Source of the DNA: a virus
Lineage: Duplodnaviria > Caudoviricetes
Virus record (IMG/VR): IMGVR_UViG_3300032239_000452
Span: 1-51,371 of that record
DNA length: 51,371 bases
Reading direction: 5' to 3' (one strand)
Within the stretch, counting starts at the first letter, position 1. The number at the start of each line of letters is the position of its first letter. A model generated the notes under the pieces. The model was not told the DNA's origin, did not search any database, and saw nothing but the letters and a program-made list of their open reading frames with translations. A program made the translations under genes and the position numbers. Positions 1-51,371 of this stretch are shown here, one piece after another.

Positions 1-20
1 CGCATCAAGGAGTACAAGTA

Positions 21-236
21 ATGAGACACCTGCGCGTACACGGCACTCCTGAGAAGTGGAGCGCCAAACTAGTAGAGGAGTACGACACTGACGACAAGCA
101 CCACAAGCAAGCAATCAGTAACTTGATACAAAACCTAACTGAACTAGCAGTGGTACGCAACTACTACATTGACCCCAATACCATGATGAAACTGTATGAC
201 CAACACATGAGTTACCAAGAAGGAGAACTGAAATGA
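21..236 (+). CDS. hypothetical phage protein
   Basis: 71-aa ORF; AAGGAG upstream; start overlaps the preceding TAA and its stop overlaps the next ATG. Confidence 0.7.
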   Translation: MRHLRVHGTPEKWSAKLVEEYDTDDKHHKQAISNLIQNLTELAVVRNYYIDPNTMMKLYDQHMSYQEGELK

Positions 237-391
237 AAGATATAGATAAAGCCTACACAACGTACGAGTCGCCCGAAGAGGAGTCGCATGACCCTTGGGA
301 GTTCCTTGGGCAACAAGTTAAGGGGTTGATCGCGCTTGCTATTTTTGTAGCAGGGTTATGGATGCTAGTTGCAGCGGTGGTGCTGAAATGA
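233..391 (+). CDS. small membrane protein (52 aa, not in ORF track)
   Basis: Hand translation MKDIDKAY...GLIALAIFVAGLWMLVAAVVLK; AAGGAG RBS; ATGA overlaps at both ends; one hydrophobic helix. Confidence 0.7.
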   Translation: MKDIDKAYTTYESPEEESHDPWEFLGQQVKGLIALAIFVAGLWMLVAAVVLK

Positions 392-624
392 ACATCATTG
401 AACTAGCAAAACAAGCGGGATTTGCAGACTCTGCTGGAGTTGTTCACGCCGCTTATCAACTTGAAGCCTTTGCCGACTTGGTAGCAGCGCATGAGCGTGA
501 TGCCATTATGAAGTCAATAGAAGAACTGCGCCCAGTAGAGGACAACCCCCTACTGCAAAATAAACCCGCTGTTTTTTGGATTGAAAATTTTAGGCAGATC
601 GTTTACGCAAGGGGTGAAGTATGA
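388..624 (+). CDS. hypothetical phage early protein
   Basis: Start moved to ATG 388 (MNIIELAKQAG), which overlaps the upstream stop. Confidence 0.7.
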   Translation: MNIIELAKQAGFADSAGVVHAAYQLEAFADLVAAHERDAIMKSIEELRPVEDNPLLQNKPAVFWIENFRQIVYARGEV

Positions 625-1157
625 CAGGCTACGAATCAAAACGCGCAGCAGCGCAGGCCAAGCTGGCACAACCAGCGCAGGAGCCTGTGGCGTGGCTATG
701 TAAACCTGACGAAAACGGTATGTTTAGTTTACCGACAGCAGACAAAGCTTGCGAAGACTGTTTCCCTGTTTACACCGCCCCACTACAGCGCCCTTGGGTT
801 GGGTTGACGGATGAGGAGCGAGATGCAATTACTAGCAAAGTAGACAGGGCGGTAAACGCCATGACACAGCCAGCGCAAAAGCCTGTGGCGTGGATGAACA
901 ACAAAGATTTTGAACCAATACGAGTACGCATCATGCAAGAAGCATACGAACTTGCAGGTAATGATGCAGAAAGTTATAACGCAATCAAAGTAATGTGCGG
1001 TGATGTTCAAAGGATGTTGCCACCAAAGCGCCCTTGGGTGGGGCTGACGGAGGAGGAAGTAAATAATTTTTTAAATGCTGTCTGGCCCCGTGAAGCTACG
1101 CCAGAGGATTACATCAAAGCCATAGAAGCCAAACTCAAGGAGAAAAATTGTGGATGA
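621..1157 (+). CDS. modular early protein with two QPAQxPVAW...RPWVGLTxEE units
   Basis: Internal repeats visible in protein and DNA; ends AIEAKLKEKN. Confidence 0.75.
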   Translation: MTGYESKRAAAQAKLAQPAQEPVAWLCKPDENGMFSLPTADKACEDCFPVYTAPLQRPWVGLTDEERDAITSKVDRAVNAMTQPAQKPVAWMNNKDFEPIRVRIMQEAYELAGNDAESYNAIKVMCGDVQRMLPPKRPWVGLTEEEVNNFLNAVWPREATPEDYIKAIEAKLKEKNCG

Positions 1158-1359
1158 CGTACACGAAACGATGAAAAAAGAAACGCTAAAGCTGCAAGCA
1201 ATTGCAAAGGAGGCGAAGCTAGAGTTGACGCCCGAGCTGCGTATGTTTGCATGGCTGGTTAAACACCACGCCCTGATTGATTTTTGGGAATCAGCAAAAC
1301 GTCAAGTGGAGTACCAGCAAGATGTATTAGGCAAAGCACTGGAGAAGAACAGTGCATGA
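1150..1359 (+). CDS. hypothetical protein
   Basis: GTG start preceded by AAGGAG at 1137-1142; coupled to neighbours. Confidence 0.65.
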   Translation: MDDVHETMKKETLKLQAIAKEAKLELTPELRMFAWLVKHHALIDFWESAKRQVEYQQDVLGKALEKNSA

Positions 1360-1573
1360 GAAAACCTTTGCTGCGATTAACAAACTCAAAGACATTGAGC
1401 TGGAACTACATCGGTTAAAAAATGCGCTGGAGATGGCAAACAAAGCGCTTGATGCGCAGCGCCCTTGGGTAGGGCTGACGGATGAAGAAGTGCGGCAAAT
1501 GTGTGGAAGTGTGCCAAGCATGAAAGAGGTTGTTCGGGAAGCAGAAGCCAAACTCAAGGAGAAGAACACGTGA
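1352..1573 (+). CDS. modular early protein (coiled coil plus RPWVGLTDEE...KLKEKN module)
   Basis: Shares its C-terminal module with 621..1157; GGAG at 1341. Confidence 0.7.
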   Translation: MHEKTFAAINKLKDIELELHRLKNALEMANKALDAQRPWVGLTDEEVRQMCGSVPSMKEVVREAEAKLKEKNT

Positions 1574-2517
1574 TTTCAATACCCGTGGTGGTACACAACG
1601 ATCACTTTAAGTGGCAGTTGGATTTGTTTTGGACACAGCACAAAAAAGTCTACGAGGATGCTGCTGAGTGGCGAGCGCTTGCGTTAGTCATTGAGCGTAA
1701 CCTGCCGGACGAGAAGCCAGTGCCAACGTTGCAATGGGATATAGATGTGCCGCACTATATGTGCAAGCCGTTCTTTGAGTGCTTTGATTTGGGTTTACCC
1801 TTTGAAGGCGTTCAAGTACCGCTTAACATACAGGCAGCGCTGCACCAATCCATTGCTTTGTTTGACCCCGACGATGTGCTGGAAATCCTTGACGGAGATA
1901 TGCTGCATATGCGTGAGTCACCGACGATGGATATTGGTGACAACGAGCTGTACGTAGACGACGTATACGAAGCATGGCACCTGCATTCGTTGGGGGAGAA
2001 CCGTGACGTGATTGCGCGGTACTTTCAAAACGGCGGCAGGTTCTACAACGGCGGCTTTGTTCCCATCATAGGCAAGGCCAGCACGATAGCGCGTATTCTT
2101 CCTGAGTGGATTGCTGTGCACGTCGACATACTCAGGCTACCCCACGACCCCAAGCTCAAGTGGTGGGCTGGGATGTTTGCGCTGCAAGCAGCGTGTGAAA
2201 AGGCCAAGGTGCGCATGATAGCCAAAGACTTTTGCTACATCCCCGGAGTAAATACTTTGCAGCCATCGCACTACATAGCACACTACTCTGTGGATAAGAA
2301 GTTTGATAAGCGTGCGTACCCCAATGTGGACACCGCATCCTTTGACGACAACCCTTTCTACACGGCGGTGCGGGAATGGTTAGACCAACCCAAGCGTGTT
2401 TGGCATGACCTGACCGAGGAAGAGATAGAGGAAGAGGCGCTGTTCTTTGACGAGTACGATGGGTTTGTCGAAGGCGCGAAATGGGCAGCAACAAAACTTA
2501 AGGAGAAGAACATATGA
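1570..2517 (+). CDS. putative GT-A glycosyltransferase resembling hydroxyproline O-arabinosyltransferase / peptidyl-serine galactosyltransferase (GT95/GT96-like)
   Basis: GTG 1570 after AAGGAG; ordered motifs FKWQ, ILDGDM (DxD), GGFVPII, WWAGMFALQAA, IAHY, FDKR; C-terminal WHDLTEEE...KLKEKN module. Confidence 0.6.
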   Translation: MISIPVVVHNDHFKWQLDLFWTQHKKVYEDAAEWRALALVIERNLPDEKPVPTLQWDIDVPHYMCKPFFECFDLGLPFEGVQVPLNIQAALHQSIALFDPDDVLEILDGDMLHMRESPTMDIGDNELYVDDVYEAWHLHSLGENRDVIARYFQNGGRFYNGGFVPIIGKASTIARILPEWIAVHVDILRLPHDPKLKWWAGMFALQAACEKAKVRMIAKDFCYIPGVNTLQPSHYIAHYSVDKKFDKRAYPNVDTASFDDNPFYTAVREWLDQPKRVWHDLTEEEIEEEALFFDEYDGFVEGAKWAATKLKEKNI

Positions 2518-2762
2518 GCACGCCACCCCAACACCGCATACGGATGTTATTGCAGAAGTACCATGACGGCCTGACCCTGCAAGACATATCCGACTACCTT
2601 AACATGAACTATACCAACGCAGGGCGCAGCCTGCTCAAGATGCCCGATGCCTACATCGACCGCTGGATACCCAAGGTGGGGCGGGGGCCGGGCAAGTGGA
2701 GCGCTGTGTGGTGCGTTATAGTGCCACCAGAGAACTGCCCCAAACCCTTTGGAGATGAGTAA
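2514..2762 (+). CDS. putative winged-HTH DNA-binding protein
   Basis: DGLTLQDISDYLNMNYTNAGRSL helix pattern; RBS at 2500-2505. Confidence 0.55.
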   Translation: MSTPPQHRIRMLLQKYHDGLTLQDISDYLNMNYTNAGRSLLKMPDAYIDRWIPKVGRGPGKWSAVWCVIVPPENCPKPFGDE

Positions 2763-2938
2763 TGAACAAGAAAGACCTACCTAACTTTGCCGCATGGAGC
2801 AACAAGAACCTAGCGGACTTCTGCACCGAGGCGTACATCCGTATGCAGGAGTTGCAGGAGGAGAACGAGCACCTTAAGCTGGACGCCAAGGCTGCGCTCG
2901 AAGCTGCACGTAAAGCAATGATTGAAGGGAGCAAGTGA
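2762..2938 (+). CDS. small coiled-coil protein (58 aa, not in ORF track)
   Basis: Hand translation MNKKDLPNFAAWSNKNLADF...; GGAG upstream; fills the gap between coupled genes. Confidence 0.65.
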   Translation: MNKKDLPNFAAWSNKNLADFCTEAYIRMQELQEENEHLKLDAKAALEAARKAMIEGSK

Positions 2939-2939
2939 T

Positions 2940-3227
2940 ATGGCAACGCCCGAATCCAAAGTAAAAGCAAAGGTGCGAGTCATCCTGACAGACTTGGGGT
3001 ACTACCACTTCATGCCACCGGCTAATGGATTCGGGCGTGTTGGGATACCGGACATCGTGGGATGCCGAACCGATGGCCGCTTCTTTGGCATCGAGTGCAA
3101 GGCAGGCAAGGGCAAGACAACAGCCTTGCAAGATCGTGAGCTTGCACGCATACAAGAAGCCGGGGGCATAGCCCTCGTGATTAACGAAGACAACATAATC
3201 AAACTCAAGGAGTTACTACATGGATGA
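2940..3227 (+). CDS. VRR-NUC domain nuclease (Holliday junction resolvase-like)
   Basis: TPE..VK, GIPDI, FFGIECKA, T.LQ, GG.A.V motifs; start at ATG 2940. Confidence 0.85.
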   Translation: MATPESKVKAKVRVILTDLGYYHFMPPANGFGRVGIPDIVGCRTDGRFFGIECKAGKGKTTALQDRELARIQEAGGIALVINEDNIIKLKELLHG

Positions 3228-3507
3228 AGAACCAATAGACGCACAGCGTCTAAACGAATTGATAGATGGGCTACCCGAGGAAGCCAAGCGTTACCTGCGC
3301 CTATGCATTGAAGGGGTGGTGCGCTGCTTCATGGAAGACTCTACGCAGATTGGGGTACTCATAGTAGCGGACATGCCGACGTTTGGGGTCAACATAATGT
3401 CGATGGGCATAGACGAGGAAGAGACCAACCGCTTGCTTAAAGCCGTCTTAATCAATAAGGCCGCAGACGCAGCCGCGATGAGTGTGCCCAAGGAGAAACT
3501 TAATTGA
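3220..3507 (+). CDS. hypothetical protein
   Basis: 95-aa ORF with AAGGAG RBS, coupled to the polymerase start. Confidence 0.7.
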   Translation: MDEEPIDAQRLNELIDGLPEEAKRYLRLCIEGVVRCFMEDSTQIGVLIVADMPTFGVNIMSMGIDEEETNRLLKAVLINKAADAAAMSVPKEKLN

Positions 3508-5489
3508 GCGCGCCGTATGACCGCATACTGACTGTTGACTTTGAAACTTATTGGAACAGCAAGACATACACGCTGTCCAAGATGACGACCGAGGAGTACA
3601 TACGTGACAAGTCTTTCCGAGCGTTTGGATGCTGCTTCCACGAGTACGGCAGTGGACAACCTACTCAATGGGTTCGAGGAGACGACCTACCTGAGTACCT
3701 ATCTGGCATCGACTGGGGACGAACCGCCGTGCTTGCACATAACGCCCAATTCGATGTATCCATACTCTCGTGGAAGTACGGAGTTACCCCAGCCTTCATC
3801 TTCGACACGCTATCAATGGCGCGAGCTTTACGCGGCGTGGAGGTTGGCAATTCCCTCGCGCGACTCGCAGAATTTTTTGGTCTTCCCGATAAAGGGAAAG
3901 CCGTACATTCGACGGATGGGGTGGGAGAACTGGATCCCGCTTTGGAACGAGAACTTGCAGATTACTGTAAGCATGACGTTTACCTCTGTGAAGAAATCTT
4001 CAAACGCTTAGTTGTTGGATACCCTACATCGGAGCTACGCCTTATCGACATGACGCTGAAGATGTACACCGAGCCGGTGTTGCTGCTGGACAAGCTCATG
4101 CTGGTCAACGCGATTGACGAGGAGCGCGAGATGCGCGAAGCCCTGCTCAAACGACTGAACGTGACGGACGCTGCGCTGGCAAGCAACGGCCAGTTTGCTG
4201 AGCTGCTGCGCACCCTTGGCGTGGAGCCGCCGACCAAGAAGAAAAAGCCCACGGCCAAGACACCCAATCCGGTGGGCGTTAACTTCGCCTTTGCCAAAAC
4301 CGATGCCATGTTCCAAGCTATGCTCAACGGCGACAACGAGGACGTGGCTGCGCTGTGCGAGGCTAGGCTTAAGGTCAAGTCAACGACCGAGCGCACAAGG
4401 GCGCAGAGGTTCTTGGAGATCGCGCAGCGTGGCCCGCTGCCTGTGCCGCTGAGTTACTACGGCGCTCTATCAGGTCGGTGGACGGCCAGCAAGGGAAGTG
4501 CCATTAATATGCAGAACCTCAAGCGGGGGTCGTTCCTTCGCAAGGCCATCATGGCTCCTGACGGGTGTCAGTTAGTGGTGGGGGATTTGTCTCAAATCGA
4601 ACCCCGCGTGCTTGCGTGGCTGGCTGACTACGATGATATGCTTGACATCTTTCGCGCAGGGGGCGACCCCTACGCTGCGTTTGGTTCGCAGATGTTTAAC
4701 ATCCCCGGCATGACCAAGGACACCCATCCTGACTTACGTCAGTCGGCCAAATCTGCTTTGCTGGGCTGCGGCTATGGGCTAGGCTGGGCATCGTTTGCTG
4801 CGCAGCTTATGGTTGGTTTCCTTGGCGCTCCGCCTGTGCGCTACGACAAGGAGTTTGCCCGCAAGCTGGGTGTGGATGGGGCCTACGTGGACAGGTTCCT
4901 TGAGTGGGAGGACAACGTAACCAAGATGTTGGAAATTCCCCACACTTGCACGGACAAGGAGCTGCTGATTCACTGCGTAGCGGCCAAGAAGATCATCGAC
5001 ATTTACCGCAGCACGGCGCATCATGTGGCCTCATTTTGGGATATGTGCAGCGGTTTAATTGACTCGGCGCTTGCCAACGGCAGGGAATTCCGGTATAAAT
5101 GCGTTGTGTTTAGGAAGGGCGAGATTGAGTTGCCCAACGGCATGAAGTTGCTGTATCCTGATCTACGACAGATTAAAGATGACAAGGGTAGGAGCCAGTG
5201 GGTATACGGGCCAGACGCTACCAAACTGTATGCAGGCAAGATAACGAATAACATCGTTCAAGGTGTTGCGCGTATCGTTATGACTGACGGTATGCTTCGC
5301 GTATCAAAGCGGTATCCCATCAAGGGTACTGTGCATGACGAGCTTATTGCCGTTGTGCCTGATGCAGAGGTTGAGGACGCTAAGACTTGGGTCTTGGCGC
5401 AAATGACTATGGAGCCACGGTATATGCCGGGGATTCCGTTGAACGCTGCCGGTGGCGCGCACCGTAGATATGGGTTAGCAAAAGGATAG
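3504..5489 (+). CDS. polA: family A DNA polymerase with 3'-5' exonuclease
   Basis: Exo motifs DFET, HNAQFD, YCKHD; motif A DLSQIEPR; motif B RQSAKSALLGCGYG; motif C VHDE. Confidence 0.95.
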   Translation: MSAPYDRILTVDFETYWNSKTYTLSKMTTEEYIRDKSFRAFGCCFHEYGSGQPTQWVRGDDLPEYLSGIDWGRTAVLAHNAQFDVSILSWKYGVTPAFIFDTLSMARALRGVEVGNSLARLAEFFGLPDKGKAVHSTDGVGELDPALERELADYCKHDVYLCEEIFKRLVVGYPTSELRLIDMTLKMYTEPVLLLDKLMLVNAIDEEREMREALLKRLNVTDAALASNGQFAELLRTLGVEPPTKKKKPTAKTPNPVGVNFAFAKTDAMFQAMLNGDNEDVAALCEARLKVKSTTERTRAQRFLEIAQRGPLPVPLSYYGALSGRWTASKGSAINMQNLKRGSFLRKAIMAPDGCQLVVGDLSQIEPRVLAWLADYDDMLDIFRAGGDPYAAFGSQMFNIPGMTKDTHPDLRQSAKSALLGCGYGLGWASFAAQLMVGFLGAPPVRYDKEFARKLGVDGAYVDRFLEWEDNVTKMLEIPHTCTDKELLIHCVAAKKIIDIYRSTAHHVASFWDMCSGLIDSALANGREFRYKCVVFRKGEIELPNGMKLLYPDLRQIKDDKGRSQWVYGPDATKLYAGKITNNIVQGVARIVMTDGMLRVSKRYPIKGTVHDELIAVVPDAEVEDAKTWVLAQMTMEPRYMPGIPLNAAGGAHRRYGLAKG

Positions 5490-5497
5490 GAGAAGCA

Positions 5498-5809
5498 ATG
5501 GAAGTAAAAACACAGATACCAAGACTGCTACGCATCGGGCGCAGGAAGTATTCGGTTGAAGTCGTCGAGGCCATGATAGAGAAAAACTTCATGGGTAGGG
5601 TCAACTACGACACGAAAAGCATCCACATCGGCAAGCGCAGCAACTTGACTGGCAAGCCGTACACGAAGCGTCAGATCGACAACACGTTTTGGCACGAGGT
5701 CACGCACGCAATTTTGTACGAGATGGATCACAGCCTGTACGCAAACGAGAAGTTTGTCACGGAGTTTTCTAACCGACTGGCAGACGCCATCAATACAGCG
5801 AGGTTCTGA
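5498..5809 (+). CDS. small HExxH zincin-like metallopeptidase domain protein
   Basis: TFWHEVTHAIL followed by NEKFV; AGGAG RBS. Confidence 0.65.
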   Translation: MEVKTQIPRLLRIGRRKYSVEVVEAMIEKNFMGRVNYDTKSIHIGKRSNLTGKPYTKRQIDNTFWHEVTHAILYEMDHSLYANEKFVTEFSNRLADAINTARF

Positions 5810-5810
5810 T

Positions 5811-6047
5811 ATGCGAGGTACAGGTTACTTAAACCCGTTAGGGCTTTTGAAGATGAAGCATGAAACATCTGAAAAGACCGACAGAGCTTTGTATAGTAGA
5901 AACAAACACGTGTGCTGGCAGTGTCAAAAAGGAAAAACAAGACAAAGCGTGAACATAACAATACCGTTTGGTGTTGGTGGTTTACGAAAAGTAATTTGTC
6001 ACGACTGCGCCGCTGCGGCTAAAGAAAAAAAACAGGAATCAGCATGA
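5811..6047 (+). CDS. small Zn-finger protein
   Basis: CWQC...CHDC; start moved to ATG 5811. Confidence 0.55.
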   Translation: MRGTGYLNPLGLLKMKHETSEKTDRALYSRNKHVCWQCQKGKTRQSVNITIPFGVGGLRKVICHDCAAAAKEKKQESA

Positions 6048-6709
6048 AAGTTATATCGTGGAGTCACAGCGCTCTTAAGGACTATGAAGGATGCCCCAAG
6101 CGGTATCAAGAGGTTAAGGTCTTGAAGAACTATCCGTTCACAGAGACCGAGGCCACGCGGTACGGCAACGAGGTACACAAAGCCATTGAGCTGTACATCC
6201 GCGATAACACGCCGATACCCGAAGCCTACGCACAGTTCCAGCCTGTAGTCGATGAGCTACTCAAGAAGCCCGGACGCAAACTAGCCGAGCAACAGATGGC
6301 GCTGACAAAGGAGCTGCAACCGTGTGACTGGCGTGCAAAGGACGTGTGGGTGCGGGGCATAGCTGATATGCTCATCCTCGACGATGACAACCTGACGGCA
6401 TGGGTTGTGGACTGGAAGACCGGCTCGGACAAGTACCCCGACCGTGACCAGCTCAAGCTCATGTCGATCATGGTGTTCGCACACTACCCGCACATCCGCA
6501 AGGTCAACTCAGCGCTTTTGTTTATCGTCAAGGGCAGCATGACCAAGCACAGCATGACCTACGATCAAGCTGATGCGCACTGGTGGGATTACCGTGAACG
6601 CGCTGCACGCATCGAGCAAGCGCATGAGACAGGCGTATGGAACGCCAAGCCTTCGCCGTTATGTCCGTGGTGCCCGGCCACCACTTGTGTACACCATCCT
6701 AAACACTGA
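6044..6709 (+). CDS. PD-(D/E)XK exonuclease (RecB/Cas4-like)
   Basis: WSHS..K.YE.CP, G.EVH, RGIAD, VDWKTG, Q.K.M and C-terminal CPWCP..TC. Confidence 0.88.
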   Translation: MKVISWSHSALKDYEGCPKRYQEVKVLKNYPFTETEATRYGNEVHKAIELYIRDNTPIPEAYAQFQPVVDELLKKPGRKLAEQQMALTKELQPCDWRAKDVWVRGIADMLILDDDNLTAWVVDWKTGSDKYPDRDQLKLMSIMVFAHYPHIRKVNSALLFIVKGSMTKHSMTYDQADAHWWDYRERAARIEQAHETGVWNAKPSPLCPWCPATTCVHHPKH

Positions 6710-6720
6710 AAGGAACTGTG

Positions 6721-6954
6721 ATGGCAACCCGTGACTACAAAAAGGAATACCAACAAGACCTCAAGACCGGCAAGTCCGGGCCGGGGTCTGACCAGCATGA
6801 GCGCCAACGTGCGCGGCGTGCGTATGACAAGAAAGGAGTCGACCGTACCGGCAAAGACATCGACCACATCAAGCCTCTGCGCAAGGGTGGCAAGTCAACA
6901 CCGGGTAACCTGAGACTGCGCAGCCGCAGCGCCAATCAAGGCGACAACAAATAA
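6721..6954 (+). CDS. small HNH-fold nuclease
   Basis: DIDHIKPLRKGG....NLR...RSAN. Confidence 0.7.
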   Translation: MATRDYKKEYQQDLKTGKSGPGSDQHERQRARRAYDKKGVDRTGKDIDHIKPLRKGGKSTPGNLRLRSRSANQGDNK

Positions 6955-6969
6955 TTACATGAGAAGCAA

Positions 6970-8529
6970 ATGCAAATCGTAGAAGATAAAGCCCTACTGT
7001 TTAAGACCCGCAACCCCGACAAGTACAACATCATCCCAAAGCATAAGATCGTCGCTGAATACGAAGATGGCTGCGAGATCGCTGTGTATTGGGGGCTGGA
7101 CGAAGTGCGCGTGCTGCGTAACCTCGGGGTCAAGAACGTCCCATCGCCTATCACAAAGCGCTACAACTGGCCCGGCAAGTACAAGCCTATGGCGCATCAG
7201 ATCGAGACGGCTGCGTTCCTCACGCTGCACCGCAAAGCGTTTGTGTTCTCGGTGCCGGGCACCGGCAAGACGCTCTCGGCGCTGTGGGCTGCTGACTACC
7301 TGATGAGCCTTGGCAAGATTCGCCGTGTGTTGATCTTGTGCCCCTTGTCGATCATGCAGTCTGCGTGGCTAGGCGACTTGAACAACAGCATCATCCATCG
7401 CTCTGCCGTTGTCGCTCACCATGCGCAGGCTAGTCGCCGTATCGAGATGGTGCAGGAGAACTACGAGTTTGTCATCGCCAACTACGATGGGCTGAACCTG
7501 ATTGCCAACGAGATCAATGCCGATGGGCGCTTTGATTTGGTTATCGTCGACGAGGCCAACGCGTACAAGACCATGAGCACACGGCGCTGGAAGTCGCTCA
7601 AGTCCATACTGCGCCCCGAGACAAACCTGTGGATGATGACTGGCACACCTGCTGCGCAATCCCCTGCCGATGCGTATGGGCTGGCCAAGCTGGTCAACCC
7701 CACTGGTGTGCCGCAGTTCTTCACAGGCTGGCGCGACAAGGTTATGTACAAAGCCACGATGTACAAGTGGGTGCCCAAGGCCGGGTCGATTGATATCGTG
7801 CACGAGGCGCTCCAGCCTGCCATCCGCTTTACCAAAGAGCAGTGCCTTGACCTACCGCCAGTGGTGACGATGGTGCGCGATGTGCCGCTCACGCCGCAGC
7901 AAGCCAAGTACTACAACCTGCTCAAAGACAAGATGCTTATTGAGGCTGCGGGCGAGACGATCAGTGCGGTCAACGCCGCTGCTGGCGTGTCCAAGCTGCT
8001 GCAAATTTCGTGCGGTGCAGCCTACACAGATGACAGGGAGGTTGTTGAGTTTGACGCATCGCCTCGGCTGGCTGTGCTGGAGGAGATACTGGAGGAGACC
8101 AGCCGTAAAGTAATCATCTTCGCGCTGTTTCGCAGCACCATCAACACCATCCTCGACTACCTAGGCAAGAAGGCGATAACCGCTGAGTGCATCCACGGCG
8201 ACATCCCGCCGACAAAGCGGGCTGATATCATCCGGCGCTTTCAGCACGAGCCCAACCCCCGCATCTTGGTTATGCAGCCGCAGGCTACCGCCCACGGGAT
8301 TACCCTAACAGCCGCCGACACCGTGGTGTTCTACGGCCCGCTGATGAGCGTGGAGCAGTACATCCAGTGTATTGCCCGCTCTGACCGCAAGGGGCAGGAC
8401 TCGGACAAGGTGACCGTGGTGCACATCCAAGGCTCGCCCATCGAGAAGAAAATGTTCAAAGCGCTTAGCTCTAAAGTCGATGACCACGGGCTATTGACTC
8501 AGCTTTTCGATACAGAAATTAAATCATGA
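6970..8529 (+). CDS. SNF2-family (SF2) helicase
   Basis: HQ Q-motif, GTGKT, LCP, DEA, MTGTP, HGITLT, Q..AR..RKGQ. Confidence 0.92.
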   Translation: MQIVEDKALLFKTRNPDKYNIIPKHKIVAEYEDGCEIAVYWGLDEVRVLRNLGVKNVPSPITKRYNWPGKYKPMAHQIETAAFLTLHRKAFVFSVPGTGKTLSALWAADYLMSLGKIRRVLILCPLSIMQSAWLGDLNNSIIHRSAVVAHHAQASRRIEMVQENYEFVIANYDGLNLIANEINADGRFDLVIVDEANAYKTMSTRRWKSLKSILRPETNLWMMTGTPAAQSPADAYGLAKLVNPTGVPQFFTGWRDKVMYKATMYKWVPKAGSIDIVHEALQPAIRFTKEQCLDLPPVVTMVRDVPLTPQQAKYYNLLKDKMLIEAAGETISAVNAAAGVSKLLQISCGAAYTDDREVVEFDASPRLAVLEEILEETSRKVIIFALFRSTINTILDYLGKKAITAECIHGDIPPTKRADIIRRFQHEPNPRILVMQPQATAHGITLTAADTVVFYGPLMSVEQYIQCIARSDRKGQDSDKVTVVHIQGSPIEKKMFKALSSKVDDHGLLTQLFDTEIKS

Positions 8530-8537
8530 AAGGAGTT

Positions 8538-8579
8538 TTGCCGTCCCAAAAAATAATGTAAACTGTCAACCCTTAGACA
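8538..8579 (+). promoter_or_regulatory. possible promoter with overlapping imperfect palindrome (operator candidate)
   Basis: TTGCCG-15 nt-TAAACT (short spacer), then TGTCAA-CCCT-TAGACA at 8564-8579, in an AT-rich intergenic gap. Confidence 0.4.
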
Positions 8580-8597
8580 AATTAACAGGAGAAGTAG

Positions 8598-8999
8598 ATG
8601 TCAGAAGAAACCATACCGCTAGACAAACTAGCCATGATCTACCGTAAGATTCGGGACAAGATCAGCGAGCTGACCAAGGAGTACGACACGCAGGTGGAGT
8701 CGCTCAAGGCCCAGCAAGATCAGATCAAGTTTGCGATGAAAGATCAAATGAAGGCGCTGGGCATCAAGTCCGTCCGCACCGACATGGGAACCGTCACCCT
8801 AACGACCAAGACCCGCTACGCTACCCAAGATTGGGACTCGTTCAAGGAGTTTGTCCTTGAGCACAGGATGGTTGACCTGCTGGAGAAGCGCATCGCGCAG
8901 ACCAACATGGCGCACTTTCTTGAAGAGAACCCGACCATCGTTCCCCCCGGACTCAACTCAACCACTGAGTACGATATCACTGTAACCAAACCACGTTAA
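8598..8999 (+). CDS. conserved phage replication-module coiled-coil protein
   Basis: AGGAG RBS; coiled coil then SVRT..GT, DWDSF..F, LEKRI, PPGL pattern. Confidence 0.7.
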   Translation: MSEETIPLDKLAMIYRKIRDKISELTKEYDTQVESLKAQQDQIKFAMKDQMKALGIKSVRTDMGTVTLTTKTRYATQDWDSFKEFVLEHRMVDLLEKRIAQTNMAHFLEENPTIVPPGLNSTTEYDITVTKPR

Positions 9000-9013
9000 C
9001 CAAGGAAAATTAA

Positions 9014-9955
9014 ATGAGCAACTTAGCCATTTTTGGCGGCGCAGCCGTCCCCGCATTCGCTCGCAACAACGAGCTTTCTGATACCGCCAAGGCCCTGATG
9101 GGCGGCGCAGCCGGTGTAAGCACCAAGCGCATCTCAATCAAGGGCGGCGTGTTCCGCCTGCTGGCCGGAGGCAAAGAAGTCGCATCCATTGATGAGCGCC
9201 ACTTGGACGTCATCGTGGTCAAGGCTGCATCCAAAGTCAGCCGCGTGTTCTACGCCAAGTCCTACGATGCAGAAGCCATCAGCGGCCCTGACTGCTGGAG
9301 CAACGATGGCGAGAAGCCTGACAACACCGCTGCCAATAAGCAAGCCGACACCTGCATGGCTTGCCCGCAGAACGTAGCCGGTTCGGGTCAAGGCAACAGC
9401 CGCGCCTGCCGCTACCAACAGCGCTTGGCTGTGGTGCTGGCCAACAACCCCGAGGGCGACGTGCTCCAGTTGACGCTGCCAGCTACGTCAGTTTTCGGTA
9501 AGGAAGAAGGCGACAAGCGTCCGTTGCAGGCTTTTGTGCGCTATTTGGCTGTCCAAAACCCCCCGATCAACCCTGAGCAGATCGTGACCCGCATGAAGTT
9601 TGACACCAAAGCGGAGAGCCCCAAGTTAGTGTTTGCCCCAGTACGTTGGTTGACCGAGGACGAGTATGCTGTGGTCAAGACGCAGGGTGAATCCGAGGAA
9701 GCCAAGCGTGCGGTTGTGATGACTGTGAGCCAAACCGATGGTGTAAAGTCTGCCCCCTTGAAGCTGGAAGGTAAACCCCTTGCTGCCCCCGCAGAGGAAG
9801 AAGCGCCAGCACCCAAGGCCAAAGCCAAAGCTGCACCTGTGGAAGCTGAGGCGGAAGCCGAGCCTGAGAAACGCAAGACCCCATCGAAGACCAACGCAGT
9901 GCCTGCGGCAAAGAGTGATTTGCAAGGCATCGTTGCCGACTGGGACGACGAGTAA
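9014..9955 (+). CDS. putative single-stranded DNA-binding / annealing protein
   Basis: RISIKGG.F, Cys cluster (CWS, C..CP.N, ACR), Ala/Glu/Pro linker and acidic tail WDDE; lies between helicase and primase. Confidence 0.6.
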   Translation: MSNLAIFGGAAVPAFARNNELSDTAKALMGGAAGVSTKRISIKGGVFRLLAGGKEVASIDERHLDVIVVKAASKVSRVFYAKSYDAEAISGPDCWSNDGEKPDNTAANKQADTCMACPQNVAGSGQGNSRACRYQQRLAVVLANNPEGDVLQLTLPATSVFGKEEGDKRPLQAFVRYLAVQNPPINPEQIVTRMKFDTKAESPKLVFAPVRWLTEDEYAVVKTQGESEEAKRAVVMTVSQTDGVKSAPLKLEGKPLAAPAEEEAPAPKAKAKAAPVEAEAEAEPEKRKTPSKTNAVPAAKSDLQGIVADWDDE

Positions 9956-9961
9956 TTAACA

Positions 9962-9979
9962 AGGGGGCTTCGGCCCCCT
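9962..9979 (+). terminator. C(UUCG)G hairpin without U tract (stability, pause or weak terminator element)
   Basis: AGGGGGC-TTCG-GCCCCCT right after the stop at 9955. Confidence 0.5.
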
Positions 9980-9986
9980 CAAGACT

Positions 9987-10265
9987 ATGGCCTACTCACA
10001 AAAAACTAAAGACTTAATAACGCACGCTCCGCGAACCCCCGGCAATACGCTTGGGCGCTGGGCTGTCCACCTTGAGTTTCCTGTGACCAAGATTGCCTAC
10101 GCCTTGGGCGTAACGCGTCAGACGGTCTACAACTGGTTTGCTGGTAAGGAAGTTTTTGTCGCGTATCAACAGCGCGTGGAACTGCTTAACAGCATCATGT
10201 CAACATCACAAACTGCCGACGAAGCATGGAGAAGAATATGCACAGCCTACAACCTCAATCCCTAA
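9987..10265 (+). CDS. Cro/XRE-like HTH transcriptional regulator
   Basis: VTKIAYALGVTRQTVYNWFAG. Confidence 0.8.
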   Translation: MAYSQKTKDLITHAPRTPGNTLGRWAVHLEFPVTKIAYALGVTRQTVYNWFAGKEVFVAYQQRVELLNSIMSTSQTADEAWRRICTAYNLNP

Positions 10266-10414
10266 CCAACGACGAACTGGAGCGCCTGACGTACATCGCG
10301 GGCTTTAACATCCTGCCCCTTGATTGGGCCAAAGAAATGCTACGCCGCACCGATAAAGATTGGAACCCCGAACCTGCACAAAACCCTGACCAGCTTGAAT
10401 TAGACCTGTCTTAA
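10226..10414 (+). CDS. hypothetical protein
   Basis: Short ORF filling the gap; the start may be the ATG at 10238 after GGAG. Confidence 0.6.
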   Translation: MEKNMHSLQPQSLTNDELERLTYIAGFNILPLDWAKEMLRRTDKDWNPEPAQNPDQLELDLS

Positions 10415-10433
10415 CCATTTCCCAAGGATACCT

Positions 10434-13391
10434 ATGGAACCGCTTGAGTTTCTAGCGGAGGTACTGCCGCCCCCGGGCAATGGTAGGTACTGTGTTGTTG
10501 AATTATCAAAGCGTAAGGAGCACGTTTATGTAGACACGTTGGATCAGGCGCAGACAAAGATAGACGCATGGAACAAGCAAGGGCTTGACGTTTATTTTGC
10601 GCTTGGTACCTTTGGGGATTTGGACAGCCGAGTCGCAACCAATGTGCAGATGGTTCGCTGCATTGCAGTGGACGTAGATTGCAATCACCCCAAGGATATA
10701 CCTGACCCCGAAACAGGCGAGTTAAAAGCCAAGGCGTACCCATCGGCCAAGGTAGCAGCTCAAGCCATCATGCAGTTCGCCGATGAGGTGGGACTGTCGG
10801 GGCTGGGCAATCCTTGGCTGGTGGCTTCGGGCGGTGGGGTGCACGCATACTGGCCGTTCAAAGAGGCCGTGGATATCAATGAGTGGAAGCCGGTGGCCGA
10901 GGGGTTCAAGCGCTTGTGCTTTCAAAAGAAGCTGGCTATCGACCAAACGATTACGGCTGACGCCTCTCGGGTGCTGCGCGTCTTTGATACGGTCAACACC
11001 GGCGTCAAGGGTAAGAAGAAAGTCCGCGAGGTCACGCAGGTTAAATTTAAAAACGCTGGCGACCACTTTGACTTCAACGATATCCGTGCGCTGGTGGAGA
11101 AGCACTTGGTAGGTACGGCCTACGAAGTCAAGGCCCCACGCGAGGACGCGTTGCTGCTGCCGGGTACACGCCCGACCCAAGCCCCATCGAGCACGATGCT
11201 GGATATGTTTAAGAACTCGGTCACCAAGTTCGGCAATATTTACAAGGCGACCAAGGCAGGTCGAGGCTGCGAGCAACTTCGATACTACGCGGAGCACGCA
11301 TCCGAAGACGGCATGGAGCCGCTGTGGCGGGCGCATTTAAGCATTGCACAGAAGTGCGAGGACGGCGAGCGGGCAGTGCTGTGGCTAACCGAGCAGCACC
11401 CCTACGACGAAGATCGGATGCGCACCAAGCTGGCCGAGATCAAGGGGCCATACCCCTGCACCAAGTTTGACTCAGAGAACCCCGGCGTGTGTACAACGTG
11501 TACACACTGGGGCAAGATCACCAATCCATTGGCGCTGGGCCGGGAAACGGCAGTAAGTACTGAGGTCAAAGAGATCGTTGTCGAGCAAGAGAACGGCCAT
11601 CAGGAAAAGATTGTGCGCCCTGAGCCACCGCGTGGTTATGCGTACGGCCAGCACGGCGGGGTATTTATGGAACGCGACGATGAGGATGCGGATGGTAAAA
11701 AGACCAAGCGCCAAATCATGCTGCTGCCGTTTGACCTGTTCCCTGTTGACATACTAAACATCAAGGGCGAGCACACCATTTACATGATGGCGCTGCGTAA
11801 GACCGGCCCGCAAGAAGTGACACTGCCGCAGAGGGCGATTGTGAGTAAAGACGAGACACTTAAAAATTTGGCTGGACAAAACATCGTGGCCGCGTTTGGC
11901 GCTGGCAATGACAAGAATTTGTTTGACTATGTACGTGCGTCTGTGGAGAAGCTGAGCAGCGAGAAAGCGCCTGTTGAAGTGCCTGACCATTACGGCTGGC
12001 AACCTGACGACACGTTCCTGCACGGCGGCATGATCTACAAGGCCAACGAAAAGCCAGTGCGCATACCGCTGCCGGGGCTGGAGAACATCGTCACCAATAC
12101 GCATATCACCGGCACGATGGAGAACTGGCTGAAGTTTATAAACCTGCTCGTCTCACGCAAGCTATGGGATCAACTAGCCGTCCTCTTCTTGGGCGCTGGT
12201 GCACCGCTGATGCGCTTTACTGGACTGTACGGCCTGACGGTTCACTGCTGCTCAACGGCATCGGGTACAGGCAAGTCGCTGGCGCTTGACGGTGCTGCGT
12301 CTATTTGGGGTCACCCAATGCACTACCGTACAGGATCGCAGACTTCGCCTGTTGCGATGCAGCAACGCTTGGGCATGCTACACAGCCTGCCGTTTATCAG
12401 CGACGAGATCACCACGCTGAACCATAAAGACGTGGAGTGGTACCCCGCTTTTACCATGACCGTCAGCGAGGGGCGTGGCAAGGAACGTATGGAGTCTGGT
12501 GCCAACAAGGAACGGCTGAACCTGTCTACGTGGGCGACGATAGCGCTGCTGTCTTCCAACACGCACGGCGTGGATTACATGACCGGGGTGCGTAAGTTCT
12601 CCTCCGAGGGTGAGCTGCGCCGCCAGTTGGAGTGGATCATCAACGAGAAGCAGTCTTGGACGCCCGAAGAGATTGAGATCATCAAGTCCATCCAAGACAA
12701 CTATGGCGTGGCTGGGGATGTGTGGTCGCAGTACTTGGTGGACAACACCGAGGCCGTGAAGGAGATGACCAAGAAGACCGTGACGCAAATGTACAAGGTC
12801 TTCCATGCCCCCAACGACGAGCGCTTTTGGATGGCTGGGGTAGGTTGCGGAGTGACAGCGGCATTGTGTTTCGGCAGTAAGTACGCTGGCATTGTTGACG
12901 TACCAATCGAACCTATGATAGAGAGCTACCGCCGCGTTATTAACACGGTGCGCGATGCCATGACGAAGAACAAGCGCAGCGCCGAGGACGTACTCAACAG
13001 CTTCATACAGGAGCACTTTGGCAAGTTTGTCATCGTGCATTACGGCGACAAGGCTGGGCCTATGGCGCGGCTTGGAGACAGTACCGCTGTGGATAAGAAC
13101 ACAACCCGGGCGCAGATCATGGGCCGCATCGAACACGGCGTCTCTGTGGGGTACGTGGACTTTTACATCGAGGAGCGCGTGCTCAAGTCATACTGCTCGG
13201 GCTTTAGCTTTGGCTATGCCGAATTCAAGGCGCAGATTGAGAAGCAGTTTGTGGTGTCCTACTTAGCCAAGAAGGACTTGCTGTCCAAGACCAACGGCCC
13301 ACCAATGCGTGTGTCGGTCATTAAAATCACCCGAGAGGAGGATCAGCTTGACGAAGAAGTTAAAAATCCGCTGGCCTTGGCACAGAGTTGA
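10434..13391 (+). CDS. primase-helicase fusion (N-terminal AEP/RepB-like primase, Cys cluster, DUF927-type P-loop helicase)
   Basis: VDVD, SGGGVHAYW, DASRVLR, C..C.H, GTGKS Walker A, ISDE Walker B, GRGKERM. Confidence 0.85.
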   Translation: MEPLEFLAEVLPPPGNGRYCVVELSKRKEHVYVDTLDQAQTKIDAWNKQGLDVYFALGTFGDLDSRVATNVQMVRCIAVDVDCNHPKDIPDPETGELKAKAYPSAKVAAQAIMQFADEVGLSGLGNPWLVASGGGVHAYWPFKEAVDINEWKPVAEGFKRLCFQKKLAIDQTITADASRVLRVFDTVNTGVKGKKKVREVTQVKFKNAGDHFDFNDIRALVEKHLVGTAYEVKAPREDALLLPGTRPTQAPSSTMLDMFKNSVTKFGNIYKATKAGRGCEQLRYYAEHASEDGMEPLWRAHLSIAQKCEDGERAVLWLTEQHPYDEDRMRTKLAEIKGPYPCTKFDSENPGVCTTCTHWGKITNPLALGRETAVSTEVKEIVVEQENGHQEKIVRPEPPRGYAYGQHGGVFMERDDEDADGKKTKRQIMLLPFDLFPVDILNIKGEHTIYMMALRKTGPQEVTLPQRAIVSKDETLKNLAGQNIVAAFGAGNDKNLFDYVRASVEKLSSEKAPVEVPDHYGWQPDDTFLHGGMIYKANEKPVRIPLPGLENIVTNTHITGTMENWLKFINLLVSRKLWDQLAVLFLGAGAPLMRFTGLYGLTVHCCSTASGTGKSLALDGAASIWGHPMHYRTGSQTSPVAMQQRLGMLHSLPFISDEITTLNHKDVEWYPAFTMTVSEGRGKERMESGANKERLNLSTWATIALLSSNTHGVDYMTGVRKFSSEGELRRQLEWIINEKQSWTPEEIEIIKSIQDNYGVAGDVWSQYLVDNTEAVKEMTKKTVTQMYKVFHAPNDERFWMAGVGCGVTAALCFGSKYAGIVDVPIEPMIESYRRVINTVRDAMTKNKRSAEDVLNSFIQEHFGKFVIVHYGDKAGPMARLGDSTAVDKNTTRAQIMGRIEHGVSVGYVDFYIEERVLKSYCSGFSFGYAEFKAQIEKQFVVSYLAKKDLLSKTNGPPMRVSVIKITREEDQLDEEVKNPLALAQS

Positions 13392-13596
13392 GCAGGGGCG
13401 GGGGTTCTTTGTCCCCTGCCTAGACACGGAGACCCTCCGCAGGGAGGGTCTTCACAAAGCTATGGAAGCTCGTGTATTTAACGCCCACGCCGTTGTGGGC
13501 GTTCATGCTGGGCGCTACGGCCTGCTGTTCTTTAGGGGCGCGCAACCGCCAATTGCCTCTCAGCGAAAGCAGTCCGCCGCGCCTGCCAGTCCGTAA
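13348..13596 (+). CDS. small hypothetical protein after the primase
   Basis: TTG 13348 behind GAGGAGG; PW....G.GFFVPCLD motif; 3' end overlaps the convergent gene by 65 nt. Confidence 0.55.
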   Translation: MTKKLKIRWPWHRVEQGRGFFVPCLDTETLRREGLHKAMEARVFNAHAVVGVHAGRYGLLFFRGAQPPIASQRKQSAAPASP

Positions 13597-16500
13597 GCCA
13601 CGTACGTTTTTCGGCGGGAGTCATGGTCTTGGATGCCATAACCGCAGTACGTTGCTGGTTCATCGTGTTCATGGTGCTGGTAAACCCAGACGCCAATCCT
13701 GCCTTGTTGAACTCTTCGGCGTAGCGGTTTTTGTACGCCTCGGCTTTGGCGGGGTCTTTTGCCAGCAGGTCTTTGTACGTTGCCTGTACCCGAGAAATCT
13801 CGGTCATGGTTTTGTACGCCTGCTCCACGATGCCGCCTGCGTCCTCGGGCTGGAACGTGCTGCCAATAACAGGCATGCCGGAGAGTTTGGCTTCGGGGCC
13901 GGTGTTCTCTTTGCCAAAGACTAGGTGGCTTGCCATGTTCATAATAGCCAGCCCCAAGCCGCCGGTGTACCCTTGCAGCAAGTGGTCGATCTTGATTGGC
14001 GATACGTCCAGTTCTTCTCCCAAAGCATCCGCAAACGGTGATGTGCCTTGGCGTGTGCGGTAGCCCGGCTGCATAGCCTGCTCATGCTTGCTCTCAAGGT
14101 CGCGGCCTGTGTAGAAGGACTTGCCCAAGTACGCTTCAATGCCGGGGCGCAGCGCCAGCGGGATGCCAAGCGTGTCACCGCCGGGGATCATTTTCTGCGT
14201 AATTAACCGCATGCCTTCGGCGGCGTCTTCGCCTTTGCCATACAGGGCATTGACCAGCGCTTCTGGCACGGCCTTAAACAACATACCGGCTTCAAACGGA
14301 ATGGGGACGCGAACAGGCTCGTCTAATCCGGGGAAACCAACAAACCAGTTGTTGTACTTCTGGTCGGGCAATGCGTTCTTGTACGCCTTGTCGTCTTGCA
14401 TCATGGCTGCGTACAACATAGTGCCGCCAGCAACCAGCATGCCGCGCTGGAATATCTTCTCGCGGATTTTAAGTTTTTCGTTAAACGGCATGTTGCCGCG
14501 CAACGCTTGCACCAAGGTGTTGATACCTTGAATCTGCGAATTGATAAACGGATTGAGCGTGTTGAGTACGTGGATACTTGGGGAGATTCCGCGCTTGGTA
14601 AAGTTCATGGACTCCAGCGCCATGTAGCTCGCTTCCATATCCGACAGCCCCTGCTTGCGGTAGCTCTCGTAACGGATCTGACGCGTCATAGCGTCTGCCT
14701 TGGCGTGCAGCACGTGGGCCTTGGCCAGCAGAGTTTCCCATCCGGGCTTGCCCGACTGGACTTCACGCAGTATCTTTGACATGTCTTCGGGCAGGCCTTG
14801 GAATACCTCGCCGCCGGACAAGCCACGGCGCTCCATCAAGTTATCGCCTACGCTCTTAAACGCTGCCCCAATACTGTCAAAGTTAGAACCCGCCGTCATG
14901 GCCGAGGACAACGTATCCTTGAACAGAATCCGTCCGGCAGACACTGGGTTCGCGGTGAACATACTGCGTACTAAGCGCCCGGGAAGTCCCATGATGCGCA
15001 GCAACGAGCTGGTCTGGACGGGGATACCCTCCATGCCTTTAACCAACAGATCGGCGGGGATGTCGTTGCTGTCTTTGACCATCGCATGGTACGCCTCGCC
15101 GTCTTTCTTAAAGTTAAAGACGTTCTTGCCGGAAGCAGTGCCTTTGCCGATAACCGCCATACCAATGTCGCGTAGGTTGTAGGCCACGCCCAGCGCAGCT
15201 TGATTACGCAGGCCCATCTCCAGCAGCATATTGGCGTTACGCACAGCCGCCGTATTGAAATCCATGATGCGCTCGTTGCCGCCCACAAGCTCGTGCAGGT
15301 ACGGCTGGCCTTTGATGTTACCAATGCGGGAGATTTCCTCGTTGCCCATCATGAGCGCGACTTCGCCGTTGGCTTTTTCGCGGTAGTAGGGAACGTAGTC
15401 AGCGCTTGACAGCATCTTGGCGGCTACGTCTTTGGACAGGAATCGTGCCTTGACGGCAAAGTTAATCAGGCCGTGGTTGAACTTTTGGTACTCTTCGTGC
15501 GCAGCGTCAAAAATCTTTTCCAGTCCGGGCTTGGCGCGGATCTCATCCATCGCAGCTTTCAAGTCGGCGGCTGTGACGGCCTTGTCGTAGTTCAGCTTAT
15601 CCAAACCAACACGCTCAGCACGGCGGGCAATGCTGTACAGGGAGAACAGGCTGTTTGTAGCCGGTTGCCCACCAGTAATGTTGTTGGCGTTGGACAGGAG
15701 TTTGTTTACGTTGACGAGGTTAGCGCCATTTGCAGCTTGGTATACCCACTCCTTCTTGCCGTCTGCGCGGGTAATCTCCATGCGCTGCAATGGGCCGTGG
15801 CCCACAACTTGGCCTAGCAGATTCATACGCTGCCCAACCATACGCAAGTCGTGCATCATCTGGGTGCCGGACAGCGAGTCCATCAGCTTGGAGGCTTTGG
15901 CCAAGGGCGCAAACTGGTCAACCATCTTGGTCATGAACTCAAGACCAGCGTGGCCAAAAGACATCCCGTTGTAACGCTCGGTCAAAGACTTTTCGGTTGA
16001 TACGACTTTCTTTGCCAGTGCGCCAGCCTTGGAGAACCCTTCGGCGTATTCGGGTGGTGCATTAAAGACATCGCCCCCCGCTTCAAGCGGTTCATTGTGC
16101 CGCATCGTCTTCCAGTCCACCGGCATAGCGTTTACTTTTTCGGTGTGCTCCATCACCTCGTCGGTAACTTCCAACGCATCGTGCAGGAGCGAGCGCTCCT
16201 CGGGTTTAACAAAACGCAGGAAAGTAGCAAATGCATTTACCAAACGAGTATAGACAGACTGTTTGGGCGTGATAGATGGGATCTGCTGGAGCAAATCTTG
16301 GAACTGTTTGTTGGAAAAGACCTCAGCCAAAAACTCGTGGTTGTTGGTAAGACCATACGCCTTATACCCTTCTACGTTTGTTTTTAACCAGTTGCCTTTT
16401 TCACGGTAGTACTTTTTACCTTCGGCTGTATTAAGCCAGTTAGTAACAGTATTACGCATTTCCGTTATGCGACGATTTAAGTTAACGTCCGTAAGAACCC

Positions 16501-19500
16501 CACGCGATGTTGCAGCGTGCAGCAACTCATGCAACAAAACATTAGTGGCTTTGTTACTGGCTTTTGGGCTAGGAACTAGGACGTAGTTCTTTGCTGGGTC
16601 GTAATGCCCAATGGCCTCTCCCGGTTTTCCGTCTTTGGTTGTGTACTTACCTCTTTCGGATGTAACAAATACGCGGCCCTGCATGTCGCTAGTGGGCGCG
16701 CTCTTCAATACTTCCGCCAGTATGTTAAACAGTTTTTTGTTCAGCGGGGTGCGGGCATTCTTTGCACCAATAAGCGCAGCCTCGGAGTACGTCTTCCCAT
16801 GCAACTCGTGCGTGGGATCCATCTTGGTGTTGTACTGCTTGTCGATTGCCCGGCCCATAGACTCAACACCGGAGTCGATATCTTCTTGGGTAAGCGCGGG
16901 CTTCTTAGCCTTCGGCTCTGTTTTTGGCTCTACTTTTGGCTCTACTTTGGGCACTGCTTTTTTGGCAGCAGGTGCTGTTTTTGGCTTTGGCTCTGGCGTT
17001 GGCTCTGGTTTGGCCTCTTCTTCGCTGTACAGAGCGCCAAGTGCATCTTCGTTAGCCCGGGCACGTTTGAGATCGCTCTCAACCATTTCTTTTTGATGCA
17101 GCAAATCTTTACGGTACTCAGGATCTTTCAGCTTGGCACTAACGGCTTTTTCCGAGAACGCTAGTTTCTCGTTGATCTCGGCAAGGTTACGTTCTAGGTT
17201 GCGGCGCATGGACTGCGCAGCATCAAACAACTGGAGGTGCTGATTTAAGTTGAGCTTGTTAACTTCTTCTTCGGTCAACGGCTCACGAGCTGCAATCTTT
17301 TCTGCGGCAATTTTGTTGGCAGATGCAACCGCCTCTTTGGGTGTAATGCCTTTAACTTGCCCAGCTTGTCGGGCAGGATTGGCACCGCCAAGCTCGCGCT
17401 CGCCCCTAGTTTCCAAGTTGCCTGTGCGCACATCTCCGGCGGTAACCTCGCGCCGAACCATAGGGCCAATGACCCGTGGGGGCAGTTTGCCAAGCGTTTC
17501 ATCTTGCTCAAGCGTTGCGGTTCTTTCTAGGAACTCACGCGCCATGTTCTCTGCCGCAGCTTTTTCTTTGGCGTGCGTAGTCTCTATTTGGATGCGCTCA
17601 GCACGCTTACCAAAACCACGAATGATTGTTGTCAGTTCTCTTTCTCGGCGTTGGGATTTAGCCAACTCTTGTTTGCGAGAACTGATTGGGTTTTCAGCAA
17701 CCAAAGCTTCTTGGTTTTTAATTTTGACCCGCAGCTTTGCCAGTTCTTCTTCGGCTTGCAGCCGTAACTCGTTGTTACCTTCGGTGCTACCACGCAAAAA
17801 CTTCTTGGCCAGTTCCAGCTTTCTGAGTTCGCGGTTGGCTTTGTCGCGGGTAGTTTTAGGCAACGACTCGTCGTTGGTTTTGTTTGTAAGTTCTTGTATG
17901 CGCGGAGTCACGTCATCAAGAACCGACAGCGCCTTTTTGTGGGCCTCAAAAGAAATGGACTCACCCGGAATAGTAGCCAAACGAGCATTGCGCTCATTCT
18001 CTTCTTTACGTTTGGCGGCATCCGCAGCCTCGCGTTCTACTTGGGTTACAGGGCGCTCGACTTTGGGTGGGGTAGCCAACGCCTCTTTCTCAGCGTTAGT
18101 GACCGGCAAGGGCGCTTCTTCTTGCGTAAACAGTCCGCGCTGTTTCTGACGCTTAGCATAGTCCAGCTTGTCCAGTTCATTGACAATAGTGCGCTCACGC
18201 AAAACATCCGGCGCAGCAATGACGTCGGGGTGCAGTTGGGCTGTGCGTGTTTTGTGCAACCACTCGGCCAACATGTTGGCGCGGTCTTTGTTACTGGCAA
18301 ACTCGTTGAAGTTGCGGACAACCCGATCAATTATTTTTTCTGCGTGGTCTGGCAGGTTGTGCGGCATGGCCGCGATTTGCTCGCGCAGCGATTTGGGCGT
18401 TGTATTTGTCGGGGTAAATGTCCGGGCAAATGTCTCAGCCTGCGCACCGGTAGCAGTAAGGCCCGTACCCGCAAGCTGCTTAGCCAACTCAGCGTCAGTT
18501 AATTCACCTTTGGGGCCAATGCCACGGGCTGCTTCGGAACGGGCTTTGGATCGCTCGGCCATGATGCGCATCTGCTCGATGGCGTTTTGCATACCCAAAC
18601 GGTCGCGTGCTTGCTTTGCAGCTTGGAACTCTTGTATTAGCTGCGCCCGGGTCTTCTCTGGGGCTTTGCCGCCACCGACATTGATGCGTGACTCTGCCGT
18701 CTCGGGGAACAACAGGCCTTGGTCAGTCCTTGACGTGTCAACCCTACGCGCTTCCATGCGGGCACGCATTTTGGCAATCTGGTCTTCATCAAATCCTTGC
18801 TTGCGCATCTCGTCCAGCTTGGCCAAGTCTTGCATGTAGGACGTTACGTTGGGTTCGCCTTCTGGTACGGTTGGCGTTGTGCCCACATCTTGGTTTTCCA
18901 AGTCCGCTTGGCGGCGGGCAAACTCGGCTTCAGCGTCAGCCTTGTTCTTTGCAAGGGCCTGCTGGCGTTTGCTGTAATCCGCAATCTGCTGCTCACGCTG
19001 TTTCTTCAAGTCGTCCAGCGTAGCGGAGTGCTTGTCTGTTGCCTCCAAGTCCTGCGCCTGTGCAGCTTCCACCAATTTTTTGTGCGTGGCTTGAATGCTC
19101 TTGTCGACGTTAGACAGCGCTGCTTGGTGCGCGGTATCAAGTTCTTCGGCTGTTTGTACCGAACCGCCCAGCTTCTCGATGTTGGCTGCGGACTCGTCGA
19201 TCTTTGTCTTTAGCGCCTCGATCTGCGGGCGCAGTGTGCGCAGCGCATTTGTGTCTTGTGCCTGCGCTGCCTTGGTAAATTGATCTTGCAACGGAGTCAA
19301 CTGCTGCTGTAGCAGTTTGTGCGTGTCCATTGCCTGCTGCACGTCCGTTGTCATGGACGGTGGTTTGGGGACTTCTGTTGTCGGGGGCGCAGCCGGAGTG
19401 ATCGGGTTCTGCTGGATTTCTCGATACTTGTCGATAACTCCTCGCGTCTCCTCAGAGTTCATGAACTCCTTAAATGCACGGCGGGCTTCGTCTTTGGCTT

Positions 19501-20671
19501 CTTTGCCAGTGAAATCGTTGTCCTCGACTTTTACATCTTTGGCAGTTTTTAGCTCGTCAAACTTTTTCTGTAGGTCTTGGTATTGTTGCGTGACCTGAGC
19601 ATGGTACTCAGGATCTTGTAGCTGCTGAGTTTTGGTTGCAGCCTCTTGTTCGGATCGGGTTTTTGCTGCCTCTGCGTCAGCAAGCGCTTGCCTTGCACCA
19701 ACAGCTTCGCGGGCTGCACCGCGTGCACCAAACGAGCCGACCATACCAAGGGGCGCACCAAGAACGCCGGAGGTAGCAGCGCTGCCATATTGGGCATACG
19801 CATCAGGGCTGAATAACTCTTGACCGGATTGAGCGCGGGCCAGCGCTGTTTGTGCCACCATGAGTGGCGTGTTAATTGCAGCACCTTCGGCAGTTCCTTT
19901 GGCAACGGTTTTCCAGAATCCTTCATCGGCCAACTTAGCCTGCGCCGCAGCGGTGGCTTCTTCGGTAAGCCCTTTGTCCAGCAGTTTGGATACGGTGGGG
20001 CCAAATATCTTGCCGACAGCCCTTGCACCAAGGGGTGCAAGGTGTGCGTAGTTAAGTGCGGTTTCGGGGATAGCGTAGGCTGCGGCTTTGCCAACGCTCA
20101 CGTCAACAGGCTTGCCTTCTTTTTGCTGCTGCGCAGCTTGGCCGGTAACGCCAGAACCAATAGACTGCACGTACTGAAGACCAGCGCCAAGACCAGCGCC
20201 AATAGCTCCGCCGATTGGGCCACCAACCAGCGTACCCGCCAAAGGCAGTCCAGCCATTTCGGCTAGGCCCGGGGCCATGCTTGCTACCGTAGCAGGAACT
20301 TCCCCAGCCGCTGTGCGGGCTGCGGCAAACAAACCACCTTCGGGTGCGTTGTATGCCTTCTTAATTTTCTCTAGGCTGCTCTCGGTCTCATAGCGTTTGC
20401 CTATGGACTCTTCGCGCCTTAACGCTTCTTCGGCGGCTTGGTTGCGATTGCCTAAAAGAGACTGAATACCTGCGACAAGTTCCGATCCTGTGCGCTCAGT
20501 AGCCGCGCCCAGTTCCCCACGAAGACCGCCAATTGGTTTTGGCGGCATGCCAGCCGCAGGATTTTGCGCTAAGACGGCGTTGATAACGTCTTGTTGGGAT
20601 GCCCCAGCAGGCCCTTGAACATCGTAAATTTTTCCGTCAGGGGCTTGAACGCTGTAGATTTGATCGGGCAT
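13532..20671 (-). CDS. large polyvalent internal virion/ejection protein with zincin (HELLH) and C-terminal LPD38-like domain
   Basis: 2379 aa; Gly/Ala hydrophobic N-terminus; long coiled coils; HELLH...HEFLAE; C-terminal PFINSQIQG, IPFEAG.LFK, SPIKIDHLLQGYTG. Confidence 0.8.
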   Translation of the reverse strand: MPDQIYSVQAPDGKIYDVQGPAGASQQDVINAVLAQNPAAGMPPKPIGGLRGELGAATERTGSELVAGIQSLLGNRNQAAEEALRREESIGKRYETESSLEKIKKAYNAPEGGLFAAARTAAGEVPATVASMAPGLAEMAGLPLAGTLVGGPIGGAIGAGLGAGLQYVQSIGSGVTGQAAQQQKEGKPVDVSVGKAAAYAIPETALNYAHLAPLGARAVGKIFGPTVSKLLDKGLTEEATAAAQAKLADEGFWKTVAKGTAEGAAINTPLMVAQTALARAQSGQELFSPDAYAQYGSAATSGVLGAPLGMVGSFGARGAAREAVGARQALADAEAAKTRSEQEAATKTQQLQDPEYHAQVTQQYQDLQKKFDELKTAKDVKVEDNDFTGKEAKDEARRAFKEFMNSEETRGVIDKYREIQQNPITPAAPPTTEVPKPPSMTTDVQQAMDTHKLLQQQLTPLQDQFTKAAQAQDTNALRTLRPQIEALKTKIDESAANIEKLGGSVQTAEELDTAHQAALSNVDKSIQATHKKLVEAAQAQDLEATDKHSATLDDLKKQREQQIADYSKRQQALAKNKADAEAEFARRQADLENQDVGTTPTVPEGEPNVTSYMQDLAKLDEMRKQGFDEDQIAKMRARMEARRVDTSRTDQGLLFPETAESRINVGGGKAPEKTRAQLIQEFQAAKQARDRLGMQNAIEQMRIMAERSKARSEAARGIGPKGELTDAELAKQLAGTGLTATGAQAETFARTFTPTNTTPKSLREQIAAMPHNLPDHAEKIIDRVVRNFNEFASNKDRANMLAEWLHKTRTAQLHPDVIAAPDVLRERTIVNELDKLDYAKRQKQRGLFTQEEAPLPVTNAEKEALATPPKVERPVTQVEREAADAAKRKEENERNARLATIPGESISFEAHKKALSVLDDVTPRIQELTNKTNDESLPKTTRDKANRELRKLELAKKFLRGSTEGNNELRLQAEEELAKLRVKIKNQEALVAENPISSRKQELAKSQRRERELTTIIRGFGKRAERIQIETTHAKEKAAAENMAREFLERTATLEQDETLGKLPPRVIGPMVRREVTAGDVRTGNLETRGERELGGANPARQAGQVKGITPKEAVASANKIAAEKIAAREPLTEEEVNKLNLNQHLQLFDAAQSMRRNLERNLAEINEKLAFSEKAVSAKLKDPEYRKDLLHQKEMVESDLKRARANEDALGALYSEEEAKPEPTPEPKPKTAPAAKKAVPKVEPKVEPKTEPKAKKPALTQEDIDSGVESMGRAIDKQYNTKMDPTHELHGKTYSEAALIGAKNARTPLNKKLFNILAEVLKSAPTSDMQGRVFVTSERGKYTTKDGKPGEAIGHYDPAKNYVLVPSPKASNKATNVLLHELLHAATSRGVLTDVNLNRRITEMRNTVTNWLNTAEGKKYYREKGNWLKTNVEGYKAYGLTNNHEFLAEVFSNKQFQDLLQQIPSITPKQSVYTRLVNAFATFLRFVKPEERSLLHDALEVTDEVMEHTEKVNAMPVDWKTMRHNEPLEAGGDVFNAPPEYAEGFSKAGALAKKVVSTEKSLTERYNGMSFGHAGLEFMTKMVDQFAPLAKASKLMDSLSGTQMMHDLRMVGQRMNLLGQVVGHGPLQRMEITRADGKKEWVYQAANGANLVNVNKLLSNANNITGGQPATNSLFSLYSIARRAERVGLDKLNYDKAVTAADLKAAMDEIRAKPGLEKIFDAAHEEYQKFNHGLINFAVKARFLSKDVAAKMLSSADYVPYYREKANGEVALMMGNEEISRIGNIKGQPYLHELVGGNERIMDFNTAAVRNANMLLEMGLRNQAALGVAYNLRDIGMAVIGKGTASGKNVFNFKKDGEAYHAMVKDSNDIPADLLVKGMEGIPVQTSSLLRIMGLPGRLVRSMFTANPVSAGRILFKDTLSSAMTAGSNFDSIGAAFKSVGDNLMERRGLSGGEVFQGLPEDMSKILREVQSGKPGWETLLAKAHVLHAKADAMTRQIRYESYRKQGLSDMEASYMALESMNFTKRGISPSIHVLNTLNPFINSQIQGINTLVQALRGNMPFNEKLKIREKIFQRGMLVAGGTMLYAAMMQDDKAYKNALPDQKYNNWFVGFPGLDEPVRVPIPFEAGMLFKAVPEALVNALYGKGEDAAEGMRLITQKMIPGGDTLGIPLALRPGIEAYLGKSFYTGRDLESKHEQAMQPGYRTRQGTSPFADALGEELDVSPIKIDHLLQGYTGGLGLAIMNMASHLVFGKENTGPEAKLSGMPVIGSTFQPEDAGGIVEQAYKTMTEISRVQATYKDLLAKDPAKAEAYKNRYAEEFNKAGLASGFTSTMNTMNQQRTAVMASKTMTPAEKRTWLTDWQARRTAFAERQLAVARP

Positions 20672-20685
20672 ATTCGTTACTGTTA

Positions 20686-22560
20686 CTAGCCTGCGGGCCG
20701 GGTACCAACAATTTTAAATGCAGACGCATCCGGGGCTTGGGGGACAGTGCCCACCGCAGGAGCCTGCGCGGCCATTGTACCTGCGCTAGGCGAAATCATG
20801 CTAGCAACTTGTTGCTGAAACTGCGCCGCTTTAGCCATGTGCTGTTGGAACAAAGAAATATCTCCACTATGGCTTGCCAAATTTGCCGCTGCCTCTTCTT
20901 GCTTAGCCAAGTTAAGCAGGTTTTGTGCCGCAAACTTCTGCGCAGGAGACACTTGTGCAAGCAACGACTGTGCGCGGGCCTCAAACATTTGCTCTTTTGC
21001 GGGCATGATATCTGCATAGGCGTTGTGGTAACGAGCCATAGCCTTTTGCGCTTCGACTTCCGCCGCTTGTTTGTTGCGTGCAGCGCGCATCTGGCCCATT
21101 GTCAGACCAGCTTCGCCCAAGTTTTGCAGCGCATATTGAGACTTGCCAGCCAGCAACGCCATGCCCATGTTGAACATGTCCTCGTTGCTCATGTTAAAGC
21201 CGCCTTCTTCTTTTTTGGCTTCGGGAGAAGTCAAAGCGGCAATGCCTGTAATGTCTGGCTCTGCGGCAGCGGTTGCTGGGCTTGTTGCTCCGCCTTCGTA
21301 TCTTGCTAAGCGCGCAGTTTCGGCAGCAGACTGATCTGTAGCAGGTGACACCTCAGGTTCTTTAAAAGCGTCCGGACGGTTTGCTGGATCCATCATGGCT
21401 GCTGCAAGTTCTGGATCAATACCCGCTTCTCCAGTGTAGCCCGCCGTTGTTGGATTCATTAAACGGGCAATACCGCTTCCAATTTTTCCAAAAGAACTAC
21501 CAACAGTACTGCTGTACGGTGAAGGTTTTGAAGTAACTCCCGCATTTGGGGGACTCATGACCGCCGGTGCAATACCGTCAATACCAGTATCAAAACCAGT
21601 ATTGTCTTGCATTGCGTTTAATTGATTTGGGGTAGCCCTTGCCGCAGGCGCAGCAGGCTGGTCCAGACGGGCCAGCGAAAACGCGGGCGCGGCAGAGGGG
21701 AGTTCGGCTGCTTGGGCTGTTGAGCCGGGCATGGCTGCGTACAGCAGCTTACTAAACTTTTTCAAATAGCCTTGGGCTTCGCTTGGCAGCGCGGTGGGGT
21801 TGATTTGGCCGTTGTTATCGCGCAAGTGTTTGTTGAGGACGGACTCGCCTTGGTTGTAGGCCACCGCCATCTTGGCGCTATCGCCGCCGTACTTCTTCTG
21901 CAAGTCGGCCATAAACGCTAACGAAGCGTCTATATTTTTGTACGGGTCGGTGCGCTCGTCGGGATTTACGCCGTAGGCTTGCCCTGTTGCTTTTGTCAGT
22001 TGGCCGATGCCCACGGGGCCGGTCTTGGATCTAGCGTTAGCGTGGTAACCAGACTCGATACGGAAAATGCTGTCGGCCAAGTATGGGCTCAGGCCCATTT
22101 GGCGTGCTTTGGCAACCGCGTACTGACGGTATGCATCAATGGCGTCACCCTCACCACGCCCGGCACCACCTCCAGCATAGCCAGCAATACCGCCTTCAGC
22201 CATGCCTTGCAGATTCTGTGCGGGGAGCGCAGGAATTCCTTGGGGTTGTTGGCCCTGTGGGGCTTGGGGAATAGGTGCACCTTGTGGGGGCATGCCTTGG
22301 GGCGGCATACCTTGCGGCATTTGCGGGGGCATCACCGGCTGCGTCATCTTAGCGATGTCTTGGTCGGCTACCGTTGGGGGCTGTTGCCCTGCCATTTTTG
22401 CCATTGCAGCTGTACGCAGTTGCTGGCGGCTGTTGCTCTCTTGGATTGCCAACGACAAAATGTACGGATCGTTTTTGTGCATTGCAGCATACTGCTGCAA
22501 CTGCTGGTCGGGCATGCCGCGCAGCGTTGTCGTGATTTGGTTTACATTTGGGATCGGCAT
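20686..22560 (-). CDS. internal virion protein with lytic transglycosylase (SLT) domain
   Basis: IESG...A.S..GPVGIGQL...T, NI...., AYNQG motifs; Gln/Pro-rich N-terminus. Confidence 0.85.
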   Translation of the reverse strand: MPIPNVNQITTTLRGMPDQQLQQYAAMHKNDPYILSLAIQESNSRQQLRTAAMAKMAGQQPPTVADQDIAKMTQPVMPPQMPQGMPPQGMPPQGAPIPQAPQGQQPQGIPALPAQNLQGMAEGGIAGYAGGGAGRGEGDAIDAYRQYAVAKARQMGLSPYLADSIFRIESGYHANARSKTGPVGIGQLTKATGQAYGVNPDERTDPYKNIDASLAFMADLQKKYGGDSAKMAVAYNQGESVLNKHLRDNNGQINPTALPSEAQGYLKKFSKLLYAAMPGSTAQAAELPSAAPAFSLARLDQPAAPAARATPNQLNAMQDNTGFDTGIDGIAPAVMSPPNAGVTSKPSPYSSTVGSSFGKIGSGIARLMNPTTAGYTGEAGIDPELAAAMMDPANRPDAFKEPEVSPATDQSAAETARLARYEGGATSPATAAAEPDITGIAALTSPEAKKEEGGFNMSNEDMFNMGMALLAGKSQYALQNLGEAGLTMGQMRAARNKQAAEVEAQKAMARYHNAYADIMPAKEQMFEARAQSLLAQVSPAQKFAAQNLLNLAKQEEAAANLASHSGDISLFQQHMAKAAQFQQQVASMISPSAGTMAAQAPAVGTVPQAPDASAFKIVGTRPAG

Positions 22561-22561
22561 A

Positions 22562-23854
22562 TTATTTCCCCATACGTGCGAGGGCTAGACCGGCCAGACC
22601 GTCGCTTTCTTTAACTTGTCCACCCTTGGCAAACGGCTTGTAGCCCATAGACGCGGCAGTCATACCCAAACCGCCAATCTGAGACAGAGCGCTGGGCGGC
22701 GCGTTGTACGTTTGTTTTGATTCCTGAGCGATAGGCAACCCACGTAGCAGGCTGGACATAAAGCCTAGTTGCTGCTGCGGATAGTTGGCAGCGCTGCGGA
22801 AGTCGTTCATCTGTGAGTTCAGTACATTCTGAACGCTCTGTTGCTGCTGAGTACCTGTTGCATTTTGCAATTGGTTAATGCCCATGTTTTGAGCGTATTG
22901 GTTTTGACCCAAACTACCCAGCGTGTTAGCGCCAGTCAATGCCGTCTGGGCACTTTGCAACCCGAGACCCGCGCCAAACTGTTGCTGTTGTGCATTGAGT
23001 TGAGCTGCTGACTGACGTGCTTGCTGCTCGGTGTTGAACTGTTGCAGTGCTTGGTTGTACGCTGCTTGCGATCCTGTGGCTTGGATGCCTGCTAGATTTT
23101 GCTGCAATCCAGCGTTGTTTTGCGCGCGCATCACTGCGTCCCGGCCTCCGCCAAAAGCTCCGGCTTGGGTAGCCTGCGCCTGCTGTTGGGCACCGGCCAT
23201 ACCCGCATTACGCCGCGCAGCCTGTGACTGAACGTCCACTACATTTTGCATGTAAGGACTCATGTATGCCGACACATTGCTCTGGGGCTGGTAACCGCGT
23301 CCGGGCATATAGCCGCCACCCATACCTTGGCCTTGCGGGGGCTGCATCTGCTGGGAGTTTTGATCTTGCATCCCGCCGGGCAAGCTACCTAAGCCGCCCA
23401 TCATTCCTTGGCCACCGCCCATACCATCAAAAAACCCACGCTGCCCACCAACCGGGCCAAGAGCGCTTTGTGTACGATAAGGGTTGTAGTTGTACTGGGT
23501 ATTAAGTGCGTTGTATGTGGCTTGGTTTGCGGCCCCAGTAGCATTGCCTAACTGAGGGGCAGCTTGCATTTGCTCAGCGCCTTGGAACGCTTGCTGCTGC
23601 AATGGGGTAAATTGAGCGACTTGCTGGCCGGGGTATTGTTGGTAACCTTGGAACCCGGTAATGTTTGGCATTCCCGTGGCATCAACTGCGGTATTACCGC
23701 TGGCGTCTTTTCCGTATTGGAATACCGTGCCAGCCCCAGCGCCCAACATTTGCTGCACATACGGCGCGGCATAGTCGGGAATCGTAGTTTGGCTACTGGA
23801 TGTTGATGTGGGGATTGTTGCTCCACCACCGCCGCTGCTGCCGCCACCGCTCAT
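22562..23854 (-). CDS. Gln/Gly/Ala-rich internal virion (DNA ejection/pilot-like) protein
   Basis: YMSPY.QNVVD and AGAFGG.R motifs; located between the tail genes and the SLT protein. Confidence 0.7.
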   Translation of the reverse strand: MSGGGSSGGGGATIPTSTSSSQTTIPDYAAPYVQQMLGAGAGTVFQYGKDASGNTAVDATGMPNITGFQGYQQYPGQQVAQFTPLQQQAFQGAEQMQAAPQLGNATGAANQATYNALNTQYNYNPYRTQSALGPVGGQRGFFDGMGGGQGMMGGLGSLPGGMQDQNSQQMQPPQGQGMGGGYMPGRGYQPQSNVSAYMSPYMQNVVDVQSQAARRNAGMAGAQQQAQATQAGAFGGGRDAVMRAQNNAGLQQNLAGIQATGSQAAYNQALQQFNTEQQARQSAAQLNAQQQQFGAGLGLQSAQTALTGANTLGSLGQNQYAQNMGINQLQNATGTQQQQSVQNVLNSQMNDFRSAANYPQQQLGFMSSLLRGLPIAQESKQTYNAPPSALSQIGGLGMTAASMGYKPFAKGGQVKESDGLAGLALARMGK

Positions 23855-24255
23855 AATTTCACCTCAATAATTTGATATTTGGGTTCAAACCCGTAGCGTT
23901 TCCACAAACGCGTAACTGACTCACGAGTCGCGCCTTCCATAACGGTAGCGCCCATACTTACTGCGTACGCCTTTAACTGGGCAAAGGTGTCGGGGTTTGA
24001 AATCAGTTTGCCCCCAATTGCCGTAATAAAAGCTACACGGTCGTTCGCCCTATTAAAAAACTCTACGGTAACCGCGCCGTGAATTTTCTCATCTTCTGTC
24101 ACAACTAGCAACGCCCACTGCCCTTGGGCTACATAGGCTTTAACTTGATCGACAGTGTAGTCGCCCTTGGAATACTCAAGCGCCGAAGCAACGTGGGGCT
24201 CTGCCGCGTCCCAGACGCGGTGTACCCAAGCCAGATCGACGACTTCTAACTTCAT
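23851..24255 (-). CDS. hypothetical protein, possibly GNAT-like assembly factor
   Basis: 134 aa; AFITAIGG...RLWKRYGF pattern; position analogous to T7 gp13 / P22 gp14. Confidence 0.45.
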   Translation of the reverse strand: MKLEVVDLAWVHRVWDAAEPHVASALEYSKGDYTVDQVKAYVAQGQWALLVVTEDEKIHGAVTVEFFNRANDRVAFITAIGGKLISNPDTFAQLKAYAVSMGATVMEGATRESVTRLWKRYGFEPKYQIIEVKL

Positions 24256-27200
24256 ACCGGCAGGTGCCTGTCTGCGCGGCTGTTCACGGCTACGCTGTTT
24301 TTGCCTATGGTTTTACCACGGGCTTGCTGGACACGGGCCATCATTTCGTACAGCTTACGCGCCCCGGCGTCGGTTGAGCCGTTACCCAATTCCGAGACAA
24401 TCCGGGCGGGGATCACGAACTCTCCGTCAGCTAAGCGTGCTGGCTGGTGCTGCCCAATAGTAGCGGGGATGCTATCAGATACGCCATCGCCGGGGCCACG
24501 CAATAACCGGCCACCATCAGAGTATGAACCTAGGTTATACATCCCGCCTTGGGCCATGCCGCCCATAGCCAACGCCATAAGACCGCCACGGGCTGCTGTA
24601 TCAATTTCTTGGAAATTGTCGCCTGCAAGCTGCACTGGCTGTATGCCTTCGTTCATTTTGATGTTGTGCGACAACACACCCTCAGTCAAGTACGTGTGGG
24701 CGTCTTGGACTTCAATCTTTACGATAGGGCCGTGGTCAAAGTGGGCGGCTGACTTAACAACCGCAAAGCCCTCATGCTGCACAACTTTGTCGCCGGGTTG
24801 CAGGTGGCGGATTTCAGTCCAGTCCTTATCGGTCATGACGCGGTGGTTGAACGTACCCACGAACTCAGCGCCCCCTTCGAAGAGGACAGCCCAACGGGTG
24901 TCTTCTCCTTGTTCGACTGCCGTCACTGGGAAATTACCCCACTCGCCAGTTGTTTCGTGGCGCGTGTAGACCATCATGCCGGGTTTGATGTCGCCAGCGT
25001 TGACCACGCCGCCGCCAGCCATTGTGATCTTAATCCAAGGCGCAGGGCATGATCGACCGCTAGTTTCCCCGCCACCCAACGAAACTTGCTCGCCTTGTGG
25101 TGGTTGGGTTTGGATTTGCGTCTGGGTTTGATCGCCGCCGGAAGGCACGGTTTGAGTTTGCGTTTGATCGCCGCCAGAAGGAACTAGCGTAGTGATGCCG
25201 CTTTGATCGCCGCTTTGATCGCCGCTTGGGACTTGGGTTTGGGTTTGAACTTGGTCTCCGCCAGAAGGAACTAGCGTACTGATACCTGCCGCGCTTGGGA
25301 CTTCAGCCTTAAACGGTGTTGTTGATCCACCGCCGTAGTTGATGCCTGTTAACGTGTTATTGACAGCGGCAGCGTTCAACGCCTCTTGCGCCGCAGCTAC
25401 GGCATCAGAGCCGCGATTTCGACCCATCCATGCGTCTACTCTTCCTCTGTAGTCGGGGTTTCCAAAGTACTGCGCAATATCTACTCCTCCAACTGTGGTG
25501 GCAATCAATGGGCTAACAGTAATCGAACCTGTTTTCGTGGTTGTAGCTGCGTTATTTACAACATTATTTAAGTTGGTGAAATTATTGTTAAGCGCGGTAA
25601 TCCCGCTCGTGTTTCCTTGAACAAAAGCATCATGCGCAGCTATGGTGGCCAAGTCGCTAGGCGTCAGGGTTGTGTCGTCCACTGTGGAAGAGGGGACTGT
25701 TGTTGGCGCAGAGGGTTCAGAAGGTGCGGATGGAGACGGCACGCTAGGCGAAGGTGCAGAAGGCTCCGAAGGGGCGGAAGGCACCGACGGCTCAGACGGC
25801 ACAGACGGCACAGACGGAACGGACGGTTCTGCGGGTGCAACAGGTATTGATGGTACAGACGGCGGCTCCGAGGGTTCAGAAGGTGCAGATGGTGGCGGCA
25901 CGCTTGGCGAAGGTGCAGGAGGCTCCGAGGGAGATGGTACCGAGGGTGTGGATGGCACAGACGGTACCGAGGGTTCAGACGGTACAGAAGGAGGTTCAGC
26001 CGGTGCAGACGGTACAGACGGTACAGACGGTACCGAGGGTTCAGAAGGCTCAGTCGGTGTAGACGGTACCGAGGGTTCAGACGGTACAGAAGGAGGTTCA
26101 GCCGGTGTAGACGGTACCGAGGGTTCAGACGGCTCCGAAGGAGACGGCACGCTAGGCGAAGGTGCAGAAGGCTCCGAAGGAGATGGCACGCTAGGCGAAG
26201 GTGCAGAAGGCTCCGAAGGAGATGGCACGCTAGGCGAAGGTGCAGAAGGCTCAGACGGTACCGAGGGTACAGACGGTTCCGCCGGAGGCCCAGAAGGAGT
26301 CGATGGTGCTGAAGGTGCAGACGGCTCCGAAGGAGACGGTACAGACGGCTCAGTAGGTGTAGATGGTACTGAGGGGGACGGCGCGCTAGGCGACGGCGTG
26401 GATGGGGGAGCCGAAGGCTCCGAGGGTTCAGAAGGCGCAGATGGAGACGGCACGCTAGGCGAAGGTGCAGGAGGCTCCGAGGGAGATGGCGTAGAAGGTA
26501 CGCTTGGCGAAGGTGCGGATGGAGACGGCACGCTAGGCGAAGGTGCAGAAGGCTCCGAAGGGGACGGAGCGCTAGGCGACGGCGTAGATGGCACCGAAGG
26601 CGTAGACGGCACCGAAGGCGTAGACGGCACCGAAGGTGTAGACGGTACCGAAGGTGTAGACGGTACCGAAGGTTCGCTTGGCGAAGGCCCAGAAGGTGTA
26701 GACGGTACCGAAGGTTCGCTTGGCGAAGGCCCAGAAGGCGTAGACGGTACAGACGGAGACGGTGCACTAGGCGAAGGCGTGCTAGGCGAAGGTGCAGAAG
26801 GCTCCGAGGGAGAAGGAGTGCTGGGCACCGATGGAGACGGAGTGCTGGGCACCGATGGAGACGGAGCGCTGGGCGATGGAGTGCTAGGCACCGATGGAGA
26901 CGGAGCGCTGGGCGATGGAGTGCTGGGCGACGGTGCAGAAGGCTCCGATGGAGACGGAGCGCTAGGCGATGGGGTGCTAGGCACCGATGGAGATGGAGCG
27001 CTAGGCGATGGCGTAGATGGAGTGCTGGGAACCGAAGGCGTTGAAGGCACAGACGGTGCCGACGGTGCGGATGGGGGCGCGGATGGGGGCGCGGATGGTG
27101 GCTTAGACGGAGGCGCAGATGGGGCCGAGGGAGGCGCGCTAGGAGGAGTTGGAGGAGCCGAAGGCGCTGCTTTACCCGGGCCATAGCCCATCAAATAGTT

Positions 27201-28481
27201 ATACGCTTCTGCGGAATCCCCTGTCATGCTGTAGTTGGGATTCAACGCAGCCGGTGAAGCGCGGCCTTGAGCAGCGCCAATCGTGTTGTAGTGGTAGGTT
27301 GCGTATTGGTTGGGGCTTAGACCACGCGAGTTTGCCATGTACGCAGCGTGCGCATCAGGATTATTTTGGAAATAACGCAGCGTGTTAAGCGAGAAAGGTT
27401 GCTTGGTATTGTCGCCAACACCTTCTGTTGCAAAGTTGCCTATTGGCGGGCGGTTTATGCCAAGAACTGGGCGCTCAGCTAGTTGCGGGCTAAGATTGGT
27501 TCCGTACCCCATATCCGCGCCGGACAAAGATTTTTGGCCGGTTAGGGAAGATGTAGTTGAAGGAGTAGCGGCCGTACCGGGATCTGTGGTTGTGTAGTCT
27601 GTCACTCCTGCTGCCAACGCGGCAGAGGAGTCAATATACTTTTTTCCGTCCGGACCCCAAACCGGAGTCCTAGTAGGGCCACCGCCGTCAAAACGAACTG
27701 CACCGCCATCAGCCAAGTGCACTGTAGAAGCGTCTCTAATTCCCAACGATTGCAAACCTTGAGTGCGTGGGTCATACGCAAACGGGCGGATGTACTGGGG
27801 CGTGTTGGTGCTGGGGGGCATGGAAGTCGTTGTATTGATATTGGCCAGTACCGGCAGCGCTGCTGCGGCCATAGGCTTCCAGCCAATTGACTTTGCCACT
27901 CCCAAGGGGTTTGATGCTGCTTGCTCCAGACCGGCAGTCACGGGGTTTTGAGCCCCGGCCATCTGGGCAGCAATATCTGTAGCGCCCCGGTTGGCCAAAA
28001 TGTTCGCAGGGTTCATCGCCTCTTTGGCGGCAAGGCGGGCCGTCTCTTCCGCCGTTTGATTTCCAGCAGCCTGCGCCATTGCGTTTGTGCCAGCCGTGGC
28101 CAAACCGCCTTCAATACCAGCACCACCCCAAGCACCGAGGCCGGACATCAATCCATGCGACAAACTACCAGTAGCCAGCGAGTCAATACCGCCGACAGTC
28201 AAACCAGCGCCCAGCGCTGCGCCGCCACCAAACATCCCACCAACAGCCCCCATAGCCTCGGGAGCAACAAAAGCAAGAGCCGCGCCAGCCAATGTGGGCA
28301 GCAGGTTATCCAAGAACCCAGCTTCGGGTAGTCCCGTCTCGGGATTGATAGTCAGCGTGCCGCCATGTGCCTGAGCCAGCTTTTGAAGACTCTGCACCTC
28401 TTTGGGTGACATGTGGACAAGCGTGGAGTCAGGCCCGCGACCCTGCGCGGCCATGTGGTTTGCGAGTACTTGCAGGCTCAT
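24252..28481 (-). CDS. probable internal virion protein with Pro/Ser repeat tract and Hint (BIL-type) domain
   Basis: 1409 aa; GAGG RBS; N-terminal GRGPD..LVHM...INPETGLPEA; PS repeats; Hint C1145-N1273; C-terminal GPGDG.SDSIPA...ADGEFVIPA domain. Confidence 0.85.
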   Translation of the reverse strand: MSLQVLANHMAAQGRGPDSTLVHMSPKEVQSLQKLAQAHGGTLTINPETGLPEAGFLDNLLPTLAGAALAFVAPEAMGAVGGMFGGGAALGAGLTVGGIDSLATGSLSHGLMSGLGAWGGAGIEGGLATAGTNAMAQAAGNQTAEETARLAAKEAMNPANILANRGATDIAAQMAGAQNPVTAGLEQAASNPLGVAKSIGWKPMAAAALPVLANINTTTSMPPSTNTPQYIRPFAYDPRTQGLQSLGIRDASTVHLADGGAVRFDGGGPTRTPVWGPDGKKYIDSSAALAAGVTDYTTTDPGTAATPSTTSSLTGQKSLSGADMGYGTNLSPQLAERPVLGINRPPIGNFATEGVGDNTKQPFSLNTLRYFQNNPDAHAAYMANSRGLSPNQYATYHYNTIGAAQGRASPAALNPNYSMTGDSAEAYNYLMGYGPGKAAPSAPPTPPSAPPSAPSAPPSKPPSAPPSAPPSAPSAPSVPSTPSVPSTPSTPSPSAPSPSVPSTPSPSAPSPSEPSAPSPSTPSPSAPSPSVPSTPSPSAPSPSVPSTPSPSVPSTPSPSEPSAPSPSTPSPSAPSPSVPSTPSGPSPSEPSVPSTPSGPSPSEPSVPSTPSVPSTPSVPSTPSVPSTPSVPSTPSPSAPSPSEPSAPSPSVPSPSAPSPSVPSTPSPSEPPAPSPSVPSPSAPSEPSEPSAPPSTPSPSAPSPSVPSTPTEPSVPSPSEPSAPSAPSTPSGPPAEPSVPSVPSEPSAPSPSVPSPSEPSAPSPSVPSPSEPSAPSPSVPSPSEPSEPSVPSTPAEPPSVPSEPSVPSTPTEPSEPSVPSVPSVPSAPAEPPSVPSEPSVPSVPSTPSVPSPSEPPAPSPSVPPPSAPSEPSEPPSVPSIPVAPAEPSVPSVPSVPSEPSVPSAPSEPSAPSPSVPSPSAPSEPSAPTTVPSSTVDDTTLTPSDLATIAAHDAFVQGNTSGITALNNNFTNLNNVVNNAATTTKTGSITVSPLIATTVGGVDIAQYFGNPDYRGRVDAWMGRNRGSDAVAAAQEALNAAAVNNTLTGINYGGGSTTPFKAEVPSAAGISTLVPSGGDQVQTQTQVPSGDQSGDQSGITTLVPSGGDQTQTQTVPSGGDQTQTQIQTQPPQGEQVSLGGGETSGRSCPAPWIKITMAGGGVVNAGDIKPGMMVYTRHETTGEWGNFPVTAVEQGEDTRWAVLFEGGAEFVGTFNHRVMTDKDWTEIRHLQPGDKVVQHEGFAVVKSAAHFDHGPIVKIEVQDAHTYLTEGVLSHNIKMNEGIQPVQLAGDNFQEIDTAARGGLMALAMGGMAQGGMYNLGSYSDGGRLLRGPGDGVSDSIPATIGQHQPARLADGEFVIPARIVSELGNGSTDAGARKLYEMMARVQQARGKTIGKNSVAVNSRADRHLPV
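24663..25049 (-). other. Hint (intein-like autoprocessing) domain, 129 aa
   Basis: Block A CPAPWIKI, block B TFNH, L.PGD, block F VKIEVQDAHTY, block G SHN; the +1 residue is Ile; no endonuclease. Confidence 0.85.
25695..27170 (-). repeat. coding tandem-repeat tract (PSAPS / PSVPST / PSEPS units)
   Basis: About 1.5 kb; 18-nt unit x5 near 26580-26670; 39-nt unit x3 near 26131-26250. Confidence 0.95.
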
Positions 28482-28520
28482 ATTTGCCTCTTAAAAGGGG
28501 GGTTATCCGATATTATCATG

Positions 28521-28868
28521 TCAACCGACTTTCCAGTTAGTTCCGTCTGAATATACGGGGACAGCAACAGCGCCGCCGGTTACGACCGTAGCGCCAAAAG
28601 TAGGGGTTAGCGCATCAATCACAAAAGCCCTAGCGCCTACGCCGGAAGTTGCTGCGCTAGGTAGTGCAGCCACTGTGTAATTTTTTAATGGCGGTATGAC
28701 TTCTTGTGTCGTTAATTGCTGCGCCAAATTGGTTATTTGATTGAAATACAGCCGAAAAATGTTATTGAGCTGGTCTATATATTGCCGGTCATACTCCGGC
28801 GTAGCCAACGGCAAGTTAGGCGCGGCAAACTTGGTAAGTGTGTTTTTGGTGCTAACAATGTATGACAT
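28521..28868 (-). CDS. small tail-associated protein
   Basis: APNLP.A..EY...Y......RLYFNQ N-terminus; C-terminal PVYSDGTNWKVG; follows the nozzle gene. Confidence 0.65.
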   Translation of the reverse strand: MSYIVSTKNTLTKFAAPNLPLATPEYDRQYIDQLNNIFRLYFNQITNLAQQLTTQEVIPPLKNYTVAALPSAATSGVGARAFVIDALTPTFGATVVTGGAVAVPVYSDGTNWKVG

Positions 28869-28869
28869 A

Positions 28870-30954
28870 CTACCTGCGTCCATCCGGGCGAATATCTATC
28901 CTCGGGGCACCCAACTGCCAAGCCGTGCCAAGATTGCTGCTACCCATCTTAAAGATCAACTGTCGTCCGCGAACCCGTGTGTATACAATTCCCGTGAACT
29001 CTTCGGTAATGTTGTAGTCCGTGCCTTGGGTAACGCCCATCACGCCCGGGGTGCTTGCGCCCGATCCTGAGTTTTGCATGGGGTACAGCGTCATCGTGGT
29101 CTGGCCGGTGTACCCACTGGTGGTCCCGCTAAATGTCAAGTCCGGCAACACACGCCAGATAAACGAATAGTGGTCGCCGTCCCCAATGTCAAACTCCGAG
29201 GAGGATACATACGCCACAATAGGCGCAGGGGTGCCGGTCTCGTTATCGTCGTTACCTTGTTCGTGCTGGACGGTGTAGCCGTTGTAGGTTGTGGCCAGCG
29301 GGCTAGGCTGAAGACCGGAATCAATCCAAGCCGTGCGCGCCATTGTGCCGTAGTACCATGTGTTTTCAAGGTAGTTGTACACCACGTACTTGTCAATCGT
29401 CGTGCTGTTGGCTGAGCAGTAGAACCACCAGACCTCATTAAACGCCTCAACCGTGCTGGCAAACACCTGCTGGTTTTGGTACATATTGATGTCGTTAAAG
29501 ATGTATTTACGCAGGTCGCAGTTTTGCGTTTGCACCCGGCCGTCGTAGCGGTAGAACTTGTCGATGCCCATCCAGAAGATAACGCCAGAGGCCAGCGCCA
29601 CAGCGTTTGGCCCCATGATGGAGATGTTGTCCCCCAAGATTTGGGTCTGCCAGACGTAGGGCGTGCCGATATACTGCAAGCCGTATACCGCTTGGTCGGT
29701 AATCACAAACACCTCTTGACGGGTCTGGATGACGCTAACAATCTGTGAACCGTGGGAAAGACGGATACTGCCTGCCTGATTTGTGGCGTCGGGAGTCCAA
29801 GCGTAGGGGTTTTCCTGATCTGACCAGCGGATCAGCATGGGATCTATTGTGGTGCTGCCGTAGTTATTGGTGCCAAAGACAAACACAAACCGCGACGCAT
29901 CCGAGACCAAGATGTTGTTCTGAACAACCGGAACGTCCACCAGATTAGATATGGACTGCACACCAGACTGCGAGCCGGAAGTGTTTACCGTGTTGCCGTT
30001 AACGTCCAGCAGCTGGGAAGTCAAGCCGTCTAGGTTATTGATGTAATACGTTACGCCCGCCGTAATCCCGGTGGGCAACGCCCCGGTGGTACCGAATTGG
30101 ATGGCTGTACCGTCCGTCAGTGCAGTGGTGTATGTAACGATGGCTGGGGATGCAATAGTAATGGTGACGGTGCCGCCCAAACTGCTCAAAAGAACGCCCG
30201 GATTGGCCGTAGTGTTGCTAACCTGCCAGTAGTAAAGACCGCCACCTTTTGGCCCATACAACAGGTTTTCGCCGAAGTTATACGCATCCCACAGACGTAA
30301 GTCGGTTTTAACGGTAGCTCCGTTACCCCAAGTGCCAGTACCCCAAGTTGAAGCGCCCCAACCGTAATATGGCGTTTGGATTGCTGGGCCGGTATTAATT
30401 TGGTAGGTTGCGACCACCGAGCTGCCCCCGCCGGTCGTAGAACTTGTTGCTGTGCCGGTAGCTTGGATGGTGTATGTGTTGGCGTTTGGTGCTGTAAGGA
30501 TTTGGTAAGACCCGCTAACCGTGACGCTAGCAACCGCAGTGGCCCCAGAGAAACTTACAAAGTCATTAACAATAGCGCCGTGTGCTGTATGCGTTACCGT
30601 AATCGTGGTTTTGCCGCCGGAGTTGGTAGCAGTATTGGTTGCAAAAGGGTTTGCCCCCAGCGTAACGGTCGACCGAACTGGGGTGATGTCAAAGTACGTG
30701 TTGCCGTACGTAATGTAAAACTTGAGGTTTGTGCCCAAGGAAACATAGTTGATGTTGGCCGTTGTGATCCAGTTCCACAGGTTGCGGCAGACCCCAAGAA
30801 AAGTAGACGCAGAATACTGAATCCACCCACCGATTTTTTCGGGAGTTCCTTGGCGAAACCGGATTTTGTCGCTTTCGTACCAGCCACTTTCATTTAAGTA
30901 GCGGGTATTTTCACGGTTTACCCCGGGTTTAAAAATCAGCTTTTGTAGAGGCAT
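28870..30954 (-). CDS. tail nozzle / tubular protein B (P22 gp10-like DNA stabilization protein)
   Basis: 694 aa beta-rich; RFR.G.PEKIGGW, IRWSDQE, FWMG, FNEVWWFY; podovirus gene order. Confidence 0.75.
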   Translation of the reverse strand: MPLQKLIFKPGVNRENTRYLNESGWYESDKIRFRQGTPEKIGGWIQYSASTFLGVCRNLWNWITTANINYVSLGTNLKFYITYGNTYFDITPVRSTVTLGANPFATNTATNSGGKTTITVTHTAHGAIVNDFVSFSGATAVASVTVSGSYQILTAPNANTYTIQATGTATSSTTGGGSSVVATYQINTGPAIQTPYYGWGASTWGTGTWGNGATVKTDLRLWDAYNFGENLLYGPKGGGLYYWQVSNTTANPGVLLSSLGGTVTITIASPAIVTYTTALTDGTAIQFGTTGALPTGITAGVTYYINNLDGLTSQLLDVNGNTVNTSGSQSGVQSISNLVDVPVVQNNILVSDASRFVFVFGTNNYGSTTIDPMLIRWSDQENPYAWTPDATNQAGSIRLSHGSQIVSVIQTRQEVFVITDQAVYGLQYIGTPYVWQTQILGDNISIMGPNAVALASGVIFWMGIDKFYRYDGRVQTQNCDLRKYIFNDINMYQNQQVFASTVEAFNEVWWFYCSANSTTIDKYVVYNYLENTWYYGTMARTAWIDSGLQPSPLATTYNGYTVQHEQGNDDNETGTPAPIVAYVSSSEFDIGDGDHYSFIWRVLPDLTFSGTTSGYTGQTTMTLYPMQNSGSGASTPGVMGVTQGTDYNITEEFTGIVYTRVRGRQLIFKMGSSNLGTAWQLGAPRIDIRPDGRR

Positions 30955-30962
30955 CGCACATC

Positions 30963-31439
30963 CTAAGACAGGAAAAGGGCACGCTCGTCAATGCGGCGGT
31001 TCTGCAACCCTTTGAGGATTTTACCCCCAGCCATGCAATACTTCAAGAACTCGTCCGCAGCGCCCGTCTTATCCCCGCGTAACAGTTTCTGGCGAAGCGT
31101 AGAACGCTGGAGTGTCCCAAGGCCCACGTTAAAAGAAAAACTGACAAGCCCATCAAACATACCCTGTGTAAGGCTGACAGGACAGAACTGCTCGACCCCG
31201 CGCTCAAATCGAGCCAAATCTGTTGCAAGTATTGCATCGACTTCCTCCATAGGGAAAACCCTATCATCCTCTGAGCGCAGGGGGACAGAATCCCGCTGCT
31301 CAATTTTTAGCTTGCCCTGCTCGGGATAAAGCACATGGCCCACACCAATCGTCCATAGCTTGGCGGGACACCGGTATGCGCGCTGGCGCACACCTTCGTG
31401 GTGTTTGATGACCTCCAATGCTTTGGCTGATACTTTCAT
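30963..31439 (-). CDS. GH24 phage lysozyme (endolysin)
   Basis: HEG...AY.CPA..WTIGVGH, FDGLVSF.FNVG, GL..RR..E. Confidence 0.92.
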   Translation of the reverse strand: MKVSAKALEVIKHHEGVRQRAYRCPAKLWTIGVGHVLYPEQGKLKIEQRDSVPLRSEDDRVFPMEEVDAILATDLARFERGVEQFCPVSLTQGMFDGLVSFSFNVGLGTLQRSTLRQKLLRGDKTGAADEFLKYCMAGGKILKGLQNRRIDERALFLS

Positions 31440-31591
31440 TTGCGTTTCACCGTCTGTACGCAACCAACCTTGTACCCCAGATCACGCCACTCCTGAGCCG
31501 CTTTTTGACAAGCGGCCTCGTACTCAAAGTACCCGACAACTGTGACGTACTGCATATTAATCCCCGATATAAGCACCAGAGTCCAGATCAT
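31436..31591 (-). CDS. small protein with N-terminal hydrophobic segment (lysis module)
   Basis: MIWTLVLISG...ACQ...GCVQ; ATGA overlaps on both sides. Confidence 0.55.
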   Translation of the reverse strand: MIWTLVLISGINMQYVTVVGYFEYEAACQKAAQEWRDLGYKVGCVQTVKRK

Positions 31592-32103
31592 TTTCCAAAG
31601 GCCCGGCCCCCGAAATGGAATGCAATGATGGAAGCAAACAATGCTTGGGTATTGGAATCCCACAGCTTTTCAGCCAGCACAGGGAACTCTACGCCGTGGT
31701 TGTAGCCGTAAACAAACAGGCCAATATCCACAAACACCAGCAGGAAGAAAAAACCCAAAGTAATGAAGCTGCGGACACCTGCGCGCAGGTTCTTCATCCA
31801 CTGGCTGGTTCCTTCGTTGAGCGACTCGTCATGCTCGTAGATGGCCTGCATCTCAGCGACTTGGGCGTTGACCAGATTCTCGTTGGTCTTGGCGTTGGTT
31901 TGCAGTTCTAAGTCGGCACTATGGATTTGCTCGATTCGCTCCTGCGCCTCAAAGCCCGCTTTACGCATCTCCAGTTCCCGCTCAATCTGCATTTGGGCCA
32001 GAGCCAGCTCGTGCGCTTTGTCCTGCCGGTCTTGGAAAAAGTCCAGCAACTTGGGTAAACCCCCCATGAGGAATGAAATCAGCGTAGACAGGATCGTAAG
32101 CAT
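31588..32103 (-). CDS. putative holin
   Basis: N-terminal hydrophobic helix, coiled coil, two more TM segments, F.FG.R end; next to the lysozyme. Confidence 0.65.
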   Translation of the reverse strand: MLTILSTLISFLMGGLPKLLDFFQDRQDKAHELALAQMQIERELEMRKAGFEAQERIEQIHSADLELQTNAKTNENLVNAQVAEMQAIYEHDESLNEGTSQWMKNLRAGVRSFITLGFFFLLVFVDIGLFVYGYNHGVEFPVLAEKLWDSNTQALFASIIAFHFGGRAFGK

Positions 32104-32576
32104 TAGTGTTTCTCCAACAACATAGTGAGCCACCAAAGGATGAGCCCAAGTACCAAAATAACGATTGCGCCGCCAAGGAGCCAGTTGATTAACTCATCCA
32201 ACTCCTTCTTTTTGGCCGCTGCGTTCTTCTCGTCCAATATTTCCTGCGCCTTGCGCTTCTGGATCAAGTCGTTTCTGGTGATGAGTAGCTGCTGCCAGAC
32301 ATCCGCATGACCATTAAGCACCAGCCACTGATTCAGTTCCTTCTCAGCGTCATCCAACTTCTTGGCTTGCATGACGATCTCAAACGCCTGCGCCGTGTCT
32401 GACCCTGCAAATCCTGTTTTGGGCTTGGACGCTGCCCGCTGAACCACATCTTTGGCCTCGAAAAACTTCATCGCCTCGCCAGTGATGGCGTGGATGTCCT
32501 TGCCTAGCTTAATGGCAGCTTGTACTCCTTTAACCGCCGCTTGGGCAGTTGCGAAAGCGGTGATCGGGTCAAGCAT
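32103..32576 (-). CDS. membrane-anchored hypothetical protein
   Basis: MLDPIT start, helical body, C-terminal TM helix. Confidence 0.65.
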   Translation of the reverse strand: MLDPITAFATAQAAVKGVQAAIKLGKDIHAITGEAMKFFEAKDVVQRAASKPKTGFAGSDTAQAFEIVMQAKKLDDAEKELNQWLVLNGHADVWQQLLITRNDLIQKRKAQEILDEKNAAAKKKELDELINWLLGGAIVILVLGLILWWLTMLLEKH

Positions 32577-32586
32577 GGGTCACCTG

Positions 32587-32820
32587 TTACGCCGGGTTAA
32601 TTACCGCCGTCGAGGTTTCACGGTCAATGGTCATTACGCCTTGGCATACCACATTCCAGTCCTCGCTGTCGGCTTCCTTCTCGCTCTGTGATGGAACATT
32701 AAGCACAAAGTGCTTAAACAAGTACTCCTTACCATTTTCAAAGACGCGCCAGCAATGATCCATCGTCCCACGGCCTTCTTGACCACGGGATTTGTTAAAC
32801 CTGATGGCGTACTTGTTCAT
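32587..32820 (-). CDS. hypothetical protein
   Basis: 77 aa; IRFNKSRG...H.WRVFE; coupled to the oxygenase gene. Confidence 0.65.
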   Translation of the reverse strand: MNKYAIRFNKSRGQEGRGTMDHCWRVFENGKEYLFKHFVLNVPSQSEKEADSEDWNVVCQGVMTIDRETSTAVINPA

Positions 32821-33524
32821 ATCACTTCAGCGGCGGGGGGAGGGCAGCATTGCTGTGGCTGGGGGATTACCGTCAGGTTAAAGTGGACAAACTTAATTGG
32901 CTTGTCGGCAGCGTGGCGGGTAAACGAGTGCATCAACCATGAGTTGGCAAATATCATCATTCCGGGCTTGGGTTCAAAATTAATTATTTTGCTGGCTGGG
33001 GTCGCCATGTTCATGTCTTGCTCAGGCAGGTCTATCTGCACTTTGGCTGCGCGGGGATCATGGAACACTACGCGAGAGCAATCCTCTGGCGTTTCAAGAA
33101 AGTAAAACCCAACTATCTGCGAACCAAAACCGTGTACATGGGCATCCATTGCTGAGTGTTTGTGATGCTCTTGCGTCCACATTTCGGTGAACTGGACAGC
33201 CTTGTCTTGCATAGCATAGCCCTGCTCATTGAGAATATTCCACGCCGTTGAGCCAACAAACTCAGAAAACTGTGCCATGCGCGGGTCACCAAAGTAATTG
33301 CCCGTCATGTACACCGGATAGATTTCATTGAGGTCACGTTCTTTGCGCTGGGTATCAAGATTTTCTTCTGATACTTGGCTGACCGTCTTCAAGAAGTCAG
33401 GGCGCTCAATGATGTAAATTGGGCAAGGGAAGTGGTGCGCGACTTGTAGCTGCGTGTTTTGTACAACTTCTGCTACGGACTCAGCGGCTTTGCATACCTT
33501 GGGTTTTTTTGCTACTTTGCTCAT
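32817..33524 (-). CDS. 2OG-Fe(II) oxygenase (TIGR02466-like)
   Basis: W......., HVH, G.YFL, F.DPR, P.PG....F.SWL.H, FN; start moved to 33524. Confidence 0.8.
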   Translation of the reverse strand: MSKVAKKPKVCKAAESVAEVVQNTQLQVAHHFPCPIYIIERPDFLKTVSQVSEENLDTQRKERDLNEIYPVYMTGNYFGDPRMAQFSEFVGSTAWNILNEQGYAMQDKAVQFTEMWTQEHHKHSAMDAHVHGFGSQIVGFYFLETPEDCSRVVFHDPRAAKVQIDLPEQDMNMATPASKIINFEPKPGMMIFANSWLMHSFTRHAADKPIKFVHFNLTVIPQPQQCCPPPAAEVI

Positions 33525-33931
33525 TCTGTTACTTCTACCCAAGAATTTGTTAATCCATCCCAGCGATACATTCCTACTTCTGGCACAGGAATTGGCGGTT
33601 GATATAAACAAGTTGTTTCATCAAAAACCCAAGCCGTAAAATTACTAGCATTTGGGCGAGCCGCCCATAAATCTTTTACTTTCTGTTGTACTTCATTTTT
33701 TTCTTCATCTGTCATGTCTCTAACGTGAAAAACGTCAGTCCATACGCCATCTATTTTTTCGTAAGTAACTTGTGGGTCATCAAATTTTTTATATAAATCA
33801 AGTTTTGGTATTGGTTTTCTAATAAAAACTTCCCAATCTGATGTAACTTCACCTAATGCTTCTATGATATTCTCTTCAAAAGCAGGATGATTAATAGGCT
33901 GTCCGTTTTCAATCTTAATATACAAGTTCAT
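33521..33931 (-). CDS. tail fibre-associated protein
   Basis: W.FDE.TC...PP.P.P....Y.WD....W C-terminus, shared with 35984..36343. Confidence 0.65.
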   Translation of the reverse strand: MNLYIKIENGQPINHPAFEENIIEALGEVTSDWEVFIRKPIPKLDLYKKFDDPQVTYEKIDGVWTDVFHVRDMTDEEKNEVQQKVKDLWAARPNASNFTAWVFDETTCLYQPPIPVPEVGMYRWDGLTNSWVEVTE

Positions 33932-34812
33932 GGCGACCCCGCGCTAGTTGATGGAAATGAACGTGAACATCCGGGCCAAATAATACGAACCGCGCCACCA
34001 GCACCAGTACCGCCTGTCCCAGAAACAAAACCACCACCGCCTGCTCCACCGCCGTAGATTCCGGGAGCAGTTCCATTGTTGGCACTAGCATTTGTTCCAG
34101 CAGTTCCACTAGAACCCCCTCCACCACCAATTGAAATGTTACAACTAGTGCATCTAGTTCCTGCTGTTCCATTACTTCCTTGACCCAATATTCCTACACC
34201 GCCTGCGCCAGCGCCACCTCGTCCCGTAACTCCTCTAAAACCGCCAGCCCCTCCACCGCCGCCACCGCCTGCACCAGCACTTCCATTATTGCAATAAGAG
34301 CCGCCTGCGCCACCGTTCCCAGAATATCCAGCAGCGCCCCCTCCACCGCCACCCGCTGAATTAGTAAAAGCAGTGCAACCAAATCCATTGCCAGCAGCGC
34401 CTCCAGTGCCACCGCCTGATTTTGCAGTTCCACTTCCAGTGCCGCCAGATATAGTCCCACCAGCTACGCCGCCTGTTGCCTTTAAAACAGTTGCGCTGCA
34501 AAAATAACTAGTAGCATTTGCACCACAAGTAGCAGTATAATTTTTGCCAACAAAAACAGTATAAGAATTTCCCGGAGTAACAGAAATGTTATTTCCGTAA
34601 ACTAAGCCGCCACCAGCTCCACCGGGCCCTCCGCAATATGCCCCTGATACTGCAACACCGTCTCCACCACCACCGACAGCAACAACAGAAACTTTAGTTA
34701 CACCAGCAGGAGCAACCCAACTGTAAGTTCCAGCAGTCGTATATGATTGTGATCCCGGAGCAGTCCCAAATGAACGCTGGTTTTGAAAAACTGCTTGTAG
34801 TGCACCACTCAT
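33928..34812 (-). CDS. glycine-rich tail fibre/adhesin protein
   Basis: W.AP.GVT.VSVVAVGGGG, polyglycine runs, GAVRIIW. Confidence 0.75.
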   Translation of the reverse strand: MSGALQAVFQNQRSFGTAPGSQSYTTAGTYSWVAPAGVTKVSVVAVGGGGDGVAVSGAYCGGPGGAGGGLVYGNNISVTPGNSYTVFVGKNYTATCGANATSYFCSATVLKATGGVAGGTISGGTGSGTAKSGGGTGGAAGNGFGCTAFTNSAGGGGGGAAGYSGNGGAGGSYCNNGSAGAGGGGGGGAGGFRGVTGRGGAGAGGVGILGQGSNGTAGTRCTSCNISIGGGGGSSGTAGTNASANNGTAPGIYGGGAGGGGFVSGTGGTGAGGAVRIIWPGCSRSFPSTSAGSP

Positions 34813-35987
34813 GTCAATCCACTCCCAGAAATGAGCCAAGTTGTTGAAGTCATCTTAATAGCTGTAGCAGAGCCATATTGAGCCAACGAACGTGAACCAG
34901 TAGTTCCAGCGCTAGAAAGATACATTGTGTCTGTGGTAATTGCAATAGTCACCACTTGGGTTGTCATGTTGATGAATGTGATCGCCGTTCCAATTGGATA
35001 TGCAACGCTGCTGTTTGCAGGAATTGTGTATGTCCGTGCATTTGCATCCGTAGTCGGGTGGTAAATATGCTTACCGGCATCTGCCAAAACTAACGTATAA
35101 GCAGCAGATTGGCTATTTTGTGGGATATTAAGAAAGCCTACAGCGTTTGTTCCATCAACGGTTGTACTAGAAAGCGTACCGCTTGATGGAGTGCCTAAAG
35201 CGCCACCATTAACAACAAATGCGCCAGCAGAGCCAGTATTTACACCTAAAGCAGTGACAACACCAGTGCCAGTAGTTGTCGTTGCCGGGGTAGCGCCTGC
35301 GCCCCCACCAAGTACTATGGCATTTGCCGCTAGTGCCGCCGAAGAAGCAAGCGTTCCAGTAGCAGAATAGTAAAGTACGCCGCCCGATGTTCCGGAAGTT
35401 AAACCTGTTCCGCCGTTAGCAACGGGAAGTGCGGTGCCAGAATAGGTAATAGCAAGCGTACCGCTGGTGGTAATTGGGGAGCCCGCGATTGACAGGAAGG
35501 CAGGTACAGAGGCGGCAACCGAAGTAACCGTGCCGGAGCCAGCCGTAGTAGTTGCGCTCTTAACGTAGTCCGTGCCGTTGAAATACACAGTGGCAGACTC
35601 GCCCACTGCTACGGACACACCAGACTGCCCAGACGCCTTGATGGTTACGGTACTACCTGTGGCAGCATTAACCACAATAAATGTTTTGCTTGACGATGGG
35701 GCTGTTAGCACCTTTGCAGTGGTCAGCGTACCTGTTACCCGGATAATGGCAAACTGCGCTGATACAGACCCCGCGCCAGTCAGGCTGGAGACAATGTTGG
35801 TAGCAGAGCTTGTGCCTTGGGTGTTGGAAAGAGTGACTGCGCCGTCATTGGTCAGCGTTACTGTCCCTGCAATAGCAATGTCCAAATAAGATGTAACGCT
35901 GTTGTTTACATCGTCGCCCCATGTACCGGATTCTGTTCCGGTTACCGGCTGCCCAAGGGCGAGGTTGGTTGTGTAATTGACTGTCAT
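34809..35987 (-). CDS. tail fibre protein
   Basis: TG...GTWG...N N-terminus; LPVANGGTG; C-terminal YTLVLADAGK...IPANSSVAYPIGT. Confidence 0.75.
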   Translation of the reverse strand: MTVNYTTNLALGQPVTGTESGTWGDDVNNSVTSYLDIAIAGTVTLTNDGAVTLSNTQGTSSATNIVSSLTGAGSVSAQFAIIRVTGTLTTAKVLTAPSSSKTFIVVNAATGSTVTIKASGQSGVSVAVGESATVYFNGTDYVKSATTTAGSGTVTSVAASVPAFLSIAGSPITTSGTLAITYSGTALPVANGGTGLTSGTSGGVLYYSATGTLASSAALAANAIVLGGGAGATPATTTTGTGVVTALGVNTGSAGAFVVNGGALGTPSSGTLSSTTVDGTNAVGFLNIPQNSQSAAYTLVLADAGKHIYHPTTDANARTYTIPANSSVAYPIGTAITFINMTTQVVTIAITTDTMYLSSAGTTGSRSLAQYGSATAIKMTSTTWLISGSGLT

Positions 35988-36343
35988 AGGATCTCTTTCC
36001 AAGATGTTGTCGGTTCATCCCACTGGTAAATCTTACCATCATTTGGGTAATCTGTGGGGGGTTTCCATTGGCAAGTCGGCTCATCAAGTAGCCAACTTGG
36101 GTAAGTTTTTGGGGGGATAAAAGCATCACGCTGGGCATCATAGGTATAACCAATACCAGCATAGTTTTTACGGAATGGTGTACCACCTAAAGAATGCTGC
36201 CCGCCCAAAGTGTTATAGCTAGTTTTTTTCCAAACTTGTCCGATTGTTTCTGCGTAAATAGATTCACCATCAAACGGTTCATCTACTCCAACAATTACTT
36301 GGACAACAATATTGTTTTCATCAAGTTGTGCAAAATGTGCCAT
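35984..36343 (-). CDS. tail fibre-associated protein
   Basis: MAHFAQLD, W..TSYN, FRKNYAGIGY.YD...DAFIPP. Confidence 0.7.
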   Translation of the reverse strand: MAHFAQLDENNIVVQVIVGVDEPFDGESIYAETIGQVWKKTSYNTLGGQHSLGGTPFRKNYAGIGYTYDAQRDAFIPPKTYPSWLLDEPTCQWKPPTDYPNDGKIYQWDEPTTSWKEIL

Positions 36344-36345
36344 GA

Positions 36346-37341
36346 TTAATAAGTAAATGTGCCTGTACCGGCGGTAAATTTATAAACTTTATATCCAGAG
36401 CGAGATACCGTATCAGGTGCTGGTACGTTTGAACCTGTTGTTGTTACGCCGTTAACAACTAGCCCTGCGGTAAATGAAGTAATACTAGGACTAGTATTTG
36501 CATAAGCAATAATTACTACCCCAGAACCACCAGCAGCGCCCAATAAAGATACTCCGCCATTAGTGCCGCCTCCGCCGCCGCCACCAAGATTTACGGTTCC
36601 CGCAGTTCCGCTTGCACTTACTCCGCTTCCTCCTGTACCTCCGCCACCAGCACCACCAGAACCACCAATTTGTCCAGCAGTACTTCCCGAACCGCCACCA
36701 CCACCGCCAGCATAAGTTGTTGCTGTTCCAGTAATACTAGAGGATGTGCCAGAACCTCCGCTTCCTCCGGCTCCAGTAGATGTACTTGCTCCAACAGCAT
36801 TAGCTCCACCACCGCCGCCTTTTCCATATCCTGTAGTATTTCCTATTCCACCATTGTTTCCTTGGCTTGGCGAAGTGGAAGGTGTATTGCCTGTTCCCGC
36901 AGTTCCTAAAGTAGTTCCTGATAGATTAGTTCCAGCACCGCCGCCGCTACCTCCATTGCCACCATTTGCATTAGCATTATAGTTAGGCGCGGATGAATAA
37001 GCTGAGCCGCCATATCCACCGCCGTTTGATGTTAATGTGCTAAAAACTGAATTGCTGCCTAAAGCATTAGCTGCACCTCCAGCTCCAACCGTTACATTAA
37101 CTGTTGTATTAATTGGAATCAAAATCGTACTTGTTCTATAACCACCAGCACCTCCTCCACCTTCTCCACCTCCAGCGCCGCCAGCAACTACTAAATATTC
37201 CATAGATGCTCCATAAGGAGGCCATATAGAACCTTGAATTGCTTGCATTACTTCATTAGAACGCCAAATTCCTGGCGCAGAAGCAACAGATGTTGCCGCC
37301 GCTGTAGACGACATTAACGAACCTTTGTATCTAGTAGACAT
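36346..37341 (-). CDS. glycine-rich tail fibre/adhesin protein
   Basis: EYLVVAGG, TPSTSPSQGNNGG, YAGGGGG, GGSGVVII.Y, YKF. Confidence 0.75.
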   Translation of the reverse strand: MSTRYKGSLMSSTAAATSVASAPGIWRSNEVMQAIQGSIWPPYGASMEYLVVAGGAGGGEGGGGAGGYRTSTILIPINTTVNVTVGAGGAANALGSNSVFSTLTSNGGGYGGSAYSSAPNYNANANGGNGGSGGGAGTNLSGTTLGTAGTGNTPSTSPSQGNNGGIGNTTGYGKGGGGGANAVGASTSTGAGGSGGSGTSSSITGTATTYAGGGGGGSGSTAGQIGGSGGAGGGGTGGSGVSASGTAGTVNLGGGGGGGTNGGVSLLGAAGGSGVVIIAYANTSPSITSFTAGLVVNGVTTTGSNVPAPDTVSRSGYKVYKFTAGTGTFTY

Positions 37342-37712
37342 TAGGTTATAGCCTCATACGATGCAGTTAATTCAATAGCTGAAGCAGTGTTTACCGTAAC
37401 AACAATAGATTGTGCTTCCCCGAGATAAAACGCAGTGCTTTTATCAGCAACAACAATTGCTGCATTAGCTGGTATTGGCACTTGGTAAATTAAACGATAA
37501 TTAGTTCCAGCCCCAGCTGCTGCGCTATTAATTGCAATAGTTACCGTTGCAGTAGAGCTAGTGACATTAGCAGCAACAATATTGTCAATTTTATTTACCG
37601 TGCCAGACGCAGGAGTAAGCGCAGTCCACGTAGTAGCTGATGTTGTGCTGGGGATTAAATAGTTTGTATTTCCGTAAATGGAACTTGCGTTAATTAAATT
37701 AGGATTTGCCAT
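37341..37712 (-). CDS. virion structural protein (tail region)
   Basis: MANPN start, beta-rich, SYEAI end. Confidence 0.6.
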   Translation of the reverse strand: MANPNLINASSIYGNTNYLIPSTTSATTWTALTPASGTVNKIDNIVAANVTSSTATVTIAINSAAAGAGTNYRLIYQVPIPANAAIVVADKSTAFYLGEAQSIVVTVNTASAIELTASYEAIT

Positions 37713-37721
37713 GCTGCTTCC

Positions 37722-38072
37722 TTAGTATCCAAAAACAATGGATGAGATTAATGATCTGCCAAATGTAGTTGCCCGTTCTGCTGGTAATGTACAAAATACG
37801 TTTTTAGTACCTGCGGAAAAGTTTACCAGCGAACCTGAGTTACTGGATGCTATTACTGTTGTGCGGGATAGTGTTGTACCAGACAAAGTATAAGTACCAA
37901 TCCCAACTTCCCACTCTGATCCGCTTTGCCCTGCAATTGTGTAATACGTTGAATTTCCATCCCCAATGGCAGAAAAACTTTGAAATCCAGTAACTGCGCC
38001 AAGTAGCGTAGCAGTACCTGTCCCGGTGACTGTAGTGGTTTCTTGTACTCGGTCAGCAATTATGAGTGCCAT
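37722..38072 (-). CDS. tail fibre N-terminal-type protein
   Basis: DRV.ET....GTG, WEVG.GT, LSR..V, FSAG.K.VF.T.PA. Confidence 0.65.
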   Translation of the reverse strand: MALIIADRVQETTTVTGTGTATLLGAVTGFQSFSAIGDGNSTYYTIAGQSGSEWEVGIGTYTLSGTTLSRTTVIASSNSGSLVNFSAGTKNVFCTLPAERATTFGRSLISSIVFGY

Positions 38073-38080
38073 ACATATAC

Positions 38081-39223
38081 CTATGTGTTAATTACCTGCC
38101 AAGCAGCAGTTTGTGCGTTGCTTATGGCCTGCCAAGCAGCCGTTTGCGCATCGGATATGGCCTGCCAATTGGGGTTTTGACTGTCGTCAATTACTGTCCA
38201 AGGTGGGTAAACAGTTCCAACTTGACCACTGGCCTGAACACCAGTAAGCGCTTGGGCAACATTTTGACTTGTTCCAACGTTTCCTGCAAGAGCAGATGCT
38301 GAAACTCCAGTCAACGAAATTGCAACTTCTCTGGAGACATCCCCCACTGCTCCGGAGGCAACCACACCTGTCAGCGCAATATTTGTTAATTTGCTGGGTG
38401 ACACTGTGCCCGTGGAGCCCGCTGCCTGAACTCCGGTCAGCGCTTGGGATGCTGCCGCTGTAGTGCCTACTGTCCCCGCGCTACCTTGAGCTTGTACCCC
38501 AGTTAAGGCTTTGGATATAACAAACGATGTGGTTACAGATCCAACTGACCCAGATGTAGATACCCCGGTAAGTGCTTGAGATATCTCAGTAAATGCAGTT
38601 ACTGACCCAACTAATCCTGCTGCGCTAACGCCAGTTAATGCCTGTGAAGCCGTAGCTGAAGTAGTTACTGTTCCAACACTACCAAATGCTTGTACTCCAG
38701 TTAATGCGCTTGAAACTGCAGCAGAAGTAGTTAATGTTCCTACGTTACCTGCGGCTAATACGCCAGTTAAAACTACAGAAATTCCACCTGTGTTTACTAT
38801 CCCTACACTACCAGATGCCGATACACCAGTTAGTGCTTGGGATACCGCCGCAGATGTTGTTACTGTTCCAACATTACCAGACGCTTGTACCCCCGTTAAC
38901 GCATTTGAAACTGCGGCAGAAGTAGTTACCGTTCCAACATTTCCAGAAGCTAATACCCCGCTAAGAGCAACAGATACAGCCTGTGATGTTGTTACTGTTC
39001 CTGTGTTTCCAGAAGCGGATACCCCACTAAGTGCGAGACTAATTCCACTTGTTTCTGTGCCGACCTGTCCTGATGCTTGTACCCCAGTTAACGCTACAGA
39101 TATATTTGAAACGCCCCAAGGCCCAGAACCCCACGTACCAAAACCCCACCCCTGAGTAGGGGCAGAAGTAGTACTCCCCGTACCTCCAAAGGGGGCTCCG
39201 GCGAACGGGGAAAATCCGAACAT
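38081..39223 (-). CDS. repeat-rich structural protein (14 copies of a ~20-22-aa xALTGVxAxGxVGTV repeat)
   Basis: Repeats counted by hand; C-terminal W..I...Q 11-aa repeats. Confidence 0.75.
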   Translation of the reverse strand: MFGFSPFAGAPFGGTGSTTSAPTQGWGFGTWGSGPWGVSNISVALTGVQASGQVGTETSGISLALSGVSASGNTGTVTTSQAVSVALSGVLASGNVGTVTTSAAVSNALTGVQASGNVGTVTTSAAVSQALTGVSASGSVGIVNTGGISVVLTGVLAAGNVGTLTTSAAVSSALTGVQAFGSVGTVTTSATASQALTGVSAAGLVGSVTAFTEISQALTGVSTSGSVGSVTTSFVISKALTGVQAQGSAGTVGTTAAASQALTGVQAAGSTGTVSPSKLTNIALTGVVASGAVGDVSREVAISLTGVSASALAGNVGTSQNVAQALTGVQASGQVGTVYPPWTVIDDSQNPNWQAISDAQTAAWQAISNAQTAAWQVINT

Positions 39224-39254
39224 GGCCTACACGGCTATTAGCCGCGCCCCGCTA

Positions 39255-39731
39255 TTAGGTTGTAGCCAAACGCAACAATGCTGTTGTCGTAGTATTGGAC
39301 GGCATAGTCAGCGTAAACGTACCCGCAGTAATGGTCTGTGCAGTAAACGTATGAACGCTAACAGCCTTGTTTGACTGCGTGGAGTTATAGATAAACACCG
39401 TGTCAAACGAACTTGTTAGGGTAACAGAACTGTACACAATAGATGCAGAAGGAGTCCAGTAGCCAACGCCTGCGGTAACAGAAGAGTTAGTTGAACTTGG
39501 GGCAGTTGCATTTGTGATCGTGACGCCGCCTGCGGTGTAGCCTGCACCCGTAACTTCACCAGTAGCCGAATAGGCTGTAGTGGAAGCATTGAGCGTGGCT
39601 GATGCCAAATATAGCGCGGCTTTGAAGGTGTCGGCAGTGGTTGCGCCACGAACCGGGGATGCGCCAAAATTATGTGTTGCAGTCATCAGTTCGCCGAGGA
39701 ACGATGTGCACATTGATTGGGTGTTTGCCAT
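39255..39731 (-). CDS. virion structural protein (paralog of 39935..40357)
   Basis: TSF..EL, DTFK.ALY, TTAYS.T.EV.G.GYTAGG. Confidence 0.7.
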   Translation of the reverse strand: MANTQSMCTSFLGELMTATHNFGASPVRGATTADTFKAALYLASATLNASTTAYSATGEVTGAGYTAGGVTITNATAPSSTNSSVTAGVGYWTPSASIVYSSVTLTSSFDTVFIYNSTQSNKAVSVHTFTAQTITAGTFTLTMPSNTTTTALLRLATT

Positions 39732-39740
39732 GGTATTTCC

Positions 39741-39935
39741 TTAGAAAGAAGCTGTATCGCCACCCGCAAAAACGGGCATGTGTTTCAGAGTTACGTGTAC
39801 AGAACGGTGCACAAGCTCGCCATCCAGCCAGTACTCAGTCCACGCTGTGAGTTCGTTCTCATTATCTATGGTGCCCTCTTGTTTGACAAGCAGGGAATCG
39901 TCCATGTCGCCTTTGGTGGTAGTCACAAGTGCCAT
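39741..39935 (-). CDS. hypothetical protein
   Basis: 64 aa; TTKG.MD...EYWL.GELVHRS.H. Confidence 0.65.
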   Translation of the reverse strand: MALVTTTKGDMDDSLLVKQEGTIDNENELTAWTEYWLDGELVHRSVHVTLKHMPVFAGGDTASF

Positions 39936-40357
39936 TAAGCGCTCCTGATAAGTGCGGTTGAATAAGTATTGCTAGGCATGGTCACGGTAAACGTGTTTGT
40001 GCAGGACTTATCTGCCCCAAAATCAATGACCGCTACAGAGGCATTTGCCCGGCTTGAATTGTAAATTAGTGCGCAGCGCGTGGTGAAATTTGCTGGGTTC
40101 CAAATCACATTGTCAAAGTTGACGTACACCACACTGTTGGTGGCATCGTAATTGAGTGTGACTCCAGTCAGGGCTTTTCCCCCGGCGGTGTAGCCGGTGC
40201 CGGATACTTCGTTGGTTGTGCTGTACGCAGTCGTGGTCAGGTTCAGATTGGCATTGCCGTTGTACAGCGCCATGTAAAACGTGTCCGTCGTGAAGTTCTG
40301 CGTACCTTGGAACAACTGGTACTTGAAACTGGTGGTCTGCCCTTGGACGATGCTCAT
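39935..40357 (-). CDS. virion structural protein (paralog of 39255..39731)
   Basis: TSFK, DTF..ALY, TTAYS..NEVSG.GYTAGG, DFG.DK. Confidence 0.7.
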   Translation of the reverse strand: MSIVQGQTTSFKYQLFQGTQNFTTDTFYMALYNGNANLNLTTTAYSTTNEVSGTGYTAGGKALTGVTLNYDATNSVVYVNFDNVIWNPANFTTRCALIYNSSRANASVAVIDFGADKSCTNTFTVTMPSNTYSTALIRSA

Positions 40358-41271
40358 GGTATAGCCACCCTAGTCTGTCCGGTGCGGTAGGCGTCGGTGC
40401 GCTCCATGCCATCACCCAGACGTTTAGCCAGACCAAGCGCTTCAGCGTACCGGCTCTGGTACAGCTGCAACATATCGCCCTCGCCCTTCATAAAGGTGTA
40501 GGCTTCCAGCAGAGTTCCGTACAGCAGTACAGAATCAAAGTTGTCGCCCAGCCACGAAGTGCCGTTTGCGTTATTTACTGTGGCTACGGTGACGGAGCAG
40601 GAAGTTCCAGTGCCGCCGATGCTTGCAATCGGCACAACCAAAGAATCGCCCACCCTGTACAACGAGCCGCCATTGGCAATTGTTACCGAATAAACTGCGT
40701 TGGATGCTACGACTACGGTAGCCGTAGCGGCTGTGCCAGATCCGCCTGTCAGGGCCACGTTGTAATACGTACCATTGGTTAGCGAGCCAACAGAAGTAGG
40801 GGTGTTAAGCCCAGTAATGATGCCCTGCACAATGGACGGCGGGTAGAAGAAGTAGTGCAGCTCAAGACCGTAGTTGGTGTCCGGTGTGGGGCCAACAATA
40901 AAAGTCAGCTCGTTGGGCAGCGAAGTTTGTGGGCCAAAAATGCCGTAGTACTTGGGTGTGCCTTTGATCGAGGGATCAGGGTACGCCTCGCGCATGAAGT
41001 TGACATCCTTATCTAATAGATAGCTGTAGATGCCGGTTGTCTGGTTAATTAGCGCGAGCGAGTAAACCGCCAAAAAATCGTCGGGACAGGCAATGTATTT
41101 GTTGTTGGCTGTCGCCGTACCCGTCACGTTCTTGCGAAGTGCGGGGAACTGGATGGAATTGAATACGCGCTGCTCAGCCTGCTGGACAAACGTAGGAATG
41201 TCGGCAACAAACGTAGACTCAGAGTTCTGAGTGTAGTCCTGTACAAGCTGAACGAGCTGCGCGTAATTCAT
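40354..41271 (-). CDS. head-tail adaptor / tail tubular protein A-like
   Basis: MNY.QL...QDY, AE.R, P.D.L, GPTPD, LLYG.L.EA. Confidence 0.65.
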   Translation of the reverse strand: MNYAQLVQLVQDYTQNSESTFVADIPTFVQQAEQRVFNSIQFPALRKNVTGTATANNKYIACPDDFLAVYSLALINQTTGIYSYLLDKDVNFMREAYPDPSIKGTPKYYGIFGPQTSLPNELTFIVGPTPDTNYGLELHYFFYPPSIVQGIITGLNTPTSVGSLTNGTYYNVALTGGSGTAATATVVVASNAVYSVTIANGGSLYRVGDSLVVPIASIGGTGTSCSVTVATVNNANGTSWLGDNFDSVLLYGTLLEAYTFMKGEGDMLQLYQSRYAEALGLAKRLGDGMERTDAYRTGQTRVAIP

Positions 41272-41540
41272 GCCATCGGGCCTCGGGCCATAACGCCTTT
41301 AGTTGCGCAACCAGTGCCACGGATTTTGATGCCGGTGGTCTCGATGCTGTCATTGATGCCAATGCTCATGCCGTTAGGCACGGGGTCTTCCAAGCTCACT
41401 TGGTCAGCCACTTTCTTGGTCATGTATTCCTTGCGTGGAATACTGCCGTCAATAGCTTTGCCTTTGGAGTTGTGTGGCTGGGCGTAAACGGACGCTGGCC
41501 CGTTCTCTTTACCCATGCTTTTGGAGCTGAACTTAGCCAT
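41268..41540 (-). CDS. small basic protein
   Basis: Ends GIKIRGTGCATKG.MARGPMA. Confidence 0.7.
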   Translation of the reverse strand: MAKFSSKSMGKENGPASVYAQPHNSKGKAIDGSIPRKEYMTKKVADQVSLEDPVPNGMSIGINDSIETTGIKIRGTGCATKGVMARGPMA

Positions 41541-41776
41541 TATTTACCCCTTGAAGAACCGCGCTGGTTGGCAACGCGCGCCATATTGCGACCCATAGAC
41601 CGCATAGCTTGTCCTGTGACTCCGCCTTTGGCCATGCGATCCAAACCGCCTTTTTTGAGGACGATCTTGGTTCCCTTGCCACCTTTGTGCTCTTGCATAT
41701 CATGCTCTTTAAACGCCTTCTTAATCATAGCGACGTCTTGCTTTTTGTCCGCTGCCATTGATTCTGCTTTTGCCAT
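41540..41776 (-). CDS. small basic protein with LKKGG/MAKGG motifs
   Basis: 78 aa; AGGAG RBS; Lys/Met-rich. Confidence 0.75.
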   Translation of the reverse strand: MAKAESMAADKKQDVAMIKKAFKEHDMQEHKGGKGTKIVLKKGGLDRMAKGGVTGQAMRSMGRNMARVANQRGSSRGK

Positions 41777-41785
41777 AATAAACTC

Positions 41786-42175
41786 CTATGTTACCGATAC
41801 CGTAACTGTACCAATAGTTCCGAGTAAAACCAAGTTATTTGGCGTTAACACGGAATCAAAACTGCTGGCACCGCCAATCGGATTCCAGCCCCACTGTATA
41901 TCCCTCGAACCGCCGCCCGGGAATCCCAGATAGTCCGGGCCAGACTGCGTGTAGCTACGATCTGGGCGAGGGTTGCGAACCGCTTGCGGATCATCTACTG
42001 GGTACATACCCAACTGCAACTGCGGCTGATCTGGATCCCAACAAACCGGACAGACCAAGAGGTTGTACAACTTGGTCTTGATTATCTCTTTTTTCAGCTC
42101 CGTCAGCTTAAAGCGGAACCCACACCGATCACATTCGGCGATTGAATTCTTGCCGGATGCGAACCTATTGCCCAT
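41786..42175 (-). CDS. Zn-ribbon protein
   Basis: CDRCG...C..CWD.D.PQ...DPQA...PRPD. Confidence 0.7.
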   Translation of the reverse strand: MGNRFASGKNSIAECDRCGFRFKLTELKKEIIKTKLYNLLVCPVCWDPDQPQLQLGMYPVDDPQAVRNPRPDRSYTQSGPDYLGFPGGGSRDIQWGWNPIGGASSFDSVLTPNNLVLLGTIGTVTVSVT

Positions 42176-42176
42176 A

Positions 42177-43124
42177 TTATCCGCCCGAACCTATGTACAT
42201 ACGGCGCGGCACAAACCGCACGGAGGCTTTTTCTCGATCTTCTTCGGACGCCAACTGCCAAGCCTCGTCGTACTGGGCTTTCAAAATTGGCAAGCGCTCC
42301 AACGAATTTGGGATCTTGAGCGCCATGTAGTAGGCCAGCCCGGCCACCATGCAGGTAATAAACCGGAAGGGTACGTCCATGACGTTGACGCCGGTGCCTG
42401 CGTCTTGCATGCGGCGCAGCCGCCAGTACACGAACTGATAAGTTGTGGAGCCATCGGGCGTTGGCCAGACGGTGATGCTGTTCTTTTGGGATAGGGTTAA
42501 TACTGCCCCAGAATTGTGCGAAGCCGCCGTCGTTGTCCCTTGGCCGCGTGTGCAGTTAAGCAGGTAGGCGGGGGTTGTGGCGGTGGCCGCTTGGGTTTCG
42601 TTGAACCCGATCAGCTCAGAATCAATGGTGACAAACCCAGCGGTGGGCACGCCGGATAGAGAAGAAACTGGGATTTGGGTGGTGGCAGCGGTGATACCAG
42701 CTTGCAAACTCACCGGCAGGATGGAGTCCTGCGCCGTCAATCGTTGAATCCAAACTTGAATTGGTCGGGCTTGCACCAGCTTGTTGGGGATCGTGGCGTA
42801 GGTAGACACGCTGATCCGGGTGATGTTCAAGTCGGCTTGGTTGTTGGGGGAGTTGGCGTTTGTGCGGATAACGTGCTCAAGCAAGTCCACCGTGTCGTCC
42901 GGCAGCGCGTAGGTTGGCTGGCCTTGTACTAGGGTGATCGTCTGCTGCTCAAACGTCCACATGTTGATGCCACGGTTGGCCCAATCAGCGAACAAAAGGT
43001 TCAAAGACCGGCGTGCAGTACGCAGGTCATAACCAGTGCGCAACTCGGAGCCCGCGCGCTCGTACGCTTCCTCGACGATTTCCGTGAGGTCGATATTAAA
43101 CGCTGCGGCTCCCGAGGTGGTCAT
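42177..43124 (-). CDS. head completion / adaptor-like structural protein
   Basis: EEAYER.G, ARRSLNL....WANRG.N.W, WP.PD, P.RF...MVAGLAYY. Confidence 0.65.
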   Translation of the reverse strand: MTTSGAAAFNIDLTEIVEEAYERAGSELRTGYDLRTARRSLNLLFADWANRGINMWTFEQQTITLVQGQPTYALPDDTVDLLEHVIRTNANSPNNQADLNITRISVSTYATIPNKLVQARPIQVWIQRLTAQDSILPVSLQAGITAATTQIPVSSLSGVPTAGFVTIDSELIGFNETQAATATTPAYLLNCTRGQGTTTAASHNSGAVLTLSQKNSITVWPTPDGSTTYQFVYWRLRRMQDAGTGVNVMDVPFRFITCMVAGLAYYMALKIPNSLERLPILKAQYDEAWQLASEEDREKASVRFVPRRMYIGSGG

Positions 43125-43297
43125 TTTTTCAGCCCTTTAAGCGTCATTGCTAGACGCGCTTGCTTGCCCGTTGTTCCCGACGACTTGGCTGCTTTTGCCA
43201 GTTTTTTTGCGGGAATGGGTTGACCCTCTTTAGCACCAAGTTTCTTGCGTAAAGCACCGGGGTGCTTGATCGCTTTCTGTATCCATTTTTCAGCCAT
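43121..43297 (-). CDS. small Lys-rich protein (58 aa, not in ORF track)
   Basis: Hand translation MAEKWIQKAIKHPGALRKKLG...ARLAMTLKGLKK; overlaps both neighbours. Confidence 0.75.
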   Translation of the reverse strand: MAEKWIQKAIKHPGALRKKLGAKEGQPIPAKKLAKAAKSSGTTGKQARLAMTLKGLKK

Positions 43298-43530
43298 TAT
43301 CTGAACCCCGCTGTTTTCTTTGCAATGGTTTTGGGCTGCGCCACAAACTGTTTACCTGCCGCTTTGCCTGCACGTTTGGCCTTGGTGGTAGCGGCGTATT
43401 CGGCGGGGCTCAGAGATTTTATGGCCTTTTCCGGCAGATATCGCTCCCCCGTCTTGCTAGATGGTTTGCCAGATTTGGTGCGCCATTTTTGCGCTGTCCA
43501 ATCCTTGAGCGATTGCTGCGGTGCTTTCAA
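43297..43530 (-). CDS. small basic protein
   Basis: SLK.W..QKWRTKSGK...TGERYLP...KQFV.QP. Confidence 0.75.
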   Translation of the reverse strand: MKAPQQSLKDWTAQKWRTKSGKPSSKTGERYLPEKAIKSLSPAEYAATTKAKRAGKAAGKQFVAQPKTIAKKTAGFR

Positions 43531-43802
43531 TCTCTGTAACCTCCGCCAGCAGCCTTGTACTTCTTGGCTACAAGCTGCGCCTTACGTGCTGACCATTGAC
43601 CTGCGCCGGTGCCTTGGGTTGCTGCGGCTTTTACTTTGGACACAATCTGCTTGCGCAGACTGGGCTTTGTGTAATTCCCCGCAGCATTGACCCCGCCGCC
43701 CTTGGCGAACTGCTCAAAGTCAGTATCGTCACGGCGGGCGAGCTTTTTGCCCTTGGGCATTTTTGAGGGATTGACGTCCCCCATCCCACGGCTGGCCATC
43801 AT
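43527..43802 (-). CDS. small basic protein with FAKGG motif
   Basis: MASRGMG, VN.AGNYTKP, GQWSARKAQ, GGGY. Confidence 0.75.
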   Translation of the reverse strand: MMASRGMGDVNPSKMPKGKKLARRDDTDFEQFAKGGGVNAAGNYTKPSLRKQIVSKVKAAATQGTGAGQWSARKAQLVAKKYKAAGGGYRD

Positions 43803-43805
43803 GAT

Positions 43806-44039
43806 TTAGCAGTATTTACCTACGGTCTTGCCACGCATGGCAATCCCGTCAGCGCGGCTGGAGGCGGAACCGCCCGAAGCCATTTTCTTAACACCGCCAC
43901 CACGCTTCATACCGGGCATAGCCCCAGCACCGGGCGCAGGAACTTGAGGGGCCGCAGGGCCTTGTGTAGGCGCAGCAGAAGGAGCGGCCATAGCCGCCAT
44001 CATTGCCGGGGGAATGCGGCGGGCTTTACGTGTGGCCAT
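43806..44039 (-). CDS. small basic protein with MKRGG/MASGG motifs
   Basis: Ends SASSRADGIAMRGKTVG; AAGGA RBS. Confidence 0.7.
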   Translation of the reverse strand: MATRKARRIPPAMMAAMAAPSAAPTQGPAAPQVPAPGAGAMPGMKRGGGVKKMASGGSASSRADGIAMRGKTVGKYC

Positions 44040-44048
44040 GATTAATCC

Positions 44049-44237
44049 TTACTTGCGAGTCATGCCGCCACCGCACATCGCTTTGACGTGATCGGCGTGC
44101 ATCTTGTGACCCGCAGCGTGCGGACGCATGAAGTCATTGTGGTGCTTGTGCCCTGCGGCGTGCGGCATCACAAATTCGTTGTTCATCTTGTGAGCAGGGG
44201 TCGGCTCTTTCATCAGGGGTGGGTGATCCATTTTCAT
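44049..44237 (-). CDS. His/Met-rich peptide
   Basis: 62 aa with 10 His and 9 Met; PHAAGHK x2; AAGGAG RBS. Confidence 0.7.
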   Translation of the reverse strand: MKMDHPPLMKEPTPAHKMNNEFVMPHAAGHKHHNDFMRPHAAGHKMHADHVKAMCGGGMTRK

Positions 44238-44246
44238 GATTACTCC

Positions 44247-44636
44247 TTATTTGCGGACTTTGCCGCCACGTTTCATACCAGTATCGGAACCAGACATTTT
44301 GGGCATCATGCCCTTGGTCTTGCCGCGCTCAGCAATACCATCACGGCTGGGGGCTGCGGTTTTTACTGCGCCCATTGATTTGCTGTCTGCTGCCATTTTT
44401 TTCGTTGCCATAAGTCCACCTTTTGCAAATAAGGCCTCTTGACCGTGATCGGTCTTTGGCCGGTTAACGCCTTCTACGCTAGGCCGAGTGTACCCACCTG
44501 ACCTAAACTTCTTGCCTTTGTCGGCTTGGAGGAAGTCCTCCCCGACGCTTTGCTTGATACCAACCTTTTTGGCAAACGCAGGATTCTTGGCCACTGCTGC
44601 CATCAGGTTGTGTTGTTTCTTACTCGTCGAGGGCAT
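44247..44636 (-). CDS. small basic protein with three xxxGG motifs
   Basis: Start moved to MPSTSKKQHNLM; FRSGG, FAKGG, MKRGG; RDGIAERGKTKG. Confidence 0.75.
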   Translation of the reverse strand: MPSTSKKQHNLMAAVAKNPAFAKKVGIKQSVGEDFLQADKGKKFRSGGYTRPSVEGVNRPKTDHGQEALFAKGGLMATKKMAADSKSMGAVKTAAPSRDGIAERGKTKGMMPKMSGSDTGMKRGGKVRK

Positions 44637-44817
44637 TGTCTTTACCCTTTGCCTTACGGTTGAATAACGCCTGCACTGTATCACTTTCGTATATACGTAT
44701 ACCTAACCATATAATGGTAAAAAGCGACGCAATTGCTGGCAAAAACTCCATCATAGTGCCCAAAGTAGTAAATATGGCAAATCCGTCTACGACATCTTTG
44801 GCGTTGTAGTCGTTCAT
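44620..44817 (-). CDS. small membrane protein (holin-like)
   Basis: Two hydrophobic stretches then RIYE.DTVQ and a basic tail. Confidence 0.55.
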   Translation of the reverse strand: MNDYNAKDVVDGFAIFTTLGTMMEFLPAIASLFTIIWLGIRIYESDTVQALFNRKAKGKDNALDE

Positions 44818-44825
44818 ATCCTACC

Positions 44826-45071
44826 TCAGCAATTCCAAGCCCGAAGGCTCTTGTTTATACGCGAATTCGGATCTTTGGCCGTCTTCTCGCTGGTAAGTTT
44901 TTTCTTCATCCCACTCATCCTTGCGCAGAAAGAGTCGCGCCTGCTGCCGCCTTCCGGCTGGGGAGGTTTCAAATTCATTCCTTGCTTTTTGGCTGAGGCG
45001 CGCCCCTTGGCGTTCAGGCCGCCATTGGGGTTCTTGCCTTCCTTGCGAGTCCATGCTGGTGACTTAGCCAT
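44826..45071 (-). CDS. small basic protein
   Basis: AW.RKEGKNP.GGLN.KGR, SFCARM.GM, DPNSRINK.LR.W.C. Confidence 0.8.
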   Translation of the reverse strand: MAKSPAWTRKEGKNPNGGLNAKGRASAKKQGMNLKPPQPEGGSRRDSFCARMSGMKKKLTSEKTAKDPNSRINKSLRAWNC

Positions 45072-45363
45072 AAAACACCGTAATGCCAGTAACAGAACCC
45101 ACGCTTAGTGTAAGGTACAGCCCAGTAGAAGCCAAAATACCTTCACCGGGAACTGGTACAACAAATGTATTAGGTGTACTAAGGCTTGCTATATCCATAG
45201 TGTACAAAACATCTGCCGTAGAACTACCATTACGAATTTCAAATGTCGCGGCGGTAGATGCTTTGGGAGAAACAATAAACCCTTTGAGCCGTATACGCCC
45301 CACGTAATAAGAACCCGCAGCGCTAAGGTGCCCGCTTTTAACGTCCGTTTGCATCATAATCAA
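45064..45363 (-). CDS. virion-region hypothetical protein
   Basis: MQTDVK start, PGEGIL, TVFYG end; AGGAG RBS suggests a start near 45357. Confidence 0.7.
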   Translation of the reverse strand: MIMMQTDVKSGHLSAAGSYYVGRIRLKGFIVSPKASTAATFEIRNGSSTADVLYTMDIASLSTPNTFVVPVPGEGILASTGLYLTLSVGSVTGITVFYG

Positions 45364-45375
45364 TCTCCTGTAAAG

Positions 45376-45393
45376 CAGGGGCCGAAGCCCCTG
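45376..45393 (-). terminator. C(UUCG)G hairpin with only a short U run
   Basis: Minus strand CAGGGGC-TTCG-GCCCCTG between 45401 and 45363. Confidence 0.5.
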
Positions 45394-45400
45394 AGATTAA

Positions 45401-46102
45401 TTAGTCGAAGTTACCGTAGGGGTAAGTCGTCAAACTGCCGATGTTGTTGTCCGGCTGGGTGTACTGCAAGGTGAAGTTGAGCTTACCTGTCAGGGACGTA
45501 CGTGTGTCCAGCGCAGTGCCAACGATAGCCACGGTAATCACTACTTGAGACAGGCTGGGGTAGCCGTTGCCTTGGGTGATATCAGTCGAAGCAGCTGACT
45601 GGTTGGCGATTTGTGTGGCGGTGAACGTGGCCAAAGCTTGGCGACCAGCAGTGCTGATTGCGCCAGTTGCAAAGTACGCAGCGGTACCGGCAGCAGCCGT
45701 GTAGTTGTTGGACACGTAGACAGTAACCGATGACAGCGCAGCACTGCCGCCAGCAACGGCAAGTGCAACACCCAAGTCAACATAGATGTTGTCCAAGTCA
45801 GCGCCTGCGGGCAAGTACATAACCGCGCCACGGTACACGTTAGTTGCGGTGTCTGCGGGGATGGTTTGAACTGTCGGGGGGTAAGCCGTTGCGCTGGGTG
45901 TATACACAACACCGTTCACATTTGGTACACCGTTTGATGCTACAAATATGCCCGATCCGCCCGAATAGGTGGATGTGCCAACCGTTGTGTTGGAAAAATC
46001 TAAATCAACGTTTTGAACTAGCTGCGAATAACCTACGTTACGCAGGGGGCCAAAACGGTTATCGCCCGATAAAATCGGGCCTTCAAATGTGGAACGTGCC
46101 AT
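45401..46102 (-). CDS. putative capsid decoration / minor structural protein
   Basis: MARSTFEGP start; Thr/Ala/Ser beta-rich; downstream of the capsid gene. Confidence 0.6.
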   Translation of the reverse strand: MARSTFEGPILSGDNRFGPLRNVGYSQLVQNVDLDFSNTTVGTSTYSGGSGIFVASNGVPNVNGVVYTPSATAYPPTVQTIPADTATNVYRGAVMYLPAGADLDNIYVDLGVALAVAGGSAALSSVTVYVSNNYTAAAGTAAYFATGAISTAGRQALATFTATQIANQSAASTDITQGNGYPSLSQVVITVAIVGTALDTRTSLTGKLNFTLQYTQPDNNIGSLTTYPYGNFD

Positions 46103-46185
46103 GACAAAAAGTCCTTATGCAAAAGTCCCGTTACCAATTGTTGCATCATCTGCTGGGGCAGTCCGGTAACGGTAATCACCCAGAT
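46103..46185 (-). ncRNA. structured leader RNA with H-type pseudoknot (candidate Mu-gpT-DE-like motif)
   Basis: Interleaved complementary pairs 46179-46183/46153-46157 and 46165-46172/46128-46135; lies downstream of a gpT-like capsid gene; the family name is recalled, not searched. Confidence 0.55.
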
Positions 46186-46191
46186 ATCTGC

Positions 46192-46219
46192 AATATACAC
46201 TATTTTTGGGCCGTGTCAA
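46192..46219 (-). promoter_or_regulatory. sigma70-type promoter
   Basis: TTGACA-16 nt-TATATT on the minus strand, just upstream of the structured leader. Confidence 0.7.
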
Positions 46220-46220
46220 C

Positions 46221-46601
46221 ATGCCGTACAAAGATCCAGCAAAACGCAAGGAAAAAGCCAAAGAGTACTCGGCCAAACACTACGCCGCTAACGCCAAAGA
46301 ACACAAGACACAGGTAAAGAAAAACAGGAAAGCGAGTAAGGAAAAATGGAACGCATACAAAGCAACCCTGATGTGCAGCCAATGTGGGATATCACACCCC
46401 GCCGTTATAGATTTCCACCATCCCCCCGGTACAAAAGAATACGGTGTCCACGAGTTGGCGCAGGACGGCCGGTTCAAAAAAGCGTACAAGGAAGCCGAGA
46501 AGTGCGTAATCCTGTGTGCTAACTGCCACCGAATACACCATCATAACGAGCGCCTAGCCAAGAAAATGGGGGCCGAAGCCCCCACGGATTACTCACTGTA
46601 G
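46221..46601 (+). CDS. HNH endonuclease (antisense insertion, probably homing-type)
   Basis: CSQCG, DFHH, EAEKC.ILCANCHRIHH; only + strand gene within the structural arm. Confidence 0.85.
   Translation: MPYKDPAKRKEKAKEYSAKHYAANAKEHKTQVKKNRKASKEKWNAYKATLMCSQCGISHPAVIDFHHPPGTKEYGVHELAQDGRFKKAYKEAEKCVILCANCHRIHHHNERLAKKMGAEAPTDYSL
46567..46584 (-). terminator. intrinsic terminator
   Basis: Minus strand TGGGGGC-TTCG-GCCCCCA followed by TTTTCTT. Confidence 0.7.
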
Positions 46602-46610
46602 TGAGTAAAT

Positions 46611-46916
46611 TTACGCAGCGACTTCTTCCTCTTCGTCTTCTGCCTCGTCTTCGTCGTCCTCAAGGTCGACTTCAACCCAGTCATCTTCGTCGGCGTCGTA
46701 CATGTACCAAACGTCGTTTTCTTCGTCCAGCCAATACGCATTGCCTTCTTCGTCGTAGGAATACTCTTCCTCGTCTTCTTCGTCCTCGGCTACTTCTTCG
46801 TCAATGCCTTCCATGCGCTCAACGAAGCTGGCCATAGCCACGGTCTTCCAAAATTCGGTGGTGTTGAATTCAACTTTCTCGCCAAAACCAAAATCAATAG
46901 TCAACGTAAATTCCAT
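46611..46916 (-). CDS. highly acidic small protein
   Basis: Start moved to MEFTLTIDF after AGGGG; 44 of 101 residues are D/E, 3 are K/R. Confidence 0.75.
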   Translation of the reverse strand: MEFTLTIDFGFGEKVEFNTTEFWKTVAMASFVERMEGIDEEVAEDEEDEEEYSYDEEGNAYWLDEENDVWYMYDADEDDWVEVDLEDDEDEAEDEEEEVAA

Positions 46917-47004
46917 GATATTCCCCTGTAAAAATGGTGCAGCACGGCGCTGCAAAAGCATCCTACCAAGAATCCCGGGAGCTTGTGTGACAGTTTTTGG
47001 ACAA

Positions 47005-47028
47005 TAAAAAAGGCCCCCGAAGGGGCCT
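47005..47028 (-). terminator. intrinsic terminator after the major capsid gene
   Basis: Minus strand AGGCCCC-TTCG-GGGGCCT followed by TTTTTA; a second hairpin lies at 47031-47052. Confidence 0.85.
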
Positions 47029-47052
47029 CCAAGTAGGGGTAAACCCTTACTT

Positions 47053-47964
47053 TTAGTAAGAACCAGCCGAGCCGTAGATGCCCAGAGGATCAGACCAGCC
47101 GAAGCTGTAACGCTCACGAGACTTGTAACGGACGTTGCCGGTATCGAAGTCGCCGTCCATGCTGTTTTGCAGGGCGATACGCTCGAAGTGCTTCAAACCG
47201 TTAGGTACGTCTGTGGTCAGGAACCAAGCGTTGGTGTCGGTCAAGAAGTGGTTAACGGTGTATCCCTCGGGGATCGAACCGTTGTTCTTCAAGGCGTTGA
47301 TGTCGTTGTTGTTTGTACCAACGCGCAGTTCTGTTTCCAGCAGGCGGGTAGCAACGAACATCAAAGCAGGCGGGATTACCAACTTGCGAGGCTTAGCAGC
47401 GATCAACAGACCACGCTCGTCCGTCCAAGCAGCGATCTGGATAACGGCGGCTTCCAAGGAAGTCTCGTTCAAATCAGCCGCAGTAGCGGGAGTGTTGCTG
47501 TTGGTGCCACCATTGACCAGCGGGTGAGCAGTGCTGAACAGAGCTTGGCCGTCGCCGCCAACGTATTGGGACGAGAAACCGTTGTTCAAAACAGCAGCAG
47601 CTTTAACCTGCTTGGTGTACGCCATAGCACGGGCCAGACCTTTGGTGTAACGAGCAGACAGGCTGTCGTACAGGTTGTCCTCAATCGCCTCTTCGGTGAT
47701 CGAGAAGCCCAAGGCAATGGTCTCGTGGTTGTAGCGAGCAGTCCATGCTTCCTGTGCATTGTCGTAAGCGATGGCTTGGCCCTCGTTCTTGACAGGTGCA
47801 GCAGAGAAACCAGACAGCTTGGTCTCTTCTTCAAAACTACGCTCCGATGTCTCGGTTTCGTAGATTTCTTTATGCTCTTCGCCGTAGCGGGCATATTCCA
47901 GACCAAACAAAGCGTTAAGTCCGGGGAGCAGCTCTTTAAGTAGCTGTGCGCGTGAAATAGCCAT
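47053..47964 (-). CDS. major capsid protein (Mu gpT-like, HK97 fold)
   Basis: MAISRAQLLKELLPGLNALFGLEY, GGDG..LFST.HP, GDFDTGNVRYK.RERYSFG; strong RBS; follows the scaffold gene. Confidence 0.88.
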   Translation of the reverse strand: MAISRAQLLKELLPGLNALFGLEYARYGEEHKEIYETETSERSFEEETKLSGFSAAPVKNEGQAIAYDNAQEAWTARYNHETIALGFSITEEAIEDNLYDSLSARYTKGLARAMAYTKQVKAAAVLNNGFSSQYVGGDGQALFSTAHPLVNGGTNSNTPATAADLNETSLEAAVIQIAAWTDERGLLIAAKPRKLVIPPALMFVATRLLETELRVGTNNNDINALKNNGSIPEGYTVNHFLTDTNAWFLTTDVPNGLKHFERIALQNSMDGDFDTGNVRYKSRERYSFGWSDPLGIYGSAGSY

Positions 47965-47977
47965 TTTAAGTTACTCC

Positions 47978-48838
47978 TTAGGCGTTGGCGGTAGCGTTGT
48001 AGTACATGTGCTGGCCAAAGTTAATTTTCACCAGAATCTCGGGATACATGGTGAAAGCAACATTGGAACCACTGGGGATTGCAGTGATTGCGGTGCCAGC
48101 GTTCGGGATCGACGGTGTTGCGTTCAAGGTAGCAGAAGTGCCGCCAGAAGCAACCGCGCCAGTCACGAAAGTACCGGTGGGAACCAACAAGCCATTGGTG
48201 TTGGTGTAGCTAACTTCAGCGCCAGCCAAGACCGCGCCGGACACGCCGGTAGTCAAGGTAACAGACGTTGTCGAAGAACTACCAATACCGCTGTAGCTGT
48301 AGGCTGTGTCTGTTTGCAAACCAACCACACGCAGCGGGAAAGTGCTGGTAGTGGCGGGGCTTGCGGTCAGACCCAAAGCTGCGATAGCCGAGTTACCAGT
48401 AGCGGTGCTACCAGTGTTGTCAACCAATTGCATGTTGTAGCCAATAACCGGAGTGCTTGCCGAGGCAATGGTTGTACCAGACGACACGACGGCAATCTTG
48501 AAGACTGTGTCAGGATCATCGGTAACGATTGCAACTGCGTCACCAGCCAAGGTACCAGCGGGCCAGTACTGAGCAAAGGTCTTTTGCTTGGTAATGGGGT
48601 TGGTATAAGAACAGCCAAGGAAAACGCCCACTGGGATTTTGCCGGATGCGAACGAGTTTGAAGTCAAAGTCGTGCGACCAATAAAGCCACCAGTTTGGTA
48701 AACCAAGTCACCATAGAAGATACTTGTGTTGTATCCGAATGCAATGGGAAGGTTACGGGTAGAACCCGCGAACACTTGCCCGCCGATCAGATTGACCGGC
48801 TTTAGCCCGTAAGGGGCCGGAACCGTAGGATATGCCAT
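47978..48838 (-). CDS. capsid-associated (cement/decoration-like) protein
   Basis: PYGL.PV, IFYGD.V, GVF.GC.Y, DDPD..F; lies directly upstream of the capsid gene. Confidence 0.65.
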   Translation of the reverse strand: MAYPTVPAPYGLKPVNLIGGQVFAGSTRNLPIAFGYNTSIFYGDLVYQTGGFIGRTTLTSNSFASGKIPVGVFLGCSYTNPITKQKTFAQYWPAGTLAGDAVAIVTDDPDTVFKIAVVSSGTTIASASTPVIGYNMQLVDNTGSTATGNSAIAALGLTASPATTSTFPLRVVGLQTDTAYSYSGIGSSSTTSVTLTTGVSGAVLAGAEVSYTNTNGLLVPTGTFVTGAVASGGTSATLNATPSIPNAGTAITAIPSGSNVAFTMYPEILVKINFGQHMYYNATANA

Positions 48839-48849
48839 AAAAAACTCCG

Positions 48850-49299
48850 TTATTTAGAACCAGAACCAAATGTTGCACCACGGGATGTAGACGATTTACG
48901 GTCTGCAAACAGCGGCATACGAGGATCACTTTGACGCATGAAGTTATTGTCCACCGATTCCATCTGAGCTTGATTCTGCTTGGCATAGTATTCAGCAATG
49001 GATTTGGCGCGTTCCGTTGGCATCTTGCACAACATGAGCCCACCTACTTCAACATTGCCGCTTGTATTACCAGTCAGCATCAACTCTGGATGATCCACTG
49101 CCTTCACGGGTTCCCAGCCATCGCGCATCTTACGAGACACGTTGGTCGGGTCGGCCACACTCAGGACTGCGGTTGCAACCCAGCGAAATGTGTAACCCGG
49201 GATAGGGGTTGGGTCAGGCAGAGTACTCGACGGTTTGTACTCGTAGCGAACTTCTTTTTCGCGCGACACGAGGTCACGATTTACGCGGTCATTAGCCAT
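48850..49299 (-). CDS. head morphogenesis hypothetical protein
   Basis: LP.P, FRW, D..NVS...R.GWEPV, GGL.LCK. Confidence 0.65.
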   Translation of the reverse strand: MANDRVNRDLVSREKEVRYEYKPSSTLPDPTPIPGYTFRWVATAVLSVADPTNVSRKMRDGWEPVKAVDHPELMLTGNTSGNVEVGGLMLCKMPTERAKSIAEYYAKQNQAQMESVDNNFMRQSDPRMPLFADRKSSTSRGATFGSGSK

Positions 49300-49300
49300 A

Positions 49301-50230
49301 TTAAGCCTCCAATTTCATTACTTGAGCAGCGTACTGCTGCGGGGTTAAACCAAACTTTTTTGCCAACGCCATTTGCGTTGTAGTCAGCTTGATCTTTCCT
49401 GTCGCGGTTGAGCGCGACGCTGAAGCAACTACCGTTGACGGTCTTTTAGCGGCTGTGGCCGAAGATTTTCTCTCAGTTTCGCCGAATAACTCGGGGAACG
49501 CTGACTTCACGCGAGCGTTAATTTGCTCGAAATACTCATCGCTGCTCGGGCTTACGCCAGAGGTGACTAGTTTCTTATGCAGCCCTAGTGCGTAGCTGGT
49601 GTACTCTTCGAACCCCGGGGCACCGAACCACTGGTTTTTTGCCTGCCAGCGCAGGGATTTTTCGTCCGGTTTGTCCGCTTGGGGCGCGGATTGTTGCGTT
49701 TGTACAGCAAAATCGTCGTCCTGTAAAGGGGTTGGACGATAATTTTTTACCTGTTCAAGCTTAAGTTTGGCATCCATGACCGCCTCTTGGTGGTACATGA
49801 TGTCATCTGTATTGAAGGATTCCTGCGCTTCGCGCAGTTTTCGGCGGGCTTTGTCTAACTCTAGCTCCGCTTTCTGTTTAGCCGCTTCGACTACCGCTTC
49901 CTGACTCTTATTGACGTTGGTCTTCAAGTGCTTGTTTTCGGCAATCAGCTGCTGAGCAAGGCGTTCAAGCTCCTGCTTTTCCCGCAAAACGGCTTCCTTG
50001 CTACGGCGTTCGTCGTGCCGTGCGTGGGTCAATTCCTTGATGCGGTTCTTTACTTTGTCTGAGTAGGACTCAATTTCTTCGTCCGTTGGGTCGGCGACCT
50101 CATGACTTAAAGGCTTTCGGCCTCGGTCACGTTCTGGGGTATCGTCCTCAATTTCGATTTCAATTCCAGCGCCATCATCTACTTCGATGTTGGTGTTTTC
50201 CACCTCGTCGGGAAACTTAAACTCGTTCAT
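49301..50230 (-). CDS. capsid scaffolding protein
   Basis: Acidic N-terminus, long coiled coil, W...N.WFG, C-terminal LT..Q..LAKK.GL...QYA. Confidence 0.7.
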   Translation of the reverse strand: MNEFKFPDEVENTNIEVDDGAGIEIEIEDDTPERDRGRKPLSHEVADPTDEEIESYSDKVKNRIKELTHARHDERRSKEAVLREKQELERLAQQLIAENKHLKTNVNKSQEAVVEAAKQKAELELDKARRKLREAQESFNTDDIMYHQEAVMDAKLKLEQVKNYRPTPLQDDDFAVQTQQSAPQADKPDEKSLRWQAKNQWFGAPGFEEYTSYALGLHKKLVTSGVSPSSDEYFEQINARVKSAFPELFGETERKSSATAAKRPSTVVASASRSTATGKIKLTTTQMALAKKFGLTPQQYAAQVMKLEA

Positions 50231-50239
50231 ATCTACTCC

Positions 50240-50674
50240 TTATGCGCGGGTAATTCCGCGTGGGTCGTCCACCACCGCATCGACTTGATCGTCGTTGATG
50301 AGGCGGAACTCTTTGCCGTAAATCTTGAGGCGTGTACCAGAATAGGTACGTGCGACCACAAAATCTCCGGGTTTGCACCAAGCTCCACTGGGGAATTTGG
50401 CGGGGTCTTTGTACGCATCCGGGCCTACTTTCAAGACAAACAGCACCGTGGTGGCGTGTTCTTCCTGACGGATGTAGGTGTCGGGGCGCTCCAGATCAAG
50501 CTCGGTACCGGACAGTTTTGTCGATACATCGGGCAGCACACATAGCAGCTTGTAGCCTGTCGGCTCAGGTAGCATGGTGCCTTTTTCTTCGGCAGTCTCG
50601 TCTTCCTCTGGTTTTTCGCGGGGTTGGATACTCGCTGGAAGGCTAAGACCGGGGGGCAAAATGATATTACTCAT
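50240..50674 (-). CDS. groES: GroES-like co-chaperonin
   Basis: P.GYKLL, VLKVGPDAY, WCK.GD.V, YSGTR, EFRLINDD. Confidence 0.8.
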   Translation of the reverse strand: MSNIILPPGLSLPASIQPREKPEEDETAEEKGTMLPEPTGYKLLCVLPDVSTKLSGTELDLERPDTYIRQEEHATTVLFVLKVGPDAYKDPAKFPSGAWCKPGDFVVARTYSGTRLKIYGKEFRLINDDQVDAVVDDPRGITRA

Positions 50675-50861
50675 CTGATTTTTCGACTTTCTCTGCAAGG
50701 TCAATGACATAACGCTCTGCAACGGCTAGACCTTGAATAACGCCGCAGAGTTTTTGATACTCATCAAAAGTTCGACACACACCTCCCGCCAAGTCGTCCG
50801 CGTAGTTGTTCATGTCTTTACGTATTTGGTCGCGCAATACGTTTGCGAATTGTTGAATCAT
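50667..50861 (-). CDS. hypothetical protein
   Basis: 64 aa; LA.G....F.EY....G.I.GL pattern, between portal and GroES. Confidence 0.65.
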   Translation of the reverse strand: MIQQFANVLRDQIRKDMNNYADDLAGGVCRTFDEYQKLCGVIQGLAVAERYVIDLAEKVEKSDE

Positions 50862-51371
50862 TGGCTAGGTTCGCCTTTCTTAAAAGTTGCAATGTGCTGC
50901 AAAGCGTCTTTTCGCAGGGCGGCTTCGTCCTGTGCTTTGCTCCGTGCAATGTCGATGCCCATGCGGACACCTTCCCGTTGCTGGGTTGCGGCCATATCGG
51001 CCCGTTGTTTCTTGATCTCGGCTCCAACTTTCATCGAGCCAAGCTGTAGGTTGCCCGAGATCTTCTGCTGCTCCAGCCTGAGCTGGTCGGCCTTGTGCGC
51101 CATGTCTGCGGCCAGCTTGGTCGCCTTGAGCTTGAGATCTTCTTGCTTGATCTGCAACTCTTGCTGCTGCATCTGCACCAGCGGATCTTGGGCTTGCTGC
51201 TGAGCTTGCGCCTGCGCGGCTTGGGCTTGGTCTTGCTGCAACTGCTGCTGGGCGGCTTGGGCCATCATGTTGGACAGCGCCAACTCGATTTCTGGCGGCA
51301 GATCCTCGTCGTCCGGCGGCAGGGCAACGCCCATTTGCTTCTCGATGTTCTGGCGCATTTGAAAGCCAACG
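50858..51371 (-). CDS. portal protein, C-terminal part (truncated by window edge)
   Basis: Gln-rich helical tail with QDP..QMQQ.EL; upstream of GroES, scaffold and capsid genes; reading frame is open to the edge. Confidence 0.65.
   Translation of the reverse strand, partial: VGFQMRQNIEKQMGVALPPDDEDLPPEIELALSNMMAQAAQQQLQQDQAQAAQAQAQQQAQDPLVQMQQQELQIKQEDLKLKATKLAADMAHKADQLRLEQQKISGNLQLGSMKVGAEIKKQRADMAATQQREGVRMGIDIARSKAQDEAALRKDALQHIATFKKGEPSQ

Follow-up and report, generated by a model that had tools for sequence, protein, structure and literature searches.

Prohead-protease maturation codes and the T4 capsid-targeting sequence are short motifs of internal head proteins that are processed during assembly, and the T4 sequence is sufficient to package a fused foreign protein.

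In phage T5, the tail protein pb2 matures to pb2* and pb2C (Linares et al. 2023, PMC10038345). The cut was placed after R1127 by proteomics and LC-ESI-TOF MS, residues 1085-1127 were modelled as the new end, and the domain is called a muralytic metallopeptidase motif; in the sections available, the account of the cut names neither an enzyme nor a motif (PMC10038345). The cut sequence, R|AEGG-M-M, is the sole [AK]xGG among the last 200 of 1219 residues and is conserved in 11 of 11 distinct T5-like sequences, with the caveat that R1127 is also a trypsin site. The accessible text of publications on phi24B, F-pyocin and DT57C gave no mapped cut site; T5 provides the one mapped cut at this peptide.

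In phage lambda, gpH is converted to gpH* by removal of ~14 kDa after tail assembly, and the cleavage site and catalysis are stated to be unknown in the passages available (Ur-lambda paper, 2025, PMC12617516). The crAss001 ejection protein gp45 (cargo protein C1, PF25725) has a portal-bound resolved domain comprising residues 425-552 and, in the text available, is treated as continuous by its authors (Bayfield et al. 2023, PMC10172136); the string 'cleav' has 0 occurrences in the main text and one supplement, where no gp45 cleavage is reported. The resolved domain opens on the Ala (residue 425) of N|AFGG, after N424, and the next site is at 560. In total, gp45 has nine [AK]xGG with small basic modules between them, and its domain holds a VEQGEVV strand. 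Relatives of this domain start with [AS]xGG in 15 of 18 and with xxGG in 18 of 18 cases. A motif that is simply the first strand would likewise open a resolved domain. Finally, the tape measure of JBD30 has a predicted structural hook followed by a speculative cut; in the parts available, no family or motif is defined, and the authors report no peptidase motif in the homologous stretch (PMC11445458).

The window belongs to a short-tailed phage

The window is the whole 51,371-nt stretch of IMGVR_UViG_3300032239_000452 analysed here. It derives from an HTVC023P/MinM2-like short-tailed phage, with a capsid protein that is 63.8% identical to that of HTVC023P and 71.0% to that of MinM2 (56-71% across HTVC023P-type, MinM2 and CRP-901 podophages). 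The gene order (GroES, scaffold-like, capsid, adaptors, nozzle, ejection block) is like that of HTVC023P-type podophages, and the gene set includes SU10-type adaptors and a nozzle. The contig is incomplete and is without terminase and most of the portal. The related HTVC023P-type group is reported in the literature available to be the most abundant marine phage group known.

A short peptide is concentrated in eight late genes

The initial annotation listed 18 copies of a motif, [FMLY]-x-x-G-G, and all are present in the named minus-strand ORFs. The eight genes, all on the minus strand, and a motif-free gene are:

20686..22560, minus: 624-aa ejection-type protein with an SLT lytic transglycosylase domain (148-250); 16 of 16 family members score. 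MAEGG (22189-22203) and YAGGG (22165-22179) lie immediately ahead of SLT
22562..23854, minus: 430-aa Gln/Gly-rich ejection-type protein; FAKGG (22619-22633), then a 17-aa tail
24252..28481, minus: 1409-aa modular protein; N-module, motif pair, variable cargo, motif cluster, C-module
41540..41776, minus: 78-aa basic protein; LKKGG, MAKGG
43527..43802, minus: 91-aa basic protein; FAKGG between a constant N-part and swappable C-parts
43806..44039, minus: 77-aa basic protein; MKRGG and MASGG ahead of a constant C-terminal peptide, often Cys-ended
44049..44237, minus: 62-aa His-rich protein; MCGGG; weakest member
44247..44636, minus: 129-aa basic protein; FRSGG, FAKGG, MKRGG; 1-7 copies in homologues
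44826..45071, minus: DUF6321 basic protein; motif-free in the window, fused to motif-bearing modules in relatives

The start of the 129-aa protein is likely at 44636, the longest ORF beginning at 44684, and its N terminus matches PHROG 'virion structural protein' families. The eight proteins are probably internal virion proteins carried in the head.

Four doubtful ORFs were left out before motifs were counted. A strict form, [FMLY][AK]xGG, was found 14 times in the eight genes compared with 0.9 expected, and once in the 53 other ORFs of the window compared with 2.6 expected, which bears out the claimed clustering. For the loose form, [FMLY]xxGG, the eight genes (2,916 aa) contain 22 copies against 4.7 expected (maximum of 13 in 1000 shuffles) and the 53 other ORFs 20 against 18.2. 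Because the eight genes were picked after the motif was seen, the fair test is a profile from seven families scored on homologues of the eighth, compared with shuffles that preserve GG pairs. Matches versus shuffles in the eight families were 33/2.8, 79/9.7, 178/23.6, 24/4.6, 27/4.0, 36/3.2, 108/14.1 and 5/1.4, homologues within families not being independent. The left-out family was recovered in its homologues, the 44049 family (5/1.4) being the weakest and only equal to the shuffle maximum. Together with the window counts, these shuffles led us to reject chance or Gly background as the source of the motif. A DNA repeat was also rejected: silent sites differ between the codons under motif copies, placing the signal at the protein level.

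On 20 control families, the motif profile scored 0 in 15, including capsid (0/81 proteins), portal (0/25), nozzle (0/71), scaffold-like proteins (0/70) and adaptors; the remaining five scored 3, 1, 6, 3 and 1. The motif is limited to ejection-type and small basic proteins. Among these it is not general: the family of a 2379-aa ejection-type protein has 3 matches compared with 7.4 expected, and the window copies of this protein and of three small basic proteins are without the motif, which weakens the earlier suggestion of a general capsid-targeting code.

The motif itself is revised in part. The GG is constant, as first described, while the hydrophobic residue in front is not obligatory: the core is [AK]-x-G-G-x-[VATM], preceded by a variable position (F, M, Y, L, K, R, A, N) at which M/Y/F/L are preferred. 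In homologues, 169 of 426 spacings between copies are <=12 aa. Tandem copies 5-11 aa apart fit avidity as well as cutting.

In the literature available in open access (titles, abstracts, passages), we found no definition of this motif or of the module described below, and the string 'FAxGG' was absent from the open-access papers searched.

The motif lies at joints between modules

In the eight late proteins, modules meet at the peptide X-[A/K]-x-G-G-x-(hydrophobic). In homologues of the 22562 gene product, 35 of 36 short forms end in xxGG plus a tail, and in 23 of 28 long forms the motif directly follows the core. The idea that relatives generally have 22562 and 20686 as one fused gene was considered and dropped, 20686-type homology being present in only 5 of 28 long forms (E<0.01). 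The 91-aa protein has a single motif copy in 30 of 31 family members. Where proteins of relatives join modules encoded by individual genes in the window, 26 of 32 junctions contain the motif, in agreement with its proposed position at domain borders; many such junctions are 50-90 aa long, so that a match there is not very specific. In two further junctions, ADGG directly follows the native last residue of DUF6321, and a cut in the register X|ADGG would restore the native DUF6321 end.

The 1409-aa protein ends in a homologue of a tape-measure module

The 1409-aa protein contains the following features:

28263..28478, minus: N-module; invariant Asp, His and Glu, NPxTG..EA end; second candidate
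27678..27716, minus: motif pair LADGG, FDGGG at the N-terminal border of the cargo
24663..25049, minus: Hint domain, Cys1145 to His-Asn1273 (PT-HINT, 28.1 bits, cutoff 27.7)
24510..24596, minus: motif cluster AARGG, LAMGG, MAQGG, YSDGG, from cargo to C-module
24255..24521, minus: C-module, residues 1321-1409; homologue of a tape-measure distal module

The N- and C-modules are conserved and the cargo consists of a Pro/Ser repeat and Hint. Homologues have 225-1349 aa and 1-8 motif copies, and Hint is an occasional, rare cargo, an [SV]HN end being present in at most 5 of 83. A further MAGGG at residue 1154, within the Hint domain, is probably incidental. The N-module had no PDB sequence match, and its origin as a duplicate of the C-module is unsupported (hhalign 0.1%), even if the Asp/Glu spacing looks alike by eye.

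A profile from podophage modules alone found the tape measures of Faja, Douge, Sasha, a Vibrio phage and R26L (E 2e-21 to 5e-9) and lambda gpH at E 0.0055 (Z=177,635). The shared core is G.G..SD.I.A.L..GE[FY]V. The JBD30 hook (residues 1022-1066, module 1018-1067) and Douge gp16 contain the same module (PDB sequence matches with E 1.8e-10 and 1.5e-35, from an alignment that held a lambda-type row). In tape-measure-type modules, AxGG is present immediately before 72 of 76 and immediately after 61 of 76; similarly, the C-module starts with X-A/S-x-G-G in 80 of 83 family members and in the window (YSDGG). While tape measures are long coiled-coil rulers of a long tail, the 1409-aa protein instead carries variable Pro/Ser cargo, and neither the whole protein nor its end modules matched a tape-measure family.

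The C-module is small (50-90 aa), and its conservation is confined to Ser-Asp and Gly-Glu, with Asp1336 (24474-24476) and Glu1354 (24420-24422) near-invariant and invariant His or Cys absent. No family covering it was found in Pfam or NCBIfam; the window module had no match to TIGR01541 or, at E up to 1, to Pfam including crAss_CARG1 (PF25725), and a single-sequence PDB search was empty. Two module models were obtained (pLDDT 66 and 69.5, the second of a tape-measure-type module (L274) and not the window's). Neither modest model gave a match in fold searches, which are uninformative on the fold: Foldseek against PDB gave none at E 0.001, a VIA search reached a best Z of 3.3 with helices only, a further search gave none at Z 2, and the BFVD rows, largely of tape measures, were weak (E 0.03 or worse). 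The C-module is without a recognised protease fold as judged from these models, which are too modest for the searches to exclude a known peptidase family.

A relationship of the C-module to the T5 and crAss domains is not statistically secure. The T5 domain was not detected by the module profile (E 2.7e3) and was missed by the crAss profile too. Comparison with the crAss domain gave an hhalign probability of 1.8% (P 0.027), with models too modest for a fold search, and an Atlas match of 0.84 that is a lead only. In lambda gpH, FATGG (733) and YATGG (778) stand on either side of the homologous module (~733-790, TIGR01541 region), close to the part removed. The five AxGG sites of gpH would give C-fragments of 14.8, 14.6, 14.1, 12.5 and 7.7 kDa; three sites further upstream match ~14 kDa as well or better, and fragment mass was dropped as non-discriminating.

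The motif as a probable maturation signal

The T5 cut falls at R|AEGG-x-M, the peptide of the window, and starts a small domain with a Glu followed by a hydrophobic strand. T5 has one site in one tail protein, whereas the window phage has many in eight head/ejection proteins. Since this peptide is known to be cut in the T5 ruler, it is likely a virion-maturation cut site in the window phage, and we consider it probable that the motif is cut at all. The proposal of a processing signal thus gains from the mapped T5 cut, the placement at junctions and the absence from shell and tail proteins, the last as expected if cutting there were harmful; what probably does not hold is the register. By analogy, the cut likely lies before A-x-G-G (X|A/K-x-G-G) and not after GG, as suggested by the module homology, T5 R1127|AEGG and the start of the crAss001 gp45 domain at N424|AFGG.

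Our preferred reading, for which we judge the prospects to be even, is that the signal is cut by a module encoded by the phage itself and that cargo domains are thereby set free. The C-module may be the cutter or reader of the motif. The eight proteins would be packed into the prohead as precursors, and cuts would separate the channel-forming parts, which are conserved, from exchangeable cargo (SLT, Pro/Ser-Hint) and leave the small basic proteins as peptides of 1-6 kDa. The C-module would act on its own start, in the manner of tape measures, and in trans on other proteins, via Asp1336 and Glu1354. Among the products predicted are a C-module of 9.3 kDa that begins with SDGG and an SLT fragment of 51 kDa. 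We advance only tentatively, and with some doubt, the broader idea that the 50-90-residue Asp/Glu module is an unrecognised self-processing virion peptidase family that cuts X|A-x-G-G. By a single chemistry it would account for the processing of gpH and pb2, turn crAss gp45 into a polyprotein, and allow the most abundant aquatic podophages to load exchangeable cargo in cassettes bounded by the motif. The preferred reading, if true, would bear on the cleavage of lambda gpH and T5 pb2 and link long-tail rulers with short-tail ejection proteins by one maturation signal.

Alternatively, the peptide could be an uncut docking or loading tag that mimics the module's first strand, binds module, portal or scaffold, and gathers cargo into the prohead, with tandem copies adding avidity. 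The tandem copies and the free gain and loss of copies fit such a tag, as does the binding of the motif-led domain of crAss gp45 to the portal wing, in the text available (PMC10172136). Moreover, HTVC104P-type modules have AxGG at their own start in 0 of 77 cases and an F-x-G-x-G variant instead, suggesting a structural role. We nevertheless regard a tag as rather unlikely: T5 is cut exactly at the peptide, tape measures have it and are not head cargo, and the 2379-aa protein and the three small basic proteins lack it. The T4 capsid-targeting sequence is one N-terminal tag, while the copies here are internal or C-terminal and repeated (1-8 per protein).

It is improbable that the motif is cut as in T5 by another enzyme, i.e. 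a host protease, the N-module (Asp/His/Glu), a SprT-like gene (5498-5809) or the HExxH region of the 2379-aa protein, with the C-module just binding the freed Ala N-terminus or anchoring a fragment. The small C-module without a recognised protease fold and the further candidates encoded in the window would favour this, and the title of a 1973 paper suggests host involvement in T5 tail-protein cleavage. By contrast, motif and module co-occur in the tape measures of siphophages and in two groups of podophages whose hosts differ greatly, and cutting of lambda gpH follows tail assembly, a stage at which a protease from outside would presumably reach it poorly.

Cleavage after GG by an adenain-, ASFV- or SUMO-type cysteine protease, the analogy first drawn, resembles the adenain-type pattern (M/I/L)xGG and would account for the invariant GG; we consider it very improbable, as the sole mapped cut lies four residues earlier, fusions join at X|ADGG, and no such protease family, including clan CE, was found in the 59 ORFs of this contig (Pfam, PHROG), which is without terminase and most of the portal. 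Equally remote is a flexible hinge or recombination seam without binding or cutting partner, which would suit motifs within low-complexity linkers at module joints and is disfavoured by specific residue preferences on either side of GG, by diverged codons and hence no DNA repeat, and by enrichment over GG-preserving shuffles.

Motif and module in other phages

Among the HTVC023P-type, MinM2 and CRP-901 podophages (bioRxiv 2019.12.14.876532), the motif is present in HTVC023P, HTVC027P, MinM2 and DSL-LC04, as in the window phage. CRP-901 is unlike it in having neither the module nor the strict motif. Two cultured relatives without the module have no excess of the strict motif (0 vs 2.6 and 1 vs 0.8 expected), and among six module-bearing cultured phages, three have little (3/1.9, 2/2.0, 2/1.3).

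The module is very widespread, with 9,839 clusters (50% identity) matching that of the window, and a portable signal for cutting or loading would also be of use in delivering proteins with phage heads. The slot between portal-sized and scaffold-/capsid-sized genes is the usual place of the prohead protease; compared with prohead-protease systems, the window has no recognisable prohead protease family and a motif-free capsid and scaffold. In HTVC104P-like loci, the module gene lies directly before two 260-340-aa (scaffold-/capsid-sized) genes in 73 of 80 and directly after a portal-sized gene in 39 of 80, many loci being cut off upstream. The module proteins of these loci contain 97 motifs outside the module compared with 3.3 expected.

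Motif enrichment in eight gene families

The initial annotation listed 18 copies of a GG motif in eight genes, all on the minus strand and named here by their lower coordinates (20686, 22562, 24252, 41540, 43527, 43806, 44049 and 44247), and all 18 copies were found in the window. The strict form, [FMLY][AK]xGG, occurred 14 times in the eight genes, where 0.9 copies were expected, and once in the 53 others, where 2.6 were expected. For the homologues, 2,331 ORFs were called from 160 related loci and assigned to window genes by BLAST, and enrichment was evaluated in a leave-one-family-out test with 100 GG-preserving shuffles as the null. For seven of the eight families, the motif count in the relatives was higher than in every one of the 100 shuffles, and for the 44049 family it equalled the shuffle maximum. 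By the same test, 15 of 20 control families had no match at all, and two had a slight excess (41268, 6 vs 1.7; 45064, 3 vs 0.6). Relatives are not independent samples of one another; however, leaving out each family in turn shows a signal common to families that are otherwise unrelated. Its consensus sequence is [MYFL]-[AK]-x-G-G-x-[VATM].

The window is an entire contig of 51,371 bp from a short-tailed phage with the replication genes on the plus strand. The minus strand encodes a portal fragment, GroES, a scaffold-like gene, the capsid protein and small basic proteins, followed by two SU10-type adaptors, fibres, a lysozyme, the nozzle and the ejection block. The genome is incomplete, as it lacks the terminase and most of the portal. 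Capsid protein identity is 71.0% to MinM2/Yong1, 63.8% to pelagiphage HTVC023P and 56.3% to CRP-901. HTVC023P-type phages, which are podoviruses, have been reported to exceed all other known marine groups in abundance (bioRxiv 2019.12.14.876532). From gene position, the SLT domain, the LPD38-bearing neighbour and PHROG labels, we infer that the eight motif proteins are virion components. Three other genes were noted:

13532-20671, minus strand: polyvalent protein of 2379 aa that contains LPD38 (2094-2269) and a HELLH zincin-like motif, without the AxGG signal
23851-24255, minus strand: gene of 134 aa flanked by ejection genes, weakly matching an acetyltransferase (E 0.13); the gene at the matching place in CRP-901 and QDWS535 is annotated GNAT
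46206-46601, plus strand: HNH endonuclease on the opposite strand within the head gene cluster, adjoining an acidic 168-aa ORF

The motif lies at joints between modules

Members of the 24252 family (225-1349 aa, some clipped by contig ends) consist of a constant N-module, a variable cargo and a constant C-module, with motif clusters at both cargo borders; in the 1409-aa protein of the window, the cargo is a Pro/Ser repeat and a Hint domain. Similarly, motifs in the 20686 family lie between a constant N-part and variable content. In the short forms of the 22562 family, xxGG and a short tail form the end in 35 of 36. In 23 of 28 long forms, the chain extends past motifs into additional sequence, and demonstrable 20686-like similarity is limited to 5 of the 28. 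The small basic proteins are cassettes found stand-alone or fused. Where modules from different window genes are joined, the motif was present in 26 of 32 junctions; in two further junctions, ADGG immediately follows the residue at which the DUF6321 protein ends when it stands alone, and two have ADGC at that point.

Within the 1409-aa protein, the following elements were observed:

24663-25049, minus strand: Hint domain in the cargo, with a Cys start and His-Asn end, a second self-processing device
25642-27186: ~500 residues of Pro/Ser/Glu tandem repeats, with both strands open over 500 codons and a GC skew that jumps to 0.26
28263-28478, minus strand: N-module with invariant Asp, His and Glu and NPxTG..EA, then Gly/Ala-rich hydrophobic helices

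The N-module may act as a leader peptidase, or it may itself be a leader that is removed by cleavage, as in P22 gp7. At the Hint position, some 24252 homologues (L025, L045) instead have another domain that begins with Cys and is preceded by a Gly run.

The C-terminal module is shared with tape measures

The C-terminal 89 residues of the 1409-aa protein (residues 1321-1409, including Asp1336 and Glu1354; hereafter, the module) matched proteins annotated as tape measures. A profile built from podophage modules alone matched five tape measures, with E values between 2e-21 and 5e-9, as well as lambda gpH, with an E value of 0.0055; T5 pb2 was not matched. In tape measures, the motif brackets the module, before it in 72 of 76 and after it in 61 of 76, and is barely enriched outside it (45 vs 25.5). 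Among 90 aligned modules, Gly-Glu alone is invariant, and Ser-Asp is present at 94-99%.

In HTVC104P-like phages, the module is the end of a protein whose gene is flanked by portal and scaffold-sized genes. These modules have an AxGG of their own in 0 of 77; outside the module, the same proteins contain 97 motifs vs 3.3 expected. The gene lies at L181:6144-7445 in HTVC104P (gp81) and between the same neighbours in L186-L265, which is the usual position of a prohead protease. Six of eight cultured phages have the module (strict-motif counts/expected 3/1.9, 7/2.3, 5/1.8, 2/2.0, 9/2.3 and 2/1.3) and two lack it (0/2.6 and 1/0.8); this comparison covers partial regions with Gly-rich proteins excluded and includes HTVC104P, which was found through its module, and it is weakly consistent with a link between module and motif.

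Some tape measures have two modules bracketing inserted domains (L179:1606-6705, L184:796-4842, L270, L326), the same cassette logic as in the 1409-aa protein. In Pseudomonas phage F116, the annotated start of p58 (L180:11950-14052) is within the module, and the frame is open upstream through FKKGA and LAEGG; therefore, the gene probably begins earlier.

Candidate cleavage before Ala or Lys

In T5 pb2, the published cut falls after R1127 (PMC10038345). The sequence at this cut is FVPR|AEGG-M-M followed by a GEHGTEVV segment, and the final 200 residues contain no [AK]xGG other than this AEGG. In crAss001 gp45, the resolved portal-bound part comprises residues 425-552 (PMC10172136), and its first residue corresponds to the Ala of N|AFGG. 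Parts of gp45 lie ~420 Å apart in head and tail, which the authors bridge by a continuous chain (PMC10172136); cuts at 261, 330, 371 or 425 would be an alternative account. The four MS peptide ranges named in the text of PMC10172136 span no motif and are neutral for cutting. From lambda gpH, ~14 kDa is removed, with site and catalysis stated as unknown (PMC12617516); gpH has FATGG at the module start and four other AxGG sites. The only measured cut (T5), the one resolved start (crAss001) and the exact fusions point to the register X|A-x-G-G rather than GG|x. Maturation cleavage, which the initial annotation offered alongside capsid targeting, is the favoured reading; a cut after GG, as in the adenovirus, ASFV and SUMO analogies given there, is not.

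Tape-measure cleavage and motif-directed head maturation are already known kinds of processing. Searches of the open-access literature revealed no description of an X|AxGG signal, paired with a candidate module, that is common to siphophage rulers, crAss cargo and these podophages. With evenly balanced confidence, we favour that the motif is a maturation signal cut just before Ala/Lys, the module being the probable cutter. Intein-like chemistry is unlikely because the cut would expose a non-nucleophilic residue as the new start; most simply, two carboxylates would activate water, with or without metal and perhaps in an oligomer.

Several points weigh against this reading: the similarity of the module to the T5 pb2 and crAss001 gp45 domains is confined to the pattern level, predicted module models are of modest quality, a muralytic metallopeptidase role has been ascribed to the T5 domain (PMC10038345), and the JBD30 authors describe only a hook in the corresponding module (PMC11445458). 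Two alternatives are live but less likely. That the motif is an uncut docking tag is possible but doubtful, as T5 pb2 is cut at its AEGG; that another protease makes the cut is somewhat less probable still. Docking and cutting can also coexist, since the motif-led domain of gp45 binds the portal.

Small basic and His-rich proteins

The small proteins of the basic head-gene cluster include:

43806-44039, minus strand: small basic protein, C-terminal Cys in 16 of 25 family members
44049-44237, minus strand: His-rich small protein
44247-44636, minus strand: small basic protein, C-terminal Cys in 22 of 33 family members

A C-terminal Cys was found in none of the other 19 families counted. In the 43806 and 44247 families, it follows a constant ADG.A.RGKT.G peptide, and DUF6321 proteins also have W[NK]C at the C-terminus; this Cys may be a thiol cross-link or metal site. 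Relatives of the 44049 type (L092:7565-7909, L096:15387-15620) are extremely His-rich, and metal binding by these proteins is possible.
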